Source: an uncultured Actinomycetes bacterium (GTDB lineage: Bacteria; Actinomycetota; Thermoleophilia; Solirubrobacterales; 70-9). Taken from it: 64,000 nt of DNA. The notes beneath the pieces were generated by a model that saw only the letters and a list, made by a program, of their open reading frames with translations, searched no databases and was not told where the DNA came from. Each line of letters begins with the position of its first letter. Position 1 is the first letter of the stretch. The DNA is taken from positions 594,588 to 658,587 of the forward strand of contig CAVZZR010000001.1 of assembly GCA_963779815.1 (NCBI GenBank). The letters are read 5' to 3'. Positions 1 to 64,000 of the stretch are shown here, one piece after another. Position numbers and translations under genes: made by a program.

Positions 1-140
1 CAAATTCGGCTTCAAAGTCTGCCGCGGCGCCTGACTCTCTCCGTGGGAACGCTGTTTCCGGATTAGAATTGCCCTTCGATGAGGGGGGACGGGGCAAGGT
101 CGGCGTCGGCCGACGGTGAGCGGTCGCCTCTGCGTGTGGG

Positions 141-2519
141 ATGACCATGCTCGTCGCCTGGGTGGGGTTTCCGCTCGTTCTGCTCCTCCTCTCCTTGGGC
201 TGCGGTGTCTTCGTCGAGCGGGTGACCGGCCGGCTGCTGCCGCCGGCCCTCGCGCTGCCCGTCGGCTTCGCGGTAATCGTCGTCTTTGCTGGAGTCCTCA
301 CCTCTAGAGGGGAGACGGCGCCCATTGCGACGCCGGGCGTCGTCGTGCTGGCTCTGCTCGGCTGGGCCTCCCTGCTCTGGAGAAAGGATCTGCGAGGGCG
401 CCTCGACGGTGAGCTGGGCTGGGGAGCCGTGGCGGCAGCCGGTGTTTTCGCCGTCTACGCCGCCCCTGTGGTCCTCTCCGGGGAGCCGACCTTCGCGGGC
501 TACATCAAGCTCGACGACACCGCCACCTGGATGGCCTTCGTCGACCGCCTGATGGAGCACGGCCGCAACCTCTCGGGTCTCGAACCGTCGACTTATCAAC
601 AGACGCTGCTGGTCAACCTGCCCGGCGGCTATCCCGTCGGCGCGTTCCTTCCCCTCGGGGTCGGGTCCCGCCTGACGGGAACCGACGTCGCCTGGCTGGT
701 GCAGCCCTACATGGCGACCGTCGCGGCCCTGCTCACGTTCTGCCTCTATGGGCTGACCAAGCCCGTGCTTTCCTCGCGCCCCCTGCGAGCGCTGGTTGCC
801 TTCGGGGCGGCGCAGCCGGCGCTGCTCTTCGCCTACAGCCTCTGGGGGGGGATCAAGGAGGTTGCCGTCGCGCTGGCGATCGCGCTGCTCGCCGCGCTCG
901 CGCCCGAGGCGGTGCGGAGGGGCGGCGGCGCCAGGGCACTCGTCCCCCTCGCACTTGCGATCGCCGCTCTGCTGACCATGGTCGGCTCCGGCGGCCTCGT
1001 CTGGGTCGCGCCGGCGCTGGCCTTCGTCGGGATCGCCGTCTGGCGGACCCAGGGGCTCGGCACGCTGGCCGCCCGCGCCGTGCCGCTGGCGCTGCTCGTT
1101 GCCCTCTTCGCGATTCCCGCCCTCTTCGCCGCCGGGGTCTTCTCGCCGACGCAGGGGGGGCTTACCAGCGACGCCGAGCTCGGCAACCTGATCGCTCCGC
1201 TGAGCGTCTTTCAATACGTCGGGATCTGGCCGAACGGGGACTTCCGCCTCGACCCCACCCACGAGTACCTCACCGACTTCCTGATCTTGCTGGCTCTGGC
1301 GGCCGCGGTCGCCGGCGCCGTCTTCTGCTGGCGGTCGCGCGCATGGGAGCCGCTCCTCTACGCCGCTGCTGCCGGAGCGGGGAGCCTCGCTGTCTTCGCC
1401 TACTCCTCACCCTGGGTGGGCGCGAAGGCACTGGCCTCGGCCAGCCCTTCCCTGCTGCTGCTGGCGCTCTGCGGCGCAGCCATCGTCGCTGCTCGGATCA
1501 GGCGCGCCCCGGGCGCGATCGCCCTCGTTCTCATCCTCGGCGGCGTTTTCTGGTCCAACGCCCTTGGCTATCACGACGTCAGCCTCGCTCCCTACGACCA
1601 GCTGCGTGAGCTCGAGCGGATCGGGGAAGGGATCTCCGGCGAGGGCCCCACCTTGATGACGGAATACCAGCCCTACGGCGTGCGCCACTTCCTCCGCGAC
1701 GCCGACGCCGAGGGGGCCTCGGAGCTGCGCACCCGCCCGGTGCCGCTGGTGGAAGGGGGGGAACTCGAAAAGGGGGCATGGGGAGACACCGACCAGCTTG
1801 TCCTCCCCACCCTCCTCCTCTACCGCACGCTGGTCCTGCGGCGCAGCCCCGCCCAGAGCCGCCCCCCCTCGGCCTACTCGCTCGTCCGCAGGGGTGACTA
1901 CTACGACGTCTGGCAGCGACCCGACGAGGACCCGGGCATCCTCGGCCACTTCCCGCTGGGAAGCTTCGAAGAACCCGCGGCGCGAAGCTGCGCGACGGTG
2001 GAAGAAGCTGCTGGCCTTGCCGGGCCCGCGGGAACCGTGGCAGCGGCCGAGCGCCGACCCTCCCTGAGCTTCTCGCTGGGAAGCTCGGCGCATCCTGATT
2101 CGTGGCTGCCGACCGAACCCGGGAGCCCCGATCTGATTCCGGGGGCCGCCGGCACCGCCACGCTCTCGGTCGAAGTGCCGCGGAGCCGGAAGTTCAGCCT
2201 CTATCTCCTCGGCAGCATCCGCAACCGCCTCGACCTCGTGATCGACGGGGTCACGATCGGCTCGGTCGAAGAGCAGCTGAACCCGAGCCGCCAATTCCTC
2301 GACTTCGGCGAAGCCTGGATCGGCAGCGGACCTCACGAGGTGGAGCTGAAGCTCCACGGTCAGACCCTGAGGCCGGGGAGCGGCGGCCCGCCGGAACCGA
2401 TCGGGCCGCTGGTGCTCGACCCCGCGTTCAACGAGGACCCGCCGGTGCGGGAAGTGCCGGCGGATCAGGCGAGCGAGCTATGCGGTGAGCGCCTCGACTG
2501 GGTCGAGGCGCGACCCTAG
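141..2519 (+). CDS. Large polytopic membrane protein (12 or more predicted TM helices in the N-terminal 500 aa plus a soluble C-terminal domain); possibly a GT-C-type glycosyltransferase
   Basis: Uninterrupted 792-aa ORF in a 72% GC background; N-terminus has alternating hydrophobic helices (VGFPLVLLLLSLGCGVF..., ALLFAYSLWGG...); no recognisable catalytic motif. Confidence 0.6.
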   Translation: MTMLVAWVGFPLVLLLLSLGCGVFVERVTGRLLPPALALPVGFAVIVVFAGVLTSRGETAPIATPGVVVLALLGWASLLWRKDLRGRLDGELGWGAVAAAGVFAVYAAPVVLSGEPTFAGYIKLDDTATWMAFVDRLMEHGRNLSGLEPSTYQQTLLVNLPGGYPVGAFLPLGVGSRLTGTDVAWLVQPYMATVAALLTFCLYGLTKPVLSSRPLRALVAFGAAQPALLFAYSLWGGIKEVAVALAIALLAALAPEAVRRGGGARALVPLALAIAALLTMVGSGGLVWVAPALAFVGIAVWRTQGLGTLAARAVPLALLVALFAIPALFAAGVFSPTQGGLTSDAELGNLIAPLSVFQYVGIWPNGDFRLDPTHEYLTDFLILLALAAAVAGAVFCWRSRAWEPLLYAAAAGAGSLAVFAYSSPWVGAKALASASPSLLLLALCGAAIVAARIRRAPGAIALVLILGGVFWSNALGYHDVSLAPYDQLRELERIGEGISGEGPTLMTEYQPYGVRHFLRDADAEGASELRTRPVPLVEGGELEKGAWGDTDQLVLPTLLLYRTLVLRRSPAQSRPPSAYSLVRRGDYYDVWQRPDEDPGILGHFPLGSFEEPAARSCATVEEAAGLAGPAGTVAAAERRPSLSFSLGSSAHPDSWLPTEPGSPDLIPGAAGTATLSVEVPRSRKFSLYLLGSIRNRLDLVIDGVTIGSVEEQLNPSRQFLDFGEAWIGSGPHEVELKLHGQTLRPGSGGPPEPIGPLVLDPAFNEDPPVREVPADQASELCGERLDWVEARP

Positions 2520-2947
2520 CCCTCTTCGAGCTGCCGCAGGGCTTCCTCGAGGCCGCCGCTGCGGGATTCGATCAGCCGCGCCGCGATCTCGACTTCCCAG
2601 AAGCGAGCGCCGGCGACCCAGGCCTGTCCCAGGTAGTTCCAGGCGCCGAGGGTGGTGCCGACGGTCGTGTCGAGATCCTCGGCGAGGCGTTCCATCAGCT
2701 CCTGGAACTCGTCCTGCATGCCGAGGATGACCGGCTGGGGATCGCTCTCTCCCATCTTCGTCTCGATCATCACCGCGTGGCCGGTGCGGATGCCGAAGAA
2801 CCAGGCGTCGTGGAGGTAGGCCTCGAGCTCCGCCAGCTGCTCGGGCTCGAGGTTCAGGGTCTCCGCGCTCTCCTCGGCGAGAGGCTTGAGGTCGTGCTCC
2901 TTCGCGCTCTGAACCGCAGCCGAGAGGCTGTCGCCCCCAAAAGACAT
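2516..2947 (-). CDS. Hypothetical acidic protein (143 aa)
   Basis: Intact ORF; 4-nt overlap with the upstream convergent membrane-protein gene; AT-rich promoter region upstream of its start. Confidence 0.45.
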   Translation of the reverse strand: MSFGGDSLSAAVQSAKEHDLKPLAEESAETLNLEPEQLAELEAYLHDAWFFGIRTGHAVMIETKMGESDPQPVILGMQDEFQELMERLAEDLDTTVGTTLGAWNYLGQAWVAGARFWEVEIAARLIESRSGGLEEALRQLEEG

Positions 2948-2955
2948 GGACCGCC

Positions 2956-2973
2956 AATCTAGACAACTAGATT
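2956..2973. promoter_or_regulatory. Perfect 7-bp inverted repeat AATCTAG-acaa-CTAGATT in an AT-rich gap (candidate operator or terminator hairpin)
   Basis: Read directly from the sequence at 2956-2973; lies between the stop of the 3127-3879 gene and the start of the 2516-2947 gene. Confidence 0.4.
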
Positions 2974-3126
2974 TAATCGAGTACGCCTATTTGTACTACG
3001 GAGCCTGCCGGAGCGCAACCGATGATGGGTGACGGCACTCGCAGGGACGCGAGCACGAAAAAGGGCGGCCCGGAGGCCGCCCTTTCCAATCCTGCGCTGC
3101 TCAGAGAGCAGCGTCGGATCTGCTCC

Positions 3127-3879
3127 TCAGGTGCCGGTGCAGGTCCGGAGGATGGTTGCCGGTCCCGCCTGGGTCCCGTCAGAGAACTTGGCGGTGGCTT
3201 TCGCCTGCAGCTTGCCGTCGGGGCATTTCGCCGTCAGGACGCCCTTCTTGTTGATCTTCAGGCTGAACGACTTCACGGAACCGCTGCCGCCGGCGATCTT
3301 CGGGATCGTGGCGACCGTTTTCAGTCCATAGCGGCCGTTGTGGACTTTCTTGATCTTCAGGGTGGTGACGATCGCCCCGGGGGTCGGTTTCGAGAAGTAG
3401 GCGTGGATGTAGAGGGTGGTCTTGCCGCCGCTGAAACCGCCGTTGATGACGAGCAACTTACTGTCGACGTCGAACGGAGTCTGTTCCGGGAACGCGATCT
3501 CGGCGGTGGTCGTGCCGGTGCCGATGATCGCCTTCTTGCAGACTTTTTCGGCTGCCGCGGTGTCACGCGACTGCAGCTGACCCGAGGTGCACTTCGGCAG
3601 GCCCTTGACGTTGATCGCGCCGTTCTTGTCGGTTTCGACGATCGTTTCCTTCAGCGCCGGCGGATGGGTGCCGTCTTTGGTCGAGATCTTGCCCGACGCG
3701 GTGAGCGTGATCGGGGCGAGCTTCTTCTTCGGCAGCTTGGTGGGCTTGAAATCGCCGTTGAAGGTGAACACGAGGTTGCCGGCTTCGACCGTCACCGGCT
3801 TCCCGGCGGTAGCGATGCCGGCCACGCTGACGGCAATCAGCGCCGCAATGGCCATCGTCAACATTAGGTACTTGCGCAT
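3127..3879 (-). CDS. Secreted Lys/Thr-rich hypothetical protein (signal peptide MRKYLMLTMAIAALIAVSVAGIATA)
   Basis: Intact 250-aa ORF; strong SD (AGGAGAGATATAGGGAT) upstream of the ATG at 3879; N-terminal signal peptide; Lys about 12% and locally lower GC than flanks. Confidence 0.6.
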   Translation of the reverse strand: MRKYLMLTMAIAALIAVSVAGIATAGKPVTVEAGNLVFTFNGDFKPTKLPKKKLAPITLTASGKISTKDGTHPPALKETIVETDKNGAINVKGLPKCTSGQLQSRDTAAAEKVCKKAIIGTGTTTAEIAFPEQTPFDVDSKLLVINGGFSGGKTTLYIHAYFSKPTPGAIVTTLKIKKVHNGRYGLKTVATIPKIAGGSGSVKSFSLKINKKGVLTAKCPDGKLQAKATAKFSDGTQAGPATILRTCTGT

Positions 3880-4029
3880 ATCCCTATATCTCTCCTTTGC
3901 GGCCTGCCCGTCCTGGGTCCGATGCCGTCGGAACTTGGCTTGAAACGTCTCTCCAGCGGGTCAACCTACCACCCCCGCCCTGTTCGTAAACACGTCGATC
4001 CGCGGAATGGAGCGGCGCTTGCGTGGCGA

Positions 4030-4719
4030 TTAGGAGCGGTGCTTCGCGAGTCGCACGCGCTCGCGCTCGGCAGCAGCCCCCTCGGCGCCGAGGAAGGGCA
4101 GGGTAATCCAGAACATCAGGTCTGGAAGCCGGCTGGGAAGGCGGGCGACGGCGCCATGGAGGATCTCGCTGTAGAGGAGCTCGTTGACGCCGCCGGCGAT
4201 CGCGACCGAGGTGATGCCGGGCAGTTCGATCGTGCTCTCCGAGCGCCCCGACTCGAGGAAGCCGGTGAACTGGCGCAGGGCCGAGTCGCGCCGGGCCAGC
4301 GCCTTGGGTCCCGCCGCCAGCACCTCGACGATCGCGAAGCGCGCCTCATCGGGGTGGCGCGAGAGGTGCTCCAGCAGGACTTCGAGGCCCTGGCAGATGC
4401 GCTCGGCCCAGGTTGCGTCGCCGTTCGCCTCGAAAGCGTTCGTCGCCTCCGCGAGGAGGTTTTCGAGGAGGACGTCGTAGGCGGCAAGGAAGCAGTCCTC
4501 CTTGCTGTCGAAGAGTTCGTAGAAGGTCTTGCGGGAAACCCCGGCGACTCCGATCACGTCGACCACGCGGGTTTCCGGATAGCCGCGCTCGGAGACGACT
4601 TTGACCATCGCCTGGTGAATACGGTTGCGCTGGGACTCGGTTACCGCCTCCCTCGGCAAGCCATGTCTTCCCCGGGGCAGCCGCTCGCTTAACTTGGCGG
4701 AGCGTCTAGTGGAGGGCAC
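4030..4719 (-). CDS. TetR/AcrR family transcriptional regulator
   Basis: N-terminal HTH region (RIHQAMVKVVSERGYPETRVVDVIGVAGVSRKTFYELFDSKEDCFLAAYD) is typical of TetR_N. Confidence 0.8.
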   Translation of the reverse strand: MPSTRRSAKLSERLPRGRHGLPREAVTESQRNRIHQAMVKVVSERGYPETRVVDVIGVAGVSRKTFYELFDSKEDCFLAAYDVLLENLLAEATNAFEANGDATWAERICQGLEVLLEHLSRHPDEARFAIVEVLAAGPKALARRDSALRQFTGFLESGRSESTIELPGITSVAIAGGVNELLYSEILHGAVARLPSRLPDLMFWITLPFLGAEGAAAERERVRLAKHRS

Positions 4720-4778
4720 GAACCCACTGTAGAGCAGTCGGGAAACCGGTGTGGGACCTTTATCTAAATGTCCGCAAC

Positions 4779-6933
<2,155 letters not shown>

Positions 6934-6934
<1 letters not shown>

Positions 6935-8358
6935 CAGAAGTCAGGCCCCGCCGCGGCCGCGTCCTCGAAGGGCGGCGCCTCCCCGGCCGGCTGCTCGATC
7001 GGCGGTTCGGCGTGGGCGTGGTCGGCGAATTTCGGATAACGGTCGAGGAAGACCAGCTTCCTGGTCCCGATCGGGCCGTTCCTGTGCTTGGCGATGATCA
7101 GGTCGGCGAGGCCGTCGGGCTCCTCCTCGGGGTCGCGGTAGTAGTCCTCGCGGTAGAGGAAGGCGACGACGTCGGCGTCCTGCTCGATCTGCCCGGACTC
7201 GCGCAGGTCGGAGAGCTGGGGCTTCGGCGGCGTCCGCTGCTCGGGCGCGCGCGAGAGCTGGGAGATCGCCACCACCGGCACCTCCAGCTCGCGGGCGAGG
7301 ATCTTCAGCCCGCGGCTGATCTGGCCGACCTGCTCGACCCGGTTGGCGCGGTGGTCGTCGGAGCGCATCAGCTGGATGTAGTCGAGGATGATCAGGCCGA
7401 GGCCGCCGCGCTCCTGTTCCTGGGCGTGCAGCCGCCGCGCCTTCGCCCGCAGGTCGAGGATGCCGAGGTCGGAGGAGTCGTCGAACCACAGCGGTGCCTC
7501 TTCCAGCTCGTTGCAGGCGCGCAGCACCTTCGGCCAGTCGCGTCTGGAGACCTGCCCCTTGCGCAGCTTGTCGCCGGAGATCCGCGCCCGGCAGGCGATG
7601 AACCGCTGCGCCAGCTCGACCTCCGACATCTCGAGCGAGAAGAAGGCGACCGGCCGCCCCCGCTTGACGGCGACGTTTTCGGCGATGTTGGCGACCAGCG
7701 CGCTCTTCCCCATCGCCGGGCGGGCGGCGACGATGATCAGGTTGCCGGGCTGGAAGCCGCCGGTGATCGCGTCGACGTCGCGAAAGCCGGAGGGGGTGCC
7801 GGTCAATTCCGTCTCGCCGGTGGAGAGCTTCTCGAGCCGGTCGACCTCGTCGTGGAGGATGTCGCCGAGCAGTTTGAAGTCGCTGGCCTGCTCTTTGTGG
7901 GCGACTTCGAAGAGCAGTTTCTCGGCCCGCTCGGAGAGCTCTTGCGGTTCCCCGTCACGGTCGTTGACCCAACCCTGGATCTCCTGGCCGGCGCCGAGCA
8001 GCCGTCTCAGCAACGAGTTCTGCTGGACGATTTCCGCGTAGTGCTTCGCGTTGGCGGCCGCCGGAACTTTCGCCGTCAGCTCCGAGACGTAGTGCCGGCC
8101 GCCAGCCTCCTCGATCTTGTTGCGCTGGGTCAGCGCCTCGCTGACGCTGAGCTCGTCGACCGGCTGCGAGGCCGCATAGAGGTCATGGACCACCTCGAAG
8201 ATCAGCCGGTGCTTGTCGAGGTAGAAGTCGAGCGCGTTCAGCTTCACCTCGTCGATCACCCGCGTCAGCGTCGACTCGGAGACCAGCATCGCGCCCAGCA
8301 CCGACTCCTCGGCCTCGATGTTCTGGGGCGGGACGTGGGTGGTGGGCGGCTGCGGCAT
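6934..8358 (-). CDS. dnaB: Replicative DNA helicase DnaB
   Basis: 474 aa; N-terminal NIEAEESVLGAML and RecA-like domain (GNLIIVAARPAMGKSA, ILDYIQLM, LSQLSR). Confidence 0.95.
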
Positions 8359-8494
8359 CGGCTCTTCAGTAAAGGCTGCCCGGCGGCGGAATCAGGGTTC
8401 CGAGGGGCGCTTTGCAAGCAAACCAGAGGCGGGCAGGGGCCATGTCCCGCTTCCGTGCAAAAGCCGTCAAAAAGAATTCACGCTTCGGCGAGCT

Positions 8495-9073
8495 TTATGC
8501 GGCAGTTCCGAAGGAGAGCTGGTGGTGGTGCGCCGGGGGGATCAGGCCCTCCTGCTCCTGGCGGGCCTCGCCGCGGCGGAGCATGCGGAGGGTGAGGATG
8601 GCGATGCTGAGGATCGCGGTGGCGCCGAGGCTGAGCTGGATGCTGAGCAGGCCTTCGCGGCTCCAGTAGACGTCGCGGAGATCGAGCAGGAGGGCGGACT
8701 CGTCGAAGGTGAGGCCGAAGCCGGCGCCCATCGGGATCGCCAGCTTCTGCTCGAGCTCGTCGTCGTCGGTGAGGAGAGCAGCGGTGCCGGAGCCGAAGGC
8801 GAGCAGGATGCCCGGCACGAAGTGGTGGATGTGGCGGCCGCCGATGTTGACGTTGCGGAAGGGGCCGCGGCCGTCGCGGATTGCCCAGGTCGAGAGGCGG
8901 ACCATGGCGAAGGAGCCGAGGAAGCCCGCCAGGAGGTTGAAGAGGACCGTTTCGTAGCGCGGCGCCTCTTCGTAGCCGCGGACGGCGACGCCGACCGTGT
9001 CGACGGCTGCCGCGGGCGCCGATTCGAGCAGCGCTTCGGGGTCGTGGGCCTCACCCGCGCGCCGCGCGAACAT
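8495..9073 (-). CDS. Hypothetical membrane protein
   Basis: 192-aa ORF with TM segments (HHFVPGILLAFGSGTAALL, LGATAILSIAILTL) between rplI and dnaB; start codon uncertain. Confidence 0.45.
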   Translation of the reverse strand: MFARRAGEAHDPEALLESAPAAAVDTVGVAVRGYEEAPRYETVLFNLLAGFLGSFAMVRLSTWAIRDGRGPFRNVNIGGRHIHHFVPGILLAFGSGTAALLTDDDELEQKLAIPMGAGFGLTFDESALLLDLRDVYWSREGLLSIQLSLGATAILSIAILTLRMLRRGEARQEQEGLIPPAHHHQLSFGTAA

Positions 9074-9186
9074 GCGGCTGAACTGACCGACCAGAACGGT
9101 GCCGGCGGCGGCAAGGGCAACTCCGGCAAGACCGACGGTCGCTCGCTCGGAGCGAACCCAACCGGCCCTGCGAGGACGAGAGAGGA

Positions 9187-9639
9187 CTACTTCTCCTCGC
9201 TGATGATCGTCTTGACGGCGGCAGTGGTGCCGTCTTTGAGCTGGATCTCGACCATGAAGGTGCCGAGTTCCCGCAGCGGCTGCTCGAGCTGGATCTGTTT
9301 TTTCTCGACCCGCAGGTCGCGGGCCTCGCGCAGGGCGTCGGCGATCTCTTTCGGCCCGACCGAGCCGAACAGCTTGCCGTCCTCGCCGGCGCGCTGGTGG
9401 ATCGTCAGCACCGTCTTCGAGAGCAGGCCGGCGGCTTCCGTTTCGCGCTCGGCGCGCGCGGCCTCGGCCTTTTCAGCCGCCTCCATCCGCCGCTTCGCCA
9501 CCTCGAGGGCACCGGCGGTGGCGGGCTGGGCGAGCTTGCGCGGGATCAGGTAGTTGCGCAGGTAGCCGGGGGCGACGTCGACGACGTGGCCGCGCTCGCC
9601 GAGCGAATCGACGTCTTCCAGCAGGATTGCCTGCGCCAT
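9187..9639 (-). CDS. rplI: 50S ribosomal protein L9
   Basis: [37 protein letters not shown] matches the L9 N-terminal domain; 150 aa. Confidence 0.95.
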   Translation of the reverse strand: MAQAILLEDVDSLGERGHVVDVAPGYLRNYLIPRKLAQPATAGALEVAKRRMEAAEKAEAARAERETEAAGLLSKTVLTIHQRAGEDGKLFGSVGPKEIADALREARDLRVEKKQIQLEQPLRELGTFMVEIQLKDGTTAAVKTIISEEK

Positions 9640-9914
9640 CAGCGCTCTCCGACGTAGGGAAGCAGGGCGATTTCGCGCGCCCGCTTCACCGCCACCGAGA
9701 GCTGACGCTGGTGGCGGCGGGAAAGTCCGGTGACCCGGCGCCCGCGCGTCTTCCCCTTGTCGGAGAGGAAGCGGCGCAGCAGGTTCAGGTCCTTGTAGTC
9801 GACGACCTCGGAGTTGACCCGCGTGTATTTCCGAGGGCGGGCGCGATCGGCGCCGCGCCTGCCGCCGCCGCGGCGGCCCGCGGTGCGGGACGAGCTGTCA
9901 GAGGTTCGTGCCAT
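9639..9914 (-). CDS. rpsR: 30S ribosomal protein S18
   Basis: [50 protein letters not shown] is canonical S18. Confidence 0.95.
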
Positions 9915-9975
9915 CGGCGCGAGATGCTACAGAGCGCCGCGATGCGGCGCTCTGTAGTTGCCGGTCAGGCGAGAA

Positions 9976-10467
9976 TCAAAATGGAATGTCGTCTTCTTGG
10001 CCGCCGCCGCCACCGCCGCCCGCCGGGGCGCCGGACATGTCGGACATGTCGGCCGGGACGTCGCTCTGCGGCGGACTGAAGCCGCCGCCGCCGTTGCCGT
10101 TGCCACCACCGGCGCCGTCGCGGGAGCCGAGGAACTGGACGGTGTTGGCGACGATCCGCACTGCCTGCCGTTTGCCGCTGCCGTCTTTGGCCTCCCACTC
10201 GCTCCAGTCGAGCCGCCCTTCGACCGCTACCGGCCGGCCCTTGCTGAGGTAGTTGGCGCAGTTCTCGCCCTGCGCCCCCCAGACGGTGACGTCGAAGTAG
10301 TTGGCCTTGTCGACCCAGTTGCCGCTCTGGTCTTTGCGGCGGCTGTTCACCGCGACGCGCAGGTCGCAGACCGCGGTCCCGCCGCCGGTATGACGCAGCT
10401 CCGGATCCCGGGTCAGATTCCCGGTGATAACCACCACGTTCACGTTCGAAGCTGCCAATGCACTCAC
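9976..10467 (-). CDS. ssb: Single-stranded DNA-binding protein
   Basis: OB-fold region NVVVITGNLTRDPELRHTGGGTAVCDLRVAVN, Gly-rich linker and acidic C-terminal tip DDIPF. Confidence 0.95.
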   Translation of the reverse strand: MSALAASNVNVVVITGNLTRDPELRHTGGGTAVCDLRVAVNSRRKDQSGNWVDKANYFDVTVWGAQGENCANYLSKGRPVAVEGRLDWSEWEAKDGSGKRQAVRIVANTVQFLGSRDGAGGGNGNGGGGFSPPQSDVPADMSDMSGAPAGGGGGGGQEDDIPF

Positions 10468-10521
10468 TCCTTACCCGTTCGCTTATCTGGTTCCCCAGTC
10501 TAAGGAGGAGGGCGGCTCTAT

Positions 10522-10983
10522 TTACCCCCCTCTGGCCGGGGGAACCCGCAAACAGCGGTCGCGCTGAGCGGCTTTACTCGTCGTCGGGCTCGGGAGCGGC
10601 GTCCTCGCCGCGCTCCTCGCGAGCTCCGGTGGCGGCGCGCTCGCGGGGCCCCGGGGCCGCGGTCGCGGCGGGGGGACGATCACCGGCGCGCCGGGATCGA
10701 CTTTGAAGATCCGGAAGCGGAGGACGCCGTCGGCGATCTTCAGGTTGTGGTCGAGCGAGTCGAGCAGGTCGCTCGGGGCCTCGAACCGCATCCAGCGGTA
10801 ATCCGCCTCGGTGCGGTGGTTGATCTCGTAGGCCATCTTGCGCAGGCCCCAGCTGTTCTCGTGTTTGAGATTGCCTTTGGCCTCGATCTGCCCACGCGCG
10901 TCTTGCGCCAGGGCGTCGCGCGCCGGGGCGTCAAGTTGGGGGTCCAGCATCAGGACCAGCTCGTATTCGCGTGGTGCTGCCAA
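10522..10983 (-). CDS. rpsF: 30S ribosomal protein S6; apparent frameshift in a C6 run near the 3' end, so the true stop is probably at 10563
   Basis: N-terminus MAAPREYELVLMLDPQLD...RWMRFEAPSDLLDSLDHNLKIADGVLRFRIFKV is S6. After the C-run at 10670-10675 the annotated frame gives a Pro/Arg tail, whereas adding one C gives the canonical acidic tail ...AREERGEDAAPEPDDE*. Confidence 0.85.
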   Translation of the reverse strand: MAAPREYELVLMLDPQLDAPARDALAQDARGQIEAKGNLKHENSWGLRKMAYEINHRTEADYRWMRFEAPSDLLDSLDHNLKIADGVLRFRIFKVDPGAPVIVPPPRPRPRGPASAPPPELARSAARTPLPSPTTSKAAQRDRCLRVPPARGG

Positions 10984-11014
10984 AACGGCGAAGGACTATA
11001 GCGGCGGGATGGCG

Positions 11015-11425
11015 CTAGCGCGGCGCGAACTCCTCCGAGCCGTCGCTCGGCGACGCCGGGGGCGGAGGCGGAGGGACCGGCGGCGGGGACGGCGGCGGTT
11101 CGTAGCTGACGGGCGGTGGCGGCGCGACAGGCGCAGGCTCGGCTGCGGCCTTTGGCTTCGGCCGCTCCTTCCGGGGCCTGCTGCTGATCACATCCCGCCG
11201 CGCCGACCCCGTGGTTCTTTTTGCACCCATGCCGTGCGTTTCGAACCGCAACTTCGGCGCCGGCTCGGCAGCTGGGGCCACTCGCGGCAGACCCACGTCC
11301 TTGCCCAGCGGCGGCGGTTGGGGCGGGCGCAGGAGGCCGGGCAGCGCCTGCAGGGCGAGCAGCACCGCGACCGCGACGATCGCAATTTTGCCGACCCCGC
11401 TCCAGCGGATGCGTACCGTGCCCAC
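11015..11425 (-). CDS. Membrane-anchored proline-rich hypothetical protein
   Basis: N-terminal TM (IAIVAVAVLLALQALPGLL) followed by a Pro-rich low-complexity tail; real protein vs GC artefact uncertain. Confidence 0.35.
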   Translation of the reverse strand: MGTVRIRWSGVGKIAIVAVAVLLALQALPGLLRPPQPPPLGKDVGLPRVAPAAEPAPKLRFETHGMGAKRTTGSARRDVISSRPRKERPKPKAAAEPAPVAPPPPVSYEPPPSPPPVPPPPPPASPSDGSEEFAPR

Positions 11426-11463
11426 CCCGGCCTAAGCCGTGGGAGGCCGCGGGTTCTCCCCCC

Positions 11464-12927
11464 TCAAGTCCGCGCTTTGCGGGCTACTTCGATGTCCTGC
11501 AGCTGGTCGTCGACCCAATCGCCGGGGTTGCGGGAGAAGATGATCTCCTTCAGGCCCTGGGACCAGCGGCGCTTCTGCTCGGGGTCCATCGTCAGCGCCC
11601 GGTAGATCGCGTCGGCCTGCTCCTGGATGTCGAAGGGGTTGACCGAGAGCACGTAGTCGAAGAGCTCGTGGTGGGAGCCGGTGTTCTCGGAGAGCATCAG
11701 GACTCCATCTCTGGTGTTCACCGCCGGCGCCTCCTTCGCCACCAGGTTCATCCCGTCGAAGAGCGAGTTGACCATCAGCAGGTCGAAGTGCTTGTAGCGG
11801 GCGACGGCGTCGTAGAAGTTCTCGTAGATCTTCAGGTCGATCGGCATCCAGTCGGTGGTCCCGTGCCGGTGGTTGACGACGGCGACCAGCGCCTCGATCC
11901 GCTCCAGGTACTCGGCGTACTCGGGCACGTCCTGGCGCGAGGGCTGCAGGTGGGCGATGAAGGTGACCTCTTCGCGGAACTCCGGGTGCTGGGTGAGGAA
12001 GGTGTCGAAGGCGGTGAACCCGCGCAGCACGTTCTTCGAGAGGTCGGCCCGGTCGACGCGGATGATCAGGTGCCGGCGGCGCCGCTCCAGCACCTCGCGC
12101 TCGGCCTCGGCGACCTCGGGCGAGGCCGCCGCCCGCTCCAGCCGCCCGGCGTCGATCCCGAGCGGGTAGGCGCGGGCGATCGTCCGGCCGCGCTGGTGGC
12201 GCACTTCGGCGGCGTGGTAGTCGACCTCGACCCCGTCGAGGAGTTCGTCGCAGCAGCGGAGGAAGTTGATGCAGTAGGCGTGGGTGTGGAAGCCGATGAT
12301 GTCGTTGGCCAGCATCCCCTCGTAGATCGCGCCGCGGATCCGGCTCGGCAGGATCCGCCAGCTGTCCGGCTGCGACCAGGGGATGTGTACGAAGTGGTGG
12401 AGGAAGGCGTCGGGGCGCTCGGCGCGGATCATTCCCGGCGCCGTGTAGAGGTGGTAGTCGTGCAGCATCACCAGCGGGTTCTCCTGCCCCTCGATCTCCT
12501 TCAGGACCGCGTCGGCGATATCCCGGTTGACCGCCTGGTAGCCGTAATCCCAGGCGTCGATCTCCTCCTGGCGGATGTCCGGCGCGTTGGAGATGTCCCA
12601 GAGGTAGTGCTGGATGAACCAGAGAATCGGGTTGGCGATCACGTTGTAGAAGCGGTCGTAGGCTTCGGGGTCGCTGCCGACCAGCCGCACCCGATAGTCG
12701 ATCCCGTCGAGCTCCTGGGAGATCGGCTCGCCCGCCTGCTCGGACGCGGCGACGTCCTCGTCGGTCATCGCCGAGGCGATCCAGAGGGCGTCGCGGTGGG
12801 AGACGAGGCCGGAGAGGGCGGTGACCAGCCCGCCGCCGCCGCGGCGGACCGTGCGCTGCCCGCTCTCGTCGCGCTCGAACTGGAGCGGGCCCCGGTTCGA
12901 GACGATGATCAGCGGCGAAGAGCTCAC
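11464..12927 (-). CDS. otsA: Alpha,alpha-trehalose-phosphate synthase (UDP-forming)
   Basis: 487 aa GT20; LIIVSNRGP, LWIASAMTD, WVHDYHL-like (MLHDYHLY) and MNLVAKE motifs. Confidence 0.9.
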   Translation of the reverse strand: MSSSPLIIVSNRGPLQFERDESGQRTVRRGGGGLVTALSGLVSHRDALWIASAMTDEDVAASEQAGEPISQELDGIDYRVRLVGSDPEAYDRFYNVIANPILWFIQHYLWDISNAPDIRQEEIDAWDYGYQAVNRDIADAVLKEIEGQENPLVMLHDYHLYTAPGMIRAERPDAFLHHFVHIPWSQPDSWRILPSRIRGAIYEGMLANDIIGFHTHAYCINFLRCCDELLDGVEVDYHAAEVRHQRGRTIARAYPLGIDAGRLERAAASPEVAEAEREVLERRRRHLIIRVDRADLSKNVLRGFTAFDTFLTQHPEFREEVTFIAHLQPSRQDVPEYAEYLERIEALVAVVNHRHGTTDWMPIDLKIYENFYDAVARYKHFDLLMVNSLFDGMNLVAKEAPAVNTRDGVLMLSENTGSHHELFDYVLSVNPFDIQEQADAIYRALTMDPEQKRRWSQGLKEIIFSRNPGDWVDDQLQDIEVARKART

Positions 12928-12966
12928 GCCGAAGAGACTAAGGGGTGCCGGGCGTGGGGACGGCGG

Positions 12967-14208
12967 CTAGCTGTCGACGTCGTCGAGCAGGTTCAGCCAG
13001 TCGCGCAACAGGCGCGGCGTCAGGAACATGCGACGGGCGTGCTCCTTGCCCTCGCGGCCGAGCTGCTTGCCCAGGCCGGGGTCGCGGAGGATCTCGAGGC
13101 AGCGCTCGGCGCACTGCGAGGGGGAGTCGACGAGGAAGCCGCTGACCCCGTCCTCGATCTGCAGCGGAATCCCGCCGACGTTGCCGGCGACGGTCGGCCG
13201 CCCCTTCCAGAGCGCCTCGGTGACGGTCAGGCCGAAGCCCTCGCGGATCGACTTCTGCAGGCAGATGTCAGACTGCGACTGGAAGGCGTTGACCTCGATC
13301 GCGCCGACGTTGTTGAGGTTGCTGAGGATTTTGATGTCCTCGTCGCCGTCGGCGTATTCGAAGGTCTTTTGGAAGTACTCCATCCCCTCGGGGTCGTCGG
13401 TGGCCATCGAGCCGACCATCGCCAGCTGCGCCTCCGGCACCCGCTTGGTGATCTCGCGGTAGGCGTCGATGACGCCGATCGGGTCCTTCCAGGGGTCGAA
13501 GCGGGAGACCTGGGTGATCAGCGGCCGGTCGACGTCGATCCCGAACTGGCGGCAGACGAAGGCGGCGTCCTCGGGCGAGAAGGCCATGTTCTTCGGCGAG
13601 AGCGGGTCGATCGCCGGGGGGATGATCCGCACGTCCTCGCGGTGCTCGCCCATCCCGTCGGGGACGTAGTCCTCGAGGTGCCAGACGCTCGCGTCGTACT
13701 CTTCGATCATCGGCAGCAGGCGGCCGATCGGGGCCGGGTTCGGCGTCGAGAGGTCGATGTGGCAGCGCCAGATCCAGCGCGCGCTCTTCGCCCTGGCGCC
13801 GCGCAGCAGCCCGATCGGCTGCGGGTCGTGGACGATGATCACGTCCCACTCGCCCTGCAGGCCCTCGGCGTTGATCTGGTTGATCTCGTCGAAGATCTCC
13901 CACTGTTCGTCGGTCAGCGTCTCCTCGGCCCCCTGCAGCGAGTTGTGGAGCAGCTTGGTCGCGTTGAAGAACTCTTCTTTGCCGAAGATCACGTGCCAGT
14001 GGGCGTCGAGGCCGACGTCCCGCATCAGCGGCACCATCGTGTAGAGGATCTCCGAGACGCCGCCGCCGAAAGCGGTGGCGCTGACGTGCAGCACCCGCTT
14101 GCCTTTGAGCGGCTCCGCGAGCCGGCGGATCTGCTCCGTCAGCTCTTTACCGACGATGTGCGTGTAGTCGGTGAGGGTCTTGTGGCCGAGGGCGACTTCC
14201 TGAAGCAA
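12967..14208 (-). CDS. GT4-family glycosyltransferase, trehalose synthase (TreT)-like
   Basis: 413 aa; GT-B fold; C-terminal EGFGLTVTEALWKGRPTVAGNVGGIP motif of GT4; adjacent to otsA. Confidence 0.7.
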   Translation of the reverse strand: MLQEVALGHKTLTDYTHIVGKELTEQIRRLAEPLKGKRVLHVSATAFGGGVSEILYTMVPLMRDVGLDAHWHVIFGKEEFFNATKLLHNSLQGAEETLTDEQWEIFDEINQINAEGLQGEWDVIIVHDPQPIGLLRGARAKSARWIWRCHIDLSTPNPAPIGRLLPMIEEYDASVWHLEDYVPDGMGEHREDVRIIPPAIDPLSPKNMAFSPEDAAFVCRQFGIDVDRPLITQVSRFDPWKDPIGVIDAYREITKRVPEAQLAMVGSMATDDPEGMEYFQKTFEYADGDEDIKILSNLNNVGAIEVNAFQSQSDICLQKSIREGFGLTVTEALWKGRPTVAGNVGGIPLQIEDGVSGFLVDSPSQCAERCLEILRDPGLGKQLGREGKEHARRMFLTPRLLRDWLNLLDDVDS

Positions 14209-14262
14209 GGCTGGAGTTCTACACCGATGGGCGGCGACATGGCGTCCAGCCGCGTGCCGCGG

Positions 14263-15420
14263 CTATTCGGAGGAGGGGCTGTCGGGCCGCTTCCCGAGCT
14301 TCAGGTCGATCTGCTTCTGCTCGCCGTTGCGGAGGATCGTCAACTTCACCACTTCGCCGGGCTGGTGGGCGGCCACCACTTCGCCGAGGTCGTTCGGGGT
14401 GACGATGTCGCGGTCGTCGACCCGCAGGATCACGTCGCCCCCGGTCGAGTACCGCGCCGCCTGGAAGGTGACTTTGTCGTCGCCCCCCTCGATGCCCGCT
14501 TTCTCGGCCGGGCCGCCGGCGACGACTTCGGAGACGAGGCCGCCGAAGGTGGCGTCGAGCCCGAGCTTGCGCGCCAGCTGTGGGTAGAGCGGCTGGCTGG
14601 AGACGCCGATGTAGGCGTATTCGGCTTCGCCGTCCTCGCGCAGCTGGGCGACCGAGCGCTTGACGGCGGAGATCGGGACCGCGAAGCCGACGCCGTCGTT
14701 GGCGCCCGAGTTGGTCTCGATCTGCTGGTTGATCCCGATCACGTTGGCGCCCGCGTCCAGGAGCGGGCCGCCGGAGTTGCCGGGGTTGATCGAGGCGTCG
14801 GTCTGGATCGCACCGAGGATTTCGAACTGGGTCAGCGACTGCACCGCACGGTCGGTCGCCGAGACCACCCCGACGGAGAGCGACTGCTGCTCGCCGAACG
14901 GGTTGCCGATCGCGGCGACCGGCTGGCCGACGTGAAGGCCGCGGTCGTCGCCCAGGCGAAGCGGGTGCAGGTCGAGCCCGTTCGGCTTGATCTTCAGCAG
15001 GGCGACGTCGACGAAGGGGTCGAAGCCGACGACTTCCGCGGGGACGATGTTGCGGCTGGGGAACTCGACGTAGACCTGGTCCGCCTGCTTGCGCTCGCCG
15101 CTCGATTCGTCGGTGACGACGTGGGCGTTGGTGATGATTTCGCCGCCGTCGTCGACGACGAAGCCCGAGCCTTCGGCGGCCCCCACCGACTTGAAGACCG
15201 AGCGGATCGTCACCACTCCCGGCGAAGCCCGTTCGAACACTTCCTGGGCGTCGAAGCCGGGGCTCGAGGTCTCGATCGCCACCTGAGGTTCCTCCGCCGG
15301 CCTCAGCACCTGGGCGGATTCGCCGCCGCTGTCCGCCGTCCCCGAATCGCCGCTCGAGCCGCAGCCGGCGCTCAGCGCCAGGCAGAGCAGCGTCAAGAGG
15401 ACGAGCGCGCCCCGCTTCAC
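14263..15420 (-). CDS. htrA: HtrA/DegP-family serine protease with PDZ domain (PepD-like), lipoprotein/secreted
   Basis: Trypsin-like triad context (ITNAHVV, DVALLKI, GNSGGPL), PDZ C-terminus; GTG start overlaps the kinase stop (GTGA) at 15417-15420. Confidence 0.85.
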   Translation of the reverse strand: MKRGALVLLTLLCLALSAGCGSSGDSGTADSGGESAQVLRPAEEPQVAIETSSPGFDAQEVFERASPGVVTIRSVFKSVGAAEGSGFVVDDGGEIITNAHVVTDESSGERKQADQVYVEFPSRNIVPAEVVGFDPFVDVALLKIKPNGLDLHPLRLGDDRGLHVGQPVAAIGNPFGEQQSLSVGVVSATDRAVQSLTQFEILGAIQTDASINPGNSGGPLLDAGANVIGINQQIETNSGANDGVGFAVPISAVKRSVAQLREDGEAEYAYIGVSSQPLYPQLARKLGLDATFGGLVSEVVAGGPAEKAGIEGGDDKVTFQAARYSTGGDVILRVDDRDIVTPNDLGEVVAAHQPGEVVKLTILRNGEQKQIDLKLGKRPDSPSSE

Positions 15421-16490
15421 GAACCGCTCCTCGCCGGCACCCGCAGCGGACGCTGGGGCGCGGGCTCGCGCGGCCCCGGGGGCAGGTCGAGGGTGAAGGC
15501 GGTGTAGCGCCGGCTGGAGCTGATCGTGATCTCGCCCTTCATCCGCTGCGCCAGCTCGGAGGCGATCGCCAGCCCCAGCCCCGAGCCGCCGGCTTTGTCG
15601 GCGGTGTAGAAGCGCTCGAAGATCCGCTTCTGCACGCGCTGCGGGATCCCCGACCCGCTGTCGGAGACGGTCAGCTCGGCGCGGCCTTTGGCGGAATAGG
15701 TGGTCACGGTGACGTCGGTGCCCTCGGGGGTGTGGGTGAGGGCGTTGTCGAGGAGGATACGGATGACCTGCCGCACCCTGTCCGGGTCCCCCAGCGCCAC
15801 CGCCGGCTGCTCGGGGGAGCGCAGCTGCAGGCGCGAGCCGCGCAGGTCGGCCCGGGCGCCGAACTCCTTCGTCACCTCGCGGGCGAGGGCGGTCAGGTCG
15901 ACGGTGCTGGCCCGCATCACGACCGCGCCGGCGTCGAGTTGGGAGAGGTCGAGGAGGTCGGTGGTGAGCTTGGTCAGCCGCTCGATCTGCTGGCGCATCG
16001 TCCGCACGAACTCCGCCCGCTCCTCCGGGCTCGGGTCCTCCTCTTCGAGCAGCTCGACGAAGCCGCCGAGGGAAAAGATGGGGGTCCGGAGCTCGTGCGA
16101 GGCGTTGGCGATGAACTGCTTGCGGGCGCTGTCGAGCTCGGCCAGCCGCCGCTGCATCTCGTTGAAGGTGCGGGCGAGGTCGCCCAGCTGGCCGGCCGAG
16201 GCGATCGGGATCGTCGTTTCGAAGTTGCCGTCGGCGACTTTGCGCGCCGCTTCCTGCAGGCTGCGGATGTTGCTGGCGGCGGCGCGCGAGTAGTAGAGGC
16301 CGATCGCGGTGGCGATCGCCACCGCGATCAGCCCGCCGGTGAGGATCTGCAGCTTGACCGCGTCGTCGCCGCTGGCCGAGCCGCCGATCGCGACGGCGTA
16401 GATGTAGACGACCGCGGTGGCGCCGACCGCGATCGCGATCGAGATCAGGGTGATGCGGCTGGCGAGGTCGCTGAGCCGGAGCCCACGCAT
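15417..16490 (-). CDS. Sensor histidine kinase (MprB-like)
   Basis: Two TM helices, HAMP, H-box ASHELRTPIFSL, and an ATPase domain containing the GSGLGLAIASELA motif. Confidence 0.9.
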   Translation of the reverse strand: MRGLRLSDLASRITLISIAIAVGATAVVYIYAVAIGGSASGDDAVKLQILTGGLIAVAIATAIGLYYSRAAASNIRSLQEAARKVADGNFETTIPIASAGQLGDLARTFNEMQRRLAELDSARKQFIANASHELRTPIFSLGGFVELLEEEDPSPEERAEFVRTMRQQIERLTKLTTDLLDLSQLDAGAVVMRASTVDLTALAREVTKEFGARADLRGSRLQLRSPEQPAVALGDPDRVRQVIRILLDNALTHTPEGTDVTVTTYSAKGRAELTVSDSGSGIPQRVQKRIFERFYTADKAGGSGLGLAIASELAQRMKGEITISSSRRYTAFTLDLPPGPREPAPQRPLRVPARSGS

Positions 16491-16495
16491 CGCGG

Positions 16496-17209
16496 TTACT
16501 CCCGGAAGCGGTAGCCGACGCCGCGCACGGTGAAGAGGTACTCGGGCTCCTTCGGGTCCCGCTCCAGCTTCTCGCGCAGGTGGCGGATGTGGACGTCGAC
16601 CGTGCGCGGGTCACGGTAATCGGAGTCGCCCCAGACGTGCTCCAGCAGGGTCTCGCGGGTGAGGACGCGGCCGGGCGAGCGGGCGAGGGCGCCGAGGATC
16701 TCGAACTCGACGTAGGTGACTTTGATCTCCGCGTCGGCCAGGGTGACCAGGCGGCGGTCGAAGTCGATCGTCAGCTCGGCGCACTCGATCGCCCCGCCCT
16801 CGCTGGTCTCGCCGCCCATCCGCGAGCGCCGCAGCGCCGCTTTGACGCGGCTGCGGAACTCGCGCATCGAGAAGGGCTTGGTGATGTAGTCGTCGGCCCC
16901 GACCTCGAGGCCGGCGACCTTGTCGGTCTCGCTGCCTTTCGCGGTCAGCATGATGATCGGCACCTGGCTGCGCGAGCGCAGCGCCCGGCAGACTTCGACC
17001 CCGTTCAGGTGGGGCAGCATCAGGTCGAGGATGACCAGGTCGAAACGGCCTTCCTCGAAGCGCCGCAGCGCTTCGTTGCCGTCGAGCGCGGAGGTGACGT
17101 GGTAGCCGTCCTTGCGCAACGGGTAGCTGAGCAGGGTCTGAATCGACTGCTCGTCGTCCACCAGGAGGATGCGCGTGGATCCGTTCGGCACAGCCTCAAG
17201 GGTAGTCAC
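16496..17209 (-). CDS. OmpR/PhoB-family response regulator (MprA-like)
   Basis: Receiver ILLVDDEQ...DLVILDLMLP...MLTAKG plus winged-helix C-terminus (LFTVRGVGYRF); start assigned to the GTG at 17209. Confidence 0.85.
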   Translation of the reverse strand: MTTLEAVPNGSTRILLVDDEQSIQTLLSYPLRKDGYHVTSALDGNEALRRFEEGRFDLVILDLMLPHLNGVEVCRALRSRSQVPIIMLTAKGSETDKVAGLEVGADDYITKPFSMREFRSRVKAALRRSRMGGETSEGGAIECAELTIDFDRRLVTLADAEIKVTYVEFEILGALARSPGRVLTRETLLEHVWGDSDYRDPRTVDVHIRHLREKLERDPKEPEYLFTVRGVGYRFRE

Positions 17210-17271
17210 CGGCGCAGTTTGGACGCATGTGCGAGTACTAAGAACTAAGGATCTGGGTATCGAGACCGATA

Positions 17272-17469
17272 ATGACCGCGAAGGCCATGGAAGCCCACGA
17301 ATTGAAATCCCTGGTTGACGCCGGCTCCTACAAGCCGGATCCCGCACAGGTCGCGGTCGCGATGCTCAGCCGTCGCGGCGTTCGCGAGCTGCTGACGGGG
17401 ATCCACGCTACGGCTCAACCAAATGGTCATACCCCCTCGCCTCCAGCCGCCCACCCCCGGGCAGCCTGA
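17272..17469 (+). CDS. Small FlgM-like anti-sigma factor domain protein (65 aa)
   Basis: ELKSLVDAGSYKPDPAQVAVAML resembles the FlgM C-terminal helix motif; weak evidence. Confidence 0.3.
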   Translation: MTAKAMEAHELKSLVDAGSYKPDPAQVAVAMLSRRGVRELLTGIHATAQPNGHTPSPPAAHPRAA

Positions 17470-18403
17470 TCTCCACGCCTTCCCCCTCCGCGACGCGCGC
17501 CGATCGTGGTCAGCGTCGTCTCGGCTGCCTCGGCGACGGCGCTCGTCGCTTCGGCCAGCCGCTCGGCCGGCAGCGCCGCCAGCAGCTCGTAGTCCTCGCC
17601 GCCCGCCGCCGCGAGCTCGAGCGGGTCGCGTTCGGCCGCTGCCGCGACCGCGGCGACTCCCGCTGGCCACGGGCACCGATTCCGCCTCGATCCGCACTGC
17701 GACGCCGCCGGCTTGCGGCGAGGTGGCCGGCATCGCCGGCGAGCCCGTCGCTGAGGTCGATCATCGCCCGGGCTCCGGCGGCGGCGAGGGCGCGGCCGCT
17801 GCGCAGGCGCGGCGTCGGGTCGAGCTGGCGGGCGCGCAGGCTGGGCGGCGGCAGCGTCCGGCACGGCCGCGGCGAGGTCGGGGTGCTCGAGCAGGAGGCG
17901 GCCGGCGGCCGCGCCGCCGATCTCGCCGGTGAGGACGAGGAGGTCTCCCGGCTCGGCGCCGGCGCGGGTGACGAAATCCTCCGGCGCGGCGAGCGTGGCC
18001 GACCACCGTCACCGCCAGCGTCAGCGCGGGCGCCCGGGTGACGTCGCCGCCGGCCAGGGTGGTCCCGGTCTCCCCTCCGAGCTCGAGCAGGCCGTCGAGC
18101 AGGGCGAGGAAGTCGTCCTCGGCAAGATCGGCCGGCGCCGCCGAGGACCACGTAGGCCTCCCCTGCCTCGGCCCCCATCGCCGCGAGGTCGGAGAGGGCG
18201 GTTGCGAGCGCCTTGCGCCCGATCGTCCGCAGGTCGGCCTCGCCGCGGCGGAAATGGACCCCCTCGACGATCGCGTCGACTGAAGTCGCGGTGGCGCCGG
18301 TGGGAGCGGTGACCGCAGCATCGTCGCCGCTGCCGAGTCTTACCTGGGGACCGTCCGTCGGCAGACGCTCTCGCAGCTTTGCCAGTAACTCGAACTCGCC
18401 CAT
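17430..18403 (-). CDS. thiL: Thiamine-monophosphate kinase, disrupted by at least 3 frameshifts
   Basis: MGEFELLAKLRERL...VRLGSGDDAAV...VDAIVEGVHF (N-terminus), LAGGDVTRAPALTLAVTVVG and GEDYELL segments lie in three different frames. Confidence 0.7.
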
Positions 18404-18593
18404 CCTCCGACTATCCCAGACAAAGTGCCGTCCAAAGACCCCCACGCACGCCTGGCGGCACCGGACACTTCGCGGGGCGGCGTCCTCGGTCGGCCAAATG
18501 GCGCTGCCATTTGGCCTCCCTGCGTCCTACCCCCGCTTGGTCCGGCACTCGCCAGCCGCACGCGCGGGCCTTCGACACTAAGGTGCGACGGAC

Positions 18594-19703
18594 GTGGAGC
18601 GCCGCCAACCATTCCTGCATCGCGTAGGCGAGGCCGGGTCGCGGGTCGGCAAGAAGCCGCCCCGCAGCCGCAAGGTCCGCCTCGCCCTCCAGATCGGCCT
18701 CGCGCTGCTGATCTTCGGCTTCCTCGTCCTCACGGTCATCGACCAGTGGGCGGAGATCCAGGACGAGGGCGTCCACTTCCACGTCGGCTGGCTGATCCCG
18801 GCGATCGTCATCCTGCCCGTTCTTCTTCGTCCTCAGCGCCTACGGCTGGGACCTGATCCTGCGCTTCCTCGGCTACCGGATCGGGTTCGGGCGGGCGCAG
18901 GTCGCCTGGGGCCAGCCGCTGCTGGCCCGCTACGTCCCCGGCAGCGTCCTCTACGTGCTCGGGCGGCTGCTGCTCTCCGAACGGGCCGGGATCCCGCGGC
19001 GGACGACGATCGCCAGCATCGTCTACGAACAGGCGATCTCGGCCACCTCGGCGGTCGTCGTCGCCTCCTACTTCATCATCAACCACCCCGACCTCCAGGG
19101 CCAGCCGCTGCGCTGGGCGGTGCTGCTGCTGATCCCGGCCGCGATCGCGATCCTGCACCCGCGGATCTTCGGGCCGCTGGCGAACTGGGTGCTGCGCGCA
19201 TTCGGCCGCGAGCCGCTGCCGGCGTTGATCTCCGCTGCGCGGGATCATCGTCCTGATCGTCTTCTACTCGCTGAACTGGGTCGTGGTCGCCCTCGGCCTC
19301 TACTGCGTCGCCCGCTCGGTCACCTTCATCCCCTTCGAGGACGCGCTCCTGGTCGGCTCGGCGCAGGCGATCGGCTACGTCGCCGCGCTGGTGACGCTGG
19401 TCGCGCCCGGCCGGGCTCGGGGTCCGCGACGCCGCTTTCGCCTGGGCGGTGAAGGCGGCGCTGCCGGGCAAGAGCTTCGCCCTCGGCTCGCTGATCGCGA
19501 TCGCCGTCCGCGGCGTGCTGACCGTCGGCGAACTGATCTACGTCGGCGCCGTCACCGCGCTCGGCCGCCGCGAGGGATGGAGCGTCCCCACCGGGGTCCT
19601 CCACCCCTCGCCGGCGGAGGAGCAGGCGGGAGGAAGCGGCGAGCACGCCCGAAGTCCGCGACGCGGCAGGCCTCACCAGAGCGGGATGCGCGCGCCCAGC
19701 TGA
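18594..19703 (+). CDS. Lysylphosphatidylglycerol-synthase-TM/flippase-like (UPF0104) membrane protein, frameshifted
   Basis: Hydrophobic helices RLALQIGLALLIFGFLVLTVIDQWAEI, AVLLLIPAAIAILHPRIFGPLANWVL and LGLYCVARSVTFIPFEDALLVGSAQAIGYVAALV spread over three or more frames. Confidence 0.5.
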
Positions 19704-20870
19704 TACGGCGGTCAGGGCCAGGGTCAGCAGCTGCAGCGGGCGGTCGCGGGAGATCGCGGCCAGCGGCAGCGCCCAGACCAGGTACCAGGGAAGCAGCCAG
19801 GAGGTGGCGAGGAGCAGGCCGAGCGGCGGTCCAGGCGGCGGCGCGGACCCAGTCGCCGCCGCGCCAGGTCCAGGCGAGCAGGCAGGCGACGCCGCCGCGA
19901 AGAGGAGCGGCGGCGGCGAGGCGGACCGCGTCGGGGTCGAGGCCGGTGAGCCGGGCGACGGTGATCGGGATGCTCATGTGGCTCGTCCGGCTCTGGTTCT
20001 CCCCGGCCAGGCCGAAGGCGTGCAGCCAGTCCCAGCCGAAGGCGAGCCAGGCCGCGACCCCGACGCACGAACGCCGCCCCCAGGCCCCCAGGCGAAACGC
20101 CCGGCCGTTCGGCCGATTCCTGTTCGTTCCTATGTACGGAAAGGGACCAGACGGCGAGCGGGCGTGCCCAGGAGGGCGAAGGGGGCGAGGAAGGCGGCTG
20201 AGGCCTTGGTCGCGGCCGCGGCGACGAGGGCGGCGCCGGCGCTAGCCTCGCGGGCGCTGAGCAGGGCGGCGACCGCGAGCATCGCCAGCAGCATCGTCAG
20301 GCCGTCGTTGTGGGCGCCGCCGACGACGTGGACGAGGACGAGCGGGTTGAGGGCGACGAAGGCGGCGGCGCGCAGCGGGTCGACGCCGCGCCAGGCGGCG
20401 AGGCGGCTGACCGCGGCGGCGAGGCCGAGGACCGAGAGCGCCGCGACCGCCTTCAGCACCGCGACCGCGAGCGCCCACCGGCAGCCAGGCCAGCGGGATA
20501 GGTGAGGAGGGTGAAGAGCGGCCCGTAGGCGCTGGTCGCTTCGGTCCAGGTGACCTCGGCGTAGGCCGGGTCGGCGGGCGCCGCGAGGGGGGGGTGGACG
20601 TAGGGGTCGAGGCCGTGGCGGACGCCGAGCCGGGCGTAGTCGACGTAGCTGTAGACGTCGTGGGAGAGCAGGACGGGGGCCAGGGCGAAGGCGGCGACGA
20701 GGACGACGATCGCCGCCCAGACGGCGCGGCGGCCGAGCCGGGGCGCCGCGGCGAGCGAAGCCGAGGTAGGCGGCGAATCCGGCCCACATCAGGCCGAAGG
20801 CGAGCCCGGGATCGATCGCCCGCCTACCTGGTCCCGCCGGAGCTCGCCGCCGCCGAGTCGTTCCTGCGGC
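19674..20870 (-). CDS. GT87/DUF2029-family membrane glycosyltransferase (mannosyltransferase-like), frameshifted at least 3 times
   Basis: Motifs LSHDVYSYVDYARLGVRHGLDPY and NPLVLVHVVGGAHNDGLTMLL, C-terminal LLPWYLVWALPLAAI; fragments are in different frames. Confidence 0.6.
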
Positions 20871-20899
20871 TGCGGCGTGCGGGCGGCGGAGTGGCGCCG

Positions 20900-22977
20900 G
20901 TTCCTGGCCGGCGCCGGGCGCGTAGGCGTCCGGGTCGTAGCCGCCGACCGCGGCGCTGCCCGGCGGCGGCGGTCGCCTCCGCCGCTTCCCCGCCGCCGCC
21001 CGGCGTCGTCTCGTCGCGCGGGGCTCGAGCTGGGTGAAGCGGCCGTAGAAGGGCGCCCAGCTGATCTTCTGCGTCGGGTTCTGTCGAATTCCTCGCAGGG
21101 CACGCCCGCCGCCGTCGTAGAGCGAGTGCCAGATTTCGGCCGGGAAGGTGCCGCCGAAGACGGTCCGCCCGTGCACGCTGGTCATCGAGATGTCGTTCGA
21201 CTCCGGGTAGCCGACCCAGACCGCGGTCGCCAGGTTCGGCTGGTAGCCGGCGAACCAGGCGTCGGTGTATTCGTCGGTGGTCCCGGTCTTGCCGGCCTGC
21301 CCGGCGCAGCCGGTGTAGGCGGCGGTGCCGGTGCCTTCGGTGATGTTGTCGTGCAGCAGCCGCGTCACCTCCCAGGCGACCGCCGGCGAGAGCACCCGCT
21401 TCGGGTCCGCCGGCTTCGCGGCCGGTCGACGTGTGCCGCCCGGGAAGGTCGACCTTGGCGATCGCGACCGGGTCGCGGTGGATGCCGCCGGCGGCGAGGG
21501 TCGCGTAGGCGTCGGTCAGCTCCAGCGGCGAGACGCCGATCCGCAGGCCGCCGATCCCCTCGGCCGGGATCCCGTCGAGCGGGGTCGTGATCCCCATCGA
21601 CTTCGCCGTCTGCGGCGACCGCCTTCGGCCCGACGTCGAGGTCGAGCTGGGCGAAGACGGTGTTGTCGGAGGCGACCGTCGCCTGCTGCAGGTTGACCGT
21701 CCCCTGGTAGCCCTCGTCGGCGGTGTGGACCGCCCAGTGGCCCCACCGCGGCAGGTCGAGGTCGAGCGGTTTCGAGGTGTAGTAGGTCGAGTAGGGGTCG
21801 ATCCCCTGCTTGATCGCCGTGGTCAGGACGAAGGTCTTGAAGGTCGAGCCCGGCTGCCGGTGCCCCTGGGCGGCGAGGTTGAACTGGCTGTCTTCGTAGT
21901 TGGAGCTGGAGACCATCGCCCGGATGTGCCCGTTGCGGGGGTCGATCGAGACCAGCGCCGAGGAGGGGTCGGTCGAGTAGGGCAGGGCCGAGCGCATCGC
22001 TTCCAGCCCCACCTGCTGCAGCTTCGGGTCGATCGTCGTGTGGACCTCGAGGCCGCCGCGGCGCACCGTGTTGACCCCGTACTTCTCGATCAGCTTGTTC
22101 TCGACGTAGTCGAAGAAGTAGGGCTGGCGGTGGTCGAAGTAGTCGTCGGAGAGGTCCAGCCCGCAGCCCGCTCGCGCCGCGCCGCCCGCGCCCGCTCCGC
22201 GCTGACGTAGCCGAGCTTTGCCATCTGCGCGCAGCACCTGGTCGCGGCGCGCCTTCGCCGCCTCCGGGTTGAGGATCGGGTTGTATTCGGAGGGCGCCTG
22301 CGGCAGCCCCGCCAGCAGCGCCGCCTGCGGCAGCGTCAGCTTCCAGACCGGCTTCGAGAAGTAGATCCGCGCGGCGGCGCCGACCCCGACCGCGGTCGTC
22401 CCTTCGATCGTCCCGTAGGAGGCGATGTTGAGGTAGGAGCCGAGGATTTCCCGTGCGCGCTGTGGCGTTCGGCGTACTCGAGCGCCAGCTTCGCCTCGAC
22501 GATCTTGCGCTCGAGGTTCCGCTTCGGGTTGGCGATGCAGAGGTTGCGGACCAGCTGCTGGGTGATCGTCGAGCCGCCCTCGACCGCTTCGCCCGCTTCG
22601 AGGTCCTTGACCGCGGCGCGGAGGATGCCCTCGTGGTCGACGCCGCTCGTGCTGGTAGAAGCGCTGGTCCTCGATCGCCACCGTCGCCAGCTGCAGGTCC
22701 TCGGGATGCGCTCGATCGAGACCGGCGATGCGCGCCTCGTCGGAGGCGATGATGCCGAGCTTGCTGCCGTCGGCGGCGTAGAGGACCGAGTTGCCGCCCT
22801 TGGTCGATCGGCTTGCAGGTGGCGAGCGGGGGCGCGTCGGCGGCGACGTCGAGAACCCAGGAGGTGACGCCGATCACCGCGATCGCGAGCAGGGCGAGGA
22901 CGCCGCCGACGACGAACAGCAGCTTGCCGCCGATTCCCCCCGCGGCGGCGCTGGCGTCGCCGGTTGCGCTGCGTCAT
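20900..22977 (-). CDS. Class A penicillin-binding protein (transglycosylase/transpeptidase), frameshifted at least 5 times
   Basis: GT51 motifs EDQRFYQH and GGSTITQQLVRNL; TP motifs SxxK region and KTGTT (AGKTGTTDEYTDAWFAGY). N-terminal MTQRNRRRQRRRGG then -1 shift at a C6 run (22936-22941) gives the TM segment IGGKLLFVVGGVLALLAIAVIG. Confidence 0.75.
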
Positions 22978-23018
22978 CGGAGCAGAGGGTACTTCGCGCC
23001 CTCCCGGCTCGAGCGCTC

Positions 23019-23447
23019 TCAGGCGTCGGTGTCTTCGGTCGAGTGGTTGTGGACGATGCCTTCGACCAGGAGCTGGTTCGGGATCACCACGGCGCTGCCG
23101 TCGCCGGGGTCGACGTAGGTGTAGGAGAGGGTGATGTCGGTGACCCGCCCCCCGGTCTCTTCGAAGCTGATGCGGTCGCCGATCCGGATCGGCTGCGAGA
23201 TCGCGATCTGAACGCCGGCGACGAGGTTGGCGAGGGTGTGCTGGGCGGCGAAGCCGACGATCGGCGACGAGCGACCGCGGTCGAGGCGAGGATGCCGGTG
23301 GCGAGCCGCTTCAGCTCGGTGAACTGGCTCAGCGCCAGCATCGCGAGGACGAGGAGGACGACGAGGAAGAGCAGGCGGCGCAGGAAGCGCAGGCGGGTCC
23401 GGGTCGAGCGGGAGACCTGTGAGACTGCCGGCGACATGGAGGGCAAC
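23019..23447 (-). CDS. Small MscS-like mechanosensitive channel domain protein, 1 frameshift
   Basis: TM (LLFLVVLLVLAMLAL) plus LANLVAGVQIAISQPIRIGDRISFEETGGRVTDITLSYTYV MscS beta-domain; stop at 23019. Confidence 0.55.
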   Translation of the reverse strand, partial: VALHVAGSLTGLPLDPDPPALPAPPALPRRPPRPRDAGAEPVHRAEAARHRHPRLDRGRSSPIVGFAAQHTLANLVAGVQIAISQPIRIGDRISFEETGGRVTDITLSYTYVDPGDGSAVVIPNQLLVEGIVHNHSTEDTDA

Positions 23448-24156
23448 CTAGCCGCCGACGCGGTCGCCGCCCCGGCACCGCGGGAGTTTCCGTCCTCCAA
23501 CTGGGGTCCGGGGGCGGCGGTGCTGGGGGCGGTGGCTGGCGATCGTCGCCGGGCTCGTGCTCGGGTTCCCGGCGCTGTTCTTCGACCGCAGGGCGAAGGC
23601 GACCTCACCACCGCCGGCAACGTCGTCGTCCAGCTCGGCGACGGCGATCGGTTTCCTGCTGGTGCCGATCGTCGATCGCCGCGCAGCGTCGGCGCCGCCT
23701 CGCTGCGCGAGAGCCTGCGGCGGCTCGGGGTGCGGCGGTTCTAGGCCGCTCGGCGCTGAAGTGGATGGCGGCGGCGGTCGGCGCCTACCTGCTCTTCGCC
23801 GCGGCGCTCTACTCGGTCTCTGATCGTCGAACCGAAGCAGGAGGACATCGCCGAAGGCTTCGGCCCGATGCCGGTCCAGATCCTGCTGATCGTCTTCGCC
23901 GCGCCGATCAGCGAGGAGCTCTGCTTCCGCGGGATGCTGTTCGGCGGCCTGCGCGAGCGGCTGCCGCGGCTGCCGGCGGCGCTGCTCGCCGGCGCTCGTC
24001 TTCGGCGGCCTGCACGCGCTGACCGGGATCAGCGCGGTGCCGCCGCTGATCGCCTTCGGCTTCGTCCTTGCGCTGCTCTACGAGAGGACCGGCTCGATCG
24101 TGGCCGGGAATCCTCCTGCACATGCTGAACAACTCTGTCGCCCTGCTCGCTCAGTA
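23446..24156 (+). CDS. CPBP-family intramembrane metalloprotease (CAAX protease/Abi-like), about 4 frameshifts
   Basis: Motif 1 PISEELCFRGMLFGGL, motif 2 FGGLHAL, motif 3 ILLHMLNNSVALL, each in a different frame; start uncertain. Confidence 0.55.
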
Positions 24157-24169
24157 GGATTCGCCGCCG

Positions 24170-25185
24170 GTGATTCGCCGTTTCTCGCCCTCCTCGTCGT
24201 CCTCGTGGCGCTGCTCCTGCTGCCCGCCGCTGCGCTTGCGACGCCGCCCGAAGCCGAAGCACGTCCGCGAAGCCGCGCGTCCGGTGCCCGAGGCGACGGT
24301 GAAGATCGAGGTCGGGCACCTGCACAACGGCCGCGCCGGATCATGGCGACGGTCCCGGTCATCGGGACCCTGGAGCCGTTCGTCGCCGGCCAGCGGGTCG
24401 AGGTCACCTTCTACCTCGACGGCCACCAGCTGGTCAGCCGCAAGCTCGCGGTCGGCAAGGGCAAGGGCGCGAACGGCACCTTCCGCTCCAAGATCATGGT
24501 CACCGAGGACGGCAAGTACGCGGTCAGCCGCCAAGCACGTCGCGACCGCCGGAGCTCGGCGGCGACAGCACGTTCGCAAGAGCTGGAAGGTCAGCTTCCC
24601 GGCGCTGCACCAGGGCCAGTGCGGCGCCGTCGTCGTCGGCTTCAAGAAGGCGATGCGGAAGATGGGCTACATCGCCAACCAGCGGCAGCTGCTTCGGCGG
24701 CAAGACCGCCCGCGGCGTCCTCGCCTACCGCAAAGTCAACGGCGATGACCCGCAGCATGCGCGCCGGCGCCGGCCTGGTCAAGAGCGTCTTCGCCGGCAG
24801 GGGCGGCTACAAGGTCCGCCACCCGGACGCCGGCGAACACGTCGAGGCGCCGCTCTCCAAGCAGGTGCTGGTCTTCGCCAAGGGCGACAAGCCGTTCGCG
24901 ATCTACCCGATCTCCTCCGGCAAGTCCTCGACCCCGACGGTCACCGGCCACTTCAGCTTCATCCGCACCGAACCCGGCTACAACTCGCACGGCATGTACT
25001 ACTCGTTCTACTTCTACGGCGGCTACGCGGTCCACGGCTACGAATCGGTCCCCGACTACCCCGCCAGCCACGGCTGCATCCGCACCTTCATCGCCGACCA
25101 GCCGGAGATCTACAACCGCATCCACTTCGGCGAGGACATCTTCGATCTGGTGACGGCGTGTCCCGCGGCGTCTGGCCGCGGATGA
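24170..25185 (+). CDS. L,D-transpeptidase with peptidoglycan-binding domain, frameshifted
   Basis: Signal peptide FLALLVVLVALLLLPAAALA; PG_binding_1-like AVVVGFKKAMRKMGYIANQRQL; YkuD catalytic HFSFIRTEPGYNSHGMYYSFYFYGGYAVHGYESVPDYPASHGCIR. Confidence 0.7.
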
Positions 25186-25351
25186 CGGACCCAGGCGGCG
25201 CCATGCTGCGTCCTCACGTCGCCCGAATAGCTCTGCTATCGGGCTCCCTGCGTCCTTGCCTGGCACCCCCTGTGCCTCGTCCTCCACTGGCCATCCACCA
25301 CAGACAGCCGTCACCGATCTTGGGAACCTTGGGGGATACTGTTGAAGGGGC

Positions 25352-26303
25352 CGATGAGGGTCTTCGTCGCTGGCGCCAGCGGGGCGATCGGGCGGCCGAC
25401 TGGTGCGGCAGCTGGTTGGCGGCCGGGCACGAGGTGGTCGGGATGACGCGGCGCGAGGAGCGGGCCGAGGAGATCCGCGCGGCCGGGGCCGCGGCGGTGG
25501 TCTGCGACGTCTTCGACGCCGAGGCGCTCGAACGCGGCCGTGGCTGCCGCCGCGCCGGAGGCCGTCGTCCACGCGCTGACCGCGCTGCCTCGTCGCTACG
25601 ACCCCGAAAGCGGACTACCTGGCGGCGACCAACCGGATCCGCGTCGAGGGGACCCGCAACCTCGTCGCCGCCGCGCAGGCTGCCGGCGCGAAGCGGCTCG
25701 TCGGCGAGAGCATCGCCTTCTGCCTACGGCCCGGAGGGCGGTTGGGTGAAGGAGCGAGGAGGCAGCCGCTGTTCACCGACGCGCCGGGCCGCTTCGGCGC
25801 CACCGTCGAGGCGCTTGTCCGAGCTCGAGCGCCAGGTGCTGGAGGCCGAGGGAGCTGAGGGCGCTCGTGCTGCGCTTCGGCTGGTTCTACGGCCCCGGCA
25901 CCTACTACGACCGCGGCGAGCAGCAGTCGCCGAGGAAGTCGAAAAGCGGCGACTCCCGATCGTCGGCACGGGGCAGCGGCACCTTCTCCTTCGTCCACGT
26001 CGAGGACGCGGCGCGCGCGACCGTCGCCGCCCTCGAGCGCGGCGCTCCGGCATCTACAACGTCGTCGACGACGAGCCGGCGCCGCTGCGCGAGTGGGTGC
26101 CGGTCTACGCCGAGGCGCTCGGGGCGAAGCCGCCACGCCGGGTCCCCGTCTGGCTGGCCCGCTTTGCTCGCCGGCAAGGGCGTCGCTCGACCGCGGCCGG
26201 AGCATGCGCGGCGCCTACGAACGCGAAGGCCAAGCGGGAGCTCGGCTGGCGGCCCGCGCACCCGAGCTGGCGCCAGGGCTTCGGCGAGGCCTCGCTCAAG
26301 TGA
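25352..26303 (+). CDS. NAD(P)-dependent epimerase/dehydratase-family (NmrA/SDR-like) oxidoreductase, about 3 frameshifts
   Basis: Rossmann MRVFVAGASGAIGRPLVRQLVAAGHEVVGMTR; C-terminal IYNVVDDEPAPLREWVPVYAEALGAKPP. Confidence 0.65.
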
Positions 26304-26352
26304 ACGAGTTGACCACACCTGGGTGGGTCAACTCGTCGCGGCCGACCTTAGG

Positions 26353-26936
26353 ATGGCCGCCGTGACCGACCTCGATGCCGCCAAGCGGACGCTGCTCGCG
26401 GAGCTGCGCGAGCACTCGCTGATCCTCGGCGAGGTGACGCTGGCGAGCGGCGCCGTCGCCCAGTACTACGTCGACGCGCGCCGCACCCTGATGCGGCCGG
26501 CCGGCTTCCACGCCGCCGGCGAGCTGATCGCCGCGGCCGCCGCCGAGCGTCGGCGCCGACGCGGTCGGCGGGCCGGCCACGGCGGCGATCCCGCCCGCCT
26601 GCGCGGCGATCGCGGTGCCCGCCGGCGCCGACCTCGTCGCCTTCTTCGTCCGCGGCGAGCGCAAGGAGCACGGGCTGCAGCGCTGGGTCGAGGGGCCGGT
26701 CGAGCCGGGCGTCCGCTGCCTCGTCGTCGAGGACACGGTCACCACCGGCGGCTCGACCGCGACCGCGATCGGGCGGATCCGCGAGGAGGGGCTGGAGGTG
26801 GCCGGCGTGGTCGCCGTCGTCGACCGGCTGGCCGGCGGCGCCGAGAGGATCGAAGCCGCCGCCGAGGCGCCCTACCGCGCCCTGGTCACGATCGACGAGA
26901 TCTACCCGGACCGCCCGGACCGGGCTGAGGCTGGGC
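26353..26936 (+). CDS. pyrE: Orotate phosphoribosyltransferase, 1-2 frameshifts
   Basis: LASGAVAQYYVDARRTL; PRPP-binding VRCLVVEDTVTTGGSTATAIGRIREEGLEVAGVVAVVDR. Confidence 0.75.
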
Positions 26937-27566
26937 ATGGAGCCGGACGCGGTCGAGATCCGCGTCGTCGGCTGCCTGATCGAGAAGCAGCGGACGACGC
27001 CCGGACGCCTACCCGCTCTCGCTCAACGCGCTGCGGCTCGCCTGCAACCAGTCGACCAACCGCGACCCGGTCGTCGACTACGACGAGGCGACCGTGTCCG
27101 AGGCGCTGCGCCGCCTCGCCCTGCGGGGCTGGACCCGCCTCGCCAGCGGCGCCGGCAGCCGGGCCCGCAAGTACCGCCACCTGCTGCCGGACGCGCTCGG
27201 CGTCGACGACGGCGAGCTGGCGCTGCTGGCCGTGCTGATGCTGCGCGGCGCGCAGACCCCGGGCGAGCTGAAGCAGCGCAGCGAGCGCCTGCACTGCTTC
27301 ACCGACCTCGCCGCGGTGCAGGAGACCCTCGAGCGGCTGGTCGAGCGCGGCTGCGTCGGCCGCCATCGCGCGCCGGCCGGGCCAGAAGGAGGAGCGCTAC
27401 GAGCAGCTGCTCGGCGGTGAGCGGCGAGCCGCCCCCCAGGCGGACGGCGACGTGAAGCAGTGGAGGTAGAGACCGCCCGACGAGGACGCCTGGACCGGCT
27501 CGAGCGCGAGCTGGCCGAGCTGCGGGCGCAGGTGGCGAGCCTGCGCGAGGCGCTCGGCGAGGGTTA
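26937..27566 (+). CDS. DUF480 (YceH/UPF0502) family protein, 2 frameshifts
   Basis: MEPDAVEIRVVGCLIEKQRTTP...YPLSLNALRLACNQSTNRDPVVDYDE signature and C-terminal coiled coil. Confidence 0.65.
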
Positions 27567-27572
27567 GGAGGG

Positions 27573-29327
27573 TTAGCGGCGCAGGTTGACGACGGCGGTG
27601 CGGCGACCGCCGGGGATCGCGGCGATCACTGGGTCTTCAGCGCCCCGCGGGTCCGCAGCAGCGCCCGTCCGCCGGCGGTGAGGGGGACGCGGTAGCCGTG
27701 GGCGGACCGCCGGCGAGCCGGAAGGCGCTGCGGCCGACCAGCCTGCTGACCGGGCGGGTGCGGGGACCGCGGCCGCGGTAGTGGGCGACAGGCGACGCTT
27801 GAAGCGGGAGCGGAGGAGGAGCTGCAGCGGGCATTCGTCGCCGGCCGGCCAGAGGCAGGTGACCCGGACCCGCACCTTCTTGCGGCTCGCTTTCAGCGCC
27901 GAGAGCCGCAGCGCGACCGGGATCGTCGCCGACTTGCAGCCGAGCATGCGGTCGTTCGCCGGGGGCGAAGTCGAGCGCGTAGGCGCAGACGGCTGGCGGC
28001 CGGACTTGATCGTCGGCAGGGTGAGGTCGAAGCCGTGGTTGCGGCCGGCTTCCGGGAACTCGGCGGGCGACATCGCGGCGGGGCGGCCGTCGCGACCGCG
28101 CCGAGGTCGTAGATGAGGGCGCCGGCGGAGCCTTCGCTGCCGCCGACGTAGAGGCGGATCGCCAGCGGGGCGCTGAGGTCGTTCGGGTCGAAGGCCCAGC
28201 CGCGGACCCGGAGCTGGCCGGGTGCGGGGGAGCCGGCGAGGTCGAGCGAGCCGATCGGGTCGTCGCCGCTGGGCAGGGTCGCGGAGCCGACCGTCGCCGC
28301 GTCGACGTAGTTGTTGTCGATGTTGATCGTCACCCCGCCGTAGGTCTCGTTGTGGCCGCCGCGGTACTGGTGGATCCGCTGGTGCTGGGTCCAGGCGCTG
28401 GCGGGGACGACGGAGTCGGCGGTGTTCTGCTGGCCGTTCCAGTTGGCGATCCAGAGGTGGTCGGGCAGGTTCGTAGCCGGTGCCGAGCTGGCCGGCGAGG
28501 TCCTCGATCCCCGAGGCGCTGCTGCTGTAGACGCCGGAGACGTAGCCGAGCGAGTGCAGCTTCTTCGTCCAGGCCTCGAGAAAGGCGAGGGTGGCGGCGG
28601 TCGCGCTCGGAGGTCTGCGAGTAGGACTCCATGTCGAAGTAGATCGGGCTGCCCGGGCCCATCGCCACCGCGGCCGCCTCTGCGACCGCGTCGATCGCCG
28701 CCGCCGTGCCCTGCGCGGTCGCCTGGCTGGAGCTCAGCTTGGCGCAGCTGGAGCAGCTGCTGGTCGGGGCCTGCAGGCCGACGTAGGTCGGGATCAGGTG
28801 CCAGCCGGCGCCGGTCTCGTCGCTGACCCAGCCGGCGGTCAGGTTCGGCTGCGAGCAGGCGCGGTTGACGCCGCCGATGTAGACGCCGACGGCGCGGTAG
28901 GGCGAGCTCCCCCAGGCGGCCATCGAGCGCGAGGAGGGCGCCGTGCAGGCGTCGAAGCCGAGCCCGGTGAAGACGGCGCCGCCGGCCGAGGCGGTGGCGC
29001 GCCGCGGAGCGGTCGGCAGGCCCGCGGCCCGCGCCGCCGCGGCCGCGGTTCGACCAGGATCGCCCGCCGCCGCCCGATCGCCTCGGCCGGGCAGCGCTGC
29101 TGCGCGGAAGGCGTGCCGAGGTAGACCGCGCGGCGGTCGAGCCGCACGCAGAGCCGCGGGTGCTGGGCGAGCCGGAAGACCCGGTAGCCCTTCGGCACCG
29201 CCACCGTCCGCCCCTCGAAGTGAACGGAAGCGGCGCGGGCGGCGCCGTCGCCCGTCCAGGCCGCGAGAGAAAGGAGAGCCGCCAGCAGCCCCAGCAGCAG
29301 AAGCGGGCGGGAGAAGAGACGCATCCG
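27573..29327 (-). CDS. Secreted DUF1906 (Rv2525c-like glycoside-hydrolase-like) domain protein with C-terminal extension, at least 4 frameshifts
   Basis: Signal peptide MRLFSRPLLLLGLLAALLSLAAWTG; DUF1906 core FDACTAPS...VGVYIGG...WHLIPTYVGLQAP...GSPIYFDMESY. Confidence 0.6.
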
Positions 29328-29404
29328 GGTCACGAGCAGCACTCTCGGTACAACCAGGCTGCGAGGTCAAAAGTTGCTGGGCCCCGGGCGAAAGCCTGCA
29401 GAAA

Positions 29405-29478
29405 TGCCCCGAGCTGGATTCGAACCAGCGGCCTATCCCTTAGGAGGGGATCGCTCTATCCAGCTGAGCTATCGGGGC
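29405..29478 (-). tRNA. tRNA-Arg (anticodon CCT)
   Basis: Hand-folded: acceptor GCCCCGA/TCGGGGC, D-arm GCTC/GAGC, anticodon stem ATCCC/GGGAT with loop CTCCTAA, T-arm GCTGG-TTCGAAT-CCAGC, discriminator A; no encoded CCA. Confidence 0.85.
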
Positions 29479-29627
29479 TCCTGGCTGAATTCTCGCTTAG
29501 TTGAGGAAGCGGTTGTCGAAGTTGGCTCGAACTGCGCGCCACAGTTGCGGTTTCGCCCGGCAGGATCTCTTGCATGAGACCAGCTATGGCAGCGGACATG
29601 TCCGAGGCACGGGATAATGTGCTGCAC

Positions 29628-29861
29628 ATGTCGAAAATGATCCAGATCAGGAACGTGCCCGACGAGATGCACCGGCAGCTGAAGATCCGCGCTGCCGCGG
29701 CGGGGATGAACATGTCCGACTACATCAAGCGGGAGCTCGACCTGCGGACGCGCAAATCGACGATCCGCGAGATCGCCGCGAGGAGGGATGCGCAGGGACG
29801 GAGGTCGACCTCCACCACCGAGGAGCTGGTCGCGATCATCCGCGAGGCGCGCGGTGAGTGA
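29628..29861 (+). CDS. vapB: Ribbon-helix-helix antitoxin (VapB/FitA-like)
   Basis: MIQIRNVPDEMHRQLKIRAAAAGMNMSDYIKRELD RHH motif; stop overlaps the vapC start. Confidence 0.8.
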   Translation: MSKMIQIRNVPDEMHRQLKIRAAAAGMNMSDYIKRELDLRTRKSTIREIAARRDAQGRRSTSTTEELVAIIREARGE

Positions 29862-30305
29862 TGGCTGTCGTGGACGCCTCCGTCATCGTCGAATTCCTTC
29901 GTCCGGGAACCGCCTCGCGGACCCTGGACACGCGCTTAGCCGATGAGGAACACGCTCTCTGGGCGCCGCACCTGATCGACGCCGAGGTCGGGCACGCACT
30001 GCGCCGCGAGGTTCGCGTGGGTCGAGATGGCTACCGAGGATGCGGCGGAGGCGATCTGGGAAATCAACGACCTGCCGCTGCGCCGCGTCGAGCACGAAAA
30101 CCTGGTCCAGGTCGCCTGGGACCTGAGGCACAACTTCAGCTTCTACGACGGCCTCTACGTCGCTTTGGCGCTGATGCTGGGCGAAACCCTGCTCACCTTC
30201 GACTCGCGGATGGCGGGCTCTGGCCTAGACCTCCCGATCGAGGTCTGGGTCAGGCGTAGAGGCTCTCGGAGGCGAGCTCGTCGGCGCGGCGGCTCCAGAG
30301 CTTGA
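29861..30305 (+). CDS. vapC: PIN-domain ribonuclease toxin VapC, 1 frameshift
   Basis: MAVVDASVIVEFL (first acidic D), ...HLIDAEV..., FYDGLYVALALMLGETLLTFD; frames switch near 30020. Confidence 0.7.
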
Positions 30306-30879
30306 CCTGCATGAAGAGGTCGTCGCCGTAGCCCTCGAGGGCGTCGAGGGCGACGAGGGTGAAGCGGTCCTGGGAGATCAGCTCCTGGTCGACGGTCTCG
30401 GCCGTCGAGCTCGGCGGTGGCGGCGACGGCGCCGCGGACCAGCGGCCGGCCCCAGACCAGGGTGACGGCGCCGGCGCGCCCGTTCTCCCCGCGCCAGCGG
30501 CCGATCACGTCGTCGTTGAGGTCGATCTGCCAGTCCGGGTTGTCCTCGGCGAGGACGTCGGTGAAGTCGGCCTTCGCCTCGAAGTCGGTCGGCTCGCCTC
30601 CGGGCGGCTGCACGTAGGAGACGTGGCCGAACAGCTCCAGCCGTCCCTCCTCGCTCTCGGTCTGCGCCGAGCAGGGGACCCAGACCCGCCCGCCCCAGGC
30701 GCGCTCCGGGAACCAGTCGAGCTCGGCCGGCAGCTCGACTCCCGCCGGCAGGTCCTCGATCCCGTCGCACGGCCTCGCGCGAACGCCTCGCGCAGCCGCT
30801 CGGCGAAGCGCCCGTGCGGAATCCCCTCCTGGGTGGTGTCGGCGATGAAGCGCGGGATCGGTCGCGGGTTCGGCGGCAT
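30253..30879 (-). CDS. Hypothetical protein (about 209 aa), 2 frameshifts
   Basis: Coherent non-repetitive sequence MPPNPRPIPRFIADTTQEGIPHGRFAERL...DFEAKADFTDVLAEDNPDWQIDLNDDVIGRWRGENG...FMQVKLWSRRADELASESLYA* assembled from three frames; no family recognised. Confidence 0.35.
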
Positions 30880-31990
30880 CAGCCCGAGGCGACTCTCGCG
30901 CAGGTCGGACGCCGCCCGCTCGGGCGGGTAGATGTTGATGTCGACGCCGGTGCCGAGCTCGAAGCCGGCCTTGATCGTCAGCCGCGGGGCGATGTCGACG
31001 TGCCAGTGGAAGTGCTCGGCGCCGCGGGGGGCGGTGCGGACCCAGAGGTTCAGCTCCGGCGGGCCGTCGAAGCGGGCGGCGAGCACGCGCATCGCGGTGC
31101 GGATCATCGCCGCGCCGGCCTCGTCCTCCTCGAAGCGGGCCGCCTCGCGGCGCGGGACCACCCGCAGCTCGAAGGCGAGCGCGAGGCCCAGGGGCAGATC
31201 AGCGCCGCCTCGTCGTCGATCGCGACCAGCCGCTCCCGCCGGCGCACCTCCTCGACCAGGACGTCGCTGAGCAGGCCCGAGCCGGCGGTGCGTTCGCCGT
31301 AGGCGCCGGCCCGCTCGCGCTCGCGGGCGACCGCGGCCGGGACGAAGGGCAGCGCGTAGAGCTGGGCGTGGGTGTGCTCGAGCGAGGCGCCGGCGCCGCC
31401 GCCCTCGTTGACGATCAGCTGCACGTAGGAGGCGTCGGCGTGGGCGCGCATCCGCTCGCGCCAGGTGGCGACGGCGGCGGCGAACTGCTCCTCGTCGAGC
31501 TCGGCCATCGCGGTCACGTGCTCGGGCGAGTTGATCAGGACCTCGTGCGCCGCCGCTCGCCGGCCGCGAGGAGAAGAGGTCCGGTTCGCCCGCCGTTGCG
31601 CGAGGCCAGCAGCGGGTCGCCGGCGCTGGCGAAGGCTCCGGCGTCTGCTGCGGGACCCGATGAAGGCGTGTTAGTTGCCTCCTGGTCGACTAAACCGCCT
31701 TGCCCCTCGCCGCCGAGGGCGGGATAGAGGTTCGGGACCACGCGGGTCGTCCAGCCCGGGCGTGTCGGCGTCGCCGCCACCCGGGCGCAGCGCGTAGAGC
31801 TCGGGCGGCGTGCGGTCCTCGCGGCCCTCGCAGAAGGGGCAGTTCGCCGACCCCTTCGGCTCGCTCGCGCGCCGGGGAGAAGCTGTCCGGACGCTCGGCC
31901 CGGCCCGGGGCGAGGATCGTCCTCAGCCCGCTCAGCTGGTCGATGCGGATCTCGGGCGAGCTCAGGAGCGGGAGGGGGGGAGGTCGACGT
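30880..31990 (-). CDS. galT: Galactose-1-phosphate uridylyltransferase (HIT superfamily), about 3 frameshifts
   Basis: N-terminal CPFCEGRE and [10 protein letters not shown]; His-x-His nucleophile region [11 protein letters not shown]; C-terminal [34 protein letters not shown]. Confidence 0.7.
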
Positions 31991-31994
31991 CGGG

Positions 31995-32830
31995 CTCGTC
32001 AGCGGCGGGCGGCTCGGGTGGCGCCGGAGGGGCGGGCGGCCGGGCGGCCGCTCGGTGCCGGCGGCGCGATCAGCCGCGCCTTTGCCGAGGAACGGCTCGA
32101 GCACGTCCATCGGCAGCGGGAAGACGACCGTGGTGTTCTGGTTGCTGCCGATTTCCAGCAGCGTCTGCAGGTAGCGCAGCTGCAGCGAGGCCGGGTTGGT
32201 GCTGATGATGTCGGCGGCGTCGGTGAGCTTCTGCGCCGCCTGGAACTCGCCCTCGGAGTTGATGATCTTCGCCCGCCGCTCGCGCTCGGCCTCGGCCTGG
32301 CGCGCCATCGCCCGCTGCATCTGCTCGGGGATCTCGACGTCCTTGATCTCGACCGCGGTGACCTTCACGCCCCAGGGCTCGGTCGACTCGTCGATGATCT
32401 TCTGCAGCTCTTCGTTGAGCCGCTCGCGGTCGGAGAGCAGCTGGTCGAGCTCGGCCTTGCCGAGCACCGAGCGCAGCGCCGTCTGCGAGATCTGCGAGGT
32501 CGCGACCAGGTAGTTCTCGACCTCGACGATCGGCCCGGTCGGAGTCGATGACGCGGAAGTAGGCGACCGCGTTGACGCGGCAGGGGACGTTGTCGCGGGT
32601 GATCACCTCCTGCGGCGGGATGTTCAGGGTCACCGTCCGCAGGTCGACCTTGACCATGCGGTCGATGAGCGGGATCAGCAGGATCAGGCCCGGCCCCTTC
32701 TGGGCGATCAGGCGCCCGAGGCGGAAGATGACGCCGCGCTCGTACTCGCGCAGGACCCGGACCGAGGCGCCGATCGCGATCAGCACGAAGAACGCGAGGA
32801 CGATGAGAATCCCGCCACTGCCTCCATCAG
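31995..32830 (-). CDS. SPFH/band-7 (stomatin-like) protein, 1-2 frameshifts
   Basis: [45 protein letters not shown] and C-terminal [27 protein letters not shown]. Confidence 0.7.
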
Positions 32831-33305
32831 CTGACTCCTTCGCTCGTCTGGGCCACGGGCTGCGGCTGCGGGCGCACCACCAGCGTCAGCCCGTCGACCG
32901 CCTCGACCTTGACTCTATCCCCCGCGCCGATCGGGGTCGCACCTGTCGGCCAGCCGGGCGCCCCAGAGCGTGCCCTCGAGCCAGACCTGCCCTCGGGTCG
33001 ATCGAGCTGCGGGCCTCGGCAGCGGAGCCGACCAGCTCCTCGGTGCCGGTCCGCGCCGGCTGCTCGCGGTGCGCCTCGATGACCTTGCGGGTGACGAAGT
33101 AGAAGGTGATCCCGGAGAGGAGGCCGAGGGTGATCAGCGCCGCGCCGGCGTAGTCGGCGGCGTTGCTGTCGGAGTCGAGGGCGACGAGCCCGGCGACGAT
33201 CAGCCCGGCGATCCCGATCACCGCGAGGATGCCGCCGGTCGGCAGCAGCAGCTCGGCGAGGAGCAGGCCGAAACCGACCAGGGCGATGATGACGAAGGCT
33301 TCCAT
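32827..33305 (-). CDS. NfeD-like short membrane protein (partner of stomatin), 1 frameshift
   Basis: N-terminal TM helices [40 protein letters not shown] and C-terminal OB-fold [18 protein letters not shown]; classic nfeD-stomatin operon order. Confidence 0.65.
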
Positions 33306-33314
33306 CGCCTCCGA

Positions 33315-33894
33315 TTATCCGCTCTTCCAGCGGCATAGCGGCGAACATCGGCTTCGAGGTCGGCGTCGTCGGCGTAGGGGCCTTGTTTGAGGTAGACGAG
33401 CTTGCCGCCGCGGTCGTAGAAGGCGGTGTCGGGGAGGCCGCCGAGGCCGCCGAGCGCGTCGCCGATGTCTTTGTCGGGGTCGCTGTAGCTGGGGTAGGGG
33501 ACCGGCGCCTCGTCGAGGAACGTCGCGGCGGCGTCGCTCGAGTCTTCGGAGTTGACGCCGAGGAAGGCGACCCTCTTGCCGTAGCGGGCGGAGAGCTTCT
33601 GCAGGGTCGGGAACTCGTGCCGGCAGGGCCCGCACCAGGAGGCCCAGACGTTGACGACGACCGGGTAGCCGCGCAGCGCGGCGATCCGCTTTTCGTAGGC
33701 GCGAGGCCCCCCGTCGAGCAGCTCGTTGGCCTGCTTGTGGAGGGCGGCCAGCGGCGGCGGGAGCCGGCCAGCGGCTTGTAGTCGGGGTGCTCGCCGCCGT
33801 AGTCGCCGCCGCTCGAGGAGCCGCAGCCGCTCGCGAGGAGGAGCGCCAGGGCCAGCGGCCGCCAGCGCCGGCAGTGGTCAAGTCGCGCATGCAT
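33315..33894 (-). CDS. TlpA/ResA-like thiol-disulfide oxidoreductase lipoprotein, 1 frameshift
   Basis: Lipobox LALALLLASGCGS; thioredoxin motif VVVNVWASWCGPCRHEFP...LGVNSED...PDTAFYDRGGKL. Confidence 0.65.
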
Positions 33895-34045
33895 CCGCTC
33901 CGTGGTTACAATACGTACGTTCGGTTCGCGGGACGCGGATCGCGTTGAGAACTCCGGGGGAAGATCCAGTCGAGCCCCGGCAGCCTCGTTCATTTGCCCC
34001 AGCCGCACTTCTCGTGTTCGGTGGGACGGAACCCGGAAGCCTTCT

Positions 34046-36538
34046 ATGGCCAAGACCAGCGACGTTGCCGCGGAGGCGGCAGTTCCTTCAAGCGCCGATA
34101 TCGAGCGTGCGGCGGCGTTCGCGCGCGAGCCCTTCCTGCTCGACGGCGAGGGGCCGGAGGCGCTGGCGCCCGGGACGGCCCGGCGGCGCGCGCTCGACGC
34201 GGCGCTGACCGAGATCGACGACGGCGCCGAGCACCCCTCGATCGAGTGGCGGCGGGACTTCTCGCTGCTGCTCGGGCTGGAGCGCTTCCTCGCCGACGAA
34301 CCGCCGAAGCTGCGCGACGGCGCCGAACTGAACCCGCACCAGGTCGACGCGCTCTCCGGGACCCTGGCCGAGCTGATGGCCCAGCAGCAGGTCGGCGGCG
34401 CCGAAGAGGCGGCGGAGCAACGGCAACGGCAACGGGGGTGCCGCCGCCGAGAGCCGAGGCGCGCCGCCGCGGCGGTGCCGCCGAGGACGACGAGGAGACG
34501 AGGACGAGGAGCTCGCCGACGACGAGGAGCCGCAGGACTGGGAGGAACGGCCCGCCGACGAGGACGAGGAGGTCGTCGAGGAGGCGCCCGAAGACCCCGG
34601 CGCCGCCCGCCGCTTCTGGTTCGAGCACGCGACCGGCGCCGGCAAGACCGTCGCCGCGGTCGGCTTCATCGAGGCGACCCGGACCGGCGGGGTGCTGATC
34701 CTCACCCACCGCCGCAACCTGGTCGACCAGTTCATCGGCGAGATCTCCGACCGCGGCTACAAGGAGCGGCTGCGGCCGCCGCTGCTGGACGGCCGCGACG
34801 ACCCCGACGGCCCGGTCACGGTCGAGACCTACCAGTGGTTCGTCCGCAACCACAAGAAGGTCTCCGACGCCTACTCGATCGTCATCTGCGACGAGGCGCA
34901 CACCGCACTGGGCGAGAAAACCAGCGCCTGCATCCGCGACCTGGGACGGCCCCGTCTTCATCGGCATGACCGCGACCGGGGCGCTGATCGCGCGCCACGT
35001 CGCCGACCTCTTCCCGACCCAGACCTCGCGCTTCGACCTCGCCCAGGCCGCTCGCCGCGGCGTCATCTCGCCGCTGCGCTGCCTGCGGATCCCGCCCGGG
35101 CCGGGGGTGCGGACGATCGCCAAGGTGCCGCTGCGCAAAGGCGAGGTCGACCAGGACTTCGACCAGGAGGAGCTGGCGGCGCTGCTCGACCAGGAGCCCT
35201 TCAACGTCGCCATCGCCGACCTCTACCGCTCGCGCTTCCGCAAGGTCCCCGGCGTCCTCTACACGGCCGGCGTCCAGCACGCGAAGAACGTCGCCAAAGC
35301 CTTCCGCAACGCCGGCATCAACGCCCAGGCGGTCTCCGGCGAGACGCCGAAGCGCGAGCTGGCCGAAATCCTCGCCGGCTTCGAGCGCGGCGACCGTCGA
35401 CGTGCTCTGCAACGCGATGCTGCTGGCCGAGGGCTGGAACTCGCCGCGGGCGACGATCTGCATGCACCTGGCGCCGACCGCCTCGCGGCGGATCTACCAG
35501 CAGCGGGTCGGCCGCGTCACCCGGCGGGCGCCGGGCAAGGAGGCGGGGCTGGTCATCGACTTCGTCCACCCGGCGACCACCCACGACGAGACGATCGTCA
35601 CCCTCCACAGCCTGCTCGACCGCGACGTCTACCGCGGCGGCGCGATCGTCGTCGGGCCGGTGCGGCGCGGGCGCGGGCGCAAGGTCCGGGTCGAGCGGCG
35701 GATCGTGCCCGTCTCCGACGTCGAGGAGAAACGGATGGAGGTGCTGGAACGGGAGATCTGGCGGATCGCGGTCGAGAACCTCGACTACCCCGAGCAGCAC
35801 GCCTGGGCGGCGCTGGCCGGGGCCCGGGTCAACACCCAGGGCTGGCGGCGGGCGCGGGCGATGCTGCAGAACGACCGGACCAAGGAGCTGCGCCGCCGCT
35901 TCCTGCTGACCTGCGTGCAGCGCAACCGCAACGCGCAGCTGCGGCTGAAAGCGCTGGGGGAGATCGCCGACCTCGGCGACCCCGAGGCCTTCGACGACGC
36001 GATCGACATCGTCGGCACCTGGAGCCGCGAGGACAAACGGGCGGGGACGAAGACGCTGCTGCAGGCGCTGGTCGACAAGCGGATCGGCCGCCGCGACCAG
36101 GCGCAGGCGTGGGTCTGGCGGCTCGCCTCCTACACCCGCGAGCTGCACGAGGAGTACGCGGTGCAGCGCTGGCCGGAGACCAAGCGCCTGCTCGGCCTGC
36201 TGGTCAACTCCTCCGGCCGCGGCGCACGGGCGCAACGCGCGGCGGCTGGTGCACGCGGCCCGCAAACAGGACCGGCGCCTGGCGGTGGCGCTGCTGGCGG
36301 CCGCGGTCTCCCACACGCCCGAGGGCGAGGAGGTGCTGCGCGGGGCGCGGATGCGGATGGCGCGGAAACCCTCGGCGGTCGCCCGCGAGCTGCTGACGCA
36401 ACTTCCCCAAAGGCGGCAAGCGCCGGCGCAAGCGGAAACGCAACAAAGCGGTCCGGGCGAGGCAACGGCGCTGCGCCGGAGGCCAAGCAGAACGGCGGGC
36501 GGCGGAACTCGAAGAAGCGGAGCTCCTCAGGAGCTGGT
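34046..36538 (+). CDS. Superfamily-2 DEAD/DEAH-box helicase with alpha-helical-repeat C-terminal domain and basic tail, about 4 frameshifts
   Basis: Motif I HATGAGKTVAAV, motif II ICDEAHT, motif III GMTAT, motif VI QQRVGRVTRR; C-terminal repeats (LRLKALGEIADLGDPEAFDDAI...) then a KRRRKRKRNK tail ending about 36538. Confidence 0.65.
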
Positions 36539-37285
36539 GAGGTGGACCTCGCCGGCTCCGACGGTGATGCGGTCTCCGCTGGGGGTGACGACGACGAGGT
36601 AACCCCGGTCGTCGACACCGTCGGCGACGCCTGAGCCGCCGTCCCAGGCGACCTCGCTTCCTCGTAGTGCGTCGCGTTTGCGCCAGGCGGCGAGCACTTC
36701 CGCTGGGTCGGCCTCTACCCAGTGGTTCAGGCGGCTGTTGAGGGGGACCAGGAGAGGGGGGTCGGCGGACAACAGCGGGGAGGGTCCGGCGACCCCCCTC
36801 TCCTGGTCCCCTTGTCGGGGGTGAAGAGCGAGGTTGCTCGGGCGCGGATGTCGCTCGGGGAACTCGTCGGGATGGATGTAGAGGTTCAGGCCTATGCCGA
36901 TTACTGCCCAGCCGTCCTGGGGTCGTGCCTCGATCAGGACCCCGGCCAGCTTCTTGCCCTCGACCTGGATGTCGTTCGGCCACTTCACCCTGCACTTGAG
37001 GTCGGGGTTCAGCTCCTCTGCTGCCTCGCAGACGGCGAGGGGGGCGGCTAGGGGGAGCAGCGGGTGGTGCTCCTCTAGGGGGCGGACGATTGCCGAGTAG
37101 AGGAGGGCTTTGCCGGGTGGGGCGGTCCAGGTGCGGCCCTGGCGCCCGCGGCCGGCGGTCTGCTCCCCGGCGGTGACTACGGTGCCGTGGGGGGCGCCCG
37201 CGGCGGCCAGCTCCCGGGCGCGGGTGTTGGTCGAGTCCGTCGAGCGGAAGTGCCTATGCGGGGTGCCGAACGTCATCAACGGCCG
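36527..37285 (-). CDS. birA: Biotin--[acetyl-CoA-carboxylase] ligase
   Basis: GRGRQGRTW, KWPNDIQVEGKKLAGVLIE, C-terminal SH3-like; the upstream HemD reading frame reads into it without a stop. Confidence 0.8.
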   Translation of the reverse strand, partial: RPLMTFGTPHRHFRSTDSTNTRARELAAAGAPHGTVVTAGEQTAGRGRQGRTWTAPPGKALLYSAIVRPLEEHHPLLPLAAPLAVCEAAEELNPDLKCRVKWPNDIQVEGKKLAGVLIEARPQDGWAVIGIGLNLYIHPDEFPERHPRPSNLALHPRQGDQERGVAGPSPLLSADPPLLVPLNSRLNHWVEADPAEVLAAWRKRDALRGSEVAWDGGSGVADGVDDRGYLVVVTPSGDRITVGAGEVHLTSS

Positions 37286-38774
37286 CGTCCTCAGAGGGGA
37301 GAGGCCGTCGATGTCGTGGCGCTCGGCTTCGACGTTGACCTCGAGGCCGGCGGCGCGGACGGTCTCGCTGGTGATCGGGCCGATCGAGACGATGCGGGCG
37401 TCGCCGGGGAAGCGGTCGCCGAGCGCCTCGGTCAGGTTGGTGACGGTCGAGGACGAGGTGAAGGTGACGTAGTCGGCGTCCTGGGCCGCCTCGACCGCCT
37501 CGTCGTCCGGCTGCTCGCGCACGGTCTCGTAGAGGGCGACGACGTCGACCTCGGCGCCGCGCTCGCGCAGGGCGTCGGGGAGGACGTCGCGCGCCTCGGC
37601 GGCGCGGGCGACGAGGACGCGCGCGCCGGCGACCTCCTGGCCCTCCAGCGCTTCGACCAGCCCCTCGGCGACGAAGCGCTCCGGGACGACGTCGGCGAGC
37701 ACTCCCGCGCTCGGCCAGGGCGCGGGCGGTGCCGGGGCCGATCGCCGCGACGGTGACGCCGGCAAGGGCGCGGGCGTCGAGGCCGGCGTTCTCCAGCGCC
37801 TCGAAGAGCAGGCGGACGCCGTTGGGGCTGGTCAGGCAGACCAGCGCGTAGTCGCCGAGCGCGCCGGCGACTTTCCGTACCTCCTCGCTGTCGATCCGCG
37901 GCTCGATCCGGATCGCCGGCAGCTCGACCACCTCGGCGCCGAGCCCGCGCAGCGTCGCCGCCAGGCCGCTGGCCTGGGCGCGGGCGCGGGTGACGACTAC
38001 GCGGCGGCCGTGCAGGGGTCGCCGCTCGAGCCATTCGAGGTCCTCGCGACGCCGCGCGACCGCGCCGACGACGATCAGCGCCGGCGCCTTGATCTCCTCG
38101 CGCTCGACCGCCTCGGCGATCGTCCCCAGGGTCGCGGCGACGGTCCGCTGCCCCGGCCAGGTCCCGCGTTCGATCGCCGCCGCGGGCTCCTCCGCGTCGC
38201 GGCCCGCCTCGATCAGCGCCGCCGCGTTCTCGGCCAGCCGTTTGACCCCCATGTAGAAGACGAGCGTCCCCGGGAAGCGCGCGAGCGCCTCCCAGTCGAG
38301 CGCGCTCCCGGCCTTCTCCGGGTCCTCGTGGCCGGTGACGAAGGCGACCGCGGAGGCGTCGTCGCGGTGGGTGACGGGAATGCCGGCGTAGGCGGTGGCG
38401 GCGACGCCGGCGGTCACGCCCGGCACCACCTCGAACTCGACCCCGGCCGCGCGCAGCGCTTCGCCCTCCTCGCCGCCGCGGCCGAAGACGAACGGGTCGC
38501 CGCCCTTGAGGCGGACGACGCTCTTGCCGGCCCGCGCGGCCTCGACCAGCCGCTCGCCGATCTCCTCCTGGGGGACCGAGGGCACACCCGGCTGCTTGCC
38601 GACGTAGACGAGCTCGGCCTCGTCGCGGGCGCCGTCGAGCGCGCCCGGCGGGATCAGGCGGTCGTAGAAGATCGCGTCGGCCGCGGCGATCAGCTCCAGC
38701 GAGCGCGCCGTCATCAGCCCCGGGTCGCCCGGACCCGCCCCCACCAGGTAGACGACTCCGGCGCGCACACTCAT
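37286..38774 (-). CDS. hemD: Bifunctional uroporphyrinogen-III C-methyltransferase / uroporphyrinogen-III synthase (CobA-HemD fusion), 1 frameshift
   Basis: CobA domain [15 protein letters not shown]...[21 protein letters not shown]; HemD domain from about 38000 downward ([18 protein letters not shown]...). Confidence 0.75.
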
Positions 38775-38823
38775 TCGCCTGTTCCTTTCCGGTCCAGGGC
38801 AACGAAAAGGAACAGACGGATGG

Positions 38824-39705
38824 TCACGCTTGGGCCTCGGCGCGGTCGAGGATCTCGCGGGCGCCGGCGCCGAGCAGGCGCTCGGCGAGTTCGGCGCCGG
38901 CGAGTGCCGGCTCTTCGGCGCTTCCCTCGAGCTGGTCGCGCATCCACTCGCTGCCGTCGGGAAGGCCGACGAAGGCGTCGATCTCGATCCGCTCGCCCTC
39001 GACCCGGGCGTGCACCCCGAGCGGGGTGGCGCAGCTCGCCCCGAGGAGGGCGACGACGGCCCGCTCGGCGGTCAGCTCCCGCATCGCCCGCAGGTCGCCG
39101 ATCGCTCCCGCGGCCTCGCTCGTCTCGAGGTCGTCGACCCGCGCCTGCAGCGCCAGCGCCCCCTGGCCGGCCGCCGGCACCATCCGACTCGACCGGCAGC
39201 GCGAACCCGATCTCCGCCTCGCGCCCTAGCCGGCGCAGGCCGGCGGCGGCGAGGACGATCGCGTCCAGTTCGCCCTCCGCCAGCTTGCGCAGGCGGGTGT
39301 CGACGTTGCCGTGCAGCTCCTCCACCCGCAGGTCGGGCCGCGCCGCCAGCAGCTGGGCGCGGCGGCGCAGGCTGGCGGTCCCGACCCGCGCTGCCCTCGG
39401 GAACGTCCTCGAGCGAGCCGCCGGCGCCGATCCAGACGTCGGCGGGGTCCTCGCGCTCGGGCACCGCGGCGATCTCCAGCTCCGCCGGCATCTCCCCCGG
39501 CAGGTCCTTGGCCGAATGGACGCCGAGCTCGGCCTCGCCCGCGAGCAGCGCCCGCTCGACGCCGCGGACGAAGCGCGACTTGTCCCCCGGCTCGCCGTCG
39601 GAGCTCGCCTCGACCAGCTCGGCGCCGCCGAGGCGCTCGGCGACCCAGCCCGCCTGGGTCAGGGCGAGCTTGCTACCCCGCGTCGCGATCCGCAAGGCCT
39701 CAGCC
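38824..39705 (-). CDS. hemC: Porphobilinogen deaminase (hydroxymethylbilane synthase), 2 frameshifts
   Basis: [58 protein letters not shown]. Confidence 0.75.
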
Positions 39706-41041
39706 CTTTTTGCGATCGCGGCGCAGCTCGGTGACGTTGTCGGCGCGACCCTCCGCCTCGGGCTCGGTCTCGACGTCGAGGCCGAACAGCTCGCGCAGGG
39801 CGCTGACGTAGTGGTAGGCGTCGTCGCTGCCGGCCGAGCGGCGCATCCGCAGCGTCGGCTCGTGCAGCAGCCGCGAGGCGATCGCCTTCGCCATCGTCTC
39901 CAACCGCTCGCGGTCGGCCGTCGCTGAGGCTCTCCCAGCGGCTCTCGTTCTCGGCCAGCACCCGGCGCACGACCTCGTCGCCGCGCTCGCGCAGGGCGGC
40001 TGATCGTCGGCACCACCTCGAGCGAGGCGAGCCAGCGCTCGAAGCGGTCGAGCTCGGCCTCGATGATCCGCTCGGCCCGCGCCGCCTCGGCCTCGCGGCC
40101 GCCTGCGTTGCGTTCGACGATCTGCTGCACGTCGTCGATGTCGTGGACGCTGACGCCGGCGATCTCGCGGCAGGCCGGCTCGATGTCGCGCGGCACGGCG
40201 AGGTCGATCGCCAGCAGCGGCCGCTCCGGGCGCTGTGCCATCACCTGCCCGAGCCCGTCGCGCTCGACGATGTGGTGCGGCGAGTTGGTCGCGCGAGACG
40301 ACGATGTCGGCGCCTGTCAGCTGCTCGGGCAGCTCTTCGAAGCGGACGGCGGTGCCGTCGAAGCGCTGGGCCAGGCCGATCGCCCGGTCGTAGTGGCGGT
40401 TGGCGACGAAGACGGTGGCGACGCCGCGGGCGACCAGCGCCTTGGCGACCAGCTCGGCGGTCTCGCCGGCGCCGACGACCAGCACCCGCCGCTCGGAGAG
40501 GTCGCCGAGCGCCCGCCGCGCCAGCTCGACCGCGACCGAGGGGATCGAGACGCCCTTCTCGCTGATCCCGGTCTCCTCGCGGGCGCGGCCGCCGGCGGAG
40601 AGGGCGCCGCGGAAGAGGCGGTTGAGGATCGGCCCGGTCGCCGCCCTCGACCAGGGCCAGCTCGTAGGCGCGTTTGACCTGGCCCTGGATCTCGGCCTCG
40701 CCGAGGATCATCGAGTCGAGCCCGGCGGTGACCCGCAGCAGGTGCCGGGCGGCCTCGCTGGCGCGCAGCGAGTAGAGGTGGCCGAGCAGCTCGGTCGGGC
40801 GGATCTCGGCCTGGCGGGTGAGGACGCCGAGCGCGGTCGACTCGGCCTCGACCGGGTCGGAGACGATCAGGTAGAGCTCGGTGCGGTTGCAGGTCGAGAT
40901 CGCCGCCGCCTCGTGGATCCCGGCCGCCGCGGTCAGCTCGCGCAGCGCGCCGACGGCGCGGCCCTCGGTCAGCGAGAGGCGCTCGCGCAGCTCCAGCGGC
41001 GCGGTCTTGTGGGAGACGCCGAGGGCAAGCAGCTCGGACAT
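39700..41041 (-). CDS. hemA: Glutamyl-tRNA reductase, 2 frameshifts
   Basis: MSELLALGVSHKTAPLELRERLSL, STCNRTELY, Rossmann MLVVGAGETAELVAKAL. Confidence 0.75.
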
Positions 41042-41099
41042 CAGCGTCGCCTCCTCCGCTCCCGTGAGCCGCCAAGGGTCGTCTCGCTCCCGCGTCCGG

Positions 41100-41292
41100 G
41101 GGCGACGCTGCGGCGTCCTCGTCGCGTCCTCGGCGATCGCCGCCACCTCGCGCAGTTCGCGCTCGATCCGCTGCAGTTTCGCCGCCATGATCGCGACGTA
41201 GACGACGAGCAGGACGACGAAGACGACGTAGGCGCCGGCGACGTACTTGCCGGCCTCGTCGAGCGGCAGCGCCGGGGCCGGCGAGCAGCAGG
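41100..41292 (-). CDS. ccmD: CcmD-like small heme-exporter subunit (single TM), frameshifted; boundaries uncertain
   Basis: MDDPAGPAPALPLDEAGKYVAGAYVVFVVLLVVYVAIMAAKLQRIEREL reconstructed across frames; its frame reads on into hemA. Confidence 0.35.
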
Positions 41293-41319
41293 ATCGTCCA
41301 TCAGCTCACCTCCGGGGCG

Positions 41320-42027
41320 ATCCGCGAGCTGCCGCCGCGGGCCGGGCGCGTCGAGGGCGCGGCGCAGGCGCTTGACCTGGCCGGAGGCGCTCTTCGCGGT
41401 CAGCTCGAACTTGACCAGGGTCACCCAGAGCAGCGCCATCGCCGCCAGGCAGCAGAGGAAGGTCAGCATCATCGAGCCGGGCAGGCCGCCGTTCGGCGGT
41501 GGCGAAGACGCGCGGGTGGACGAGGCTCTGGGCCATCCGCACGGCCATGAAGTTGAGCGGCACGAAGGCGCCGGCGGTGATCGCGAAGACCGAGGCGTAG
41601 CGGGCCTGGCGCTCGCGGTCCTCGATCGCGTAGCGGAAGGGGTAGTAGGTCGCGTAGAGGAGGAAGACGATCAGGAAGCTGACCAGGGTCGGCTCGTCCC
41701 AGACCCACCAGTGCCCCCAGGAGGCCTTGGCCCAGATCGAGCCGGTGATCAGCACCGCGACGCCGAAGATCACCGAGATGTGGATCGAGACGTAGGAGTA
41801 GGCGTCCCACTTGCGGTCGCCGCTGCGCAGGTGGAGGATCGCGAAGACGCCGCCGACGACGAAGCCGACCAGCGGCGACGATCGCCAGCGGCACGTGCAG
41901 GTAGAAGATCTTCTGGATGAAGCCCTGGTCGGCGTCGAGCGGCGCGTAGAAGAAGACCAGCGAGAGCGACAGCGCGAGCATCGCCACGGTGGCGATCGAG
42001 AGGGGTCTTCAGTCCTTTGCCGTACAT
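41320..42027 (-). CDS. ccmC: Heme exporter protein C (CcmC), about 2 frameshifts
   Basis: WWD domain WGHWWVWDEPTLVS plus flanking TM helices. Confidence 0.7.
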
Positions 42028-42039
42028 GCTTCGCGGGGG

Positions 42040-42756
42040 GGGTGGACGCGTGGCGCCCGGTCAGTCCTCGAGGAGGAAGTCGAAGACCGCGTAGCCGACC
42101 AGGCCGAAGATCAGATCGTATAGGCCGAGGACCATCAGCCAGGTGCCGAAGCGGTGGTAACCGGGACCGCCCAGCCGCCAGCAGCGGCTCGGTGGCGCCG
42201 GTGGCGGCGATCATCAGCGGCACCACCAGCGGCAGCAGGACCAGCGGCACCAGCAGGTCGCGGGCGCGCGAGTTGACCGCCATCGAGGAGATCAGGGTGC
42301 CGGTCGCGGCGAGACCGAGGTCGGCGAGCAGCGAGGACCGCGACCAGCGGGCCGCAGGCCGCGGCCGCCGTCGAGGAAGAAGAGGGCGAAGATCGGCACG
42401 GCGACCAGCTCCAGGGCGCCAGCAGGTAGATGAGCAGCGCCGCCGCCTTGGCGGCGAAGAGGACGCTGCGGTCGATCGGCGCGAGCCGGATCGCGTCGAA
42501 GCCGCCCTCCTCGCGCTCGGCGACGAAGAGGCGGTTGATCCCGAGCACCGCGGCGAACAGCAGCGTCGCCCAGAGCACGCCGGCGGCGAGGCTGCCGGAG
42601 AGGCTGGGTGCGGTCGAGGCCGAAGCGGAAGATGACGAAGGTGGTGACGGCGAACAGCGCCATCGCCGGCAGCGACTGCAGGGTCCGCAGCTCCGAGCGC
42701 AGGTCCTTGGCGAGGATCGCGGCGAAGGCGGCGCGGGAGGGGGTCACGAGCACCAC
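42040..42756 (-). CDS. ccmB: Heme exporter protein B (CcmB), about 2 frameshifts
   Basis: CcmB-type TM segments (MVLVTPSRAAFAAILAKDLRSELRTLQSLPAMALFAVTTFVIFRFG...). Confidence 0.6.
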
Positions 42757-43416
42757 CGCCCGTCTCGCCGATCCCCAGCCGCAGCACCTGGTCGGCTTCG
42801 GGCACGTGGCGGTCGGGGTCGTGGGTGACGACGACGCGGGTGCGCCCGGCGCCGGGGCCGATCAGCCCGCGCGCCAGCTCGCGACCCTCGGCGTCGAGGT
42901 TGGAGTCGGGCTCGTCGAGCAGCAGCAGCTCCGGCTCGTGCAGGACGCAGCGGCAGATCGCCAGCCGCTGGCGCATCCCGGCCGAGAGCTCGGCGACCCG
43001 CTCGTCGGCGCGGCGCTCCATCCCGACGGCGCCGAGCAGCTCCTCGATCCGCGCCTCGGCCTCGGCGCGCCGGCGATCCCGTGCAGGCGCGCCGTGGAAG
43101 CGCAGGTTCTCGCGGCCGCTGAGGTCGCGGTAGAGCAGCGGCTCGTGGCCGAGGTAGCCGATCCGGCCGCGCAGCTTCCAGGCCTCGTCCGGCAGCGAGC
43201 AGCCGAGCACCGAGACCTCGCCGCCGCTGGGGCGCAGCAGCGTCGCGAGGATCCGCAGCAGCGTCGTCTTGCCGGCGCCGTTGGGCCCGAGCACGACCAG
43301 CGAGTCGCCGGCCAGCCAGCTCGAGGTCGACGCCGTCGAGCGCCGGCCGGTCGCCGTAGTCGCGCCGCAGCCCGGCGAGTGCGATCGCGGCCGGCCTGAT
43401 CCTGCGCGGGGGGCAT
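42753..43416 (-). CDS. ccmA: Heme exporter ATP-binding protein A (CcmA), 1 frameshift
   Basis: Walker A GPNGAGKTT, signature LSAGMRQRL, Walker B LLLLDEP. Confidence 0.7.
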
Positions 43417-43514
43417 CGCGGGGATTCTGCACCGTCGCCCGTCGATCGCGGCTTCTTCGCGTAGGCTGCCGCGGCAATTTCGCCAGGGGCGTACGCCGCC
43501 TCTAAGGAGGATCG

Positions 43515-43919
43515 ATGAGAAGAACCGAGTCAGGTTGCGGCGCTTGCCGCCGTTGCCGCCGTCGTGCTCGCCCTCGGGGTCGCCGCCGTGACCGCCGCCG
43601 GGCCGGGGGAGGCGGTCAAGGTCAAGTCCGAAGTTACGCTCGGCGCCAGTCGGCTACCAGGGCAAGGTCAAGGCGAAGAACCGCAACTGCGTCGGCGAAC
43701 GGACCGTCGTCCTCAAGCAGAAGGGCAACGGCGTGCTCAGCCGCGGTCGACTCGAAGCCGAACGGCAACTGGCAGGCCGACCTCGAAGAACTGAACGAGA
43801 ACATCAAGATCCCGGCGATGGTCTTCGCCGAAGTCAAGCCCTCGACCCAGGCCACCGCGGGGCCGATCTACAGGTGCCTCGCCGCCGTCTCGAGGACGGT
43901 CGAAATCGCCGGCGGCTGA
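43515..43919 (+). CDS. Small secreted hypothetical protein, 2-3 frameshifts
   Basis: Signal peptide (VAALAAVAAVVLALGVAAVTAAG) then KVKSEVTLGASGYQGKVKAKNRNCVGERTVVLKQKGNGVL...NWQADLEELNENIKIPAMVFAEV across frames. Confidence 0.4.
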   Translation: MRRTESGCGACRRCRRRARPRGRRRDRRRAGGGGQGQVRSYARRQSATRARSRRRTATASANGPSSSSRRATACSAAVDSKPNGNWQADLEELNENIKIPAMVFAEVKPSTQATAGPIYRCLAAVSRTVEIAGG

Positions 43920-43924
43920 GGCTT

Positions 43925-45589
43925 CTCCTCATCGAGTCCGCGAGAACGGCTCCTCAGGGACCGTTGTCGCGGACTCGGTACAATCAGCGCCGCTTCTTGC
44001 AGGGTGCGGCGGCCGACCTTCAGCAGCGGCGCCGCGCCCTCGCGCAGGGCTTTGGCGCGGGTCTCGCCCTTGCCGTAGAGGATCTTCGCCGAGGCCTGCA
44101 CCGCCTCGCCGAGGGTGCGGTCGTAGGGGTGCCACCAGAAGTCGCGGGTGAGGCCCGGCTCCCAGGCGTTCATCTTGATGTTGACGCACTCGTAGAAGCC
44201 GAATTTGGAGTGCGAGCGGCCGAGGCCGGAGTCCTTGACCCCGCCCCAGGCGCACTGGCAGGCGCCGTGGCTGAAGGAGTGGTCGTTGATCCAGACCATC
44301 CCCGACTCGATCCGCCGGGCGATCCGCTCGCCCCGCTGGCGGTCCTTGGTCCAGACCGAGGCGCCGAGGCCGAACTCGGAGTCGTTGGCGAGGTCGATCG
44401 CCTCCTGCTCGGAGTCGACGACGACGATCGGCAGCACCGGGCCGAAGATCTCCTCGCGCATGATCCGCATCTCGTGGGTGACGCCGGTGAGGACGGTCGG
44501 GGCGATGAACTTGCCGCGGCAGGCCCGGCGACGTCGGTCGGGCCGCCGCAGAGCTTGGTCGCGCCGGAGGCGACCGCGTCCTCGATCAGCTCGACGACGA
44601 TCTCGTACTGGCCGTCGGAGGTCATCGGCCCGATCTCGGTCTCCCACTCGAGCGGGTCGCCGACCCGCAGCTTCTCGGCCTCGCGGGCGACGCCCTCGAC
44701 GAAGCGGTCGGCGACCTCGCGCATCACGTAGACGCGCTCGATCCCCGAGCAGGTCTGGCCGGCGTTGGCGAAGCCGCCCCAGACGGCGCCGGAGACGGCG
44801 TTGTCGAGGTCGGCGTCGGCGCAGACGATCATCGGATCCTTGCCGCCGAGCTCGAGGACCGAGCCCTTGAGCTCAGCGGCGCAGACCTCGCCGACCTTGC
44901 GGCCGACCTCGACCGAGCCGGTGAAGAAGACCTTGCCGACGCTGGAGCGGCAGAGCGCGTCGCCGACCGGCCGCCGCCGTGGACGACCCGGACCAGGCCC
45001 TCGGGCAGGCCGCCCTTCTCGAAGACCTGGCGGATCCGCTCGCCCAGCAGCGGCGTCAGGCTGGCCGGCTTCAGGACGACGCCGTTGCCGGCCATCAGCG
45101 CGATCGCGACCTCGCCGAAGGGGATCGACCAGGGGTAGTTCCAGGGGGCGATCACGCCGACCACGCCGATCGGCTCGTAGGAGAAGTGGCCTTTCTTGGA
45201 GAGCGTGAAGGCCTGCGCTCATCGGCACCTTCTCGTCGGCGAGGATCTTCGGGCCCGGCCTTCGCGCACCAGTGCAGCGCGTCGACGGTCGGCAGCAGCT
45301 CCATCGTGTAGGCCTCGGCGCGCGGCTTGCCCTGCTCGCTGGCCAGCAGCTCGGCGATCTCGTCGATGTCGTCGAGCAGCGCGTCGGCGGCGCCGCGCAT
45401 GTAGGCGGCCCGCGTCTTCGCCGGCAGCTCCGCCCAGGCGGGCTGGATCCGGGCGACGTCGTCGACCACGCCCTGCACCTGCTCCGGCGTGATCGTCGGC
45501 ACCGAGCCGACCAGCTCGCCGGTCGCCGGGTTGAACGACTCCAGGGTCGAGGTGGACGGGGCCGTCTGAACTGCCGTTGCGCTCTCCAT
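43925..45589 (-). CDS. Aldehyde dehydrogenase family protein with C-terminal extension, about 3 frameshifts; 3' boundary uncertain
   Basis: VIAPWNYPW, GGKDPMIV catalytic Cys region (ELGGK...ANAGQTCSGIERVYV), EEIFGPVLP. Confidence 0.7.
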
Positions 45590-45649
45590 ATTGGGCGATT
45601 GTACGGCCCTGAGGGGGGAGAGTTTGCGCCTTCTCGGCCCTCAGGTGGG

Positions 45650-46245
45650 GGTGGTCGCTACCCCACGAGAGGTGCTGGATGAACTTGCACCAGGTATCCG
45701 CGTTCGCTATCTCCGCAGCGAGCCGCCGCCGCCGTATACCTATGCGATCACCGTTGAGGCCGAGGAGAGTGGTGTTTGGCAGACGGTGCGGCTATGGGAC
45801 AACGCCGACGACGTGAATCAACATCACATACATACATACATATACGCAGCAGGAGGGGAAGCAGAGTCCAAGGATTCTGGATTTCAACTCGGTCAACGAA
45901 GCAATGGCCGCCGCGAAAAAAGAAGCGGAGGAGGGATGGGAGCAGATCGTGAGACAATGGCTGCAGTCATGAATCGCAGAGGGGACAACGAGACGGCGTC
46001 CAGGCGAATGGATGTGTTGCTCACCTCTCCGGAACTCGATACCTACCCCAGCCCCATGCATTTGATCGCCGCCGATAATCCTCGGCACGATGAGATGGCG
46101 ACGAGGGCTCTGCTTGACGGAGATTCTGTCCTGATCGTGTACCCCGACGGACACGAGCTGCTGATCCAGCCTGAGTCGTGCGGCGGCGCCCGCGTTGAAA
46201 CGCGGCATCCGGCGGCTCAGTCCGTCGCCGCTTATCCTTTACGGC
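45650..46245 (+). other. Low-GC (about 57%) island of unknown function with an (ACAT)4 microsatellite and an open reading frame lacking homology I can recognise
   Basis: Compositional drop versus about 72% flanks; acatacatacatacata at about 45826-45842; frame 0 open across the whole island. Confidence 0.4.
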
Positions 46246-46249
46246 CACA

Positions 46250-47595
46250 GTGGCCGAGCAGCTCTTCGATACCGGCGACACCTCGGCTTCGGAACCGCAA
46301 GCCGTTCCCGCCGACGCGCCGCTGGCGGTGCGGATGCGGCCGCGCTCGCTGGACGAGGTGGTCGGGCAGGAGCACGTGCTCGGGGAGGGGTCGGCGCTGC
46401 GGAGCGGCGATCGAAGCCGGCAGGCCGCACAGCGCGATCCTCTACGGGCCGCCGGGGGCGGGGAAGACGACGCTGGCGCGGATCGCGGCGGCGGGGGCGC
46501 GAGGGCGCCTTCGAGGAGGAGTCGGCGGTCAACGCGGGCAAGGCCGAGATCCGCGGCGTGATCGAGCGGGCGCGGGAGCGGCGGCGGGCCAGCGGGCGGC
46601 CGACGATCCTCTTCCTCGACGAGATCCACCGCTTCAACAAGGCCCAGCAGGACGCGCTGCTGCCGGCGGTCGAGGACGGGACGCTGACGCTGATCGGGGC
46701 GACCACCGAGAACCCCTACTTCGAGGTCAACTCGGCGCTGCTCTCGCGCGCCCAGGTCTACGAGCTGCGGCCGCTGGAGCCGGCGCAGGTGGAGGAGCTG
46801 CTGCGGCGGGCGCTGGCCGACCCCGAGCGCGGGATCGCCGACGCCGCCGCCGGTCGACCGACGCGGCGCTGGCGATGCTGGCCGAGCGCAGCGGCGGCGA
46901 CGCCCGGGTCGCGCTCTCGGCGCTCGGAGCGGGCGGTCGAGCGCGCGGGCGGGGCAAGCGGCGCGGTCGACGTCGCCGCGATCGAGGACGCGCTGCAGCG
47001 CAAGGCGATCGACTACGACCGCCAGGGCGACCGCCACTACGACTTCGTCTCGGCCTGGATCAAGGCGACCCGCGGCTCCGACGTCGACGCCTCGCTCTAC
47101 TACCTGGCGGTGATGCTGGAGGGCGGCGAGGACCCGCGCTTCATCGCCCGCCGGATGGTCATCCTCGCCTCCGAGGACATCGGCAACGCCGACCCGCAGG
47201 CGCTGCTCGTCGCCGACGCCGCCGCCCGCGCCGTCGACCGCGTCGGCCTGCCCGAGTGCGCGCTCAACCTCGCCCAGGCGACCGTCTACCTGGCCCTGGC
47301 GCCGAAGTCGAACGCCTCCTACAAGGCGCTCGCCGCCGCCCGCGCCGAGGTCCGCGCCAACGGCGCCAAGACGCCGCCCGACTACCTGCGCGACGCCCAC
47401 TACCCCGGCGCCGCCGAGCTCGGCCGCGGCAGCGGCTACCGCTACGCCGCACGACGAGCCGGGCGGCGTCGCCGACCAGCAGCTGCTGCCCGAGGGGCTC
47501 GCCGGGCGCCGCTTCTACGAGCCGACCGACCGCGGCTTCGAGGCCGAGCTGGGCGCCGGCTGGCGGAGCTGCGCCGGCGCCTCGGCAAGTCGTGA
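46250..47595 (+). CDS. rarA: Replication-associated recombination protein A (AAA+ ATPase RarA/MgsA), about 4 frameshifts
   Basis: [21 protein letters not shown], Walker [52 protein letters not shown]-terminal MgsA domain [18 protein letters not shown]. Confidence 0.75.
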
Positions 47596-47800
47596 ACGGC
47601 GGCGCAACTTCACCGGTAAGGGCGTGTTTCTAGGGTCGGCTTTCCAAGCTAGAGCCAGGGAGAGCCGACAACTCCGGCCGGGGGCCTGGACTGGGGGCTC
47701 CGGCCGGGCCGTTGAAACAGGGGGGAGAGGGCGTCGAGTGGACTGGGCTCGGCGCCCTCTTGCTTCGGCGCCGGCTGGCGGACCGCGTATCGCTTATCGT

Positions 47801-48640
47801 ATGGGCGCATGGCCGCCGATCGAGCCGCAGCAGCTGCGGCTCGGCGGCATGGCGCTGCGCAACGGGCTGCTGATCCACGGGCCGACCCACTGGGCGGCCG
47901 CGGTCCGCGCCGCGACGGCGGGATCGAGGTCGCCTCCGAGCGCAAGCCGGAGCTGGCGCCGGGCCTGGTCGCCGACAGCGCCCGGCCTGCGCGGGCCGGT
48001 GAAACTGGCCGAGGCGATGGCGGTGCTGCCGCTGGCGCGGCGGCGGCTGCCGGCGGCGCGGCTGCCGTTCGAGGACCGGCGGGTGCTCGCCGCGGTCGGC
48101 GCGACGCTGGCGCGACCGCGCTGCTGCGCCGCGCGCCTGCGCCACCGGCCGCTGCGCGAGGGCGTGGTGCAGGCGGTCGGCGCGGTGCCGGCGCTGGTCG
48201 CGCTGATCGGACCGCGACCTCGCCGCCTACCACGGCGTCGAGCACAAGGCGATCGCCGCCTACGAGCAGGGGCATCGACGACGTCGCCGGGGTGCCGAAA
48301 GAGCACGACCGCTGCGGCTCCAACCTGATCGTGCCGATGATGCTGCTCTCGGCCGGCGGCACGGTCCTGCTCGAGCGCCTGGTCGAGGAGCCCGAGCCCG
48401 CCGCCCGCGCCGGCGTCGGCCTCGGCGGCGCCTCGCTCGCGGTCGAGATGTTCGCCTGGTGCGACCGCCACCACGGCGAGCCGCTGGCCGAGGCCTTCCA
48501 CGCCCCGGGCCGCGAGATCCAGCGCCACTGGGCGACCAAGGAGCCGACGCCCGAGCAGCTCGAGGTCGGCGGTGGCGGCGATGGCGGAGATCCTCCGCGT
48601 CGAGCGGCGGCGAGGACCGCAGCCGGCCGCATAGACTGCG
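47801..48640 (+). CDS. DUF1385 family protein, about 3 frameshifts
   Basis: MALRNGLLIHGPTHWAAAVR and YHGVEHKAIAAYEQG...KEHDRCGSNLIVPMMLL motifs. Confidence 0.55.
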
Positions 48641-48645
48641 CGGCC

Positions 48646-49056
48646 GTGTTCGGAAGGATCGACCACATCGGAGTCGCCGTCGAGGACATCGACGCCGCGA
48701 TCGAGCTCTACGAGAGAGCTTCGAGATGGAGCTCGCCCACCGCGAGACGGTCGAGTCGCAGGGGGTCGAGGCGGTCCTGCTCGACGTCGGCGACGGCCAC
48801 GTCGAGCTGCTGGCGCCGCTCGGCCCCGAGACGCCGGTCGGCAAGTTCATGGCCAAGAACGGCGCCCGGCCTGCACCACGTCGCCTACGCGGTCGAGGAC
48901 ATCGACGCCGCCCTGGAGCGGCTCGCCGCCGCCGGGATCAAGCTGATCGACGCCGAGCCGCGGATCGGGATCCGCGACAGCCGCGTCGCCTTCCTTCACC
49001 CCCGCTCGACCGGCGGGGTGCTGACCGAGATCGTCGAACCCGCGGGAGGGCACTGA
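48646..49056 (+). CDS. Methylmalonyl-CoA epimerase (VOC/glyoxalase family), about 2 frameshifts
   Basis: FGRIDHIGVAVEDIDAAIELYE ... PGLHHVAYAVEDIDAALERLAAAGIKLIDAEPRIGIRDSRVAFLHP. Confidence 0.7.
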   Translation: MFGRIDHIGVAVEDIDAAIELYERASRWSSPTARRSSRRGSRRSCSTSATATSSCWRRSAPRRRSASSWPRTAPGLHHVAYAVEDIDAALERLAAAGIKLIDAEPRIGIRDSRVAFLHPRSTGGVLTEIVEPAGGH

Positions 49057-49272
49057 TGGCAGATGCGCAGCGAGTCGAGATCGGCTTCGAGGGCGGCCAG
49101 GTGGTCTCCGCCCGGCTCGCCGAGGACGGACCTCAAGGACCTGCGCAAGCAGCTCGAGAAGGGCGGCTGGCACGACCTCCACACCGAGGACGGGACGATC
49201 GCCGCTCTACCTCGGCAAGGTCGCCTTCCTGCGCATCGAGTCCGGCGAGCACCGGGTCGGCTTCGGCGGCTG
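49056..49272 (+). CDS. Small hypothetical protein (about 72 aa), 2 frameshifts
   Basis: MADAQRVEIGFEGGQVVSARL...DLKDLRKQLEKGGWHDLHTEDGTIA...LYLGKVAFLRIESGEHRVGFGG* reconstructed; ATG overlaps the mce stop. Confidence 0.35.
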
Positions 49273-49279
49273 AGGCGGC

Positions 49280-49904
49280 TCCGGTGAGCGCGCGGCACCT
49301 GCTCGGGGCGGCTCGCCGCGGCGACCGCTGGCGGCGGCGCTCTGGTGGCGCAGGAACCCCTCCGCCTGCCCCTACGGCCAGCGCTTCTGGGTGCGAAGCC
49401 CCGCACCCGATCATCACCCGCGAGCGCCTGCGCTCGGTGCTGCGGCCGCAGCCGGGCGAGCGCCTGCTCGAGATCGGCCTCGGCACCGGTTACTACAGCC
49501 TCGAGCTGGCCGAATGGGTGGCGCCGGAGGGGACGCTCGAGCTCTTCGACCTGCAGCAGGAGTTCCTCGACCACGTGATCGGCAAGGCGGCCGAGCGCAG
49601 CCTGGCGAACCTGGTGCCGACCCAGGGCGACGCGACCAACGCTCCCCTACGAGGACGCCTCCGTCGACGCCGTGGTCCTCATCGCCGTGCTGGGCGAGAT
49701 CCCCGACACCGCCGCGGCCCTGCGGGAGATCCGCCGGGTGCTGAAGCCCGAGCGGCCGCCTCGTCGTCGGCGAGCTCTTCGGCGACCCCCACTTCACGAC
49801 CCGGGCCGGCCTCGAGCGGACGGGGGCGGAGGTCCGGACTCCGCCTCGAGGAGACCTCGGGCAACTGGTTCGGCTTCTTCGCCCGGCTAGCGCCGCAGGC
49901 GTAG
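49280..49904 (+). CDS. Class I SAM-dependent methyltransferase, 1-2 frameshifts
   Basis: Motif I LLEIGLGTGYYSLELA, motif post-I LELFDLQQEFL, ASVDAVVLIAVLGEIPD, RVLKPGGRLVV. Confidence 0.65.
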
Positions 49905-49929
49905 GCGGTCGTAGCGCAGCGCCGTCCGC

Positions 49930-50431
49930 GCGGCGTTGCCGCCGCGGTCGGAGTACTCCTGCTCGTCCGGTCAGCCGGTCCAGATCCTGGCCGGCCATCG
50001 CCTTGGCCAGGAGGCCGTGCAGCTGCGCTCGCTCGGCCTGGCTGAGGTTGCCGAGCACCTCCTCCTCGAGCGTCCTCCAGCTTGCGCCTCGGCCTTCTCC
50101 AGCGCCGCGAGCCCGGCGGGGGTGATCTCGACGATGTGGCGGCGGCGGTCGCGGGGTCGCGGCGGCGCTCGACGTAGCCGTGCTCGTCGAGCTCGTTGAG
50201 CAGGAGCACGCAGTTGTTGGGGTCGAGCATCAGCGTCTGGCCGAGCGCCTGCTGCAGGCAGCCTCTCGGTGTCGCGCAGGTAGTTCGAGCGCGATCAGCT
50301 GCTTCAGCCGCATCCCGAGCACGTCCTCGGTGGCGCGGCGGTAGACGACGCGGGAGAGCTGGGATCAGAAGCCCGATCGAGCCGGTTGCGGTTGCCGGGT
50401 TCATCGCTGGATCTCCGAGCATATCGGTCAT
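49930..50431 (-). CDS. MarR family transcriptional regulator, about 2 frameshifts; boundaries approximate
   Basis: wHTH LGQTLMLDPNNCVLLLNELDEHGYVERRRDP; divergent from the MFS transporter. Confidence 0.6.
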
Positions 50432-50498
50432 TTGTTAATCGATCTTAACTTCAACGAAGGATAGTCATTGCTACAGTGATCGATCCCATGTCAGCTAC

Positions 50499-52016
50499 AT
50501 GAATCCGAGCCTGACCAACCAGTCCGTCCACCTCCGACCGATCCCGCTGGATCGCCCTCGTCGTCCTCTGCGTCGGGATGCTGATGATCGTCCTCGACGC
50601 CACCATCGTCAACGTCGCCCTGCCCTCGATCCAGGACGACCTCGGCTTCTCGCAGTCGAGCCTCGCCTGGGTCGTCAACGCCTACCTGATCGCCTTCGGC
50701 GGCCTGCTGCTGCTCGCCGGACGCCTCGGCGACCTGCTCGGCCGCCGCGACGTCTTCCTCGCCGGCCTCGCCCTCTTCACCGCTCGCCTCGCTCGCCTGC
50801 GGCCTCGCCCAGAGCCAGGAGATGCTGGTCGTCGCCCGCTTCGTCCAGGGCGTCGGCGGCGCCCTCACCTCCGCCGTGATCCTGGGGATGATCGTCACCA
50901 TGTTCCCGGAGCCCGGGCGAGCAGGCGAAGGCGATCGGCGTCTACAGCTTCGTCGCCTCCGCCGGCGGCTCGATCGGCCTCCTGGCCGGCGGCGCCATCA
51001 CCGAGGCGATCAACTGGCACTGGATCTTCTTCGTCAACCTGCCGATCGCGTCGCTCACCGGCGTCCTGGCGCTGCGCGCTGCTGCGGCGCGACCGCGGCC
51101 TCGGCTTCGGCCAGGGCGCCGACGTGCCCGGCGCGCTGTTGATCGTCGCCGCCCTGATGCTCGGCGTCTACACGATCGTCGAGGCCACCGACTACGGCTG
51201 GGGCTCGGCCCACACGCTCGGCTTCGGCGCCGGCTGCGCTGGCCCTGCTCGCCGGCTTCGTCGTCCGCGAGGCGCGGGCCGCGCAACCCGCTGGTGCCGC
51301 TGCGGATCTTCCGCTCGCGCAACCTCCCGGCGCCAACGTGATCCAGGCGCTGATGGTCGCCGGGATGTTCGGGATGTTCTTCCTCGGCGCCCTCTACCTG
51401 CAGCGCGTGCTCGGCTTCGACTCGCTCGAGGTCGGCCTCGCCTTCCTGCCGGTGACCGGGCTCATCGGCATGCTCTCGCTCGGCTTCTCGGCGAAACTGA
51501 ACCTGCGCTTCGGGCCGCGGGCGACGCTGCTGCCGGGCCTGGTCCTGGTCGGCGCTCGGCCTGCTCTACTTCTCGCGGATCTCGCGCCGACGGCAGCTAC
51601 TGGACCGAAGTGCTGCCGGCGATGGTCCTGATCGGCGACCGGCGCCGGCCTCTCCTTCCCCTCGCTGATGAGCCTGGCGATGGGCGGGGTCGCGCCGCGA
51701 GGAGGCGGGCCTCGCCTCCGGCCTGGTCAACACCAGCCTCCAGGTCGGCGGCGCCCTCGGCCTCGCCGTGCTGGCGACGCTGTCGACCAACCGCACCAGC
51801 GACCTGCTGGCCGGCGGCGACGCGCAACGCGGCGGCGCTGACCAGCGGCTACCAGCTCGCCTTCCTGGTCGCCGCCGGGCTTGTCGCCCTCGCCGTGCGG
51901 TCGCCGCGCTGGTCCTCGAGCCGCTGCGCCGCCGGCCGGCGCCGGCCGGCGAGCCGAGCGACCGAGGCCGAGCTCGGCGAGCTGCCGAGCCCGCCTTCTC
52001 CTCCGAGGCGGTCTGA
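50499..52016 (+). CDS. MFS transporter, DHA2 (14-TM drug:H+ antiporter) family, about 5 frameshifts
   Basis: MLMIVLDATIVNVALPSIQDDLGFSQSSLAWVVNAYLIAFGGLLLLAGRLGDLLGRR signature and downstream TM segments across frames. Confidence 0.7.
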
Positions 52017-52163
52017 GCGAGAGCCCGGGGCGCCGGCGCTCCGGCGCCCCCGGGTCGGAGGGCGTCCCCGAACTTGAGGGGTTGGCCGCTCTGGCCCTCG
52101 GCCACCGCTTAGGTAGGTTCGTTTGATCAGCACTCCAAACGGGCATCGTCGCTGGGAACGACG

Positions 52164-52620
52164 ATGGCTGGGAGTGGGGAGAGGCACACAGGGTCTGCCT
52201 GCGCCTGGCCTATCGCTACGCGAGCAATCCGAGCGAGGCCGAGGACATCGCCCAGGACGCCTTGCTCCGCGCCTGGCGCCGGCGCTCGACGCTGCGCGAC
52301 GGCGAGCGGCGCAACCAGTGGCTGGCGACGATCGTCCGCAACGAGGCCTTCCGCCAGCACGCCCGGCCGCGGCCCGACCCGACAGCGGCGATCGAGGCTC
52401 TCGAGGGGGCCGAGGACGAGCAGGTCCTGGCGACGGTCGAGCTCGCCGACCTGCACGCGGCGCTGAAGCGGCTCGACCGGCGCGAGCGCGAGCTGCTGGC
52501 GATGCGCTACCAGAGGACCTGACCCAGGCGAGATCGCCCGCCAGCTCGGCATCCCGGAGGGGACCGTGAAGGTGCGGCTGCACCGCGCCCGCGCAACCTG
52601 CGCCGAGCTACGCGCCGCAG
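52164..52620 (+). CDS. ECF-family sigma-70 factor, at least 2 frameshifts; end uncertain
   Basis: Region 2 LRLAYRYASNPSEAEDIAQDALLRAWRR; region 4 LTQGEIARQLGIPEGTVKVRLHRAR. Confidence 0.6.
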
Positions 52621-52710
52621 TAGGCCTGTACACGGGGGCGAGCGCGCTGGCGGGAAGTTCGGACCGCTGGATAACGACGCGCGGCCGGCGCCCGCGGCCA
52701 CTATTGGGTA

Positions 52711-53485
52711 ATGAAGACTGTGCACCGCGGCAGATCGTCGCCTTCGGCGGCGGCGGCTTCTCGATGGAGTCGGGCAACCCGCTGCTCGACGACTACGTGC
52801 TCGGCGCTGACCGGCGCCGAGCGGCCGCGGGTCTGCTTCCTGCCCTCGGCCAGCGGCGACGCCGACCACTACATCGTCCGCTTCTACCGCGCCTTCTCCG
52901 CCCACCGCTGCGAGGCCAGCCACATCTCCCTCTTCCGCCGCGAGCAGGGGCCCGAGGACCTCCGCCGCCACCTCCTCTCCCAGGACCTGATCTACGTCGG
53001 CGGCGGCAGCGTGATCAGCCTGCTCGGCGTCTGGCGGGCGCACGGGATCGACTCGATCCTGCGCGAAGCCTGGGAAGCGGGGGTGATCCTCTGCGGGCTC
53101 TCGGCCGGCTCGCTGTGCTGGTTCGCCGAGGCGGTGACCGGCTTCCACGGCGCGCCGAAACGGCTCGAGGGCCTCGGCCTGCTGCCGTTCAGCAACTGCG
53201 TCCACTACGAGCGCGGCTCCAAGCGCCGCGACTCCTACCACCGCTTCCTGCGCGAGGGGATGCGGCCGGCGGCTACGCGGCCGAGGACGGCGCCGCCCTG
53301 CACTTCACCGGCGAGGAACTGAGCCGGGTCGATCTCCTCCCGCCCGCAGGCGCGCGGCTACCGCCTCGACGTCTCCGGCGCAGCGCGTGGTCGAGATGCG
53401 GATCGCGACCACCTACCTCGGCGAGCGCGGGGTCGTCCCGGCGGCCCCGCTGCCCGAGGCGCTCTCCACCGCGGTCGCCGCCTGA
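52711..53485 (+). CDS. Peptidase S51 (dipeptidase E / cyanophycinase-like) family protein, copy 1, 2-3 frameshifts
   Basis: RQIVAFGGGGF, LSQDLIYVGGGSVISLL, CGLSAGSLCWFE, HYERGSKRRDSY. Confidence 0.65.
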
Positions 53486-54290
53486 TGGGGCACCGGGTCC
53501 CGACGGGGGTGCGGGCGGGACCGCGCCCGCGCCGGACCGCGGTGCGCCGCATCCTCGCCCTCGGCGGCCACGACTTCACCTCGCGCCCGCCTGACCGCGC
53601 GGTCTGCGAGCTGCTGCTGCGGCTGGCCGGCGAACGCGGCGGCGAGCGGCCGCGGATCTGCATCCTGCCGACCGCCAGCGGCGACACCTCCGAGCAGATC
53701 GGCCGCTTCTACGCCGCCTTCGGCGAGCGCTCCTGCGAGCCCTCCGACGTCTCGCTCTTCCGGCTCGGCCGGCGGCCGATGGCGCTGCGCGACCACCTCC
53801 TCTCCCAGGACCTGATCTACGTCGGCGGCGGCAGCCTGGTCAACCTGCTGGCGGTCTGGGAGGCGCACGACATCGCCTCGATCCTCAGCCTCGCCTGGCG
53901 GCAGGGCATCGTCCTCGCCGGCCAGAGCGCCGGCGCGATGTGCTGGTTCGAGGCCGGGATCACCAAGTCCTCGGGCAAGCCGCTGGCGGCGGCCGGGCTC
54001 GGCCTGCTCTCCGGCAGCCTCTGCGTCCACTACAACAACGAGCCCGAGCGCCGCGCCGCCTACCTCGAGGCGGTCGGCGAGGGGATGCCCGAGCGGCTAC
54101 GGCCTCGACGACTACGCCGGCCTGCTCTGGGAGGGAGAGGGACGCCCCTCGGCGGTGACCGCCCGCCGCGGCGCCCGCGCCTACCGCGTCAGCCAGCAGC
54201 GCAGGCGGCGTCGCCGAGTCGCCGCTTGCCGGCCCGCTTCCTGCCGGCCCCGGCTCCCGCCGCGCTGCGCGAGGACATCGCCGAGTTCCG
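53485..54290 (+). CDS. Peptidase S51 family protein, copy 2 (tandem paralog), at least 1 frameshift; 3' end approximate
   Basis: RRILALGGHDF, LSQDLIYVGGGSLVNLL, AGQSAGAMCWFE, HYNNEPERRAAY; ATG overlaps the stop of copy 1 (ATGA). Confidence 0.65.
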
Positions 54291-54418
54291 CCGGATCAAG
54301 ACGATGCGCAAAACGAGCCGGCTGGCTCGGCTGAAGTCACAAAGCTTCCTCAACCCCGCCTCCGAACATTTGCTTTTGTGCGCGAGCTGTTGCAACTTTT
54401 CGTCTACAGTCTGTCATC

Positions 54419-54864
54419 ATGGAGGCACTGAAGATGGAGCGGCCGATGGACAACTGGAACGACGACCGGCTCGACGAACTGAACCGGCGCATGGGGGACG
54501 GCTTCACGAAGGTAGATGAGCGGATCACGAAGGTAGACGAACGGTTCGACCGGGTCGACGAGCGGTTCCAAGCAGGTAGACGAACGGTTCGACCGGGTAG
54601 ACGAGCGGTTCAAGCAGGTAGACGAACGGTTCGACCGGGTAGATGAGCGGTTCACGAAGGGTAGACGAACGGTTCGACCGGTTGGACAAACGGTTCGAGC
54701 AGGTCGCCATCCGCGAGAGCGTCACCGAGGTGAAAGAAAGCGTCGCTCGGATCGACCGAAGGCTGGAGCGGTTCGAAACTCGGATGGAGCAGCGGATGGA
54801 CCGGTTTACCTGGGCCTTCGTCGCGTTGGTGCTGGCCTTGCTGACGAGACGGTTCGTCAACTAG
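54419..54864 (+). CDS. Small C-terminally membrane-anchored coiled-coil protein built from about 9 heptad repeats (VDERFDR / VDERFKQ), 2 frameshifts inside the repeats
   Basis: MEALKMERPMDNWNDDRLDELNRRMGDGFTKVDERITKVDERFDRVDERF...VDERFDRLDKRFEQVAIRE...MEQRMDRFTWAFVALVLALLTRRFVN*; single +1 insertions at ttcCaagcag and aagGgtagac split it into three listed ORFs. Confidence 0.55.
54506..54706 (+). repeat. In-frame 21-nt (7-codon) tandem repeat, about 9 copies (42-nt super-period), inside the gene above
   Basis: ggtagacgaacggttcgaccgg / gtagacgagcggttcaagcag units repeated directly. Confidence 0.8.
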
Positions 54865-55946
54865 AGCTTCCAGCGGAAGCCGAGCGCGCTCGATCGCCGG
54901 CTCCAGCGGGCTGCTCGGCAGGCCCGGCCTGCGTCGCCTGCTCTGGGTCGTTGTAGCCGCCCGGGGCGACGTCGTTGGGCGTGTCCGGGTGGAAGATCGA
55001 GGCCAGGTACTGGATCTGGCCGCGGCCCTGGCCGAGCTCGGTCTGGCCGCCGCCGTAGGCGCCGATCCCGCGCTCCTCGCAGTAGTCGTAGGCGGCGAAG
55101 AGGTCGCTGATCGGGCCGAAGCGCGAGGGCTTGACGTTGACCGTCTTCGGCGGCGACCAGGGCATCGCCTCGATGTCGGCGATCGAGTGGATCGGCGCGT
55201 CCCAGGTGACCCGCTCGGAGACCGGGTCGAGCAGCGGTTTGGTCTCCTCGGTGACGTCGGGGTCCTCGAGCCAGGCGTCGGGGAAGGTCTCGATCAGCTT
55301 CGCGTAGAGCTCGGGGTCGGTCTCGACGTCGACCGGCGTGCCTTTGTAGAAGCCCTTGAGGTCGAGCGAGTCGACGGCGCCGGTCTCCGCCAGCGCCGCG
55401 ATCAGCTCGTCGTCCCAGTCGTTGGCCGGGTCGAGCTTGAAGCGCAGGGTCGGGTAGACGGCAAGGCGCGCAAGCAGCGGCTCGATCGAGGAGCGCTCGC
55501 CCGCTTCGAAACCAGCCAGCCGCATCGAGTTGACGAAGTTCAGCGGCCGCGGCTCCCGCCCCAGCGCCTCGGCCAGGTTCGGTCCCAGCCTGGCGCAGCG
55601 CCAGGTCCAACGCCGCCGACTCGAAGGCCCAGCGCCGGTAGTCGCGGCGAGACGTCCCCGCGCTCCGGCGCCCCGGCAGGAAACAGATCGATCCCATCCA
55701 GCCGCTCGGAGAACTCGGCAAAGGTAAAGCTGCCCGCTCCAGCCCCTCCGGCGGCCCATGGCTCTGCTGGCCGATGTGGTCGATAGCGTCATAGACGACG
55801 TCCTCGCCGATCCCCTCCTCGACCACCGCCGCGAAGTCGAACGATCGTCGTCAGCCGTTCAAACTCGCCGACGGTGATCTCAAGCCCCTCGAACCCACAG
55901 CTCTCGATCTCCAGCGGCAGATCGGCGATCGCGTCGAAGCTGGCCA
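54857..55946 (-). CDS. Enolase-superfamily (mandelate racemase / o-succinylbenzoate synthase-like) protein, 1-2 frameshifts
   Basis: N-terminal TIVRLRGGGEEGIGE (GxGE capping motif), long C-terminal barrel-like region; family call tentative. Confidence 0.4.
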
Positions 55947-56030
55947 TGCTTGGGAGCGTAGAGGAGCCGGGAGAGGGGTCTCCGGACCCTCCCCGCTGTT
56001 GTCCGGAGGCCCCCCTCCCCCGGCTCCTCC

Positions 56031-57502
56031 CTACAGCGCCACCCGAAGAGTCTTCAACTCCCGATCCGAACCCCCCCGGACATACCCGCCGTGGTCAAGG
56101 CTTTCCCGGATGAAGTCAAGAGTCTCCGGAGTAAGCCGCTCGCCAGGAAGCACATTCGGAATCCCCGGCGGATAAGCCGCCAGCCCCTCGGCGGCAACCC
56201 GCCCCGCCGCAGCGTCGAAGGGAACAACCTCCTGCGGCCCAAGGAACGCTTCGCGCGGCGTCAGCACCAGCTCTCCCCAGGGCGGCGCCGGCGCCAGCTT
56301 CTCGTCCGGCGCCCCCGGCGTCTCCTCCAGCTCGGCGACCGCCTTGCGCAGCCCCTCGACCAGCCGCTCGCCGCTCTCCTCCGCCCGCTCGCCGACGCCG
56401 AAGATCGGCGACGACGACGTTGCCCGAGTAGAGCTCGAGGTCGATCTCGCTGACGTGGAAGGCGGTCTTCCAGAGCCGCTGGGCGCTGGAGCCGGTGCCG
56501 CGGACGTCGATCCCGAGCCGCAGCGGGTCCCAGCCGGCGACGCCGGGCCGTCCGACCATCCGCTCGTCGAGCACGTCGAGCCCGGGGATCTCGCGGATCT
56601 TCTCGCGCGTCTTCGCCAGCCCCGCCATCGCCTCGCTCAGCATCTCCTCGCCGTGCACGTACATGTGGCGGCGGGCGGCGTCGAGCGAGCCGGCGAGGAG
56701 GCCGCTGGGGCTGGTCGTCTCGACCAGGCTGACGCAGCGGTCGACGACGGCGCCGTCGATGCGGCCGCCGCGGCCGAGGTGCAGCATCGCCGACTGGGTG
56801 AGGCTGCCGACGATCTTGTGGGTCGAGGAGGTGACGAGGTCGGCGCCGCAGGCGAGCGCGTCGGTCGGCAGGTCGGGGTGGAAGTGGAGGTGCGCGCCCC
56901 AGGCCTCGTCGACGACCAGCGGCACGCCGCGCGAGTGCGCGACCTCGGCCAGCGCCGGCGACATCGGCGCAGGCGCCGAAGTAGGTCGGGGAGACGACCA
57001 TCGCCGCCACCGCCTCCGGGCGTCTCGTCAAGCGCCGCCGCCAGCGAGTCCGGCGTCAGCCCGTGGGCGATCCCCAGCTCGGGGTCGAGCTCGGGGGCGA
57101 CGAAGGTCGGCCGCATGCCGCTGAGGACGAGGCCGTCGATCACCGAGGAGTGGACGTTGCGCTGGACGACGACCCGGTTGCCGCCGTGGGCGAGCGCCAT
57201 GCAGGCGGCGTGGTTGCCCTGCGAGGCGCCGTTGCCGAGGAACCAGGTGCGGCCGGCGCCCCAGGCCTCGGCGGCGAGCTGCTGGGCCTGCTGGAACGGC
57301 GTCGGCTCGGGCCCGACGTCGACCCCCTCGGTGACCGAGGGGATGTCGTTGCGCAGCCCCGCTTCGCCGACCAGCGCCAGCTCGCCGGGTCGGCGCCGAT
57401 GCCGCCCTTGTGCCCCGGCACCTGGAAGCGGCCCGGGTCGCGCTTCGCGTAGGCGAGCATCGCGTCGACGTAAGGAGTGGACTCCTGACCCTCTCCTGGC
57501 AT
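56031..57502 (-). CDS. PLP-dependent Orn/Lys/Arg decarboxylase (major-domain family), about 3 frameshifts
   Basis: PGHKGG, SSTHKIVGSLTQSAML (PLP-Lys), NGASQGNHAA, C-terminal FIRESLDHGGYVRG. Confidence 0.7.
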
Positions 57503-57596
57503 CGATCCGAGTCTACGGGTCGGCTTCAGGACGACTGGACAAATCCGCGGCCGATCTTTGGACAGAGCCGACGATTCGCTTGGTGGAGAATCCACC

Positions 57597-59000
57597 GATG
57601 CAGCACACCCGCCTGGGCTATTGGATCGAGGAGGCCGGCAAGGCCGCCCCGCAGCCGCCGCTGAGCGGCGAGCGTCGAGGCCGACGTCCTCGTCGTCGGC
57701 GGCGGCTACACGGGGATGTGGAGCGCCTGGTACGCGAAGCAGCTGCGAGCCCGAGGCGCGGGTCGTCCTGCTCGAGGCCGAGCCGGTCTGCGGGCGCGGC
57801 CCGAGCGGCCGCAACGGCGGCTTCTGCAACGCGATGTGGTTCTCGCTCGCTTCGATGCGCGAGCGCTGGGGCGACGTGCCGGCGCTGCAGGTGGCGCAGG
57901 CGGCCGAGCAGGCGGTGGCGCGGATCGGCGCCTTCTGCGAGGAGCACGCGGTCGATGCCTGGTTCCGTCCCGCCGGCTACGTCCAGGTCTCGACCGCACC
58001 GGCCCACGACGGCGCATGGGGCCGGGCGCTGCAGGCCTGCCGCGAGCTCGGGGTGCCGGAGATGCTGCAGCCGCTGAGCGCGGCCGAGGTAGCCGAGCGG
58101 TGTCAGTCGCCGGCCTTCCGCGCCGGCGTCGTCTCGCCGACCTCGGCGACGGTGCAGCCGGCGCGGCTTGCGCTGGGGTTGCGCGAGCAGCTGCTGGCGG
58201 CGGAGGTGGAGGTCTACGAGGCCTCGCCGGTCTCCTCCTTTCGGGAGAGCGGCGACGGCGTCGAAGCCCGTACCGCCTCCGGCTCGGTCCGCGCCGCCCG
58301 CGGCGTCCTCGCGATCGGCAGCGCCGCCAAGGGTCGCCGCGGCCCTCTGCGCGGGCGCCTCACCGTCGCCTCCTCCCACATCGTCCTCACCGAGCCGGTG
58401 CCCGACGTGCTCGAGCAGATCGGCTGGACCGACGGCGACTGCATCACCGACTCCCGTTCCCTGCTGCACTACTTCCGCACCACCCGCGACGGTCGCATCG
58501 CTTTCGGCTGGGGCGGCGGCCGGATCGCGATGGGCGCCCGCACCAAGGGCCGGGCCGAGGTCGACCCCGAGGTCGTCGCCGCGGCAACTAAGCACCTCCA
58601 CGACTACTTCCCCGCCCTCCGCAACCGCCGCATCACCCACGCCTGGGGCGGCCCGATCGACGCCTCCCCGACCCACCTCCCCGCCGTCAGCACACTCCCC
58701 CAGGGCAGCGCCTTCGTCGCCGCCGGCTACACCGGCAACGGCGTCGGCCCCTCCAACATGGTCGGCCGCACCCTCGCCTCCCTGGCCCTCGACGAAGACG
58801 ACGAGCACACCCACCTCGCCTTCGTCGACGCCAAGACCCCCCGCGTCCCCCCCGAGCCCTTCCACTGGATCGGCGGCGAGGCAATCCGCCTCGGCATCCT
58901 CAAGAAAGAGGAGGCAGAGATGCAAGGCCGCCAGCCCGGCCGCGTCTCCTCAGCCGTGGCGAAGATTCCGGAGCTGATCGGCTTCCACATCGGCCGCTGA
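57597..59000 (+). CDS. FAD-dependent oxidoreductase (DAO/glycine-oxidase family), 2 N-terminal frameshifts
   Basis: Dinucleotide fold DVLVVGGGYTGMWSAWYA, then VVLLEAEPVCGRGPSGRNGGF; 480-aa body in one frame. Confidence 0.7.
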   Translation, partial: DAAHPPGLLDRGGRQGRPAAAAERRASRPTSSSSAAATRGCGAPGTRSSCEPEARVVLLEAEPVCGRGPSGRNGGFCNAMWFSLASMRERWGDVPALQVAQAAEQAVARIGAFCEEHAVDAWFRPAGYVQVSTAPAHDGAWGRALQACRELGVPEMLQPLSAAEVAERCQSPAFRAGVVSPTSATVQPARLALGLREQLLAAEVEVYEASPVSSFRESGDGVEARTASGSVRAARGVLAIGSAAKGRRGPLRGRLTVASSHIVLTEPVPDVLEQIGWTDGDCITDSRSLLHYFRTTRDGRIAFGWGGGRIAMGARTKGRAEVDPEVVAAATKHLHDYFPALRNRRITHAWGGPIDASPTHLPAVSTLPQGSAFVAAGYTGNGVGPSNMVGRTLASLALDEDDEHTHLAFVDAKTPRVPPEPFHWIGGEAIRLGILKKEEAEMQGRQPGRVSSAVAKIPELIGFHIGR

Positions 59001-59032
59001 CTGCCCTGCTTGCCACTTGTAGTTCAGGAAAT

Positions 59033-59118
59033 GGTTAAGACATTGCAAAAGACAATGTTCTGTCCACAGGCGCCCTATACTGGTGGTTAGGGCATTGCAA
59101 AAACCAATGTTTTAACCA
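59033..59118. promoter_or_regulatory. Two 33-bp direct repeats (GGTTAaGaCATTGCAAAAgaCAATGTTcT / GGTTAgGgCATTGCAAAAacCAATGTTtT), each holding a CATTG-N7-CAATG palindrome, flanking a TATACT -10-like box; candidate AbiEi operator/promoter
   Basis: Read from the sequence; AT-rich 130-bp gap immediately upstream of abiEi. Confidence 0.55.
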
Positions 59119-59128
59119 CCTGCTCTCC

Positions 59129-59689
59129 ATGCCAGGACAGATCTACAACCACATAGCCACACTCGCCGCTGACAACTACGGCTTCATCACCACCGATGAG
59201 GCCGGGGCGGCGGAAATCAATCCCCACCGACTGCTCGAACTAGCGCGTCGCGGCCAGATCGAGCGCCGTGGGACCGGGCTTTACCGCGTTCCGTTGATTC
59301 CGCCGACGCCGCTCGACCCGTATCGAGAGGCAACCCTCTGGCCCCGTGGCGTCGAAGCAGTGATCTCCCACGAAACGGCTCTCGACATTTACGAGCTCGG
59401 AGACGCCAACCCGGCCAAGATCCACATCACCGTTCCGCGCGCTCACCGCCCCCGCCGTCAGGTGCCGGTTCAATACCGCCTCCATCGTGAAGACCTCCAA
59501 GGCAAGGAGACCACCTTCCACGAGGGCATTCCGATTGTCACCGCGGTCAAAGCGATCCGTCAGGCTCGGCGACTAGGCCCTGCTCTACTACGTCAGGCAA
59601 TCGAAGAGGGGGAGCAGCGCGGACTTATTTCCCGAGCGGAGGCGGAACAGCTACGGGACGAGACTCAGGTCGGTGGAGTGACGCGATGA
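59129..59689 (+). CDS. abiEi: Type IV TA / abortive-infection AbiEi-family antitoxin (wHTH transcriptional regulator)
   Basis: 186 aa; N-terminal wHTH GFITTDEAGAAEINPHRLLELARRGQIERRGTGLYR and VISHETALDIYELGD typical of AbiEi_4; 4-nt overlap with the downstream gene. Confidence 0.75.
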   Translation: MPGQIYNHIATLAADNYGFITTDEAGAAEINPHRLLELARRGQIERRGTGLYRVPLIPPTPLDPYREATLWPRGVEAVISHETALDIYELGDANPAKIHITVPRAHRPRRQVPVQYRLHREDLQGKETTFHEGIPIVTAVKAIRQARRLGPALLRQAIEEGEQRGLISRAEAEQLRDETQVGGVTR

Positions 59690-60549
59690 GCGGGCAGGTC
59701 CTCCCGGACCGGGGACCGAATAGGCGCCCTCGAGAGACGCCCACCCAGAAGGCTCATCTCGAGCGCCTGATCGCTCACTACGGCAGCTCGATCGGGGTTG
59801 CGCCGGGCCGGGTTCGCCGCTGGCTCTCGGTAATGGTCTTGCTGGGAGCGCTCGATCGGGTGCGCGAATCCGACCCGGTTTTCCTGCTCAAGGGGGGCGT
59901 GGCGATCGAGCTACGCCTGCGCGGTCAGGCAAGGGCTACGAAAGACGTAGACCTCGTCTTCTTCGGCGATCCGGAGGATCTCGCGGACGATCTCGATCGC
60001 GCACTCGCTGAGCCCTACGCCGAGTTCAGCTTTCAACGGAAGGCGATCGGAGAGGGGGGCGGAGGGCGCTTCCGGCGCCTGGAGATCAAGCTCATGTTTC
60101 GAGGCCGCAGCTGGGCCACGCTGAGGCTCGATGTCGCCGCCCCTGATAGCCGATCGATCGATGGCGAATTCGTGCCGGCGATCCCCCTCGACGAATTCGG
60201 CATCGCCGGCCCGGAGGCAATCCCTTGCCTCTCGCTGCGCTACCAGATCGCCCAAAAGCTCCACGCTGTGACCGAGCGCCTTCCCGATGGTGACAACGAG
60301 CGCTTCCGGGACCTGATCGATCTCATCATCTGCCGCGACCTGGTCGAGAGGATGGACGAGGTGAAAAGGGCTTGCCGCGACACGTTTGCAGCCCGCGGTA
60401 AACACACCTGGCCACCGGAGCTCGTCGTTCCCGACATCTGGACCGAGCCATATGCAGCCCTGGCAGAGGAGATGGACTTTCCGATCCCGGCGGTCGAGGA
60501 GGCTGCTGCGGAGGTGCGAGATCTGATTACCGCGATCGACGCCGCGTAG
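59686..60549 (+). CDS. abiEii: Nucleotidyltransferase AbiEii/AbiGii toxin (DUF1814) family protein
   Basis: 287 aa; FLLKGGVAIELRLRGQARATKDVDLVF NTase motif (hG[GS] ... DxD). Confidence 0.75.
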   Translation: MSGQVLPDRGPNRRPRETPTQKAHLERLIAHYGSSIGVAPGRVRRWLSVMVLLGALDRVRESDPVFLLKGGVAIELRLRGQARATKDVDLVFFGDPEDLADDLDRALAEPYAEFSFQRKAIGEGGGGRFRRLEIKLMFRGRSWATLRLDVAAPDSRSIDGEFVPAIPLDEFGIAGPEAIPCLSLRYQIAQKLHAVTERLPDGDNERFRDLIDLIICRDLVERMDEVKRACRDTFAARGKHTWPPELVVPDIWTEPYAALAEEMDFPIPAVEEAAAEVRDLITAIDAA

Positions 60550-60556
60550 CGCCGCC

Positions 60557-61437
60557 CTAGGTAGCCGCGGGCGCCCCGGCCGGGACCCGGTGCCGACCCC
60601 GCCCTCCTGTTCGGGCCGGACGCTGGTCATCTTTTCGGCCCGGCGCTGCTGCCAGGTGGCGAGGCCCATGGTTGCGCAGGTGAAGAAGAAGAGGATCATC
60701 GCGATCACGTTGACCTCGACCGGGATGCCTCGCTGGGCGGCGCCGAAGATGTAGAGGGGGAAGGTGACCGTGGTGCCCGAGTTGAAGTTGGAGATGACGA
60801 AGTCGTCGATCGAGAGGGCGAAGGCGAGCATCGCGGCGCCGAAGATCCCGGGCATGATCAGCGGCAGGGTGACGAGGCGGAAGGTCTCGAAGGCGTTCGC
60901 GCCCAGGTCCTTCGCCGCCTCCTCGAGGTTGCGGTCGAAGCCGATCAGCCTGGAGCGGACGACGACGACGACGAAGCTGATGCAGAACATCACGTGGGCG
61001 ATCAGCAGCGTCTGGAAGCCGAGGCTGAAGCTGCCGATCAGGAGGAAGAAGGAGAGCAGGGCCGAGCCCATCACCACCTCGGGCGTCGCCATCGGGATCA
61101 CGATCAGGAAGTTGGCGGCGCGGCGGCCGAAGAACTCGTAGCGGACCAGCGCCATCGCCATCAGGGTCCCGATCACGGTCGAGATCACGGTCGCCAGGAC
61201 CGCCAGCTTCAGGCTCGTCACCAGAGCTTCGTTCAGCTCCGGGATCCCGAAGGCGTTGCTCCAGTGTTCCGTCGTGAAGCCGACCCAGTTGAAGTTGTAG
61301 CGGCCGGCCGGGTCGTTGAACGAGAAGCCGAAGATCACCGCGATCGGGATCAGCATGTAGAGGACGACCAGCACGGCGACGATCTGCACCGCGTGCTCGC
61401 GCAGCCAGCGCCAGGCTCCTCCGCCGCGACCGTCCAT
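60557..61437 (-). CDS. potC: Polyamine ABC transporter permease (PotC/PotI-like); 3' end likely affected by a frameshift
   Basis: 6-TM ABC-2 permease with EAA-like loop EEAAKDLGANAFETFRLVTLPLIMPGIFG. Confidence 0.75.
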
Positions 61438-62285
61438 CAGACCGCCTCCTCACCCATCAGCGACTCCGAGCCGGCGAAGCGGATGTAGACGAGGACGAGG
61501 ACGAGGATCGCCGCCATCAGCACGAAGGAGAGCGCCGCGGCGGCGGGGTAGTCGGACTGTTTGAGGTAGAGCGACTGGATCACGTTGCCGATCATCTGGT
61601 TGCTGGCGCTGCCGAGGAACTGGGCGTTGACGTAGTCGCCCGAGGCGGGGATGAAGGTCAGCAGCGTCCCCGCCACCACCCCGGGCGCCGAGAGCGGCAG
61701 CGTCACCCGCCAGAACGTCTGCGCCGCGGAGGCGTAGAGGTCCTTCCCGGCCTCGATCAGCCGCGCGTCGATCCGCTCCAGGCTGGCGTAGATCGGCAGC
61801 ACCATGAAGGGGAGGAAGTTGTAGGTGAGGCCGGCGATCACGGCGCCCCCGGTCGCCAGCACGTGCCCTTCCGGGGCCAGGCCGAGGAAGTCGAGCACGC
61901 TCACCACCGGGCTCTGGTCGGAGAGGATCGTCTCCCAGGCCAGGGTCCGGATCAGGTAGGTCGTGAAGAAAGGGGCGACGACGGCGAAGAGAAAGACGTT
62001 GCGCCAGCGCCCGGCCTTGAAGGCGATCGTGTAGGCCAGCGGGTATGCGAGCAGGAGCGCGAACAGCGTCGCCAGGCCCGCGTAGACGAACGAGCGCACG
62101 AACTGACTGTCGTAGAGCTGCAGCGCGTCGGAGTAGTTCTCCCAGTGCCAGTTGAATTCGTAGGAGCCGAAGACGCCGGAGTTGAGCGACAGTTCCGCCA
62201 GGTAGTAGAGCGGGACGACGAAGAACAGAAGCAGCCAGGCCGCTCCCGGCCCGAGCAGGAGGTAGGGAGCGACCCGGCGTCTCAT
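61437..62285 (-). CDS. potB: Polyamine ABC transporter permease (PotB/PotH-like)
   Basis: IEAGKDLYASAAQTFWRVTLPLSAPGVVAG EAA motif; 282 aa intact. Confidence 0.8.
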   Translation of the reverse strand: MRRRVAPYLLLGPGAAWLLLFFVVPLYYLAELSLNSGVFGSYEFNWHWENYSDALQLYDSQFVRSFVYAGLATLFALLLAYPLAYTIAFKAGRWRNVFLFAVVAPFFTTYLIRTLAWETILSDQSPVVSVLDFLGLAPEGHVLATGGAVIAGLTYNFLPFMVLPIYASLERIDARLIEAGKDLYASAAQTFWRVTLPLSAPGVVAGTLLTFIPASGDYVNAQFLGSASNQMIGNVIQSLYLKQSDYPAAAALSFVLMAAILVLVLVYIRFAGSESLMGEEAV

Positions 62286-62289
62286 CGGC

Positions 62290-63450
62290 TCAGCCGTTGA
62301 GCACCGCGTTGAAGGCGCGGTTCAGGTTCTGTTCTTCTTCCCCGGTCGGCGACGGCTGGATCGTGCAGTTCTTGGTGAAGGACTGATCCGGGAAGATCAG
62401 CTGGTTCTTCGCGATTTCCGGTTCTTCCTTCAGCAGGACCGGTTTCACGTTTTCCACCGGGCTCACGTAGTTGACGTAGGCCTCGATCTGGGCCTGGTTC
62501 TTGGGGTCGTAGACGTAGTTCATGAACGCCTCGGCCGCCGTCGGGTTCGGAGCCCCGACCGGGATCACCATGTTGTCGGACCAGAGGATGCAGCCCTCGG
62601 TCGGCATCCGCCATTCGATGTTCGGGTTGTCGGCCTGCAGCTGGACCGCGTCGCCGGACCAGCCGATCACCGCGACCGCGTTGCCGCTGGTCAGGTCGCC
62701 GCCGTAGTCGTTGCCGGTGAAGCGGCGGATCTGCCCGGAGTTGGCGGCGGATTCGATTTTGTCGATCGCCTTCAGCCAGTCGTCTTCGCTGGCGTTGGTG
62801 GGATCGATGCCGAGGCACTTCATCACCAGCGGCACCGTGTCGCGGAGTTCGTTCAGCATCTCGACCTTGCCCTTGTACTTGGGGTCGAAGAGGTCGCAGA
62901 TCGATTTAACGTCCGGCGCCAGGTCCTTGCGGACGATGATCCCGGTCATCCCGCTCTGCCAGGGAGCGCTGAATTCCCGGTTCGGGTCGTAGGCCGGTTC
63001 CCGCAGGTTGGCGACGAGGTTCTTTTCGAAGTTCGGCAGCGCCGACTTGTCGAAGTTCTGCAGGTAGCCGAGTTCGTGCATTTTGTTCGCCATCCAGTCG
63101 GTGACGACGAAGAGGCTGCGGCCGCCCGATTCCCCCTGTTTGAGCAGCGGGTCCATCTTCGCGAAGAACTCTTCGTTGGCGTTGACGTCCTCGATGTATT
63201 TGACCGAGACGCCGGTTTCCTTTTCGAAGTCCGGCACGGTCTGCTTGTCGATGTAGAGCGGCCAGTTGGAGATCGTCACGGCGCCCGAGGCCTTGCCTTC
63301 GAGCTTCACTTCTTCGGCTTCGGTGTCGCTGCCGTTGATGCCGCTGCCTCCGCCGCCGCAGGCCGCGAGCCCGAGGGCCAGCGCTGCGACTGCAATCAGG
63401 ACGGCGAGGATTGCCGGGCTCCTGCGTTGGTCCTTCTTGCTGTTCAACAT
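62290..63450 (-). CDS. potD: Spermidine/putrescine ABC transporter substrate-binding lipoprotein (PotD/PotF-like)
   Basis: Lipobox LALGLAACGGG; SBP_bac_1/PotD-like fold; start at ATG 63450. Confidence 0.8.
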   Translation of the reverse strand: MLNSKKDQRRSPAILAVLIAVAALALGLAACGGGGSGINGSDTEAEEVKLEGKASGAVTISNWPLYIDKQTVPDFEKETGVSVKYIEDVNANEEFFAKMDPLLKQGESGGRSLFVVTDWMANKMHELGYLQNFDKSALPNFEKNLVANLREPAYDPNREFSAPWQSGMTGIIVRKDLAPDVKSICDLFDPKYKGKVEMLNELRDTVPLVMKCLGIDPTNASEDDWLKAIDKIESAANSGQIRRFTGNDYGGDLTSGNAVAVIGWSGDAVQLQADNPNIEWRMPTEGCILWSDNMVIPVGAPNPTAAEAFMNYVYDPKNQAQIEAYVNYVSPVENVKPVLLKEEPEIAKNQLIFPDQSFTKNCTIQPSPTGEEEQNLNRAFNAVLNG

Positions 63451-63457
63451 CTGCGGG

Positions 63458-64000
63458 TCAACCTCCCTGGCTCGTTTCCAGTTTCTGCGACTGGTCGGCG
63501 GCGGTCGCGCCGACGGTGCTTCCCACGACGTCGCCGTTGGGCGACTCGCGGACAAGGTGCATGTGCTCGGGCTCCCAGCTCAGCGCGACCTGGGCGCCGC
63601 CTCCCGGCAGGCGCTGGCGCTCGGCCTCGTCGGCGTTGGGGACGAGGACGGTCATCCGCACGTTCTCGCCGAGGTCGACGGCGATCTGGGTCGCGGTGCC
63701 GAGGTAGAGCGAGCTGGTGACGGTTCCCTCGACGCGGGGCAGGTCGGCGCTGCCATTGCCGTCGCCGCCCGTCTCCACCCGCAGCTTCTCCGGCCGCACC
63801 ACCGCGTGGCAGCGGTCGCCCTGCGAGAAACCGTCGGTCGCGGTCGAGATCGTCGTCCCCTCGTCCAACTTCACTTCCTGGCTGCCGGTCACCGTCGCCG
63901 GCATCAGGTTGGAGACGCCGATGAAGCCGGCGACGAAGGTGGTCGCCGGGCGGTTGTAGACCTGCTCGGGCGCCGCCACCTGCTCGACCCGGCCGCGGTT
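63458..64000 (-). CDS. potA: Polyamine ABC transporter ATP-binding protein (PotA-like), C-terminal TOBE part only; 5' end lies beyond the window
   Basis: C-terminal EQVYNRPATTFVAGFIG motif and TOBE domain; ORF runs to the window edge. Confidence 0.75.
   Translation of the reverse strand, partial: NRGRVEQVAAPEQVYNRPATTFVAGFIGVSNLMPATVTGSQEVKLDEGTTISTATDGFSQGDRCHAVVRPEKLRVETGGDGNGSADLPRVEGTVTSSLYLGTATQIAVDLGENVRMTVLVPNADEAERQRLPGGGAQVALSWEPEHMHLVRESPNGDVVGSTVGATAADQSQKLETSQGG

Follow-up and report, generated by a model that had tools for sequence, protein, structure and literature searches.

The stretch of DNA analyzed here (the window, 64,000 bp in all) raises the question of why about 45 genes, located on both strands, should appear broken in one continuous block while genes on either side of it are intact. 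Coding frames were traced by a codon-usage Viterbi procedure trained on flank genes. Between 17.3 and 57.75 kb, this analysis returned 179 segments with 125 same-strand frame switches, whereas frame runs corresponded to entire genes at 1-17.2 kb and 57.75-64 kb. The density of coding-frame switches was 3.09 per kb in the block and 0.46 and 0.48 per kb in the flanks. Values of 0.38-0.79 per kb were observed in 11 syntenic loci of related Solirubrobacterales MAGs, and L084, a syntenic 21.5-kb locus on a 2.56-Mb ENA/NCBI contig, was normal at 0.79 per kb. Dense frameshifts between clean flanks, as had been reported in a sequence-only reading of this DNA, are therefore real, and the effect is stronger than was described.

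Gene content was assigned from Pfam scans of window pseudo-translations and from genes of the relatives. The latter were taken from contig gene tables; a strict GC3-based caller missed half of the genes. Pfam bore out the genes recognized in the sequence-only reading, namely thiL, PBP1A, hemA, hemC, cobA/hemD, ccmABC, rarA, galT, an ECF sigma factor, a heptad-repeat gene and a DAO-type FAD oxidoreductase. The main features of the window are as follows.

1-17,347, no strand assigned: clean left flank with purA, dnaC-like, dnaB-like, L9, otsA, trehalose synthase, htrA, histidine kinase and response regulator genes (stable frames, full-length Pfam matches)
17,348-17,495, no strand assigned: left border of the damaged block, from the end of the last intact gene to the first window-specific insertion
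17,495-57,747, no strand assigned: indel-laden block (window-specific indels, Viterbi)
17,497-18,278, minus strand: thiL (AIRS domain), in several frames (Viterbi segments; Pfam AIRS match across joined fragments)
20,826-22,977, minus strand: PBP1A (transglycosylase and transpeptidase), the most damaged gene (20 non-3n indels, 17 insertions and 3 deletions)
25,370-26,340, plus strand: NAD-dependent epimerase, frameshifted about 5 times (window-specific insertion in the alignment, relatives being without the gene; Pfam Epimerase match across frame joints)
29,405-29,478, minus strand: tRNA-Arg(CCT), intact within the block (Rfam, 70.6 bits, and ARAGORN)
36,536-43,388, minus strand: birA, cobA/hemD, hemC, hemA, ccmC, ccmB and ccmA, with 1-5 non-3n indels each (gene order of relatives and Pfam families)
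46,334-47,583, plus strand: rarA/mgsA, 6 non-3n indels (alignment to relatives)
49,888-51,982, both strands: MarR regulator (minus) and MFS transporter (plus), window-specific, with many frameshifts each (Viterbi segments; Pfam MFS_1 and MarR matches across frame joints)
54,498-54,704, plus strand: 21-bp (heptad) repeat gene (two units lengthened to 22 bp)
57,598-58,997, plus strand: DAO-type FAD oxidoreductase, with the right block border inside it (last two insertions, at 57,673 and 57,747, in its first 150 bp; remainder intact)
57,748-64,000, no strand assigned: clean right flank with the rest of the DAO gene, abiEi, abiEii, two pot permeases, a pot binding protein and an ABC ATPase (Viterbi, Pfam, indel calls)

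Indels were called from multiple alignments with relatives, and an indel was considered window-specific if the window differed while all relatives agreed (3-7 relatives per event). By this definition, 192 indels of 1-2 bp were present in approximately 37 kb of alignable block, compared to 8 in approximately 16.7 kb of flanks (binomial p = 6e-22), corresponding to 5.2 and 0.48 per kb. Plain tblastn of the relatives' proteins against the uncorrected window undercounts such shifts, because gapped extension continues in the wrong frame. Coding sequence at 5.3-17.3 kb contained no window-specific 1-2 bp indels relative to these genomes, and those of the right flank were located in a window-specific abiE segment. 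At the indel rate of the block, flanks as clean as these would be expected with p = 8e-28 (left) and p = 3e-11 (right). The events begin at 17,495 and end at 57,747, defining a block of about 40.25 kb. Its right border falls inside the DAO gene, showing that gene boundaries were ignored.

Within the block, the density was about one indel per 190 bp, well above the one per 500 bp estimated from the sequence alone, and the number of non-3n indels per gene ranged from 0 to 20 (the maximum being in PBP1A) rather than from 1 to 5 as had been proposed. All gene classes were broken, including core essential, toxin-antitoxin and strain-specific accessory genes. Event counts per kb were near Poisson (dispersion 1.32, p = 0.085), with a mild local drop in density at 35-39 kb.

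The composition of these events was highly skewed. Relative to all relatives, 161 insertions (130 of 1 bp and 31 of 2 bp) and 31 deletions (26 of 1 bp and 5 of 2 bp) were detected, that is, approximately 84% insertions and a ratio of 5.2:1 (p = 2e-22 against 1:1). Insertion lengths were roughly geometric (130, 31 and 5 for 1, 2 and 3 bp), and the inserted bases (G25, C19, A7, T6) fit genome composition (p = 0.71) and depart from equal use of the four bases (p = 4e-4). In a smaller set, G seemed to be in excess (G15, C5), which had suggested strand asymmetry of inserted bases, but this imbalance was lost as data were added. No common motif was found at the shift sites, whose contexts were diverse, and the same indels were absent at the same sites from all relatives.

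Short homopolymers had been named in the sequence-only reading as the sites of these shifts. An unpolished region with miscalled homopolymer lengths, as in 454, Ion Torrent or Nanopore data, would be one source of such shifts. Errors of this kind are those left most often in long-read assemblies (PMC8812927, PMC9262707, PMC8574707), and a few sites do touch short runs. However, among 57 1-bp insertions that could be placed unambiguously after optimal local gap placement against relatives that are about 85% identical, 36 (63%) adjoined no identical base, 13 generated a doublet, 6 a triplet, and only 2 were in runs of at least 4. Random insertion would give 48%, 31.5%, 15% and 5%, respectively, and homopolymer enrichment among these 57 insertions was not above that level. 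Sites without flanking mismatches include CCT[G]CCC, GTC[A]GCC and CCG[C]GGC. Runs of at least 5, of which the block has about 2 per kb, were essentially untouched by indels. In addition, the C6 run at 22,936-22,941 at the PBP start, one of the proposed shift sites, has the same length in relatives; the extra base adjoins it, just after the run, and does not extend it. The repeat gene gave a mixed result: both proposed sites are real 1-bp insertions, a C near 54,569 (TTC[C]AAG) and a G near 54,660 (AAG[G]GTA), which its 22-bp units reveal without any reference sequence, but the runs that they extend are of just 1 and 2 bases. Moreover, homopolymer error in high-GC genomes is expected to produce G/C deletions (PMC8574707), whereas insertions dominate here. 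These observations make homopolymer-length miscalling a highly improbable source of the damage. Of the earlier interpretation, assembly error survives and the homopolymer mechanism does not.

Two other patterns were considered. Raw MAFFT gap positions gave an apparent depletion of insertions beside identical bases, which was partly an artefact of gap placement (the event at 19,405 is really CC to CCC). Insertions could also have marked collapsed strain SNPs, since 26 of 31 adjoined a third codon position compared with 67% by chance (p estimated at roughly 0.03); however, minimum-mismatch placement favors variable sites.

To view the locus beneath the indels, 167 insertions were deleted and 33 deletions filled. 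Same-strand frame switches thereby fell from 125 to 48. Many of the 48 lay in two window-specific segments not amenable to correction, and others simply mark where adjacent genes meet. Twenty-eight genes became single frames of at least 90% of orthologue length (most 96-100%), with 69-97% amino-acid identity to orthologues; by the same measure, intact flank genes had 92-93%. No nonsense substitution or internal stop was present in their 8,505 codons. In corrected form, PBP1A comprises a single stop-free frame of 716 codons and shares 82% identity with its L003 orthologue; the corrected DAO gene comprises 466 codons, also in a single frame, and shares 92.7% identity with its orthologue in L085. 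Corrected cobA/hemD matches its orthologues over 99-100% of the query with 92-93% identity. Orthologue coverage was 0.93-1.0 for most of approximately 38 mapped genes, and no large deletion or gene loss was seen across them.

Gene order was colinear with relatives throughout the block and across both borders, and four relatives (L003, L004, L007 and L008) aligned colinearly over the left one. On either side of both borders, nucleotide identity of the window to each relative followed the identity between relatives, and neither border coincided with a shift in closest relative or in degree of divergence. At the left border, window-unique substitutions amounted to 2.6% on the flank side and 2.4-2.6% on the block side; at the right border, they amounted to 2.3% for the flank and 1.6% for the block. 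The share of these substitutions at codon position 2 was 0.25-0.30 in the block versus 0.23 in the left flank, a slightly flatter profile. By these comparisons, substitutions do not appear clearly elevated, and a low level of substitutions, at most about 0.3%, may accompany the indels in the block. Repeat searches at the borders, and of one border against the other, gave nothing beyond chance matches, and self-comparison of the window revealed no large internal repeats. The block is a native syntenic locus, ordinary and selectively constrained beneath the indels.

Taken at face value, the deposited sequence would describe genuine biology: about 200 true frameshifts in a decaying redundant copy, in DNA of a defective or dead lineage, or in a region of insertion-prone mutation. 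Apart from the deposited reading itself, the slightly flatter codon-position profile is the one observation in its favor. We consider it very doubtful. A ratio of 5.2:1 departs from that of natural decay with p = 4e-31, and the absence of stops, large deletions, gene loss and large internal repeats, together with normal substitution load and amino-acid identity, argues against it. PBP1A, hemA, hemC, cobA, ccmABC, birA and thiL, whose functions are normally indispensable, are all broken at their native syntenic locus within the window, and a neutral process would not end at two sharp borders, one of them within a gene. The narrower proposal that the extra bases are truly in the DNA, of a Solirubrobacterales population or as relic DNA, would require some 160 random single-base insertions by a localized, insertion-specific process otherwise unknown in bacteria and too recent for substitutions, stops or deletions to have followed; it is hardly credible. 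Programmed recoding or RNA editing, in which ribosomes or an editing system would skip the extra bases, gains from the fact that removal of single bases restores ORFs, and from nothing further. Lack of a common motif, diverse contexts, sites absent from every relative, random spacing, inclusion of deletions and 2-bp insertions, an abrupt stop at two borders and flanking genes of the same organism that need no such system reduce its chance to practically nil.

Two further explanations would be artefacts of other kinds. Stitching of a block from a low-abundance strain between flanks of the dominant strain could be compatible with a technical origin, as a sub-type of it; the sharp borders and length of about 40 kb, the frequent strain mixtures in soil metagenomes and the strain-specific cargo (epimerase, MarR, MFS transporter) are consistent with it. 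Yet the continuity of identity, nearest relative and window-unique substitution rates over the borders, and the lack of a border repeat that could explain a graph join, suggest that such a patch is unlikely. In-silico corruption by a simulator or a data-handling step would lead to the same biological conclusion, and the pattern is that of a simple error model (Poisson-like spacing, composition-weighted bases, geometric lengths, no detectable substitutions). Nevertheless, flank proteins occur verbatim in public NCBI/ENA records, on one 1,882,042-bp contig, and the dip at 35-39 kb suits uneven read support more than a fixed-rate simulator, so we regard this origin as very unlikely.

The 40.25-kb block is thus very probably a technical artefact, in which the consensus was drawn from much weaker evidence than in the flanks. 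An artefact rather than natural pseudogene decay is indicated because the load is indel-only, insertion-biased and near-Poisson, without nonsense mutations or deletions. This agrees with the sequence-only reading in placing an assembly error in a discrete stretch instead of mass pseudogenization, a view that the sharp borders and the recovery of stop-free orthologues also favor. Candidate causes are a span covered by only a handful of long reads, a span passed over during polishing so that its draft sequence remained, or a near-raw long-read patch; in each case, the stochastic insertion noise of weak evidence would never have been removed. The error signature alone leads us to infer that reads were scarce or polishing was omitted; the source would be a Nanopore-type long-read MAG. 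Many close relatives are Nanopore-only MAGs assembled by metaFlye with one round of Medaka (PMC12313526). If the contig of L084 is also long-read, as its size suggests, the failure here would be local and not general to such assemblies.

Small-indel frameshifts are a recognized failure of long-read assemblies, and proovframe (bioRxiv 10.1101/2021.08.23.457338) and Kastor (PMC12007338) were built to fix them. The block resembles long-read (Nanopore or PacBio) assemblies and MAGs in that small indels fragment ORFs that match orthologues once the frame is corrected. However, its signature is not the one normally left in polished long-read assemblies: errors are limited to one 40-kb stretch and not contig-wide, approximately 84% are insertions, and they do not fall in homopolymers, whereas residual Nanopore errors are mostly in homopolymer length (PMC8812927, PMC9262707) and PacBio-only assemblies of high-GC genomes lose C/G bases, in more than 70% of cases within homopolymers (PMC8574707). 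Such non-homopolymer insertions fit a near-raw or very-low-depth consensus better than a normally polished one.

Bacterial pseudogene tracts, such as those of leaf-nodule Burkholderia, Sodalis and Mycobacterium leprae, also contain adjacent genes with several frameshifts each. Decay by reductive evolution brings nonsense mutations, more extensive deletions and a loosening of constraint, affects sites all over the genome and leaves essential genes intact, and none of these hallmarks is seen within the window. Single-pass errors of PacBio CLR are insertion-dominated and near random. Errors in the block are likewise insertion-dominated, positionally random and not tied to homopolymers; however, raw CLR error is 20-30 times more frequent than the rate of about 0.5% seen here, implying that some consensus must have been applied. 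The direction of the bias also separates the block from pseudogene tracts, as natural decay is deletion-biased (insertion:deletion about 0.76; count ratios of 0.76-0.94 and size ratios of 0.18-0.32 in natural bacterial pseudogenes) (PMC6054270; see also PMC2817411) and the block is insertion-biased.

Most probably not a real biological feature, the block has its value as a quality-control flag. About 45 genes of a public contig, including PBP1A, heme, cytochrome-c maturation, birA, thiL and rarA genes, are mis-called as fragments or pseudogenes, and gene calls inside the block are not to be trusted. Estimates of completeness, counts of pseudogenes, metabolic reconstruction and protein databases would all be skewed by such mis-calls. 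Because such failures can be local and sharply bounded within a megabase contig that is otherwise good, they will escape quality scores computed genome-wide, and a homopolymer filter would miss this block as well. A scan of frame-switch density (3 per kb versus about 0.5 per kb) detects it without any reference.

G+C content runs from 65 to 76% in the window, and raw ORF lists are therefore uninformative. The coding frame was followed by third-position GC and by a codon-usage Viterbi model trained on flank genes; both gave one frame run per gene at 1-17.2 kb and 57.75-64 kb, and a frame change every 100-500 bp between 17.2 and 57.75 kb. Same-strand frame switches called by Viterbi, a count that takes in normal gene-to-gene changes, numbered 3.09 per kb at 17.3-57.75 kb. 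The two flanks gave 0.46 and 0.48 per kb, and 11 syntenic loci of relatives ranged from 0.38 to 0.79 per kb. Frame breakage in the block is thus real and far beyond chance, in agreement with the sequence-only reading, which had described many broken genes between clean flanks. Indel events of the block run from 17,495 to 57,747, the last of them within the gene for a DAO-type FAD oxidoreductase (DAO; 57,598-58,997, + strand). Non-3n indels per gene range from 0 (RHH antitoxin) to 20 (PBP1A).

A left-flank histidine kinase query retrieved Solirubrobacterales MAGs with 87-95% amino-acid identity, whose DNA was colinear with the window at ~85% identity. Additional syntenic loci were found with the intact portion of DAO and with frame-corrected cobA/hemD, the latter 92-93% identical to relatives over 99-100% of the query. 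All genes are intact in these loci, and their order is that of the window:

Gene order shared by the window and its relatives
Start: thiL, LPG-synthase-like gene, GT87, PBP1A, MscS, CAAX protease, YkuD
After YkuD: Rv2525c-like gene, RHH/PIN pair, galT, Band7, NfeD, thioredoxin, helicase, birA
After birA: cobA/hemD, hemC, hemA, ccmCBA, aldehyde dehydrogenase, rarA, DUF1385
End: ECF sigma factor, two S51 peptidases, heptad-repeat protein, DUF8230, Orn/Lys decarboxylase, DAO, pot genes

Because its gene order equals that of the relatives, the block is the native locus, neither an inserted nor a duplicated segment. Window-specific accessory genes are also broken:

25,370-26,340, NAD-dependent epimerase, lineage-specific
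49,888-51,982, MarR regulator and MFS transporter, lineage-specific

The MarR and MFS set stands where syntenic loci L085-L087 have an amine oxidase, an SDR and a glyoxalase.

Indels were scored in three multiple alignments of the window with 4-7 relatives each, and only if all covering relatives (at least 3) differed from the window.

Small indels in the block and the flanks
Block: 130 1-bp insertions, 31 2-bp insertions, 26 1-bp deletions, 5 2-bp deletions; 5.2 per kb
Flanks: 2 1-bp insertions, 4 2-bp insertions, 2 1-bp deletions, 0 2-bp deletions; 0.48 per kb

The enrichment in the block was strong (p = 6e-22), and the small indels of the right flank were within the window-specific abiE segment. 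The ~200 frameshifting lesions of the block show an insertion:deletion ratio of 5:1 and random placement, with event counts per kb near Poisson (dispersion 1.32, p = 0.085). Bases inserted at the 57 unambiguously placed 1-bp insertions (G25, C19, A7, T6) match genome composition (p = 0.71), a uniform draw being rejected (p = 4e-4), and no strand asymmetry of inserted bases was seen in the block.

Since MAFFT sometimes puts gaps wrongly, 1-bp events were shifted to the minimum-mismatch position before run lengths were scored. For the expectation, bases were drawn in proportion to composition and inserted anywhere at random.

Run length at placed 1-bp insertions, inserted base counted, with the expectation from random insertion
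1: 36/57 observed, 48% expected
2: 13/57 observed, 31.5% expected
3: 6/57 observed, 15% expected
4: 1/57 observed, 3.8% expected
5: 1/57 observed, 1.1% expected

This distribution contradicts a homopolymer mechanism, to which the indels had been attributed from sequence: 36 of the 57 insertions lie in no run. At 18,815, 24,526 and 36,220, for example, the inserted base is unambiguous and no mismatch adjoins it. The C6 run at the PBP start, proposed as a shift site, is equally long in relatives, and the extra base sits immediately after it, with no extension of the run. Two other proposed sites, TTC[C]AAG and AAG[G]GTA, held up. They fall in a small gene at 54,498-54,704 made up of some ten repeats of 21 bp (heptads) that code for VDERF(D/K)(R/Q)-like units, and conserved in relatives as a 63-122 aa ORF with no Pfam match. 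Two of its units are 22 bp long, precisely at these sites, a reference-free proof of insertions.

Taking out 167 non-3n insertions and filling 33 deletions lowered same-strand frame switches from 125 to 48; many of the remaining ones fall in two segments without relatives to guide correction, and others are normal gene boundaries. In 28 corrected genes, each a single frame with 69-97% identity to orthologues and at least 90% (mostly 96-100%) of each orthologue covered, no internal stop occurred in 8,505 codons. Window-unique substitutions amounted to 2.4-2.6% in the block and 1.8-2.6% in the flank on the left side, and to 1.6% and 2.3%, respectively, on the right. Window-to-relative identity parallels relative-to-relative identity through both borders. 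By codon position, window-unique substitutions have a marginally flatter profile inside the block, and in the flank their profile is already flatter than that of the relatives. On these figures, a substitution component above ~0.3% in the block seems unlikely. In the clean left flank (5.5-17.3 kb), 45% of the window's lineage-specific substitutions are at third positions, compared with 52-70% in syntenic loci L003-L008; this weaker bias could be a contig-wide low substitution error or a real lineage property. One of these loci, L007, has 5.9% unique substitutions in the segment aligned to window 20-25 kb, about twice the ~2-2.6% of other relatives, which points to local divergence or recombination in that MAG.

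Taken as biology, the lesions would represent genuine decay, and this is contradicted on several independent grounds. In real bacterial pseudogenes the insertion:deletion ratio is 0.76-0.94 and deleted bases far exceed inserted ones (PMC6054270, PMC2817411), a ratio from which the 5:1 bias of the block departs (p = 4e-31). There are ~200 lesions, yet no nonsense mutations, gene loss or clear extra substitutions were seen in the block; placement is random and borders are sharp, one of them within a gene. Real pseudogenes differ from the block in all these respects, as in the insertion bias. Each of the normally indispensable genes is broken at the one locus where it was seen. Programmed recoding is likewise contradicted. 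The frame breakage is not a real biological feature; the block is very probably an artefact of the consensus, in one part of a long-read contig that had poor support or no polishing. The artefact proposed by the sequence-only reading is thus supported by stop-free corrected genes, insertion bias and sharp borders.

Placement of the window's proteins on a single 1.88-Mb NCBI/ENA contig is consistent with a long-read artefact, as is the fact that many of the close relatives are MAGs made from Nanopore reads alone, with metaFlye and a single Medaka round (PMC12313526). Indel-driven frameshifts are a well-known weakness of long-read assemblies (bioRxiv 10.1101/2021.08.23.457338; PMC12007338). However, the non-homopolymer insertions of the block differ from residual errors of polished Nanopore assemblies (PMC8812927, PMC9262707) and from the C/G deletions in homopolymers of polished PacBio high-GC genomes (PMC8574707); the signature more closely resembles single-molecule noise, near-raw or at very low depth. 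A strain-patch chimera, a sub-type of artefact, is unlikely, and it is unsupported because divergence is continuous over both borders. In-silico corruption of the block is highly improbable and would leave the biological conclusion unchanged. Within an otherwise good contig of megabase size, a stretch of ~Q23 accuracy with sharp borders can go unnoticed, and homopolymer-aware checks would miss it.

Several minor features were noted in the window:

18,426-18,570, 25,172-25,235 and 26,290-26,340, window-specific intergenic insertions, missing from all relatives
47,884-47,982, - strand, ARAGORN tRNA-Ala(TGC), 99 nt, inside or beside the DUF1385 coding region
59,129-60,549, AbiEi antitoxin/AbiEii toxin pair, intact, between DAO and the pot permease genes

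The intergenic insertions contain perfect hairpins (e.g., GGCCAAATGGCGCTGCCATTTGGCC and GAGTTGACCCACCCAGGTGTGGTCAACTC-like arms) and are candidate terminators or mobile repeats of small size. The tRNA call had no Rfam support at the gathering score and is probably a false positive. As DAO lies directly 5′ of the pot genes, without an abiE pair, in syntenic loci L085-L088, the pair is a strain-specific insertion.

Follow-up and report, generated by a model that had tools for sequence, protein, structure and literature searches.

Downstream of two S51 peptidase genes, the window (the whole 64-kb stretch of DNA analyzed here) carries an array of near-identical short repeats encoding coiled-coil heptads, spread over ORF pieces in different frames. 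This locus raises three questions: whether the pieces constitute one protein-coding gene, whether the breaks between them are genuine, and what kind of protein such a gene would specify.

Organization of the repeat gene

Computational dissection of the locus identified the repeat gene as a real protein-coding gene. As sequenced, it consists of three ORF pieces in three frames, and its length (446 nt) is not a multiple of three; deletion of two extra bases from the repeat yields a single ORF of 444 nt. The preliminary description of this DNA had anticipated a corrected protein of 148 aa: one continuous ORF was indeed obtained, and its product has 147 aa (148 codons including the stop). The N-terminal head and C-terminal hydrophobic anchor ascribed to this small protein are both present in the corrected ORF. 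The distinguished features of the locus are as follows:

54335-54418, + strand: conserved 84-nt intergenic region (DNA alignment of 14 syntenic genomes)
54419-54864, + strand: whole gene, 446 nt, from ATG to TAG (54862-54864), in three frames as sequenced
54419-54511, + strand: N-terminal head MEALKMERPMDNWNDDRLDELNRRMGDGFTK, the family signature (alignment and head-only search)
54512-54702, + strand: nine tandem 21-nt units with a higher-order period of 42/84 nt (repeat finding, codon register and self-match)
54568-54569, + strand: first frame-breaking extra base, CC compared with a single C in sister unit 5 (unit comparison)
54659-54661, + strand: second frame-breaking extra base, GGG compared with GG at the other junctions (GAAGGGTAG versus GAAGGTAG)
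54703-54804, + strand: non-repetitive hinge and juxtamembrane helix VAIRESVTEVKESVARIDRRLERFETRMEQRMDR, equivalent to the "ATREExxEV ... RFDRLYY" segment of the family
54805-54864, + strand: C-terminal hydrophobic anchor FTWAFVALVLALLT (54805-54846), followed by RRFVN and the stop codon (hydropathy analysis)

The array is composed of nine head-to-tail 21-nt units, each encoding a VDERFxx-type heptad, and measures 191 nt including the two extra bases. Tandem Repeats Finder, proposed earlier as a check, was run and reported a period of 21 with 9.7 copies over 54498/54511-54704; this result and the nine units in codon register confirm the in-frame 21-nt heptad repeat claimed for the site. Periods of 43 (4.6 copies, 86% match) and 85 (86% match) scored higher than the period of 21 in the same analysis. 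In codon register, units 1 to 9 read VDERITK, VDERFDR, VDERF(K)Q, VDERFDR, VDERFKQ, VDERFDR, VDERFTK, VDERFDR and LDKRFEQ. Since the DNA of units 2, 4, 6 and 8 is the same at every base, and unit 3 differs from unit 5, and unit 1 from unit 7, by only 1 nt, the array is really a higher-order repeat of 42/84 nt.

The self-match of the corrected array was 0.73 at lag 21 and 0.88 at lag 42, with a maximum of 0.45 in 2000 shuffles, and its periodicity is far above chance. All 21-mers occurring at least three times in the 64-kb window come from the VDERFxx array. In the units of this array, Val is encoded by GTA and Glu by GAA, codons that are unusual for this high-GC genome; local GC content is about 0.60-0.68 compared with a window average of about 0.70, and third-position GC is about 0.7, as opposed to more than 0.9 in the neighbouring genes.

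Frame breaks in the repeat and across the window

Comparison of sister units located both extra bases. Unit 3 (54554-54575) is 22 nt long and reads TTCCAAG where unit 5 has TTCAAG, while unit 7 (54639-54660), also of 22 nt, has its extra G within the GGG run; it is after removal of these bases that the two units differ from units 5 and 1, respectively, by a single nucleotide. Owing to the extra bases, translation passes through each of the three frames, and the ORF listing accordingly gives the pieces 54419-54646 and 54643-54864. The two single-base insertions previously held responsible for splitting the gene into three ORFs were thereby borne out.

These insertions are not specific to the repeat, as the whole window shows an excess of frame-breaking insertions. 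In protein-level alignments with the closest genomes, intact orthologue ORFs span two to five successive frames of the window, and the genes affected include those designated MFS, MarR, DUF1385, unk155, DAO and enolase-like, as well as both S51 genes. For instance, the MFS transporter gene (50482-52010) passes through frames 1, 2, 3, 2 and 3; the frame order is 2, 3, 1 for the DUF1385 protein, 3, 1, 3 for the 155-aa protein and 1, 2, 3 for the FAD oxidoreductase. Chaining over all loci distinguished 16 frame-switch clusters in 10.7 kb, a few of which may come from antisense shadow ORFs.

An orthologue-free check was made with a codon-phase model based on third-position GC. By this model the window was divided into 2.44 phase segments per kb, and the median length of its coding segments was 279 nt; the respective values for 15 related loci were 1.28 per kb and 752 nt. 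Nucleotide alignment of the window with each of two related genomes revealed 67-72 single-base insertions and 32-35 deletions, while the control pair (L019 and L015) showed 5 and 8, respectively. Many of these indels had matching window positions in the two alignments (e.g. 52153, 52718, 52805, 53173, 54088, 54226, 54310, 54888, 54931 and 57017).

The broken neighbours are otherwise 75-97% identical at the protein level to intact orthologues, so sequence or assembly error is a much more plausible cause than mass pseudogenization. An excess of 1.2-1.5 breaks per kb corresponds to 0.5-0.7 expected breaks in 446 nt, and thus the presence of two in the repeat gene is unremarkable (P ~0.1-0.15, by our own Poisson estimate). 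Both insertions are most likely errors of sequence or assembly, as elsewhere in the window, and as such carry no information on the repeat; the underlying gene is probably intact. Because single-base insertions occur throughout, any other findings for this window that rest on split ORFs, frameshifts or pseudogenes are suspect.

Several observations concern the surrounding DNA. Between positions 46000 and 62000 of the window, comparable genes are nearly all broken by single-base indels, mostly insertions (e.g. in 47759-48567, 49981-50416, 50482-52010, 52562-54334, 54886-55983, 56985-57449 and 57562-58997), and across the entire 64 kb the codon-phase segments are approximately half the length of those in related genomes. 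The ORF of the second S51 peptidase, listed at 53383-54519 and overlapping the repeat gene, is an artefact of breaks near 54088, 54197-54226 and 54310; in this peptidase gene, TGA at 54332-54334 is the conserved stop.

Distribution of the family

A database search with the corrected protein retrieved more than 2100 heptad-rich proteins, most of which share the repeat alone. The head is common to 38 of the best 120 matches, and all 38 possess a C-terminal hydrophobic stretch no more than 12 residues from the end. A scan of a collection with one genome per species identified 23 loci, in metagenome-assembled genomes labelled Solirubrobacterales, "uncultured Actinomycetes" or "Actinobacteria bacterium", and a metagenome scan added four further loci, encoding distant relatives, on unassigned contigs. 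Each of these 27 loci encodes its homologue in one unbroken ORF, with a length of 60-177 aa. No relatives were found in 2.9 million viral contigs.

The orthologues are built of a head (MEALxMERPMxxWNDDRLDEL...GF), variable VDxRFxx heptads with related units, and a C-terminal hydrophobic tail; an "ATREExxEV...RFDRLYY" segment is often present. The window protein has the N-terminal motif M-E-R-P-M-x-x-W-N-D-D-R-L-D-E-L ... G-F, within a 31-aa head in which all the invariant columns (M10, W13, N14, D16, R17, D19, E20, L21 and F29) are conserved, and also the variable VDxRFxx coiled coil (nine units, compared with 0 to ~11 in orthologues). Its head, VDxRFxx heptads and "ATREE" hinge are shared with the relatives from the protein search (e.g. 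P0001, P0013, P0031 and P0097) and with loci L001-L027, which have a C-terminal TM stretch where the window protein has a shorter, putative one. The window copy has the longest heptad array among the genome loci, P0001 being comparable; it differs from the copies at L001-L027 in its shorter hydrophobic anchor and in the two frame-breaking bases that it carries as sequenced.

When 1.84 billion cluster representatives were searched with only the 31-aa head, 42 matches were obtained, at 45-84% identity. Forty-one of these have the appearance of family members, being 43-150 aa long and carrying the head at their N-terminus or close to it, and none of the family members retrieved in this search has the head fused to another domain. 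The remaining match is an unrelated repetitive protein of 334 aa, which was rejected. Many relatives carry the precomputed Pfam label PF27742.1. The window protein belongs to an uncharacterized, ordinary-looking family of small (~60-180 aa), probably tail-anchored coiled-coil proteins which, judging from the collections scanned, seems to be confined to Actinomycetota of the Solirubrobacterales type.

Two family members, L015 and L021, were found in one genome, approximately 200 kb apart on contig CAVOMF010000002.1. In L021 (177 aa) the VDxRF heptads are replaced by a 21-nt repeat of the VRGEV/GxVKGE type, and a Fic-domain gene lies directly downstream.

Chromosomal setting

The gene order S51 - S51 - repeat gene - enolase-like (convergent) - unk183 - unk155 - DAO is kept at most loci. 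The window copy occupies the same position, 3' of two S51 genes and convergent with the enolase-like gene; conserved gene order and conserved upstream DNA together make it a positional orthologue. As stated in the preliminary description, two S51 peptidase genes are located upstream. Its assignment of the downstream neighbour held in part: a convergent gene is present there, but its similarity to enolase-superfamily models is weak and sub-threshold.

The neighbourhoods of the paralogues are heterogeneous (RibD_C, GntR, a solute-binding protein, Fic, PucR-like and ferritin), with no partner gene shared around the four paralogues. Neither their neighbours nor the syntenic ones gave a functional lead. 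Within the syntenic block, positions 56432-57449 contain two adjacent conserved genes, for proteins of 183 and 155 aa (orthologues at L019:7767-8315 and L019:8319-8783), which are up to 94-98% identical to those of the closest relatives and have no Pfam or NCBIfam match.

Upstream region and translation start

The 84 nt preceding the gene show a mean column identity of 82% in the alignment of 14 syntenic genomes, with many invariant non-coding columns. They include TTGCAA at 54390-54395 and a -10-like TACAGT at 54405-54410, 8-9 nt 5' of the ATG. This region is probably the gene's own promoter or operator; alternatively, it may mark a leaderless start. Scans of the locus with sigma-70 consensus promoter and terminator models gave no match, and for the conserved region there was no Rfam match above threshold and no covariation indicative of RNA structure in a consensus-structure test. 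The 84 nt also carry the motif GT(A/T)G(A/C)AAC-TTTTC-GTCTACAGT, which in the closest relatives forms the inverted repeat CTGTAGA-N9-TCTACAG.

A second, invariant ATG is located at 54434. As it is preceded, at a distance of 8 nt, by GGAGG at 54421-54425 (codons 1-3), translation may start at M6, and a start at MERPM is called in some database orthologues. Codons 2-5 vary more at non-synonymous positions than the rest of the head.

Repeat variation within the family

Tandem arrays at the DNA level are the rule in this family, with 21-nt or 42-nt arrays of 74-100% identity. The former include 6.3 copies at 90% identity in L001, 4.0 at 93% in L005, and 4.7 at 85-87% in L004 and L008, while L009 has 2.3 copies of a 42-nt unit at 100%. 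The regularity of the window array at the DNA level had been regarded as unusual; within the family it is not, and what distinguishes the window is the longest array observed. Other in-frame periods replace or accompany the 21-nt one in some members, namely 33 nt (11 residues; L018:280-353 and L022:6193-6294) and 54 nt (18 residues; L001:6074-6217 and L006:6106-6219), and the arrays of these different periods are independent. A coiled coil can accommodate any of the three residue periods (7, 11 or 18).

The relatives nearest to the window copy in their head DNA and flanking genes (L015, L016, L019, L020 and L024-L027) have 0-2 VDxRF heptads and are 65-113 aa long. As the window array has nine units, four of which are identical, its expansion is recent and specific to this lineage. 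The copy-number change that was expected for such a repeat is evident between species, the orthologues having from 0 to ~11 heptads.

Predicted structure and membrane topology

AlphaFold2, supplied with a 12-sequence alignment, predicted a single uninterrupted helix spanning residues 13-146, with a mean pLDDT of 81. Confidence dips beside the hinge, where the block mean for residues 91-100 is 63. Read from the sequence, heptad positions a and d are taken by Phe and Val, respectively, and inter-helix salt bridges could link Asp (position e) with Arg (position g). In a fold search, any coiled coil would be a match for one long helix. Solved structures searched by profile yielded just two hits, both weak and both to coiled-coil-containing chains (TRAF7 and a spike glycoprotein).

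Residues 1-125 are rich in charge (37 D/E and 32 K/R), and the sole hydrophobic stretch is C-terminal. The protein therefore has the layout of the tail-anchored class, i.e. one C-terminal hydrophobic segment and neither a signal peptide nor an N-terminal TM segment. The window anchor, FTWAFVALVLALLT, consists of about 14 hydrophobic residues followed by RRFVN and has a Kyte-Doolittle mean of 1.41 over 19 residues; the values for orthologue anchors are 1.66-2.48. In all 23 genome orthologues the stretch comprises at least 19 hydrophobic residues, lies within 12 residues of the end, and the C-terminal ends are neutral. The shortness of the window anchor may reflect real divergence or a further undetected error; no hidden frameshift that would lengthen it was found, as reading in either alternative frame leads to a stop or to a non-hydrophobic sequence.

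Under the positive-inside rule, the arginines that precede the anchor in the orthologues, where neutral residues follow it, would place head and stalk in the cytoplasm. The two arginines after the window anchor run against this rule in this particular copy.

Matches to known protein families

The corrected protein and 11 relatives were compared with the Pfam, NCBIfam, PHROGs and PADLOC collections, and no curated model was matched at threshold. The preliminary description had pointed to a likeness to XhlA or DUF1640. The architecture is similar, but the XhlA model (PF10779) scored 25.6 bits, below its cut-off of 34.7, and was matched by three of the 12 family members at E <= 0.01, while DUF1640 (PF07798) was absent both from the 25 best Pfam families, all of them below cut-off, and from the 25 matched by most members. 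Other sub-threshold scores were obtained for Exonuc_VII_L (30.9 bits, cut-off 35.9) and DUF1664 (28.8 bits, cut-off 34.6). The best NCBIfam match was the ssr2422 family (NF053525; 31.4 bits, cut-off 38), over residues 15-58 and in eight of the 12 members. The PHROG matches were to families without an assigned function, plus weak ones to "hemolysin" and "hol-like", and those in PADLOC were weak and involved long helical or coiled-coil regions of unrelated proteins.

Proposed role and alternative explanations

In our opinion, the gene probably encodes a cytoplasm-facing, tail-anchored coiled-coil stalk whose length is varied by its repeats, and the frame breaks are errors. We hypothesize that the conserved N-terminal peptide PMxxWNDDRLDEL would be presented by a stalk into which the Phe-a/Val-d heptads zip as a parallel homo-oligomer. 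Beyond the stalk, a short hinge would lead to the single C-terminal TM segment anchoring the protein in the membrane, with head and stalk remaining in the cytoplasm, and the protein may act as a membrane-tethered spacer or docking stalk. Slippage or unequal recombination could add units to the in-frame 21/42-nt repeats or remove them, in which case stalk length would differ among genomes while head and anchor stay fixed. A bolder version, according to which the stalk is throughout the lineage an "adjustable ruler" that holds a docking peptide at a genome-specific distance from the cytoplasmic membrane, its length being actively tuned through in-frame repeats of coiled-coil-compatible periods (7, 11 and 18 residues), selected and fast-evolving, strikes us as rather doubtful.

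If both insertions were real, the gene would be a recently inactivated pseudogene in this organism. It is broken twice, its anchor looks degraded in comparison with those of the orthologues, and a long, recently expanded repeat could be unstable. However, breaks of the same type are present in nearly every neighbour checked, including genes 87-97% identical to intact orthologues, and apart from the two breaks the heptad frame is perfect and the corrected frame is free of stop codons; inactivation is therefore unlikely. Still less credence can be given to functional breaks, i.e. phase variation or programmed frameshifting within the repeat. The two extra bases do extend short homopolymers in the repeat (C to CC and GG to GGG), but slipped-strand switching needs longer runs than these of 2-3 bases, and the reading would take two shifts in succession, both in one direction; moreover, the same insertions pervade unrelated genes and all 27 orthologues are in a single frame, which renders such a mechanism extremely improbable.

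Two further alternatives concern the nature of the locus itself. An XhlA-like partner of holin and endolysin in a prophage lysis cassette would have the same layout, and it would agree with the sub-threshold Pfam XhlA match and the weak PHROG matches to "hemolysin" and "hol-like". The Pfam score falls short of the cut-off, though, with three of 12 members matching, the S51 and enolase-like neighbours are in stable chromosomal synteny in more than 20 genomes, and no relatives were detected in the 2.9 million viral contigs, so we consider this role very unlikely. A reading of the repeat as non-coding DNA, such as a protein-binding array with an incidental ORF, is close to negligible and is refuted by comparison of the orthologues: antisense ORFs also cross the array, but at 27 loci with an intact ORF the protein sequence of head, hinge and anchor is conserved, and the DNA varies while the heptad pattern is fixed.

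With the stalk protein as the preferred reading, a broken three-piece ORF is now assigned to one conserved gene, and a small family is defined by its conserved head, variable heptad stalk, tail anchor and fixed synteny. It provides a clean example of a coiled-coil stalk built through tandem-repeat turnover, although the direct consequence of the finding is little.

Comparison with known systems

XhlA, from the lysis module of prophage PBSX, is small as well and combines a coiled coil at its N-terminus with one TM segment at its C-terminus. Its gene is described in lysis cassettes, adjoining those for holin and endolysin. XhlA itself has neither a long tandem heptad array nor the WNDDRLDEL head; the window family, unlike XhlA, has no lysis-cassette neighbours and was not found on viral contigs. 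The ssr2422-family thylakoid membrane protein (NF053525) is likewise a small membrane protein, and its model scored below cut-off; the literature retrieved on this family contained nothing informative on it.

In the Bdr proteins of spirochetes, an in-frame tandem repeat that varies in copy number occupies the centre, and a hydrophobic anchor the C-terminus. Their repeat unit is 11 aa long, and they are plasmid- or prophage-borne and form multigene families. The resemblance to the window family is one of analogy only, with no detectable sequence relationship. In Borrelia, the Bdr proteins are small, inner-membrane-associated and of undiscovered function (PMC10016077).

Tail-anchored membrane proteins have been documented in an actinobacterium, Streptomyces (Craney et al. 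2011, PMC3087755). They represent a topological class and not a homologous family, and the membrane insertion of the window protein is predicted. What the window protein has in common with bacterial proteins of this class is the lack of an N-terminal signal sequence and a single, putative TM segment at the extreme C-terminus.

Follow-up and report, generated by a model that had tools for sequence, protein, structure and literature searches.

Between the genes for a FAD oxidoreductase (FADox) and the polyamine transporter component PotC, an uncultured soil Solirubrobacterales lineage carries two genes, abiEi and abiEii, preceded by a short stretch with paired repeats. This arrangement raises the questions of what the two genes encode, whether the repeats serve as their operator, and how the module came to lie inside a polyamine locus. 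We addressed these questions computationally in the 64,000-nucleotide stretch of DNA that contains the locus, hereafter the window. In our judgment the locus is, with high probability, a bicistronic AbiE-family toxin-antitoxin (TA) operon, consisting of a COG5340 antitoxin and a DUF1814 nucleotidyltransferase toxin under paired candidate operators, whose mechanism is assigned by homology. The gene pair itself is an ordinary, apparently intact AbiE module from a well-studied family and does not represent a new kind of system.

Both genes lie on the forward strand with the antitoxin gene first. abiEi (59129–59689) encodes a 186-aa COG5340/AbiEi-family antitoxin and predicted autorepressor, abiEii (59686–60549) encodes a 287-aa DUF1814 nucleotidyltransferase toxin of the MenT3-like branch, and the two overlap by 4 nt (ATGA), exactly as given in the preliminary description. 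Its assignment of the two proteins to AbiEi and AbiEii was also confirmed by profile searches: AbiEi matched Pfam AbiEi_4 (PF13338; 2.9e-10, 40.5 bits, cut-off 25) and PADLOC AbiEi (3.3e-58, residues 5–178), and AbiEii matched Pfam AbiEii (PF08843; 1.9e-21, 77.5 bits, cut-off 22.5) and PADLOC (8.7e-63), while neither matched NCBIfam. The label "type IV" fared less well, since it is disputed for the AbiE family, which a 2026 preprint proposes to reclassify as type VII (bioRxiv 10.64898/2026.01.19.700257). "Abortive infection" is a family name. The family was originally identified in Lactococcus; L. lactis AbiE has been shown to confer resistance to phage, but no such effect was observed when S. 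agalactiae AbiE was challenged with 32 coliphages.

A search of the PDB by sequence only returned nothing meaningful for AbiEi, and a fold search was needed. The AF2 model (pLDDT 89.6) comprises an N-terminal winged helix (wHTH, approximately residues 4–53) and a C-terminal domain, and its best Foldseek match was AbiEi of S. agalactiae (6Y8Q; E 5.9e-8, TM 0.60), with Rv2827c (1ZEL; E 4.6e-4) matched as well, these matches extending over about 200 aligned columns. Judged by sequence and predicted fold, AbiEi is a member of the family, for which 440 homologues were found. In the model, a loop at residues 88–97 (YELGDANPAK) lies between the fifth helix (81–87) and the fourth strand (98–102); among homologues, Y88, L90 and D92 are conserved at 90% or more and P95 is invariant. 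In known systems, the conserved antitoxin loop that reaches the active site of the toxin is D85-E86-I87 for AbiEi and H98–I108, between helix 5 and strand 4, for MenA3.

For AbiEii, the PDB search recovered MenT3/TglT (6Y5U and 6J7S; ~3e-27, residues 13–286). The LKGG...D.D motif noted at first is present as L68-K-G70-G71 and D87-V-D89, and the key residues are G70, G71, R83, T85, K86, D87, D89, K191, R206 and D212, the last eight of which correspond to MenT3 R76, S78, K79, D80, D82, K189, R205 and D211. Conservation, scored over 42–51 homologous genes, was complete for G70, R83 and D87 (51/51 each) and nearly so for K191 and D212 (42/43 each), while position 85 was Thr in 50 of 51 homologues and Ser in the other. 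The Ser/Thr found immediately before the K-D-x-D motif, T85, occupies the phospho-acceptor position of characterised toxins (S78, T39 and T65; PMC11375011; bioRxiv 10.64898/2026.01.19.700257), with MenT3 R-T-S78-K-D-F-D aligned to R83-A-T85-K-D87-V-D89. By sequence, AbiEii therefore keeps the full catalytic set together with this acceptor position. We had also considered the Ser of "KGGS" as the MenT3 phospho-acceptor, a position that is Val in AbiEii and would have spoken against phosphorylation control, but this candidate was rejected, as S78 is placed within R76-T-S78-K79-D80 (PMC11375011), which aligns with T85.

Whether the module is still functional in the window is a separate matter, as it could be a decaying or domesticated remnant in which the toxin is inactive in vivo and AbiEi is kept as an orphan transcription factor. 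The nearest relative, L082, carries an in-frame deletion of AbiEii residues 42–129, which form the catalytic core, yet keeps AbiEi and two near-perfect candidate operators, implying that the module is dispensable and can decay. Moreover, although abiEii lies directly downstream in 53 of 68 AbiEi homologue loci, it is not detectable there in the remaining 15, and in the window the right arm of the first upstream palindrome (R1, described below) is degenerate. The window AbiEii is, however, full length, like those of L103 and L004, with every catalytic residue in place and the ATGA translational coupling intact, and both genes are under purifying selection (dN/dS 0.10–0.13 for each). We thus regard the remnant reading as unlikely, and proceed with that of an intact TA operon.

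The gap upstream of abiEi (59001–59128) is AT-rich, as had been reported, with a GC content of 0.47 compared to 0.71 for the whole window, and measures 128 bp instead of 130 bp. The paired direct repeats described there, each with CATTG-N7-CAATG and with TATACT between them, are all present. The repeats (59032–59078 and 59084–59130) are 47 nt long, share 74% identity and lie 52 bp apart start to start, and 26 positions are shared between their 33-nt cores. CATTG-N7-CAATG occurs twice in the 64 kb, both times in the abiE leader, and was absent from 100 dinucleotide-preserving shuffles (0 expected). The first operator-like palindrome, R1 (59032–59066; TGGTTAAGACATTG-caaaaga-CAATGTTCTGTCCA), has 10 of 14 arm positions complementary, is centred at about -80 relative to the ATG and extends over the -35 region of the putative promoter. 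The second, R2 (59082–59120; GGTGGTTAGGGCATTG-caaaaac-CAATGTTTTAACCACC), has 13 of 16 arm positions complementary (dyad p=0.017 versus shuffles), is centred at about -28, which is 52 bp or about five helical turns from the centre of R1, and extends over the leader and the predicted start of transcription. Orthologous R1 sites in L082, L002 and L003 have 11–13 of 14 positions complementary; with 10/14 compared to 12/14 in L082, R1 is degenerate in the window and may bind weakly. Between the palindromes, on the forward strand, lies a -10-like hexamer, TATACT (TANNNT, 59076–59081), from which transcription would start near 59086–59089. No complete -35/-10 promoter emerged from a sigma-70 consensus scan, its only other result being one weak terminator-like site inside potC, and a Shine-Dalgarno sequence was not found before the abiEi ATG, so that the promoter and the transcription start are both to be read as putative.

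To see how far this layout recurs, palindromes were screened in 63 homologous upstream regions by scoring 14-nt dyads against shuffles of each locus. A dyad with p<=0.05 was detected within 62 nt of the ATG in 31 of the 63 regions, and the centres of the significant dyads fell between -18.5 and -28.5 in all but one locus. The nine closest loci each have two palindromes spaced by 51–52 bp (53–57 bp in L005–L007), and in 9/9 a TANNNT hexamer lies between them, at -47 to -55 from the ATG. More distant homologues have a single palindrome of other sequence that overlaps a leaderless promoter. The half-site varies by clade (CATTG, CCATG, AAAGGGC, CTAGC, TAACGC and TTGCAC), and its changes accompany residue changes in the N-terminal domain, a covariation that is confounded by shared ancestry. 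The two-palindrome layout travels with abiEi and is missing from relatives without abiE. Paired inverted repeats with negative autoregulation have a precedent in AbiE antitoxins (PMC7319586), and the recurrence of the layout in the nine closest loci supports the earlier suggestion that the palindromes are a candidate autoregulatory operator.

It is conceivable that the palindromes exert their effect mainly through RNA, with R2 forming a leader hairpin that controls translation or mRNA stability instead of, or besides, serving as an operator. As RNA, R2 would form a hairpin of -24.8 kcal/mol (z = -3.6; 0/200 shuffles as stable) that stops 8 nt short of the start codon, within the predicted 5' leader, which has no Shine-Dalgarno sequence, and all three of its DNA-level mismatches become G-U pairs on the sense strand. 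Neither a Shine-Dalgarno sequence nor a leaderless -10 box was found in any of the nine close-clade loci. However, folding as RNA is a property of every DNA palindrome, and three G-U pairs out of three have a probability of about 1/8 for transitions; R2 of L082 includes an A-C mismatch, and Rfam (E<=1) yielded no family match, only two chance-level hits. Furthermore, R1, which has the same palindrome, lies upstream of the only -10-like box and would thus not be transcribed, and 44 of 54 distant homologues have the palindrome over a -10 box positioned for a leaderless transcript, so that most of it would fall outside the RNA. An action chiefly through RNA therefore appears improbable to us, and we retain the palindromes as candidate DNA operators.

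The position of the module in the genome was evaluated by comparison with relatives. At the left junction (58998–59031, forward strand) the FADox stop TGA (58998–59000) is followed by a 31-nt spacer before R1, and the junction, CGC followed by TGAC..., is common to the window, L082, L103 and L003. At the right junction (60550–60559), 7 nt (CGCCGCC) separate the abiEii stop (TAG, 60547–60549) from the native potC stop, which reads CTA on the forward strand (60557–60559). At the empty site of L083 (CGCTAGGTCGC), the FADox stop TAG overlaps the potC stop. Because potC and FADox directly abut in L083 and L084, as well as in about 15 other relatives, the module is an insert of roughly 1.56 kb at the overlapping convergent FADox/potC stop codons, and the preliminary description was correct that it splits a polyamine locus. 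The recent acquisition proposed there is not supported, since orthologous abiE occupies the same junction in at least seven lineages (76–95% identity), and those orthologues sharing the left junction with only 76–82% protein identity have dS >1. A search of the insert ends for target-site duplications, terminal repeats and an integrase returned nothing beyond a 5-nt GCCGC shared by the two sides, a match of no significance in DNA of 70% GC. AbiEii had three plasmid matches, all at 27–30% identity, and no phage matches, so these searches identified no vehicle.

The comparison also bears on whether the repeats belong to the flanking DNA, as a terminator or regulatory site of FADox or as a mobile element's terminal repeats or attachment site. 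They begin 32 nt after the FADox stop, the left arm of R1 and the right arm of R2 form a 14-nt inverted pair, and large hairpins occur at the FADox/potC intergenic site in other relatives. Nonetheless, L083, which is without abiE, has no repeats at the junction, while homologues from unrelated genomic contexts have a palindrome equally far from the abiEi ATG. A T-run terminator was not detected at the repeats, the right end of the insert has no copy of the motif, whose two matches are the only ones in the window, and no integrase or transposase lies next to the module in the window. An origin in the flanking DNA is accordingly very hard to sustain, and the repeats are best regarded as part of the abiE module.

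Two further features had been noted at first. The first, a lower GC content, applies to third codon positions: GC3 is clearly atypical (0.68 for abiEi and 0.77 for abiEii, compared to 0.88–0.97 in FADox, potB, potC and potD), but the overall GC content of the module, 0.63, does not fall below the range of the pot genes (0.63–0.67). The second was the contrast between intact module genes and frameshifted neighbors. The frameshifts are present in the sequence: the coding region of the Orn/Lys/Arg decarboxylase is spread across three or more frames, and the reading frame is also lost at the N-terminus of the DAO oxidoreductase and in the last dozen or so codons of potC (60557–61437, reverse strand; Pfam BPD_transp_1), a flanking gene outside the module, near 60583–60590. 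PotC in relatives always ends in ...PAGAPAAT, a peptide that the window encodes in another frame, with a net +5 nt compared to both L082 and L083. As a result of this frameshift, the assembled open reading frame runs on to 59911, antisense through abiEii, and we therefore rejected the 508-aa "PotC" as a real overlapping gene. Since the window-specific indels, which in the 54–61 kb region include 13 or more of a single base besides the one in the potC tail, cluster in DNA with a GC content of at least 0.70, the frameshifts are probably an assembly artefact or a sequencing-quality effect, and the contrast should not be taken as biology before the assembly is checked.

Other relatives have different cargo at the same site, including Fic, HipBA, a methylase, an IS, a methylase-Mrr fusion and an AbiEi_4-REase fusion. 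For phage resistance by abortive infection, such TA and defence neighbors are no more than circumstantial evidence. We tentatively entertain, while considering it rather less probable than its converse, a linked pair of proposals: that the potC/FADox stops are an integrase-less cargo-exchange hotspot in Solirubrobacterales, and that the abiE clade found there has a duplicated operator and a moved promoter. TA and defence cassettes may be swapped at such a hotspot by homologous recombination through the conserved flanks. Likewise, duplication of an ancestral single operator over a leaderless promoter, with relocation of that promoter to between the two copies, may have given rise to a transcript that has a leader but no Shine-Dalgarno sequence, the leader being the second operator. 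Control in this clade could then operate at two levels, a DNA operator and an RNA hairpin.

[quoted passage not shown] The winged-helix domain of AbiEi would bind R1 and R2, that is, four half-sites resembling the four inverted repeats of the rv2827c promoter, and the bound protein would block access to both the -35 region and the start of transcription, repressing the operon. The C-terminal domain of AbiEi and its 88–97 loop would contact AbiEii and lead to auto-phosphorylation at T85, which would switch off the nucleotidyltransferase activity. Upon loss of antitoxin control, unphosphorylated AbiEii would add nucleotides to tRNA 3' ends, arresting translation.

These findings matter mainly as annotation, in that a MenT3-like AbiE module is found intact, along with a well-defined candidate operator, in an uncultured soil Solirubrobacterales lineage, and they leave the current understanding of AbiE/MenAT systems unchanged. 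The comparative set, with about 60 loci and at least six half-site variants, provides a natural-variation series for AbiEi operator specificity that spans single- and double-operator architectures as well as leaderless and leadered promoters, and a small cargo hotspot is documented between two convergent core genes.

Among known systems, MenA3-MenT3 (Rv1044-Rv1045, TakA-TglT) includes the closest solved toxin to AbiEii, and the MenA3 antitoxin is similar in size to the window AbiEi. MenT3 is neutralised by antitoxin-induced auto-phosphorylation of S78 and adds CMP to tRNA 3'-CCA ends (PMC11375011); by analogy, AbiEii would be a tRNA 3'-end nucleotidyltransferase that prevents aminoacylation. 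Unlike MenT3, AbiEii has Thr instead of Ser as the acceptor, and Arg in place of H207. Rv1044 showed no binding to the region upstream of its own gene, and its promoter was inactive in E. coli (PMC7319586), so autoregulation is not universal in the family; in contrast to the Rv1044 locus, the window has clear operator-like repeats. S. agalactiae AbiEi-AbiEii forms a bicistronic operon, as in the window, and its antitoxin, despite being the best structural match, shares only ~15% identity with the window AbiEi. This antitoxin is a repressor of its own promoter, to whose inverted repeats it binds (PMC7319586), and upon antitoxin binding the toxin is auto-phosphorylated at T65 (bioRxiv 10.64898/2026.01.19.700257), the position equivalent to T85. 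Its operator is one pair of 23-bp repeats 3 bp apart, compared to two palindromes 52 bp apart in the window. The window also resembles Rv2827c-Rv2826c (MenAT4), in which a COG5340 antitoxin likewise lies upstream of a DUF1814 toxin and the antitoxin fold matches (1ZEL), although Rv2827c has 295 aa and the window antitoxin 186 aa. Rv2827c represses transcription, and two pairs of inverted half-sites, four in all, overlap its promoter within ~130 bp of the start codon (PMC7319586), much as the window has four candidate half-sites in two palindromes within -9 to -97. The Rv2827c repeats are 23 bp long, with 13-bp gaps inside the pairs and 4 bp between them, whereas the arms in the window are 14–16 nt with 7-nt A-rich spacers, and 13–17 bp (13 bp with 16-nt arms) lie between the palindromes, with the -10 box inside.

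The two genes of the AbiE locus, abiEi (59129-59689, plus strand, 186 aa) and abiEii (59686-60549, plus strand, 287 aa), are positioned exactly as in the preliminary description and overlap at an ATGA. Their assignment to the AbiEi and AbiEii families was borne out by both Pfam and PADLOC: AbiEi_4 matches residues 9-55 of AbiEi (2.9e-10) and the full-length PADLOC AbiEi model also matches this protein (3.3e-58), and AbiEii is matched by AbiEii/DUF1814 (1.9e-21) and PADLOC AbiEii (8.7e-63). A search of the PDB with the AbiEi sequence returned no match. An AlphaFold2 model of AbiEi derived from 32 homologues (pLDDT 89.6, pTM 0.83) had S. agalactiae AbiEi as its best structural match in the PDB (6Y8Q, E 5.9e-8, TM 0.60), with M. 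tuberculosis Rv2827c (1ZEL) also among the best, and because these matches span the whole length of the protein, a two-domain COG5340 fold is supported. In this model, a well-conserved loop (residues 88-97) lies between helix 81-87 and strand 98-102 and, from its position, is a candidate antitoxicity loop.

AbiEii matched M. tuberculosis MenT3 (also TglT; 6Y5U, 6J7S) in the PDB over residues 13-286 (~3e-27). The alignment pairs R83-A-T85-K86-D87-V-D89 with MenT3 R76-T-S78-K79-D80-F-D82, and K191, R206 and D212 with K189, R205 and D211, residues whose roles in MenT3 have been described (PMC11375011). The abiEii genes adjoining 42-51 AbiEi homologues show almost no variation at the catalytic and acceptor positions; position 85 is T in 50 of them and S in one. 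For both abiEi and abiEii, dN/dS was 0.10-0.13 against orthologues in four relative loci (L082, L103, L003 and L004), with dS saturated in all comparisons except that with L082.

The flanks are the polyamine catabolism and pot genes described previously: an Orn/Lys/Arg decarboxylase (56031-57829, minus strand) and a DAO-type FAD oxidoreductase (57558-59000, plus strand) on the left, and potC, potB and potD (minus strand), then the start of potA, on the right. The nearest genomic relatives are MAGs of uncultured Solirubrobacterales. Window proteins were mapped on 80 potC loci to measure the distance between the ends of potC and the oxidoreductase gene, which was 69 bp in L083 (PotC 95% identical), 191 bp in L084, less than 400 bp in ~15 others, and 0.8-9 kb in the remainder, indicating that the pot locus is contiguous without the insert in the loci with the shorter gaps. 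In L083, the stop codons of the convergent potC and oxidoreductase genes overlap (CGC-TAG-G), whereas in the window ~1.56 kb (58998-60556) separates CGC from CTAGG; this insert provides the oxidoreductase with a new TGA stop, and only 7 nt lie between its end and the potC stop. Neither an integrase nor a terminal repeat nor a convincing target duplication is present beside the insert, and no close relative was found on a known plasmid or phage.

Relatives carry other genes at this junction, including closely homologous Fic/DOC proteins in L085 (11512-12723) and L090 (8187-9344), HipA with an HTH_3 protein in L089 (7186-8806), an AbiEi_4-REase_MTES_1575 fusion in L107 (10915-11862), proteins of 299 and 394 aa with no Pfam match in L086 (11302-12201) and L088 (10980-12164), and an aldehyde dehydrogenase in five or six loci. 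L082 carries abiE (14908-16064, minus strand) together with a 551-aa N6_N4-methylase-Mrr_cat fusion and a split DDE_Tnp_1/DUF772 transposase (11392-14783), which sit between abiEii and potC. Because the cargo differs among relatives, the potC/oxidoreductase junction is a cargo hotspot. At several of the 'empty' sites, the gap between the two convergent stop codons holds a near-perfect hairpin of 100-150 bp (L084 ~9780-9960, L094 ~2830-2990, and L121, L098 and L104). The hairpin sequences are unrelated from genome to genome, and may serve as terminators in both directions or represent small palindromic mobile elements.

GC3 is 0.68 in abiEi and 0.77 in abiEii, much lower than the 0.88-0.97 of the flanking genes, which supports a foreign origin for the module on compositional grounds. 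The lower-GC island reported previously thus stands with respect to GC3, but the argument from overall GC is weaker, as the pot genes are equally low. The claim that the acquisition was recent did not hold. The same site and left junction (CGC followed by TGAC or TAAC) hold orthologous abiE in L082, L103, L002, L003, L004 and L044, with 76-95% identity, a divergence about that of the flanking genes, and with dS >1 for the more distant orthologues. Because diverged orthologues occupy the same site and left junction, the arrival of abiE was not recent, and reflects either an old insertion with repeated loss or cassette exchange among relatives via the conserved flanks. In L082, the nearest relative, abiEii has a GTG start and has lost residues 42-129, and with them the catalytic core, through an in-frame deletion; AbiEi is intact, as are both copies of the operator, which are near-perfect. 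Loss of the toxin core with retention of antitoxin and operators is a typical route of TA-module decay.

Measured against L082 and L083, whose sequences are mutually consistent, ~13 net frameshifts are private to the window at 54080-57750, where GC is 0.70 or more, and interrupt the decarboxylase, the N-terminal part of the FAD oxidoreductase and genes at 54-56 kb. One other lies in the potC tail near 60585, and none in the remaining 3.4 kb of the pot operon (60.6-64.0 kb). That single-base indels cluster where GC is highest suggests errors of assembly rather than pseudogenes, and the 'MFD' names of the closest relatives may indicate a long-read MAG project. In either case, the contrast between intact abiE genes and frameshifted neighbours, while present in the sequence, is not evidence of selection. 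The potC-tail indel (net +5 nt compared to L082 and L083, near 60583-60590) loses the native stop (CTA, 60557-60559), all relatives ending in PAGAPAAT and a stop, and produces a run-on potC ORF of 508 aa (59911-61437, minus strand) with 239 extra codons antisense through abiEii; we rejected this ORF as an artefact of the indel. A stretch of low GC (0.59-0.61) at 54400-54860 has ORFs on both strands that consist of short peptides repeated in tandem, reading VDERFDRVDERF... on the plus and RSSTRSNRSST... on the minus strand.

The 128-bp gap upstream of abiEi (59001-59128) has a GC of 0.47, compared to 0.71 for the window, and contains the paired repeats noted in the preliminary description: two 47-nt direct repeats (59032-59078 and 59084-59130) with 74% identity, 52 bp apart start to start, whose 33-nt cores are identical at 26/33 positions. 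Both are themselves imperfect palindromes centred on CATTG-N7-CAATG, a motif with two matches in 64 kb, both upstream of abiEi, and none in 100 dinucleotide-preserving shuffles. The palindromes, R1 (59032-59066; 14-nt arms, 10/14 complementary) and R2 (59084-59118; 14-nt arms, 11/14; with 16-nt arms, 59082-59120, 13/16), bracket a TATACT box (59076-59081). The repeats are absent at the L083 junction and, because relatives without abiE lack them, belong to the abiE module and not to the oxidoreductase gene.

Putative operators were compared across 80 metagenomic loci with AbiEi homologues (43-83% identity), plus L082 and L103. Repeats recur in these loci: of the 63 whose upstream sequence was long enough, 31 have a top-scoring dyad, in the 62 nt preceding the start codon, that is individually significant at p<=0.05 (~3 expected by chance), with centres at -18.5 to -28.5 in all but one. 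Half-sites vary by clade (GGTTA..CATTG, GGATA..CCATG, GGACA..AAAGGGC, GGACAAACTAGC, GGACA..TAACGC, GCTTGAAATTGCAC), and the palindrome centre is A/T-rich in every clade. N-terminal-domain residues of AbiEi shift clade by clade in parallel, which looks like the pattern of a co-evolving repressor and operator, with shared ancestry as a confounder. In 44 of 54 distant loci (drawn from the L008-L076 upstream regions), a TANNNT within the palindrome's right arm terminates 6-10 nt upstream of the start codon (null mean 5.3, maximum 13), implying leaderless abiE transcripts with an operator overlapping the -10 box. One distant clade (L008, L009, L010, L015, L021 and L026) also has a second conserved palindrome, AGTTGC-N5-GCAACT, beside a TTGACTTGAAA motif ~95-110 nt upstream of abiEi, far from the proximal operator.

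The start-proximal, leaderless-type TANNNT is missing from all nine of the window's nearest loci, each of which has a pair of palindromes flanking a TANNNT located at -47 to -55 relative to the ATG. The palindrome centres are 51-52 bp apart in the six nearest of these loci, and 53-57 bp apart in L005-L007; ~52 bp corresponds to five helical turns, which places both palindromes on one DNA face. The clade of the window appears to have lost the leaderless arrangement, with a leader lacking a Shine-Dalgarno sequence instead. Because a sigma-70 scan of the abiEi upstream region detected no complete promoter and no Shine-Dalgarno sequence precedes the gene, the promoter assignment is only inferred; accepting it, R1 would overlie the -35 region, and R2 would overlie the leader together with the predicted start of transcription. 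Alternatively, the palindromes might function at the RNA level, and R2 RNA does fold stably (-24.8 kcal/mol, z = -3.6), but R1 has the same symmetry yet lies outside the predicted transcript, and most palindromes of distant loci overlap the -10 box, so we consider an RNA-level function an unlikely alternative to operators.

Collectively, the AbiE locus is real and the essentials of its initial interpretation are correct: it is established that the genes belong to the AbiE family, retain their catalytic and acceptor residues, occur as a conserved gene pair, have an operator-like architecture upstream and are under purifying selection, and the pair adds one more member to a family that is already well characterised. 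Neither the cargo hotspot nor the comparative operator series, neat as they are, is surprising. By homology, AbiEi would bind R1 and R2 and repress the operon, AbiEi binding would induce auto-phosphorylation of AbiEii at T85 and inactivate the toxin, and free AbiEii, as a MenT3 homologue, would extend tRNA 3' ends and stop translation, activities ascribed to MenT3. Antitoxin-induced auto-phosphorylation has been shown for MenT1 and MenT3 (PMC11375011), and S. agalactiae AbiEii is auto-phosphorylated at T65, in work that reclassified AbiE as type VII (bioRxiv 10.64898/2026.01.19.700257). S. agalactiae AbiE protected against none of 32 coliphages. The putative operators match the literature on autorepression in the AbiE family, by analogy with S. 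agalactiae AbiEi, which binds two 23-bp inverted repeats 3 bp apart, and Rv2827c, which binds four repeats located between -1 and -131 relative to its start codon, each protein repressing its own promoter (PMC7319586). It is the rv2827c arrangement that the four half-sites of the window most resemble.
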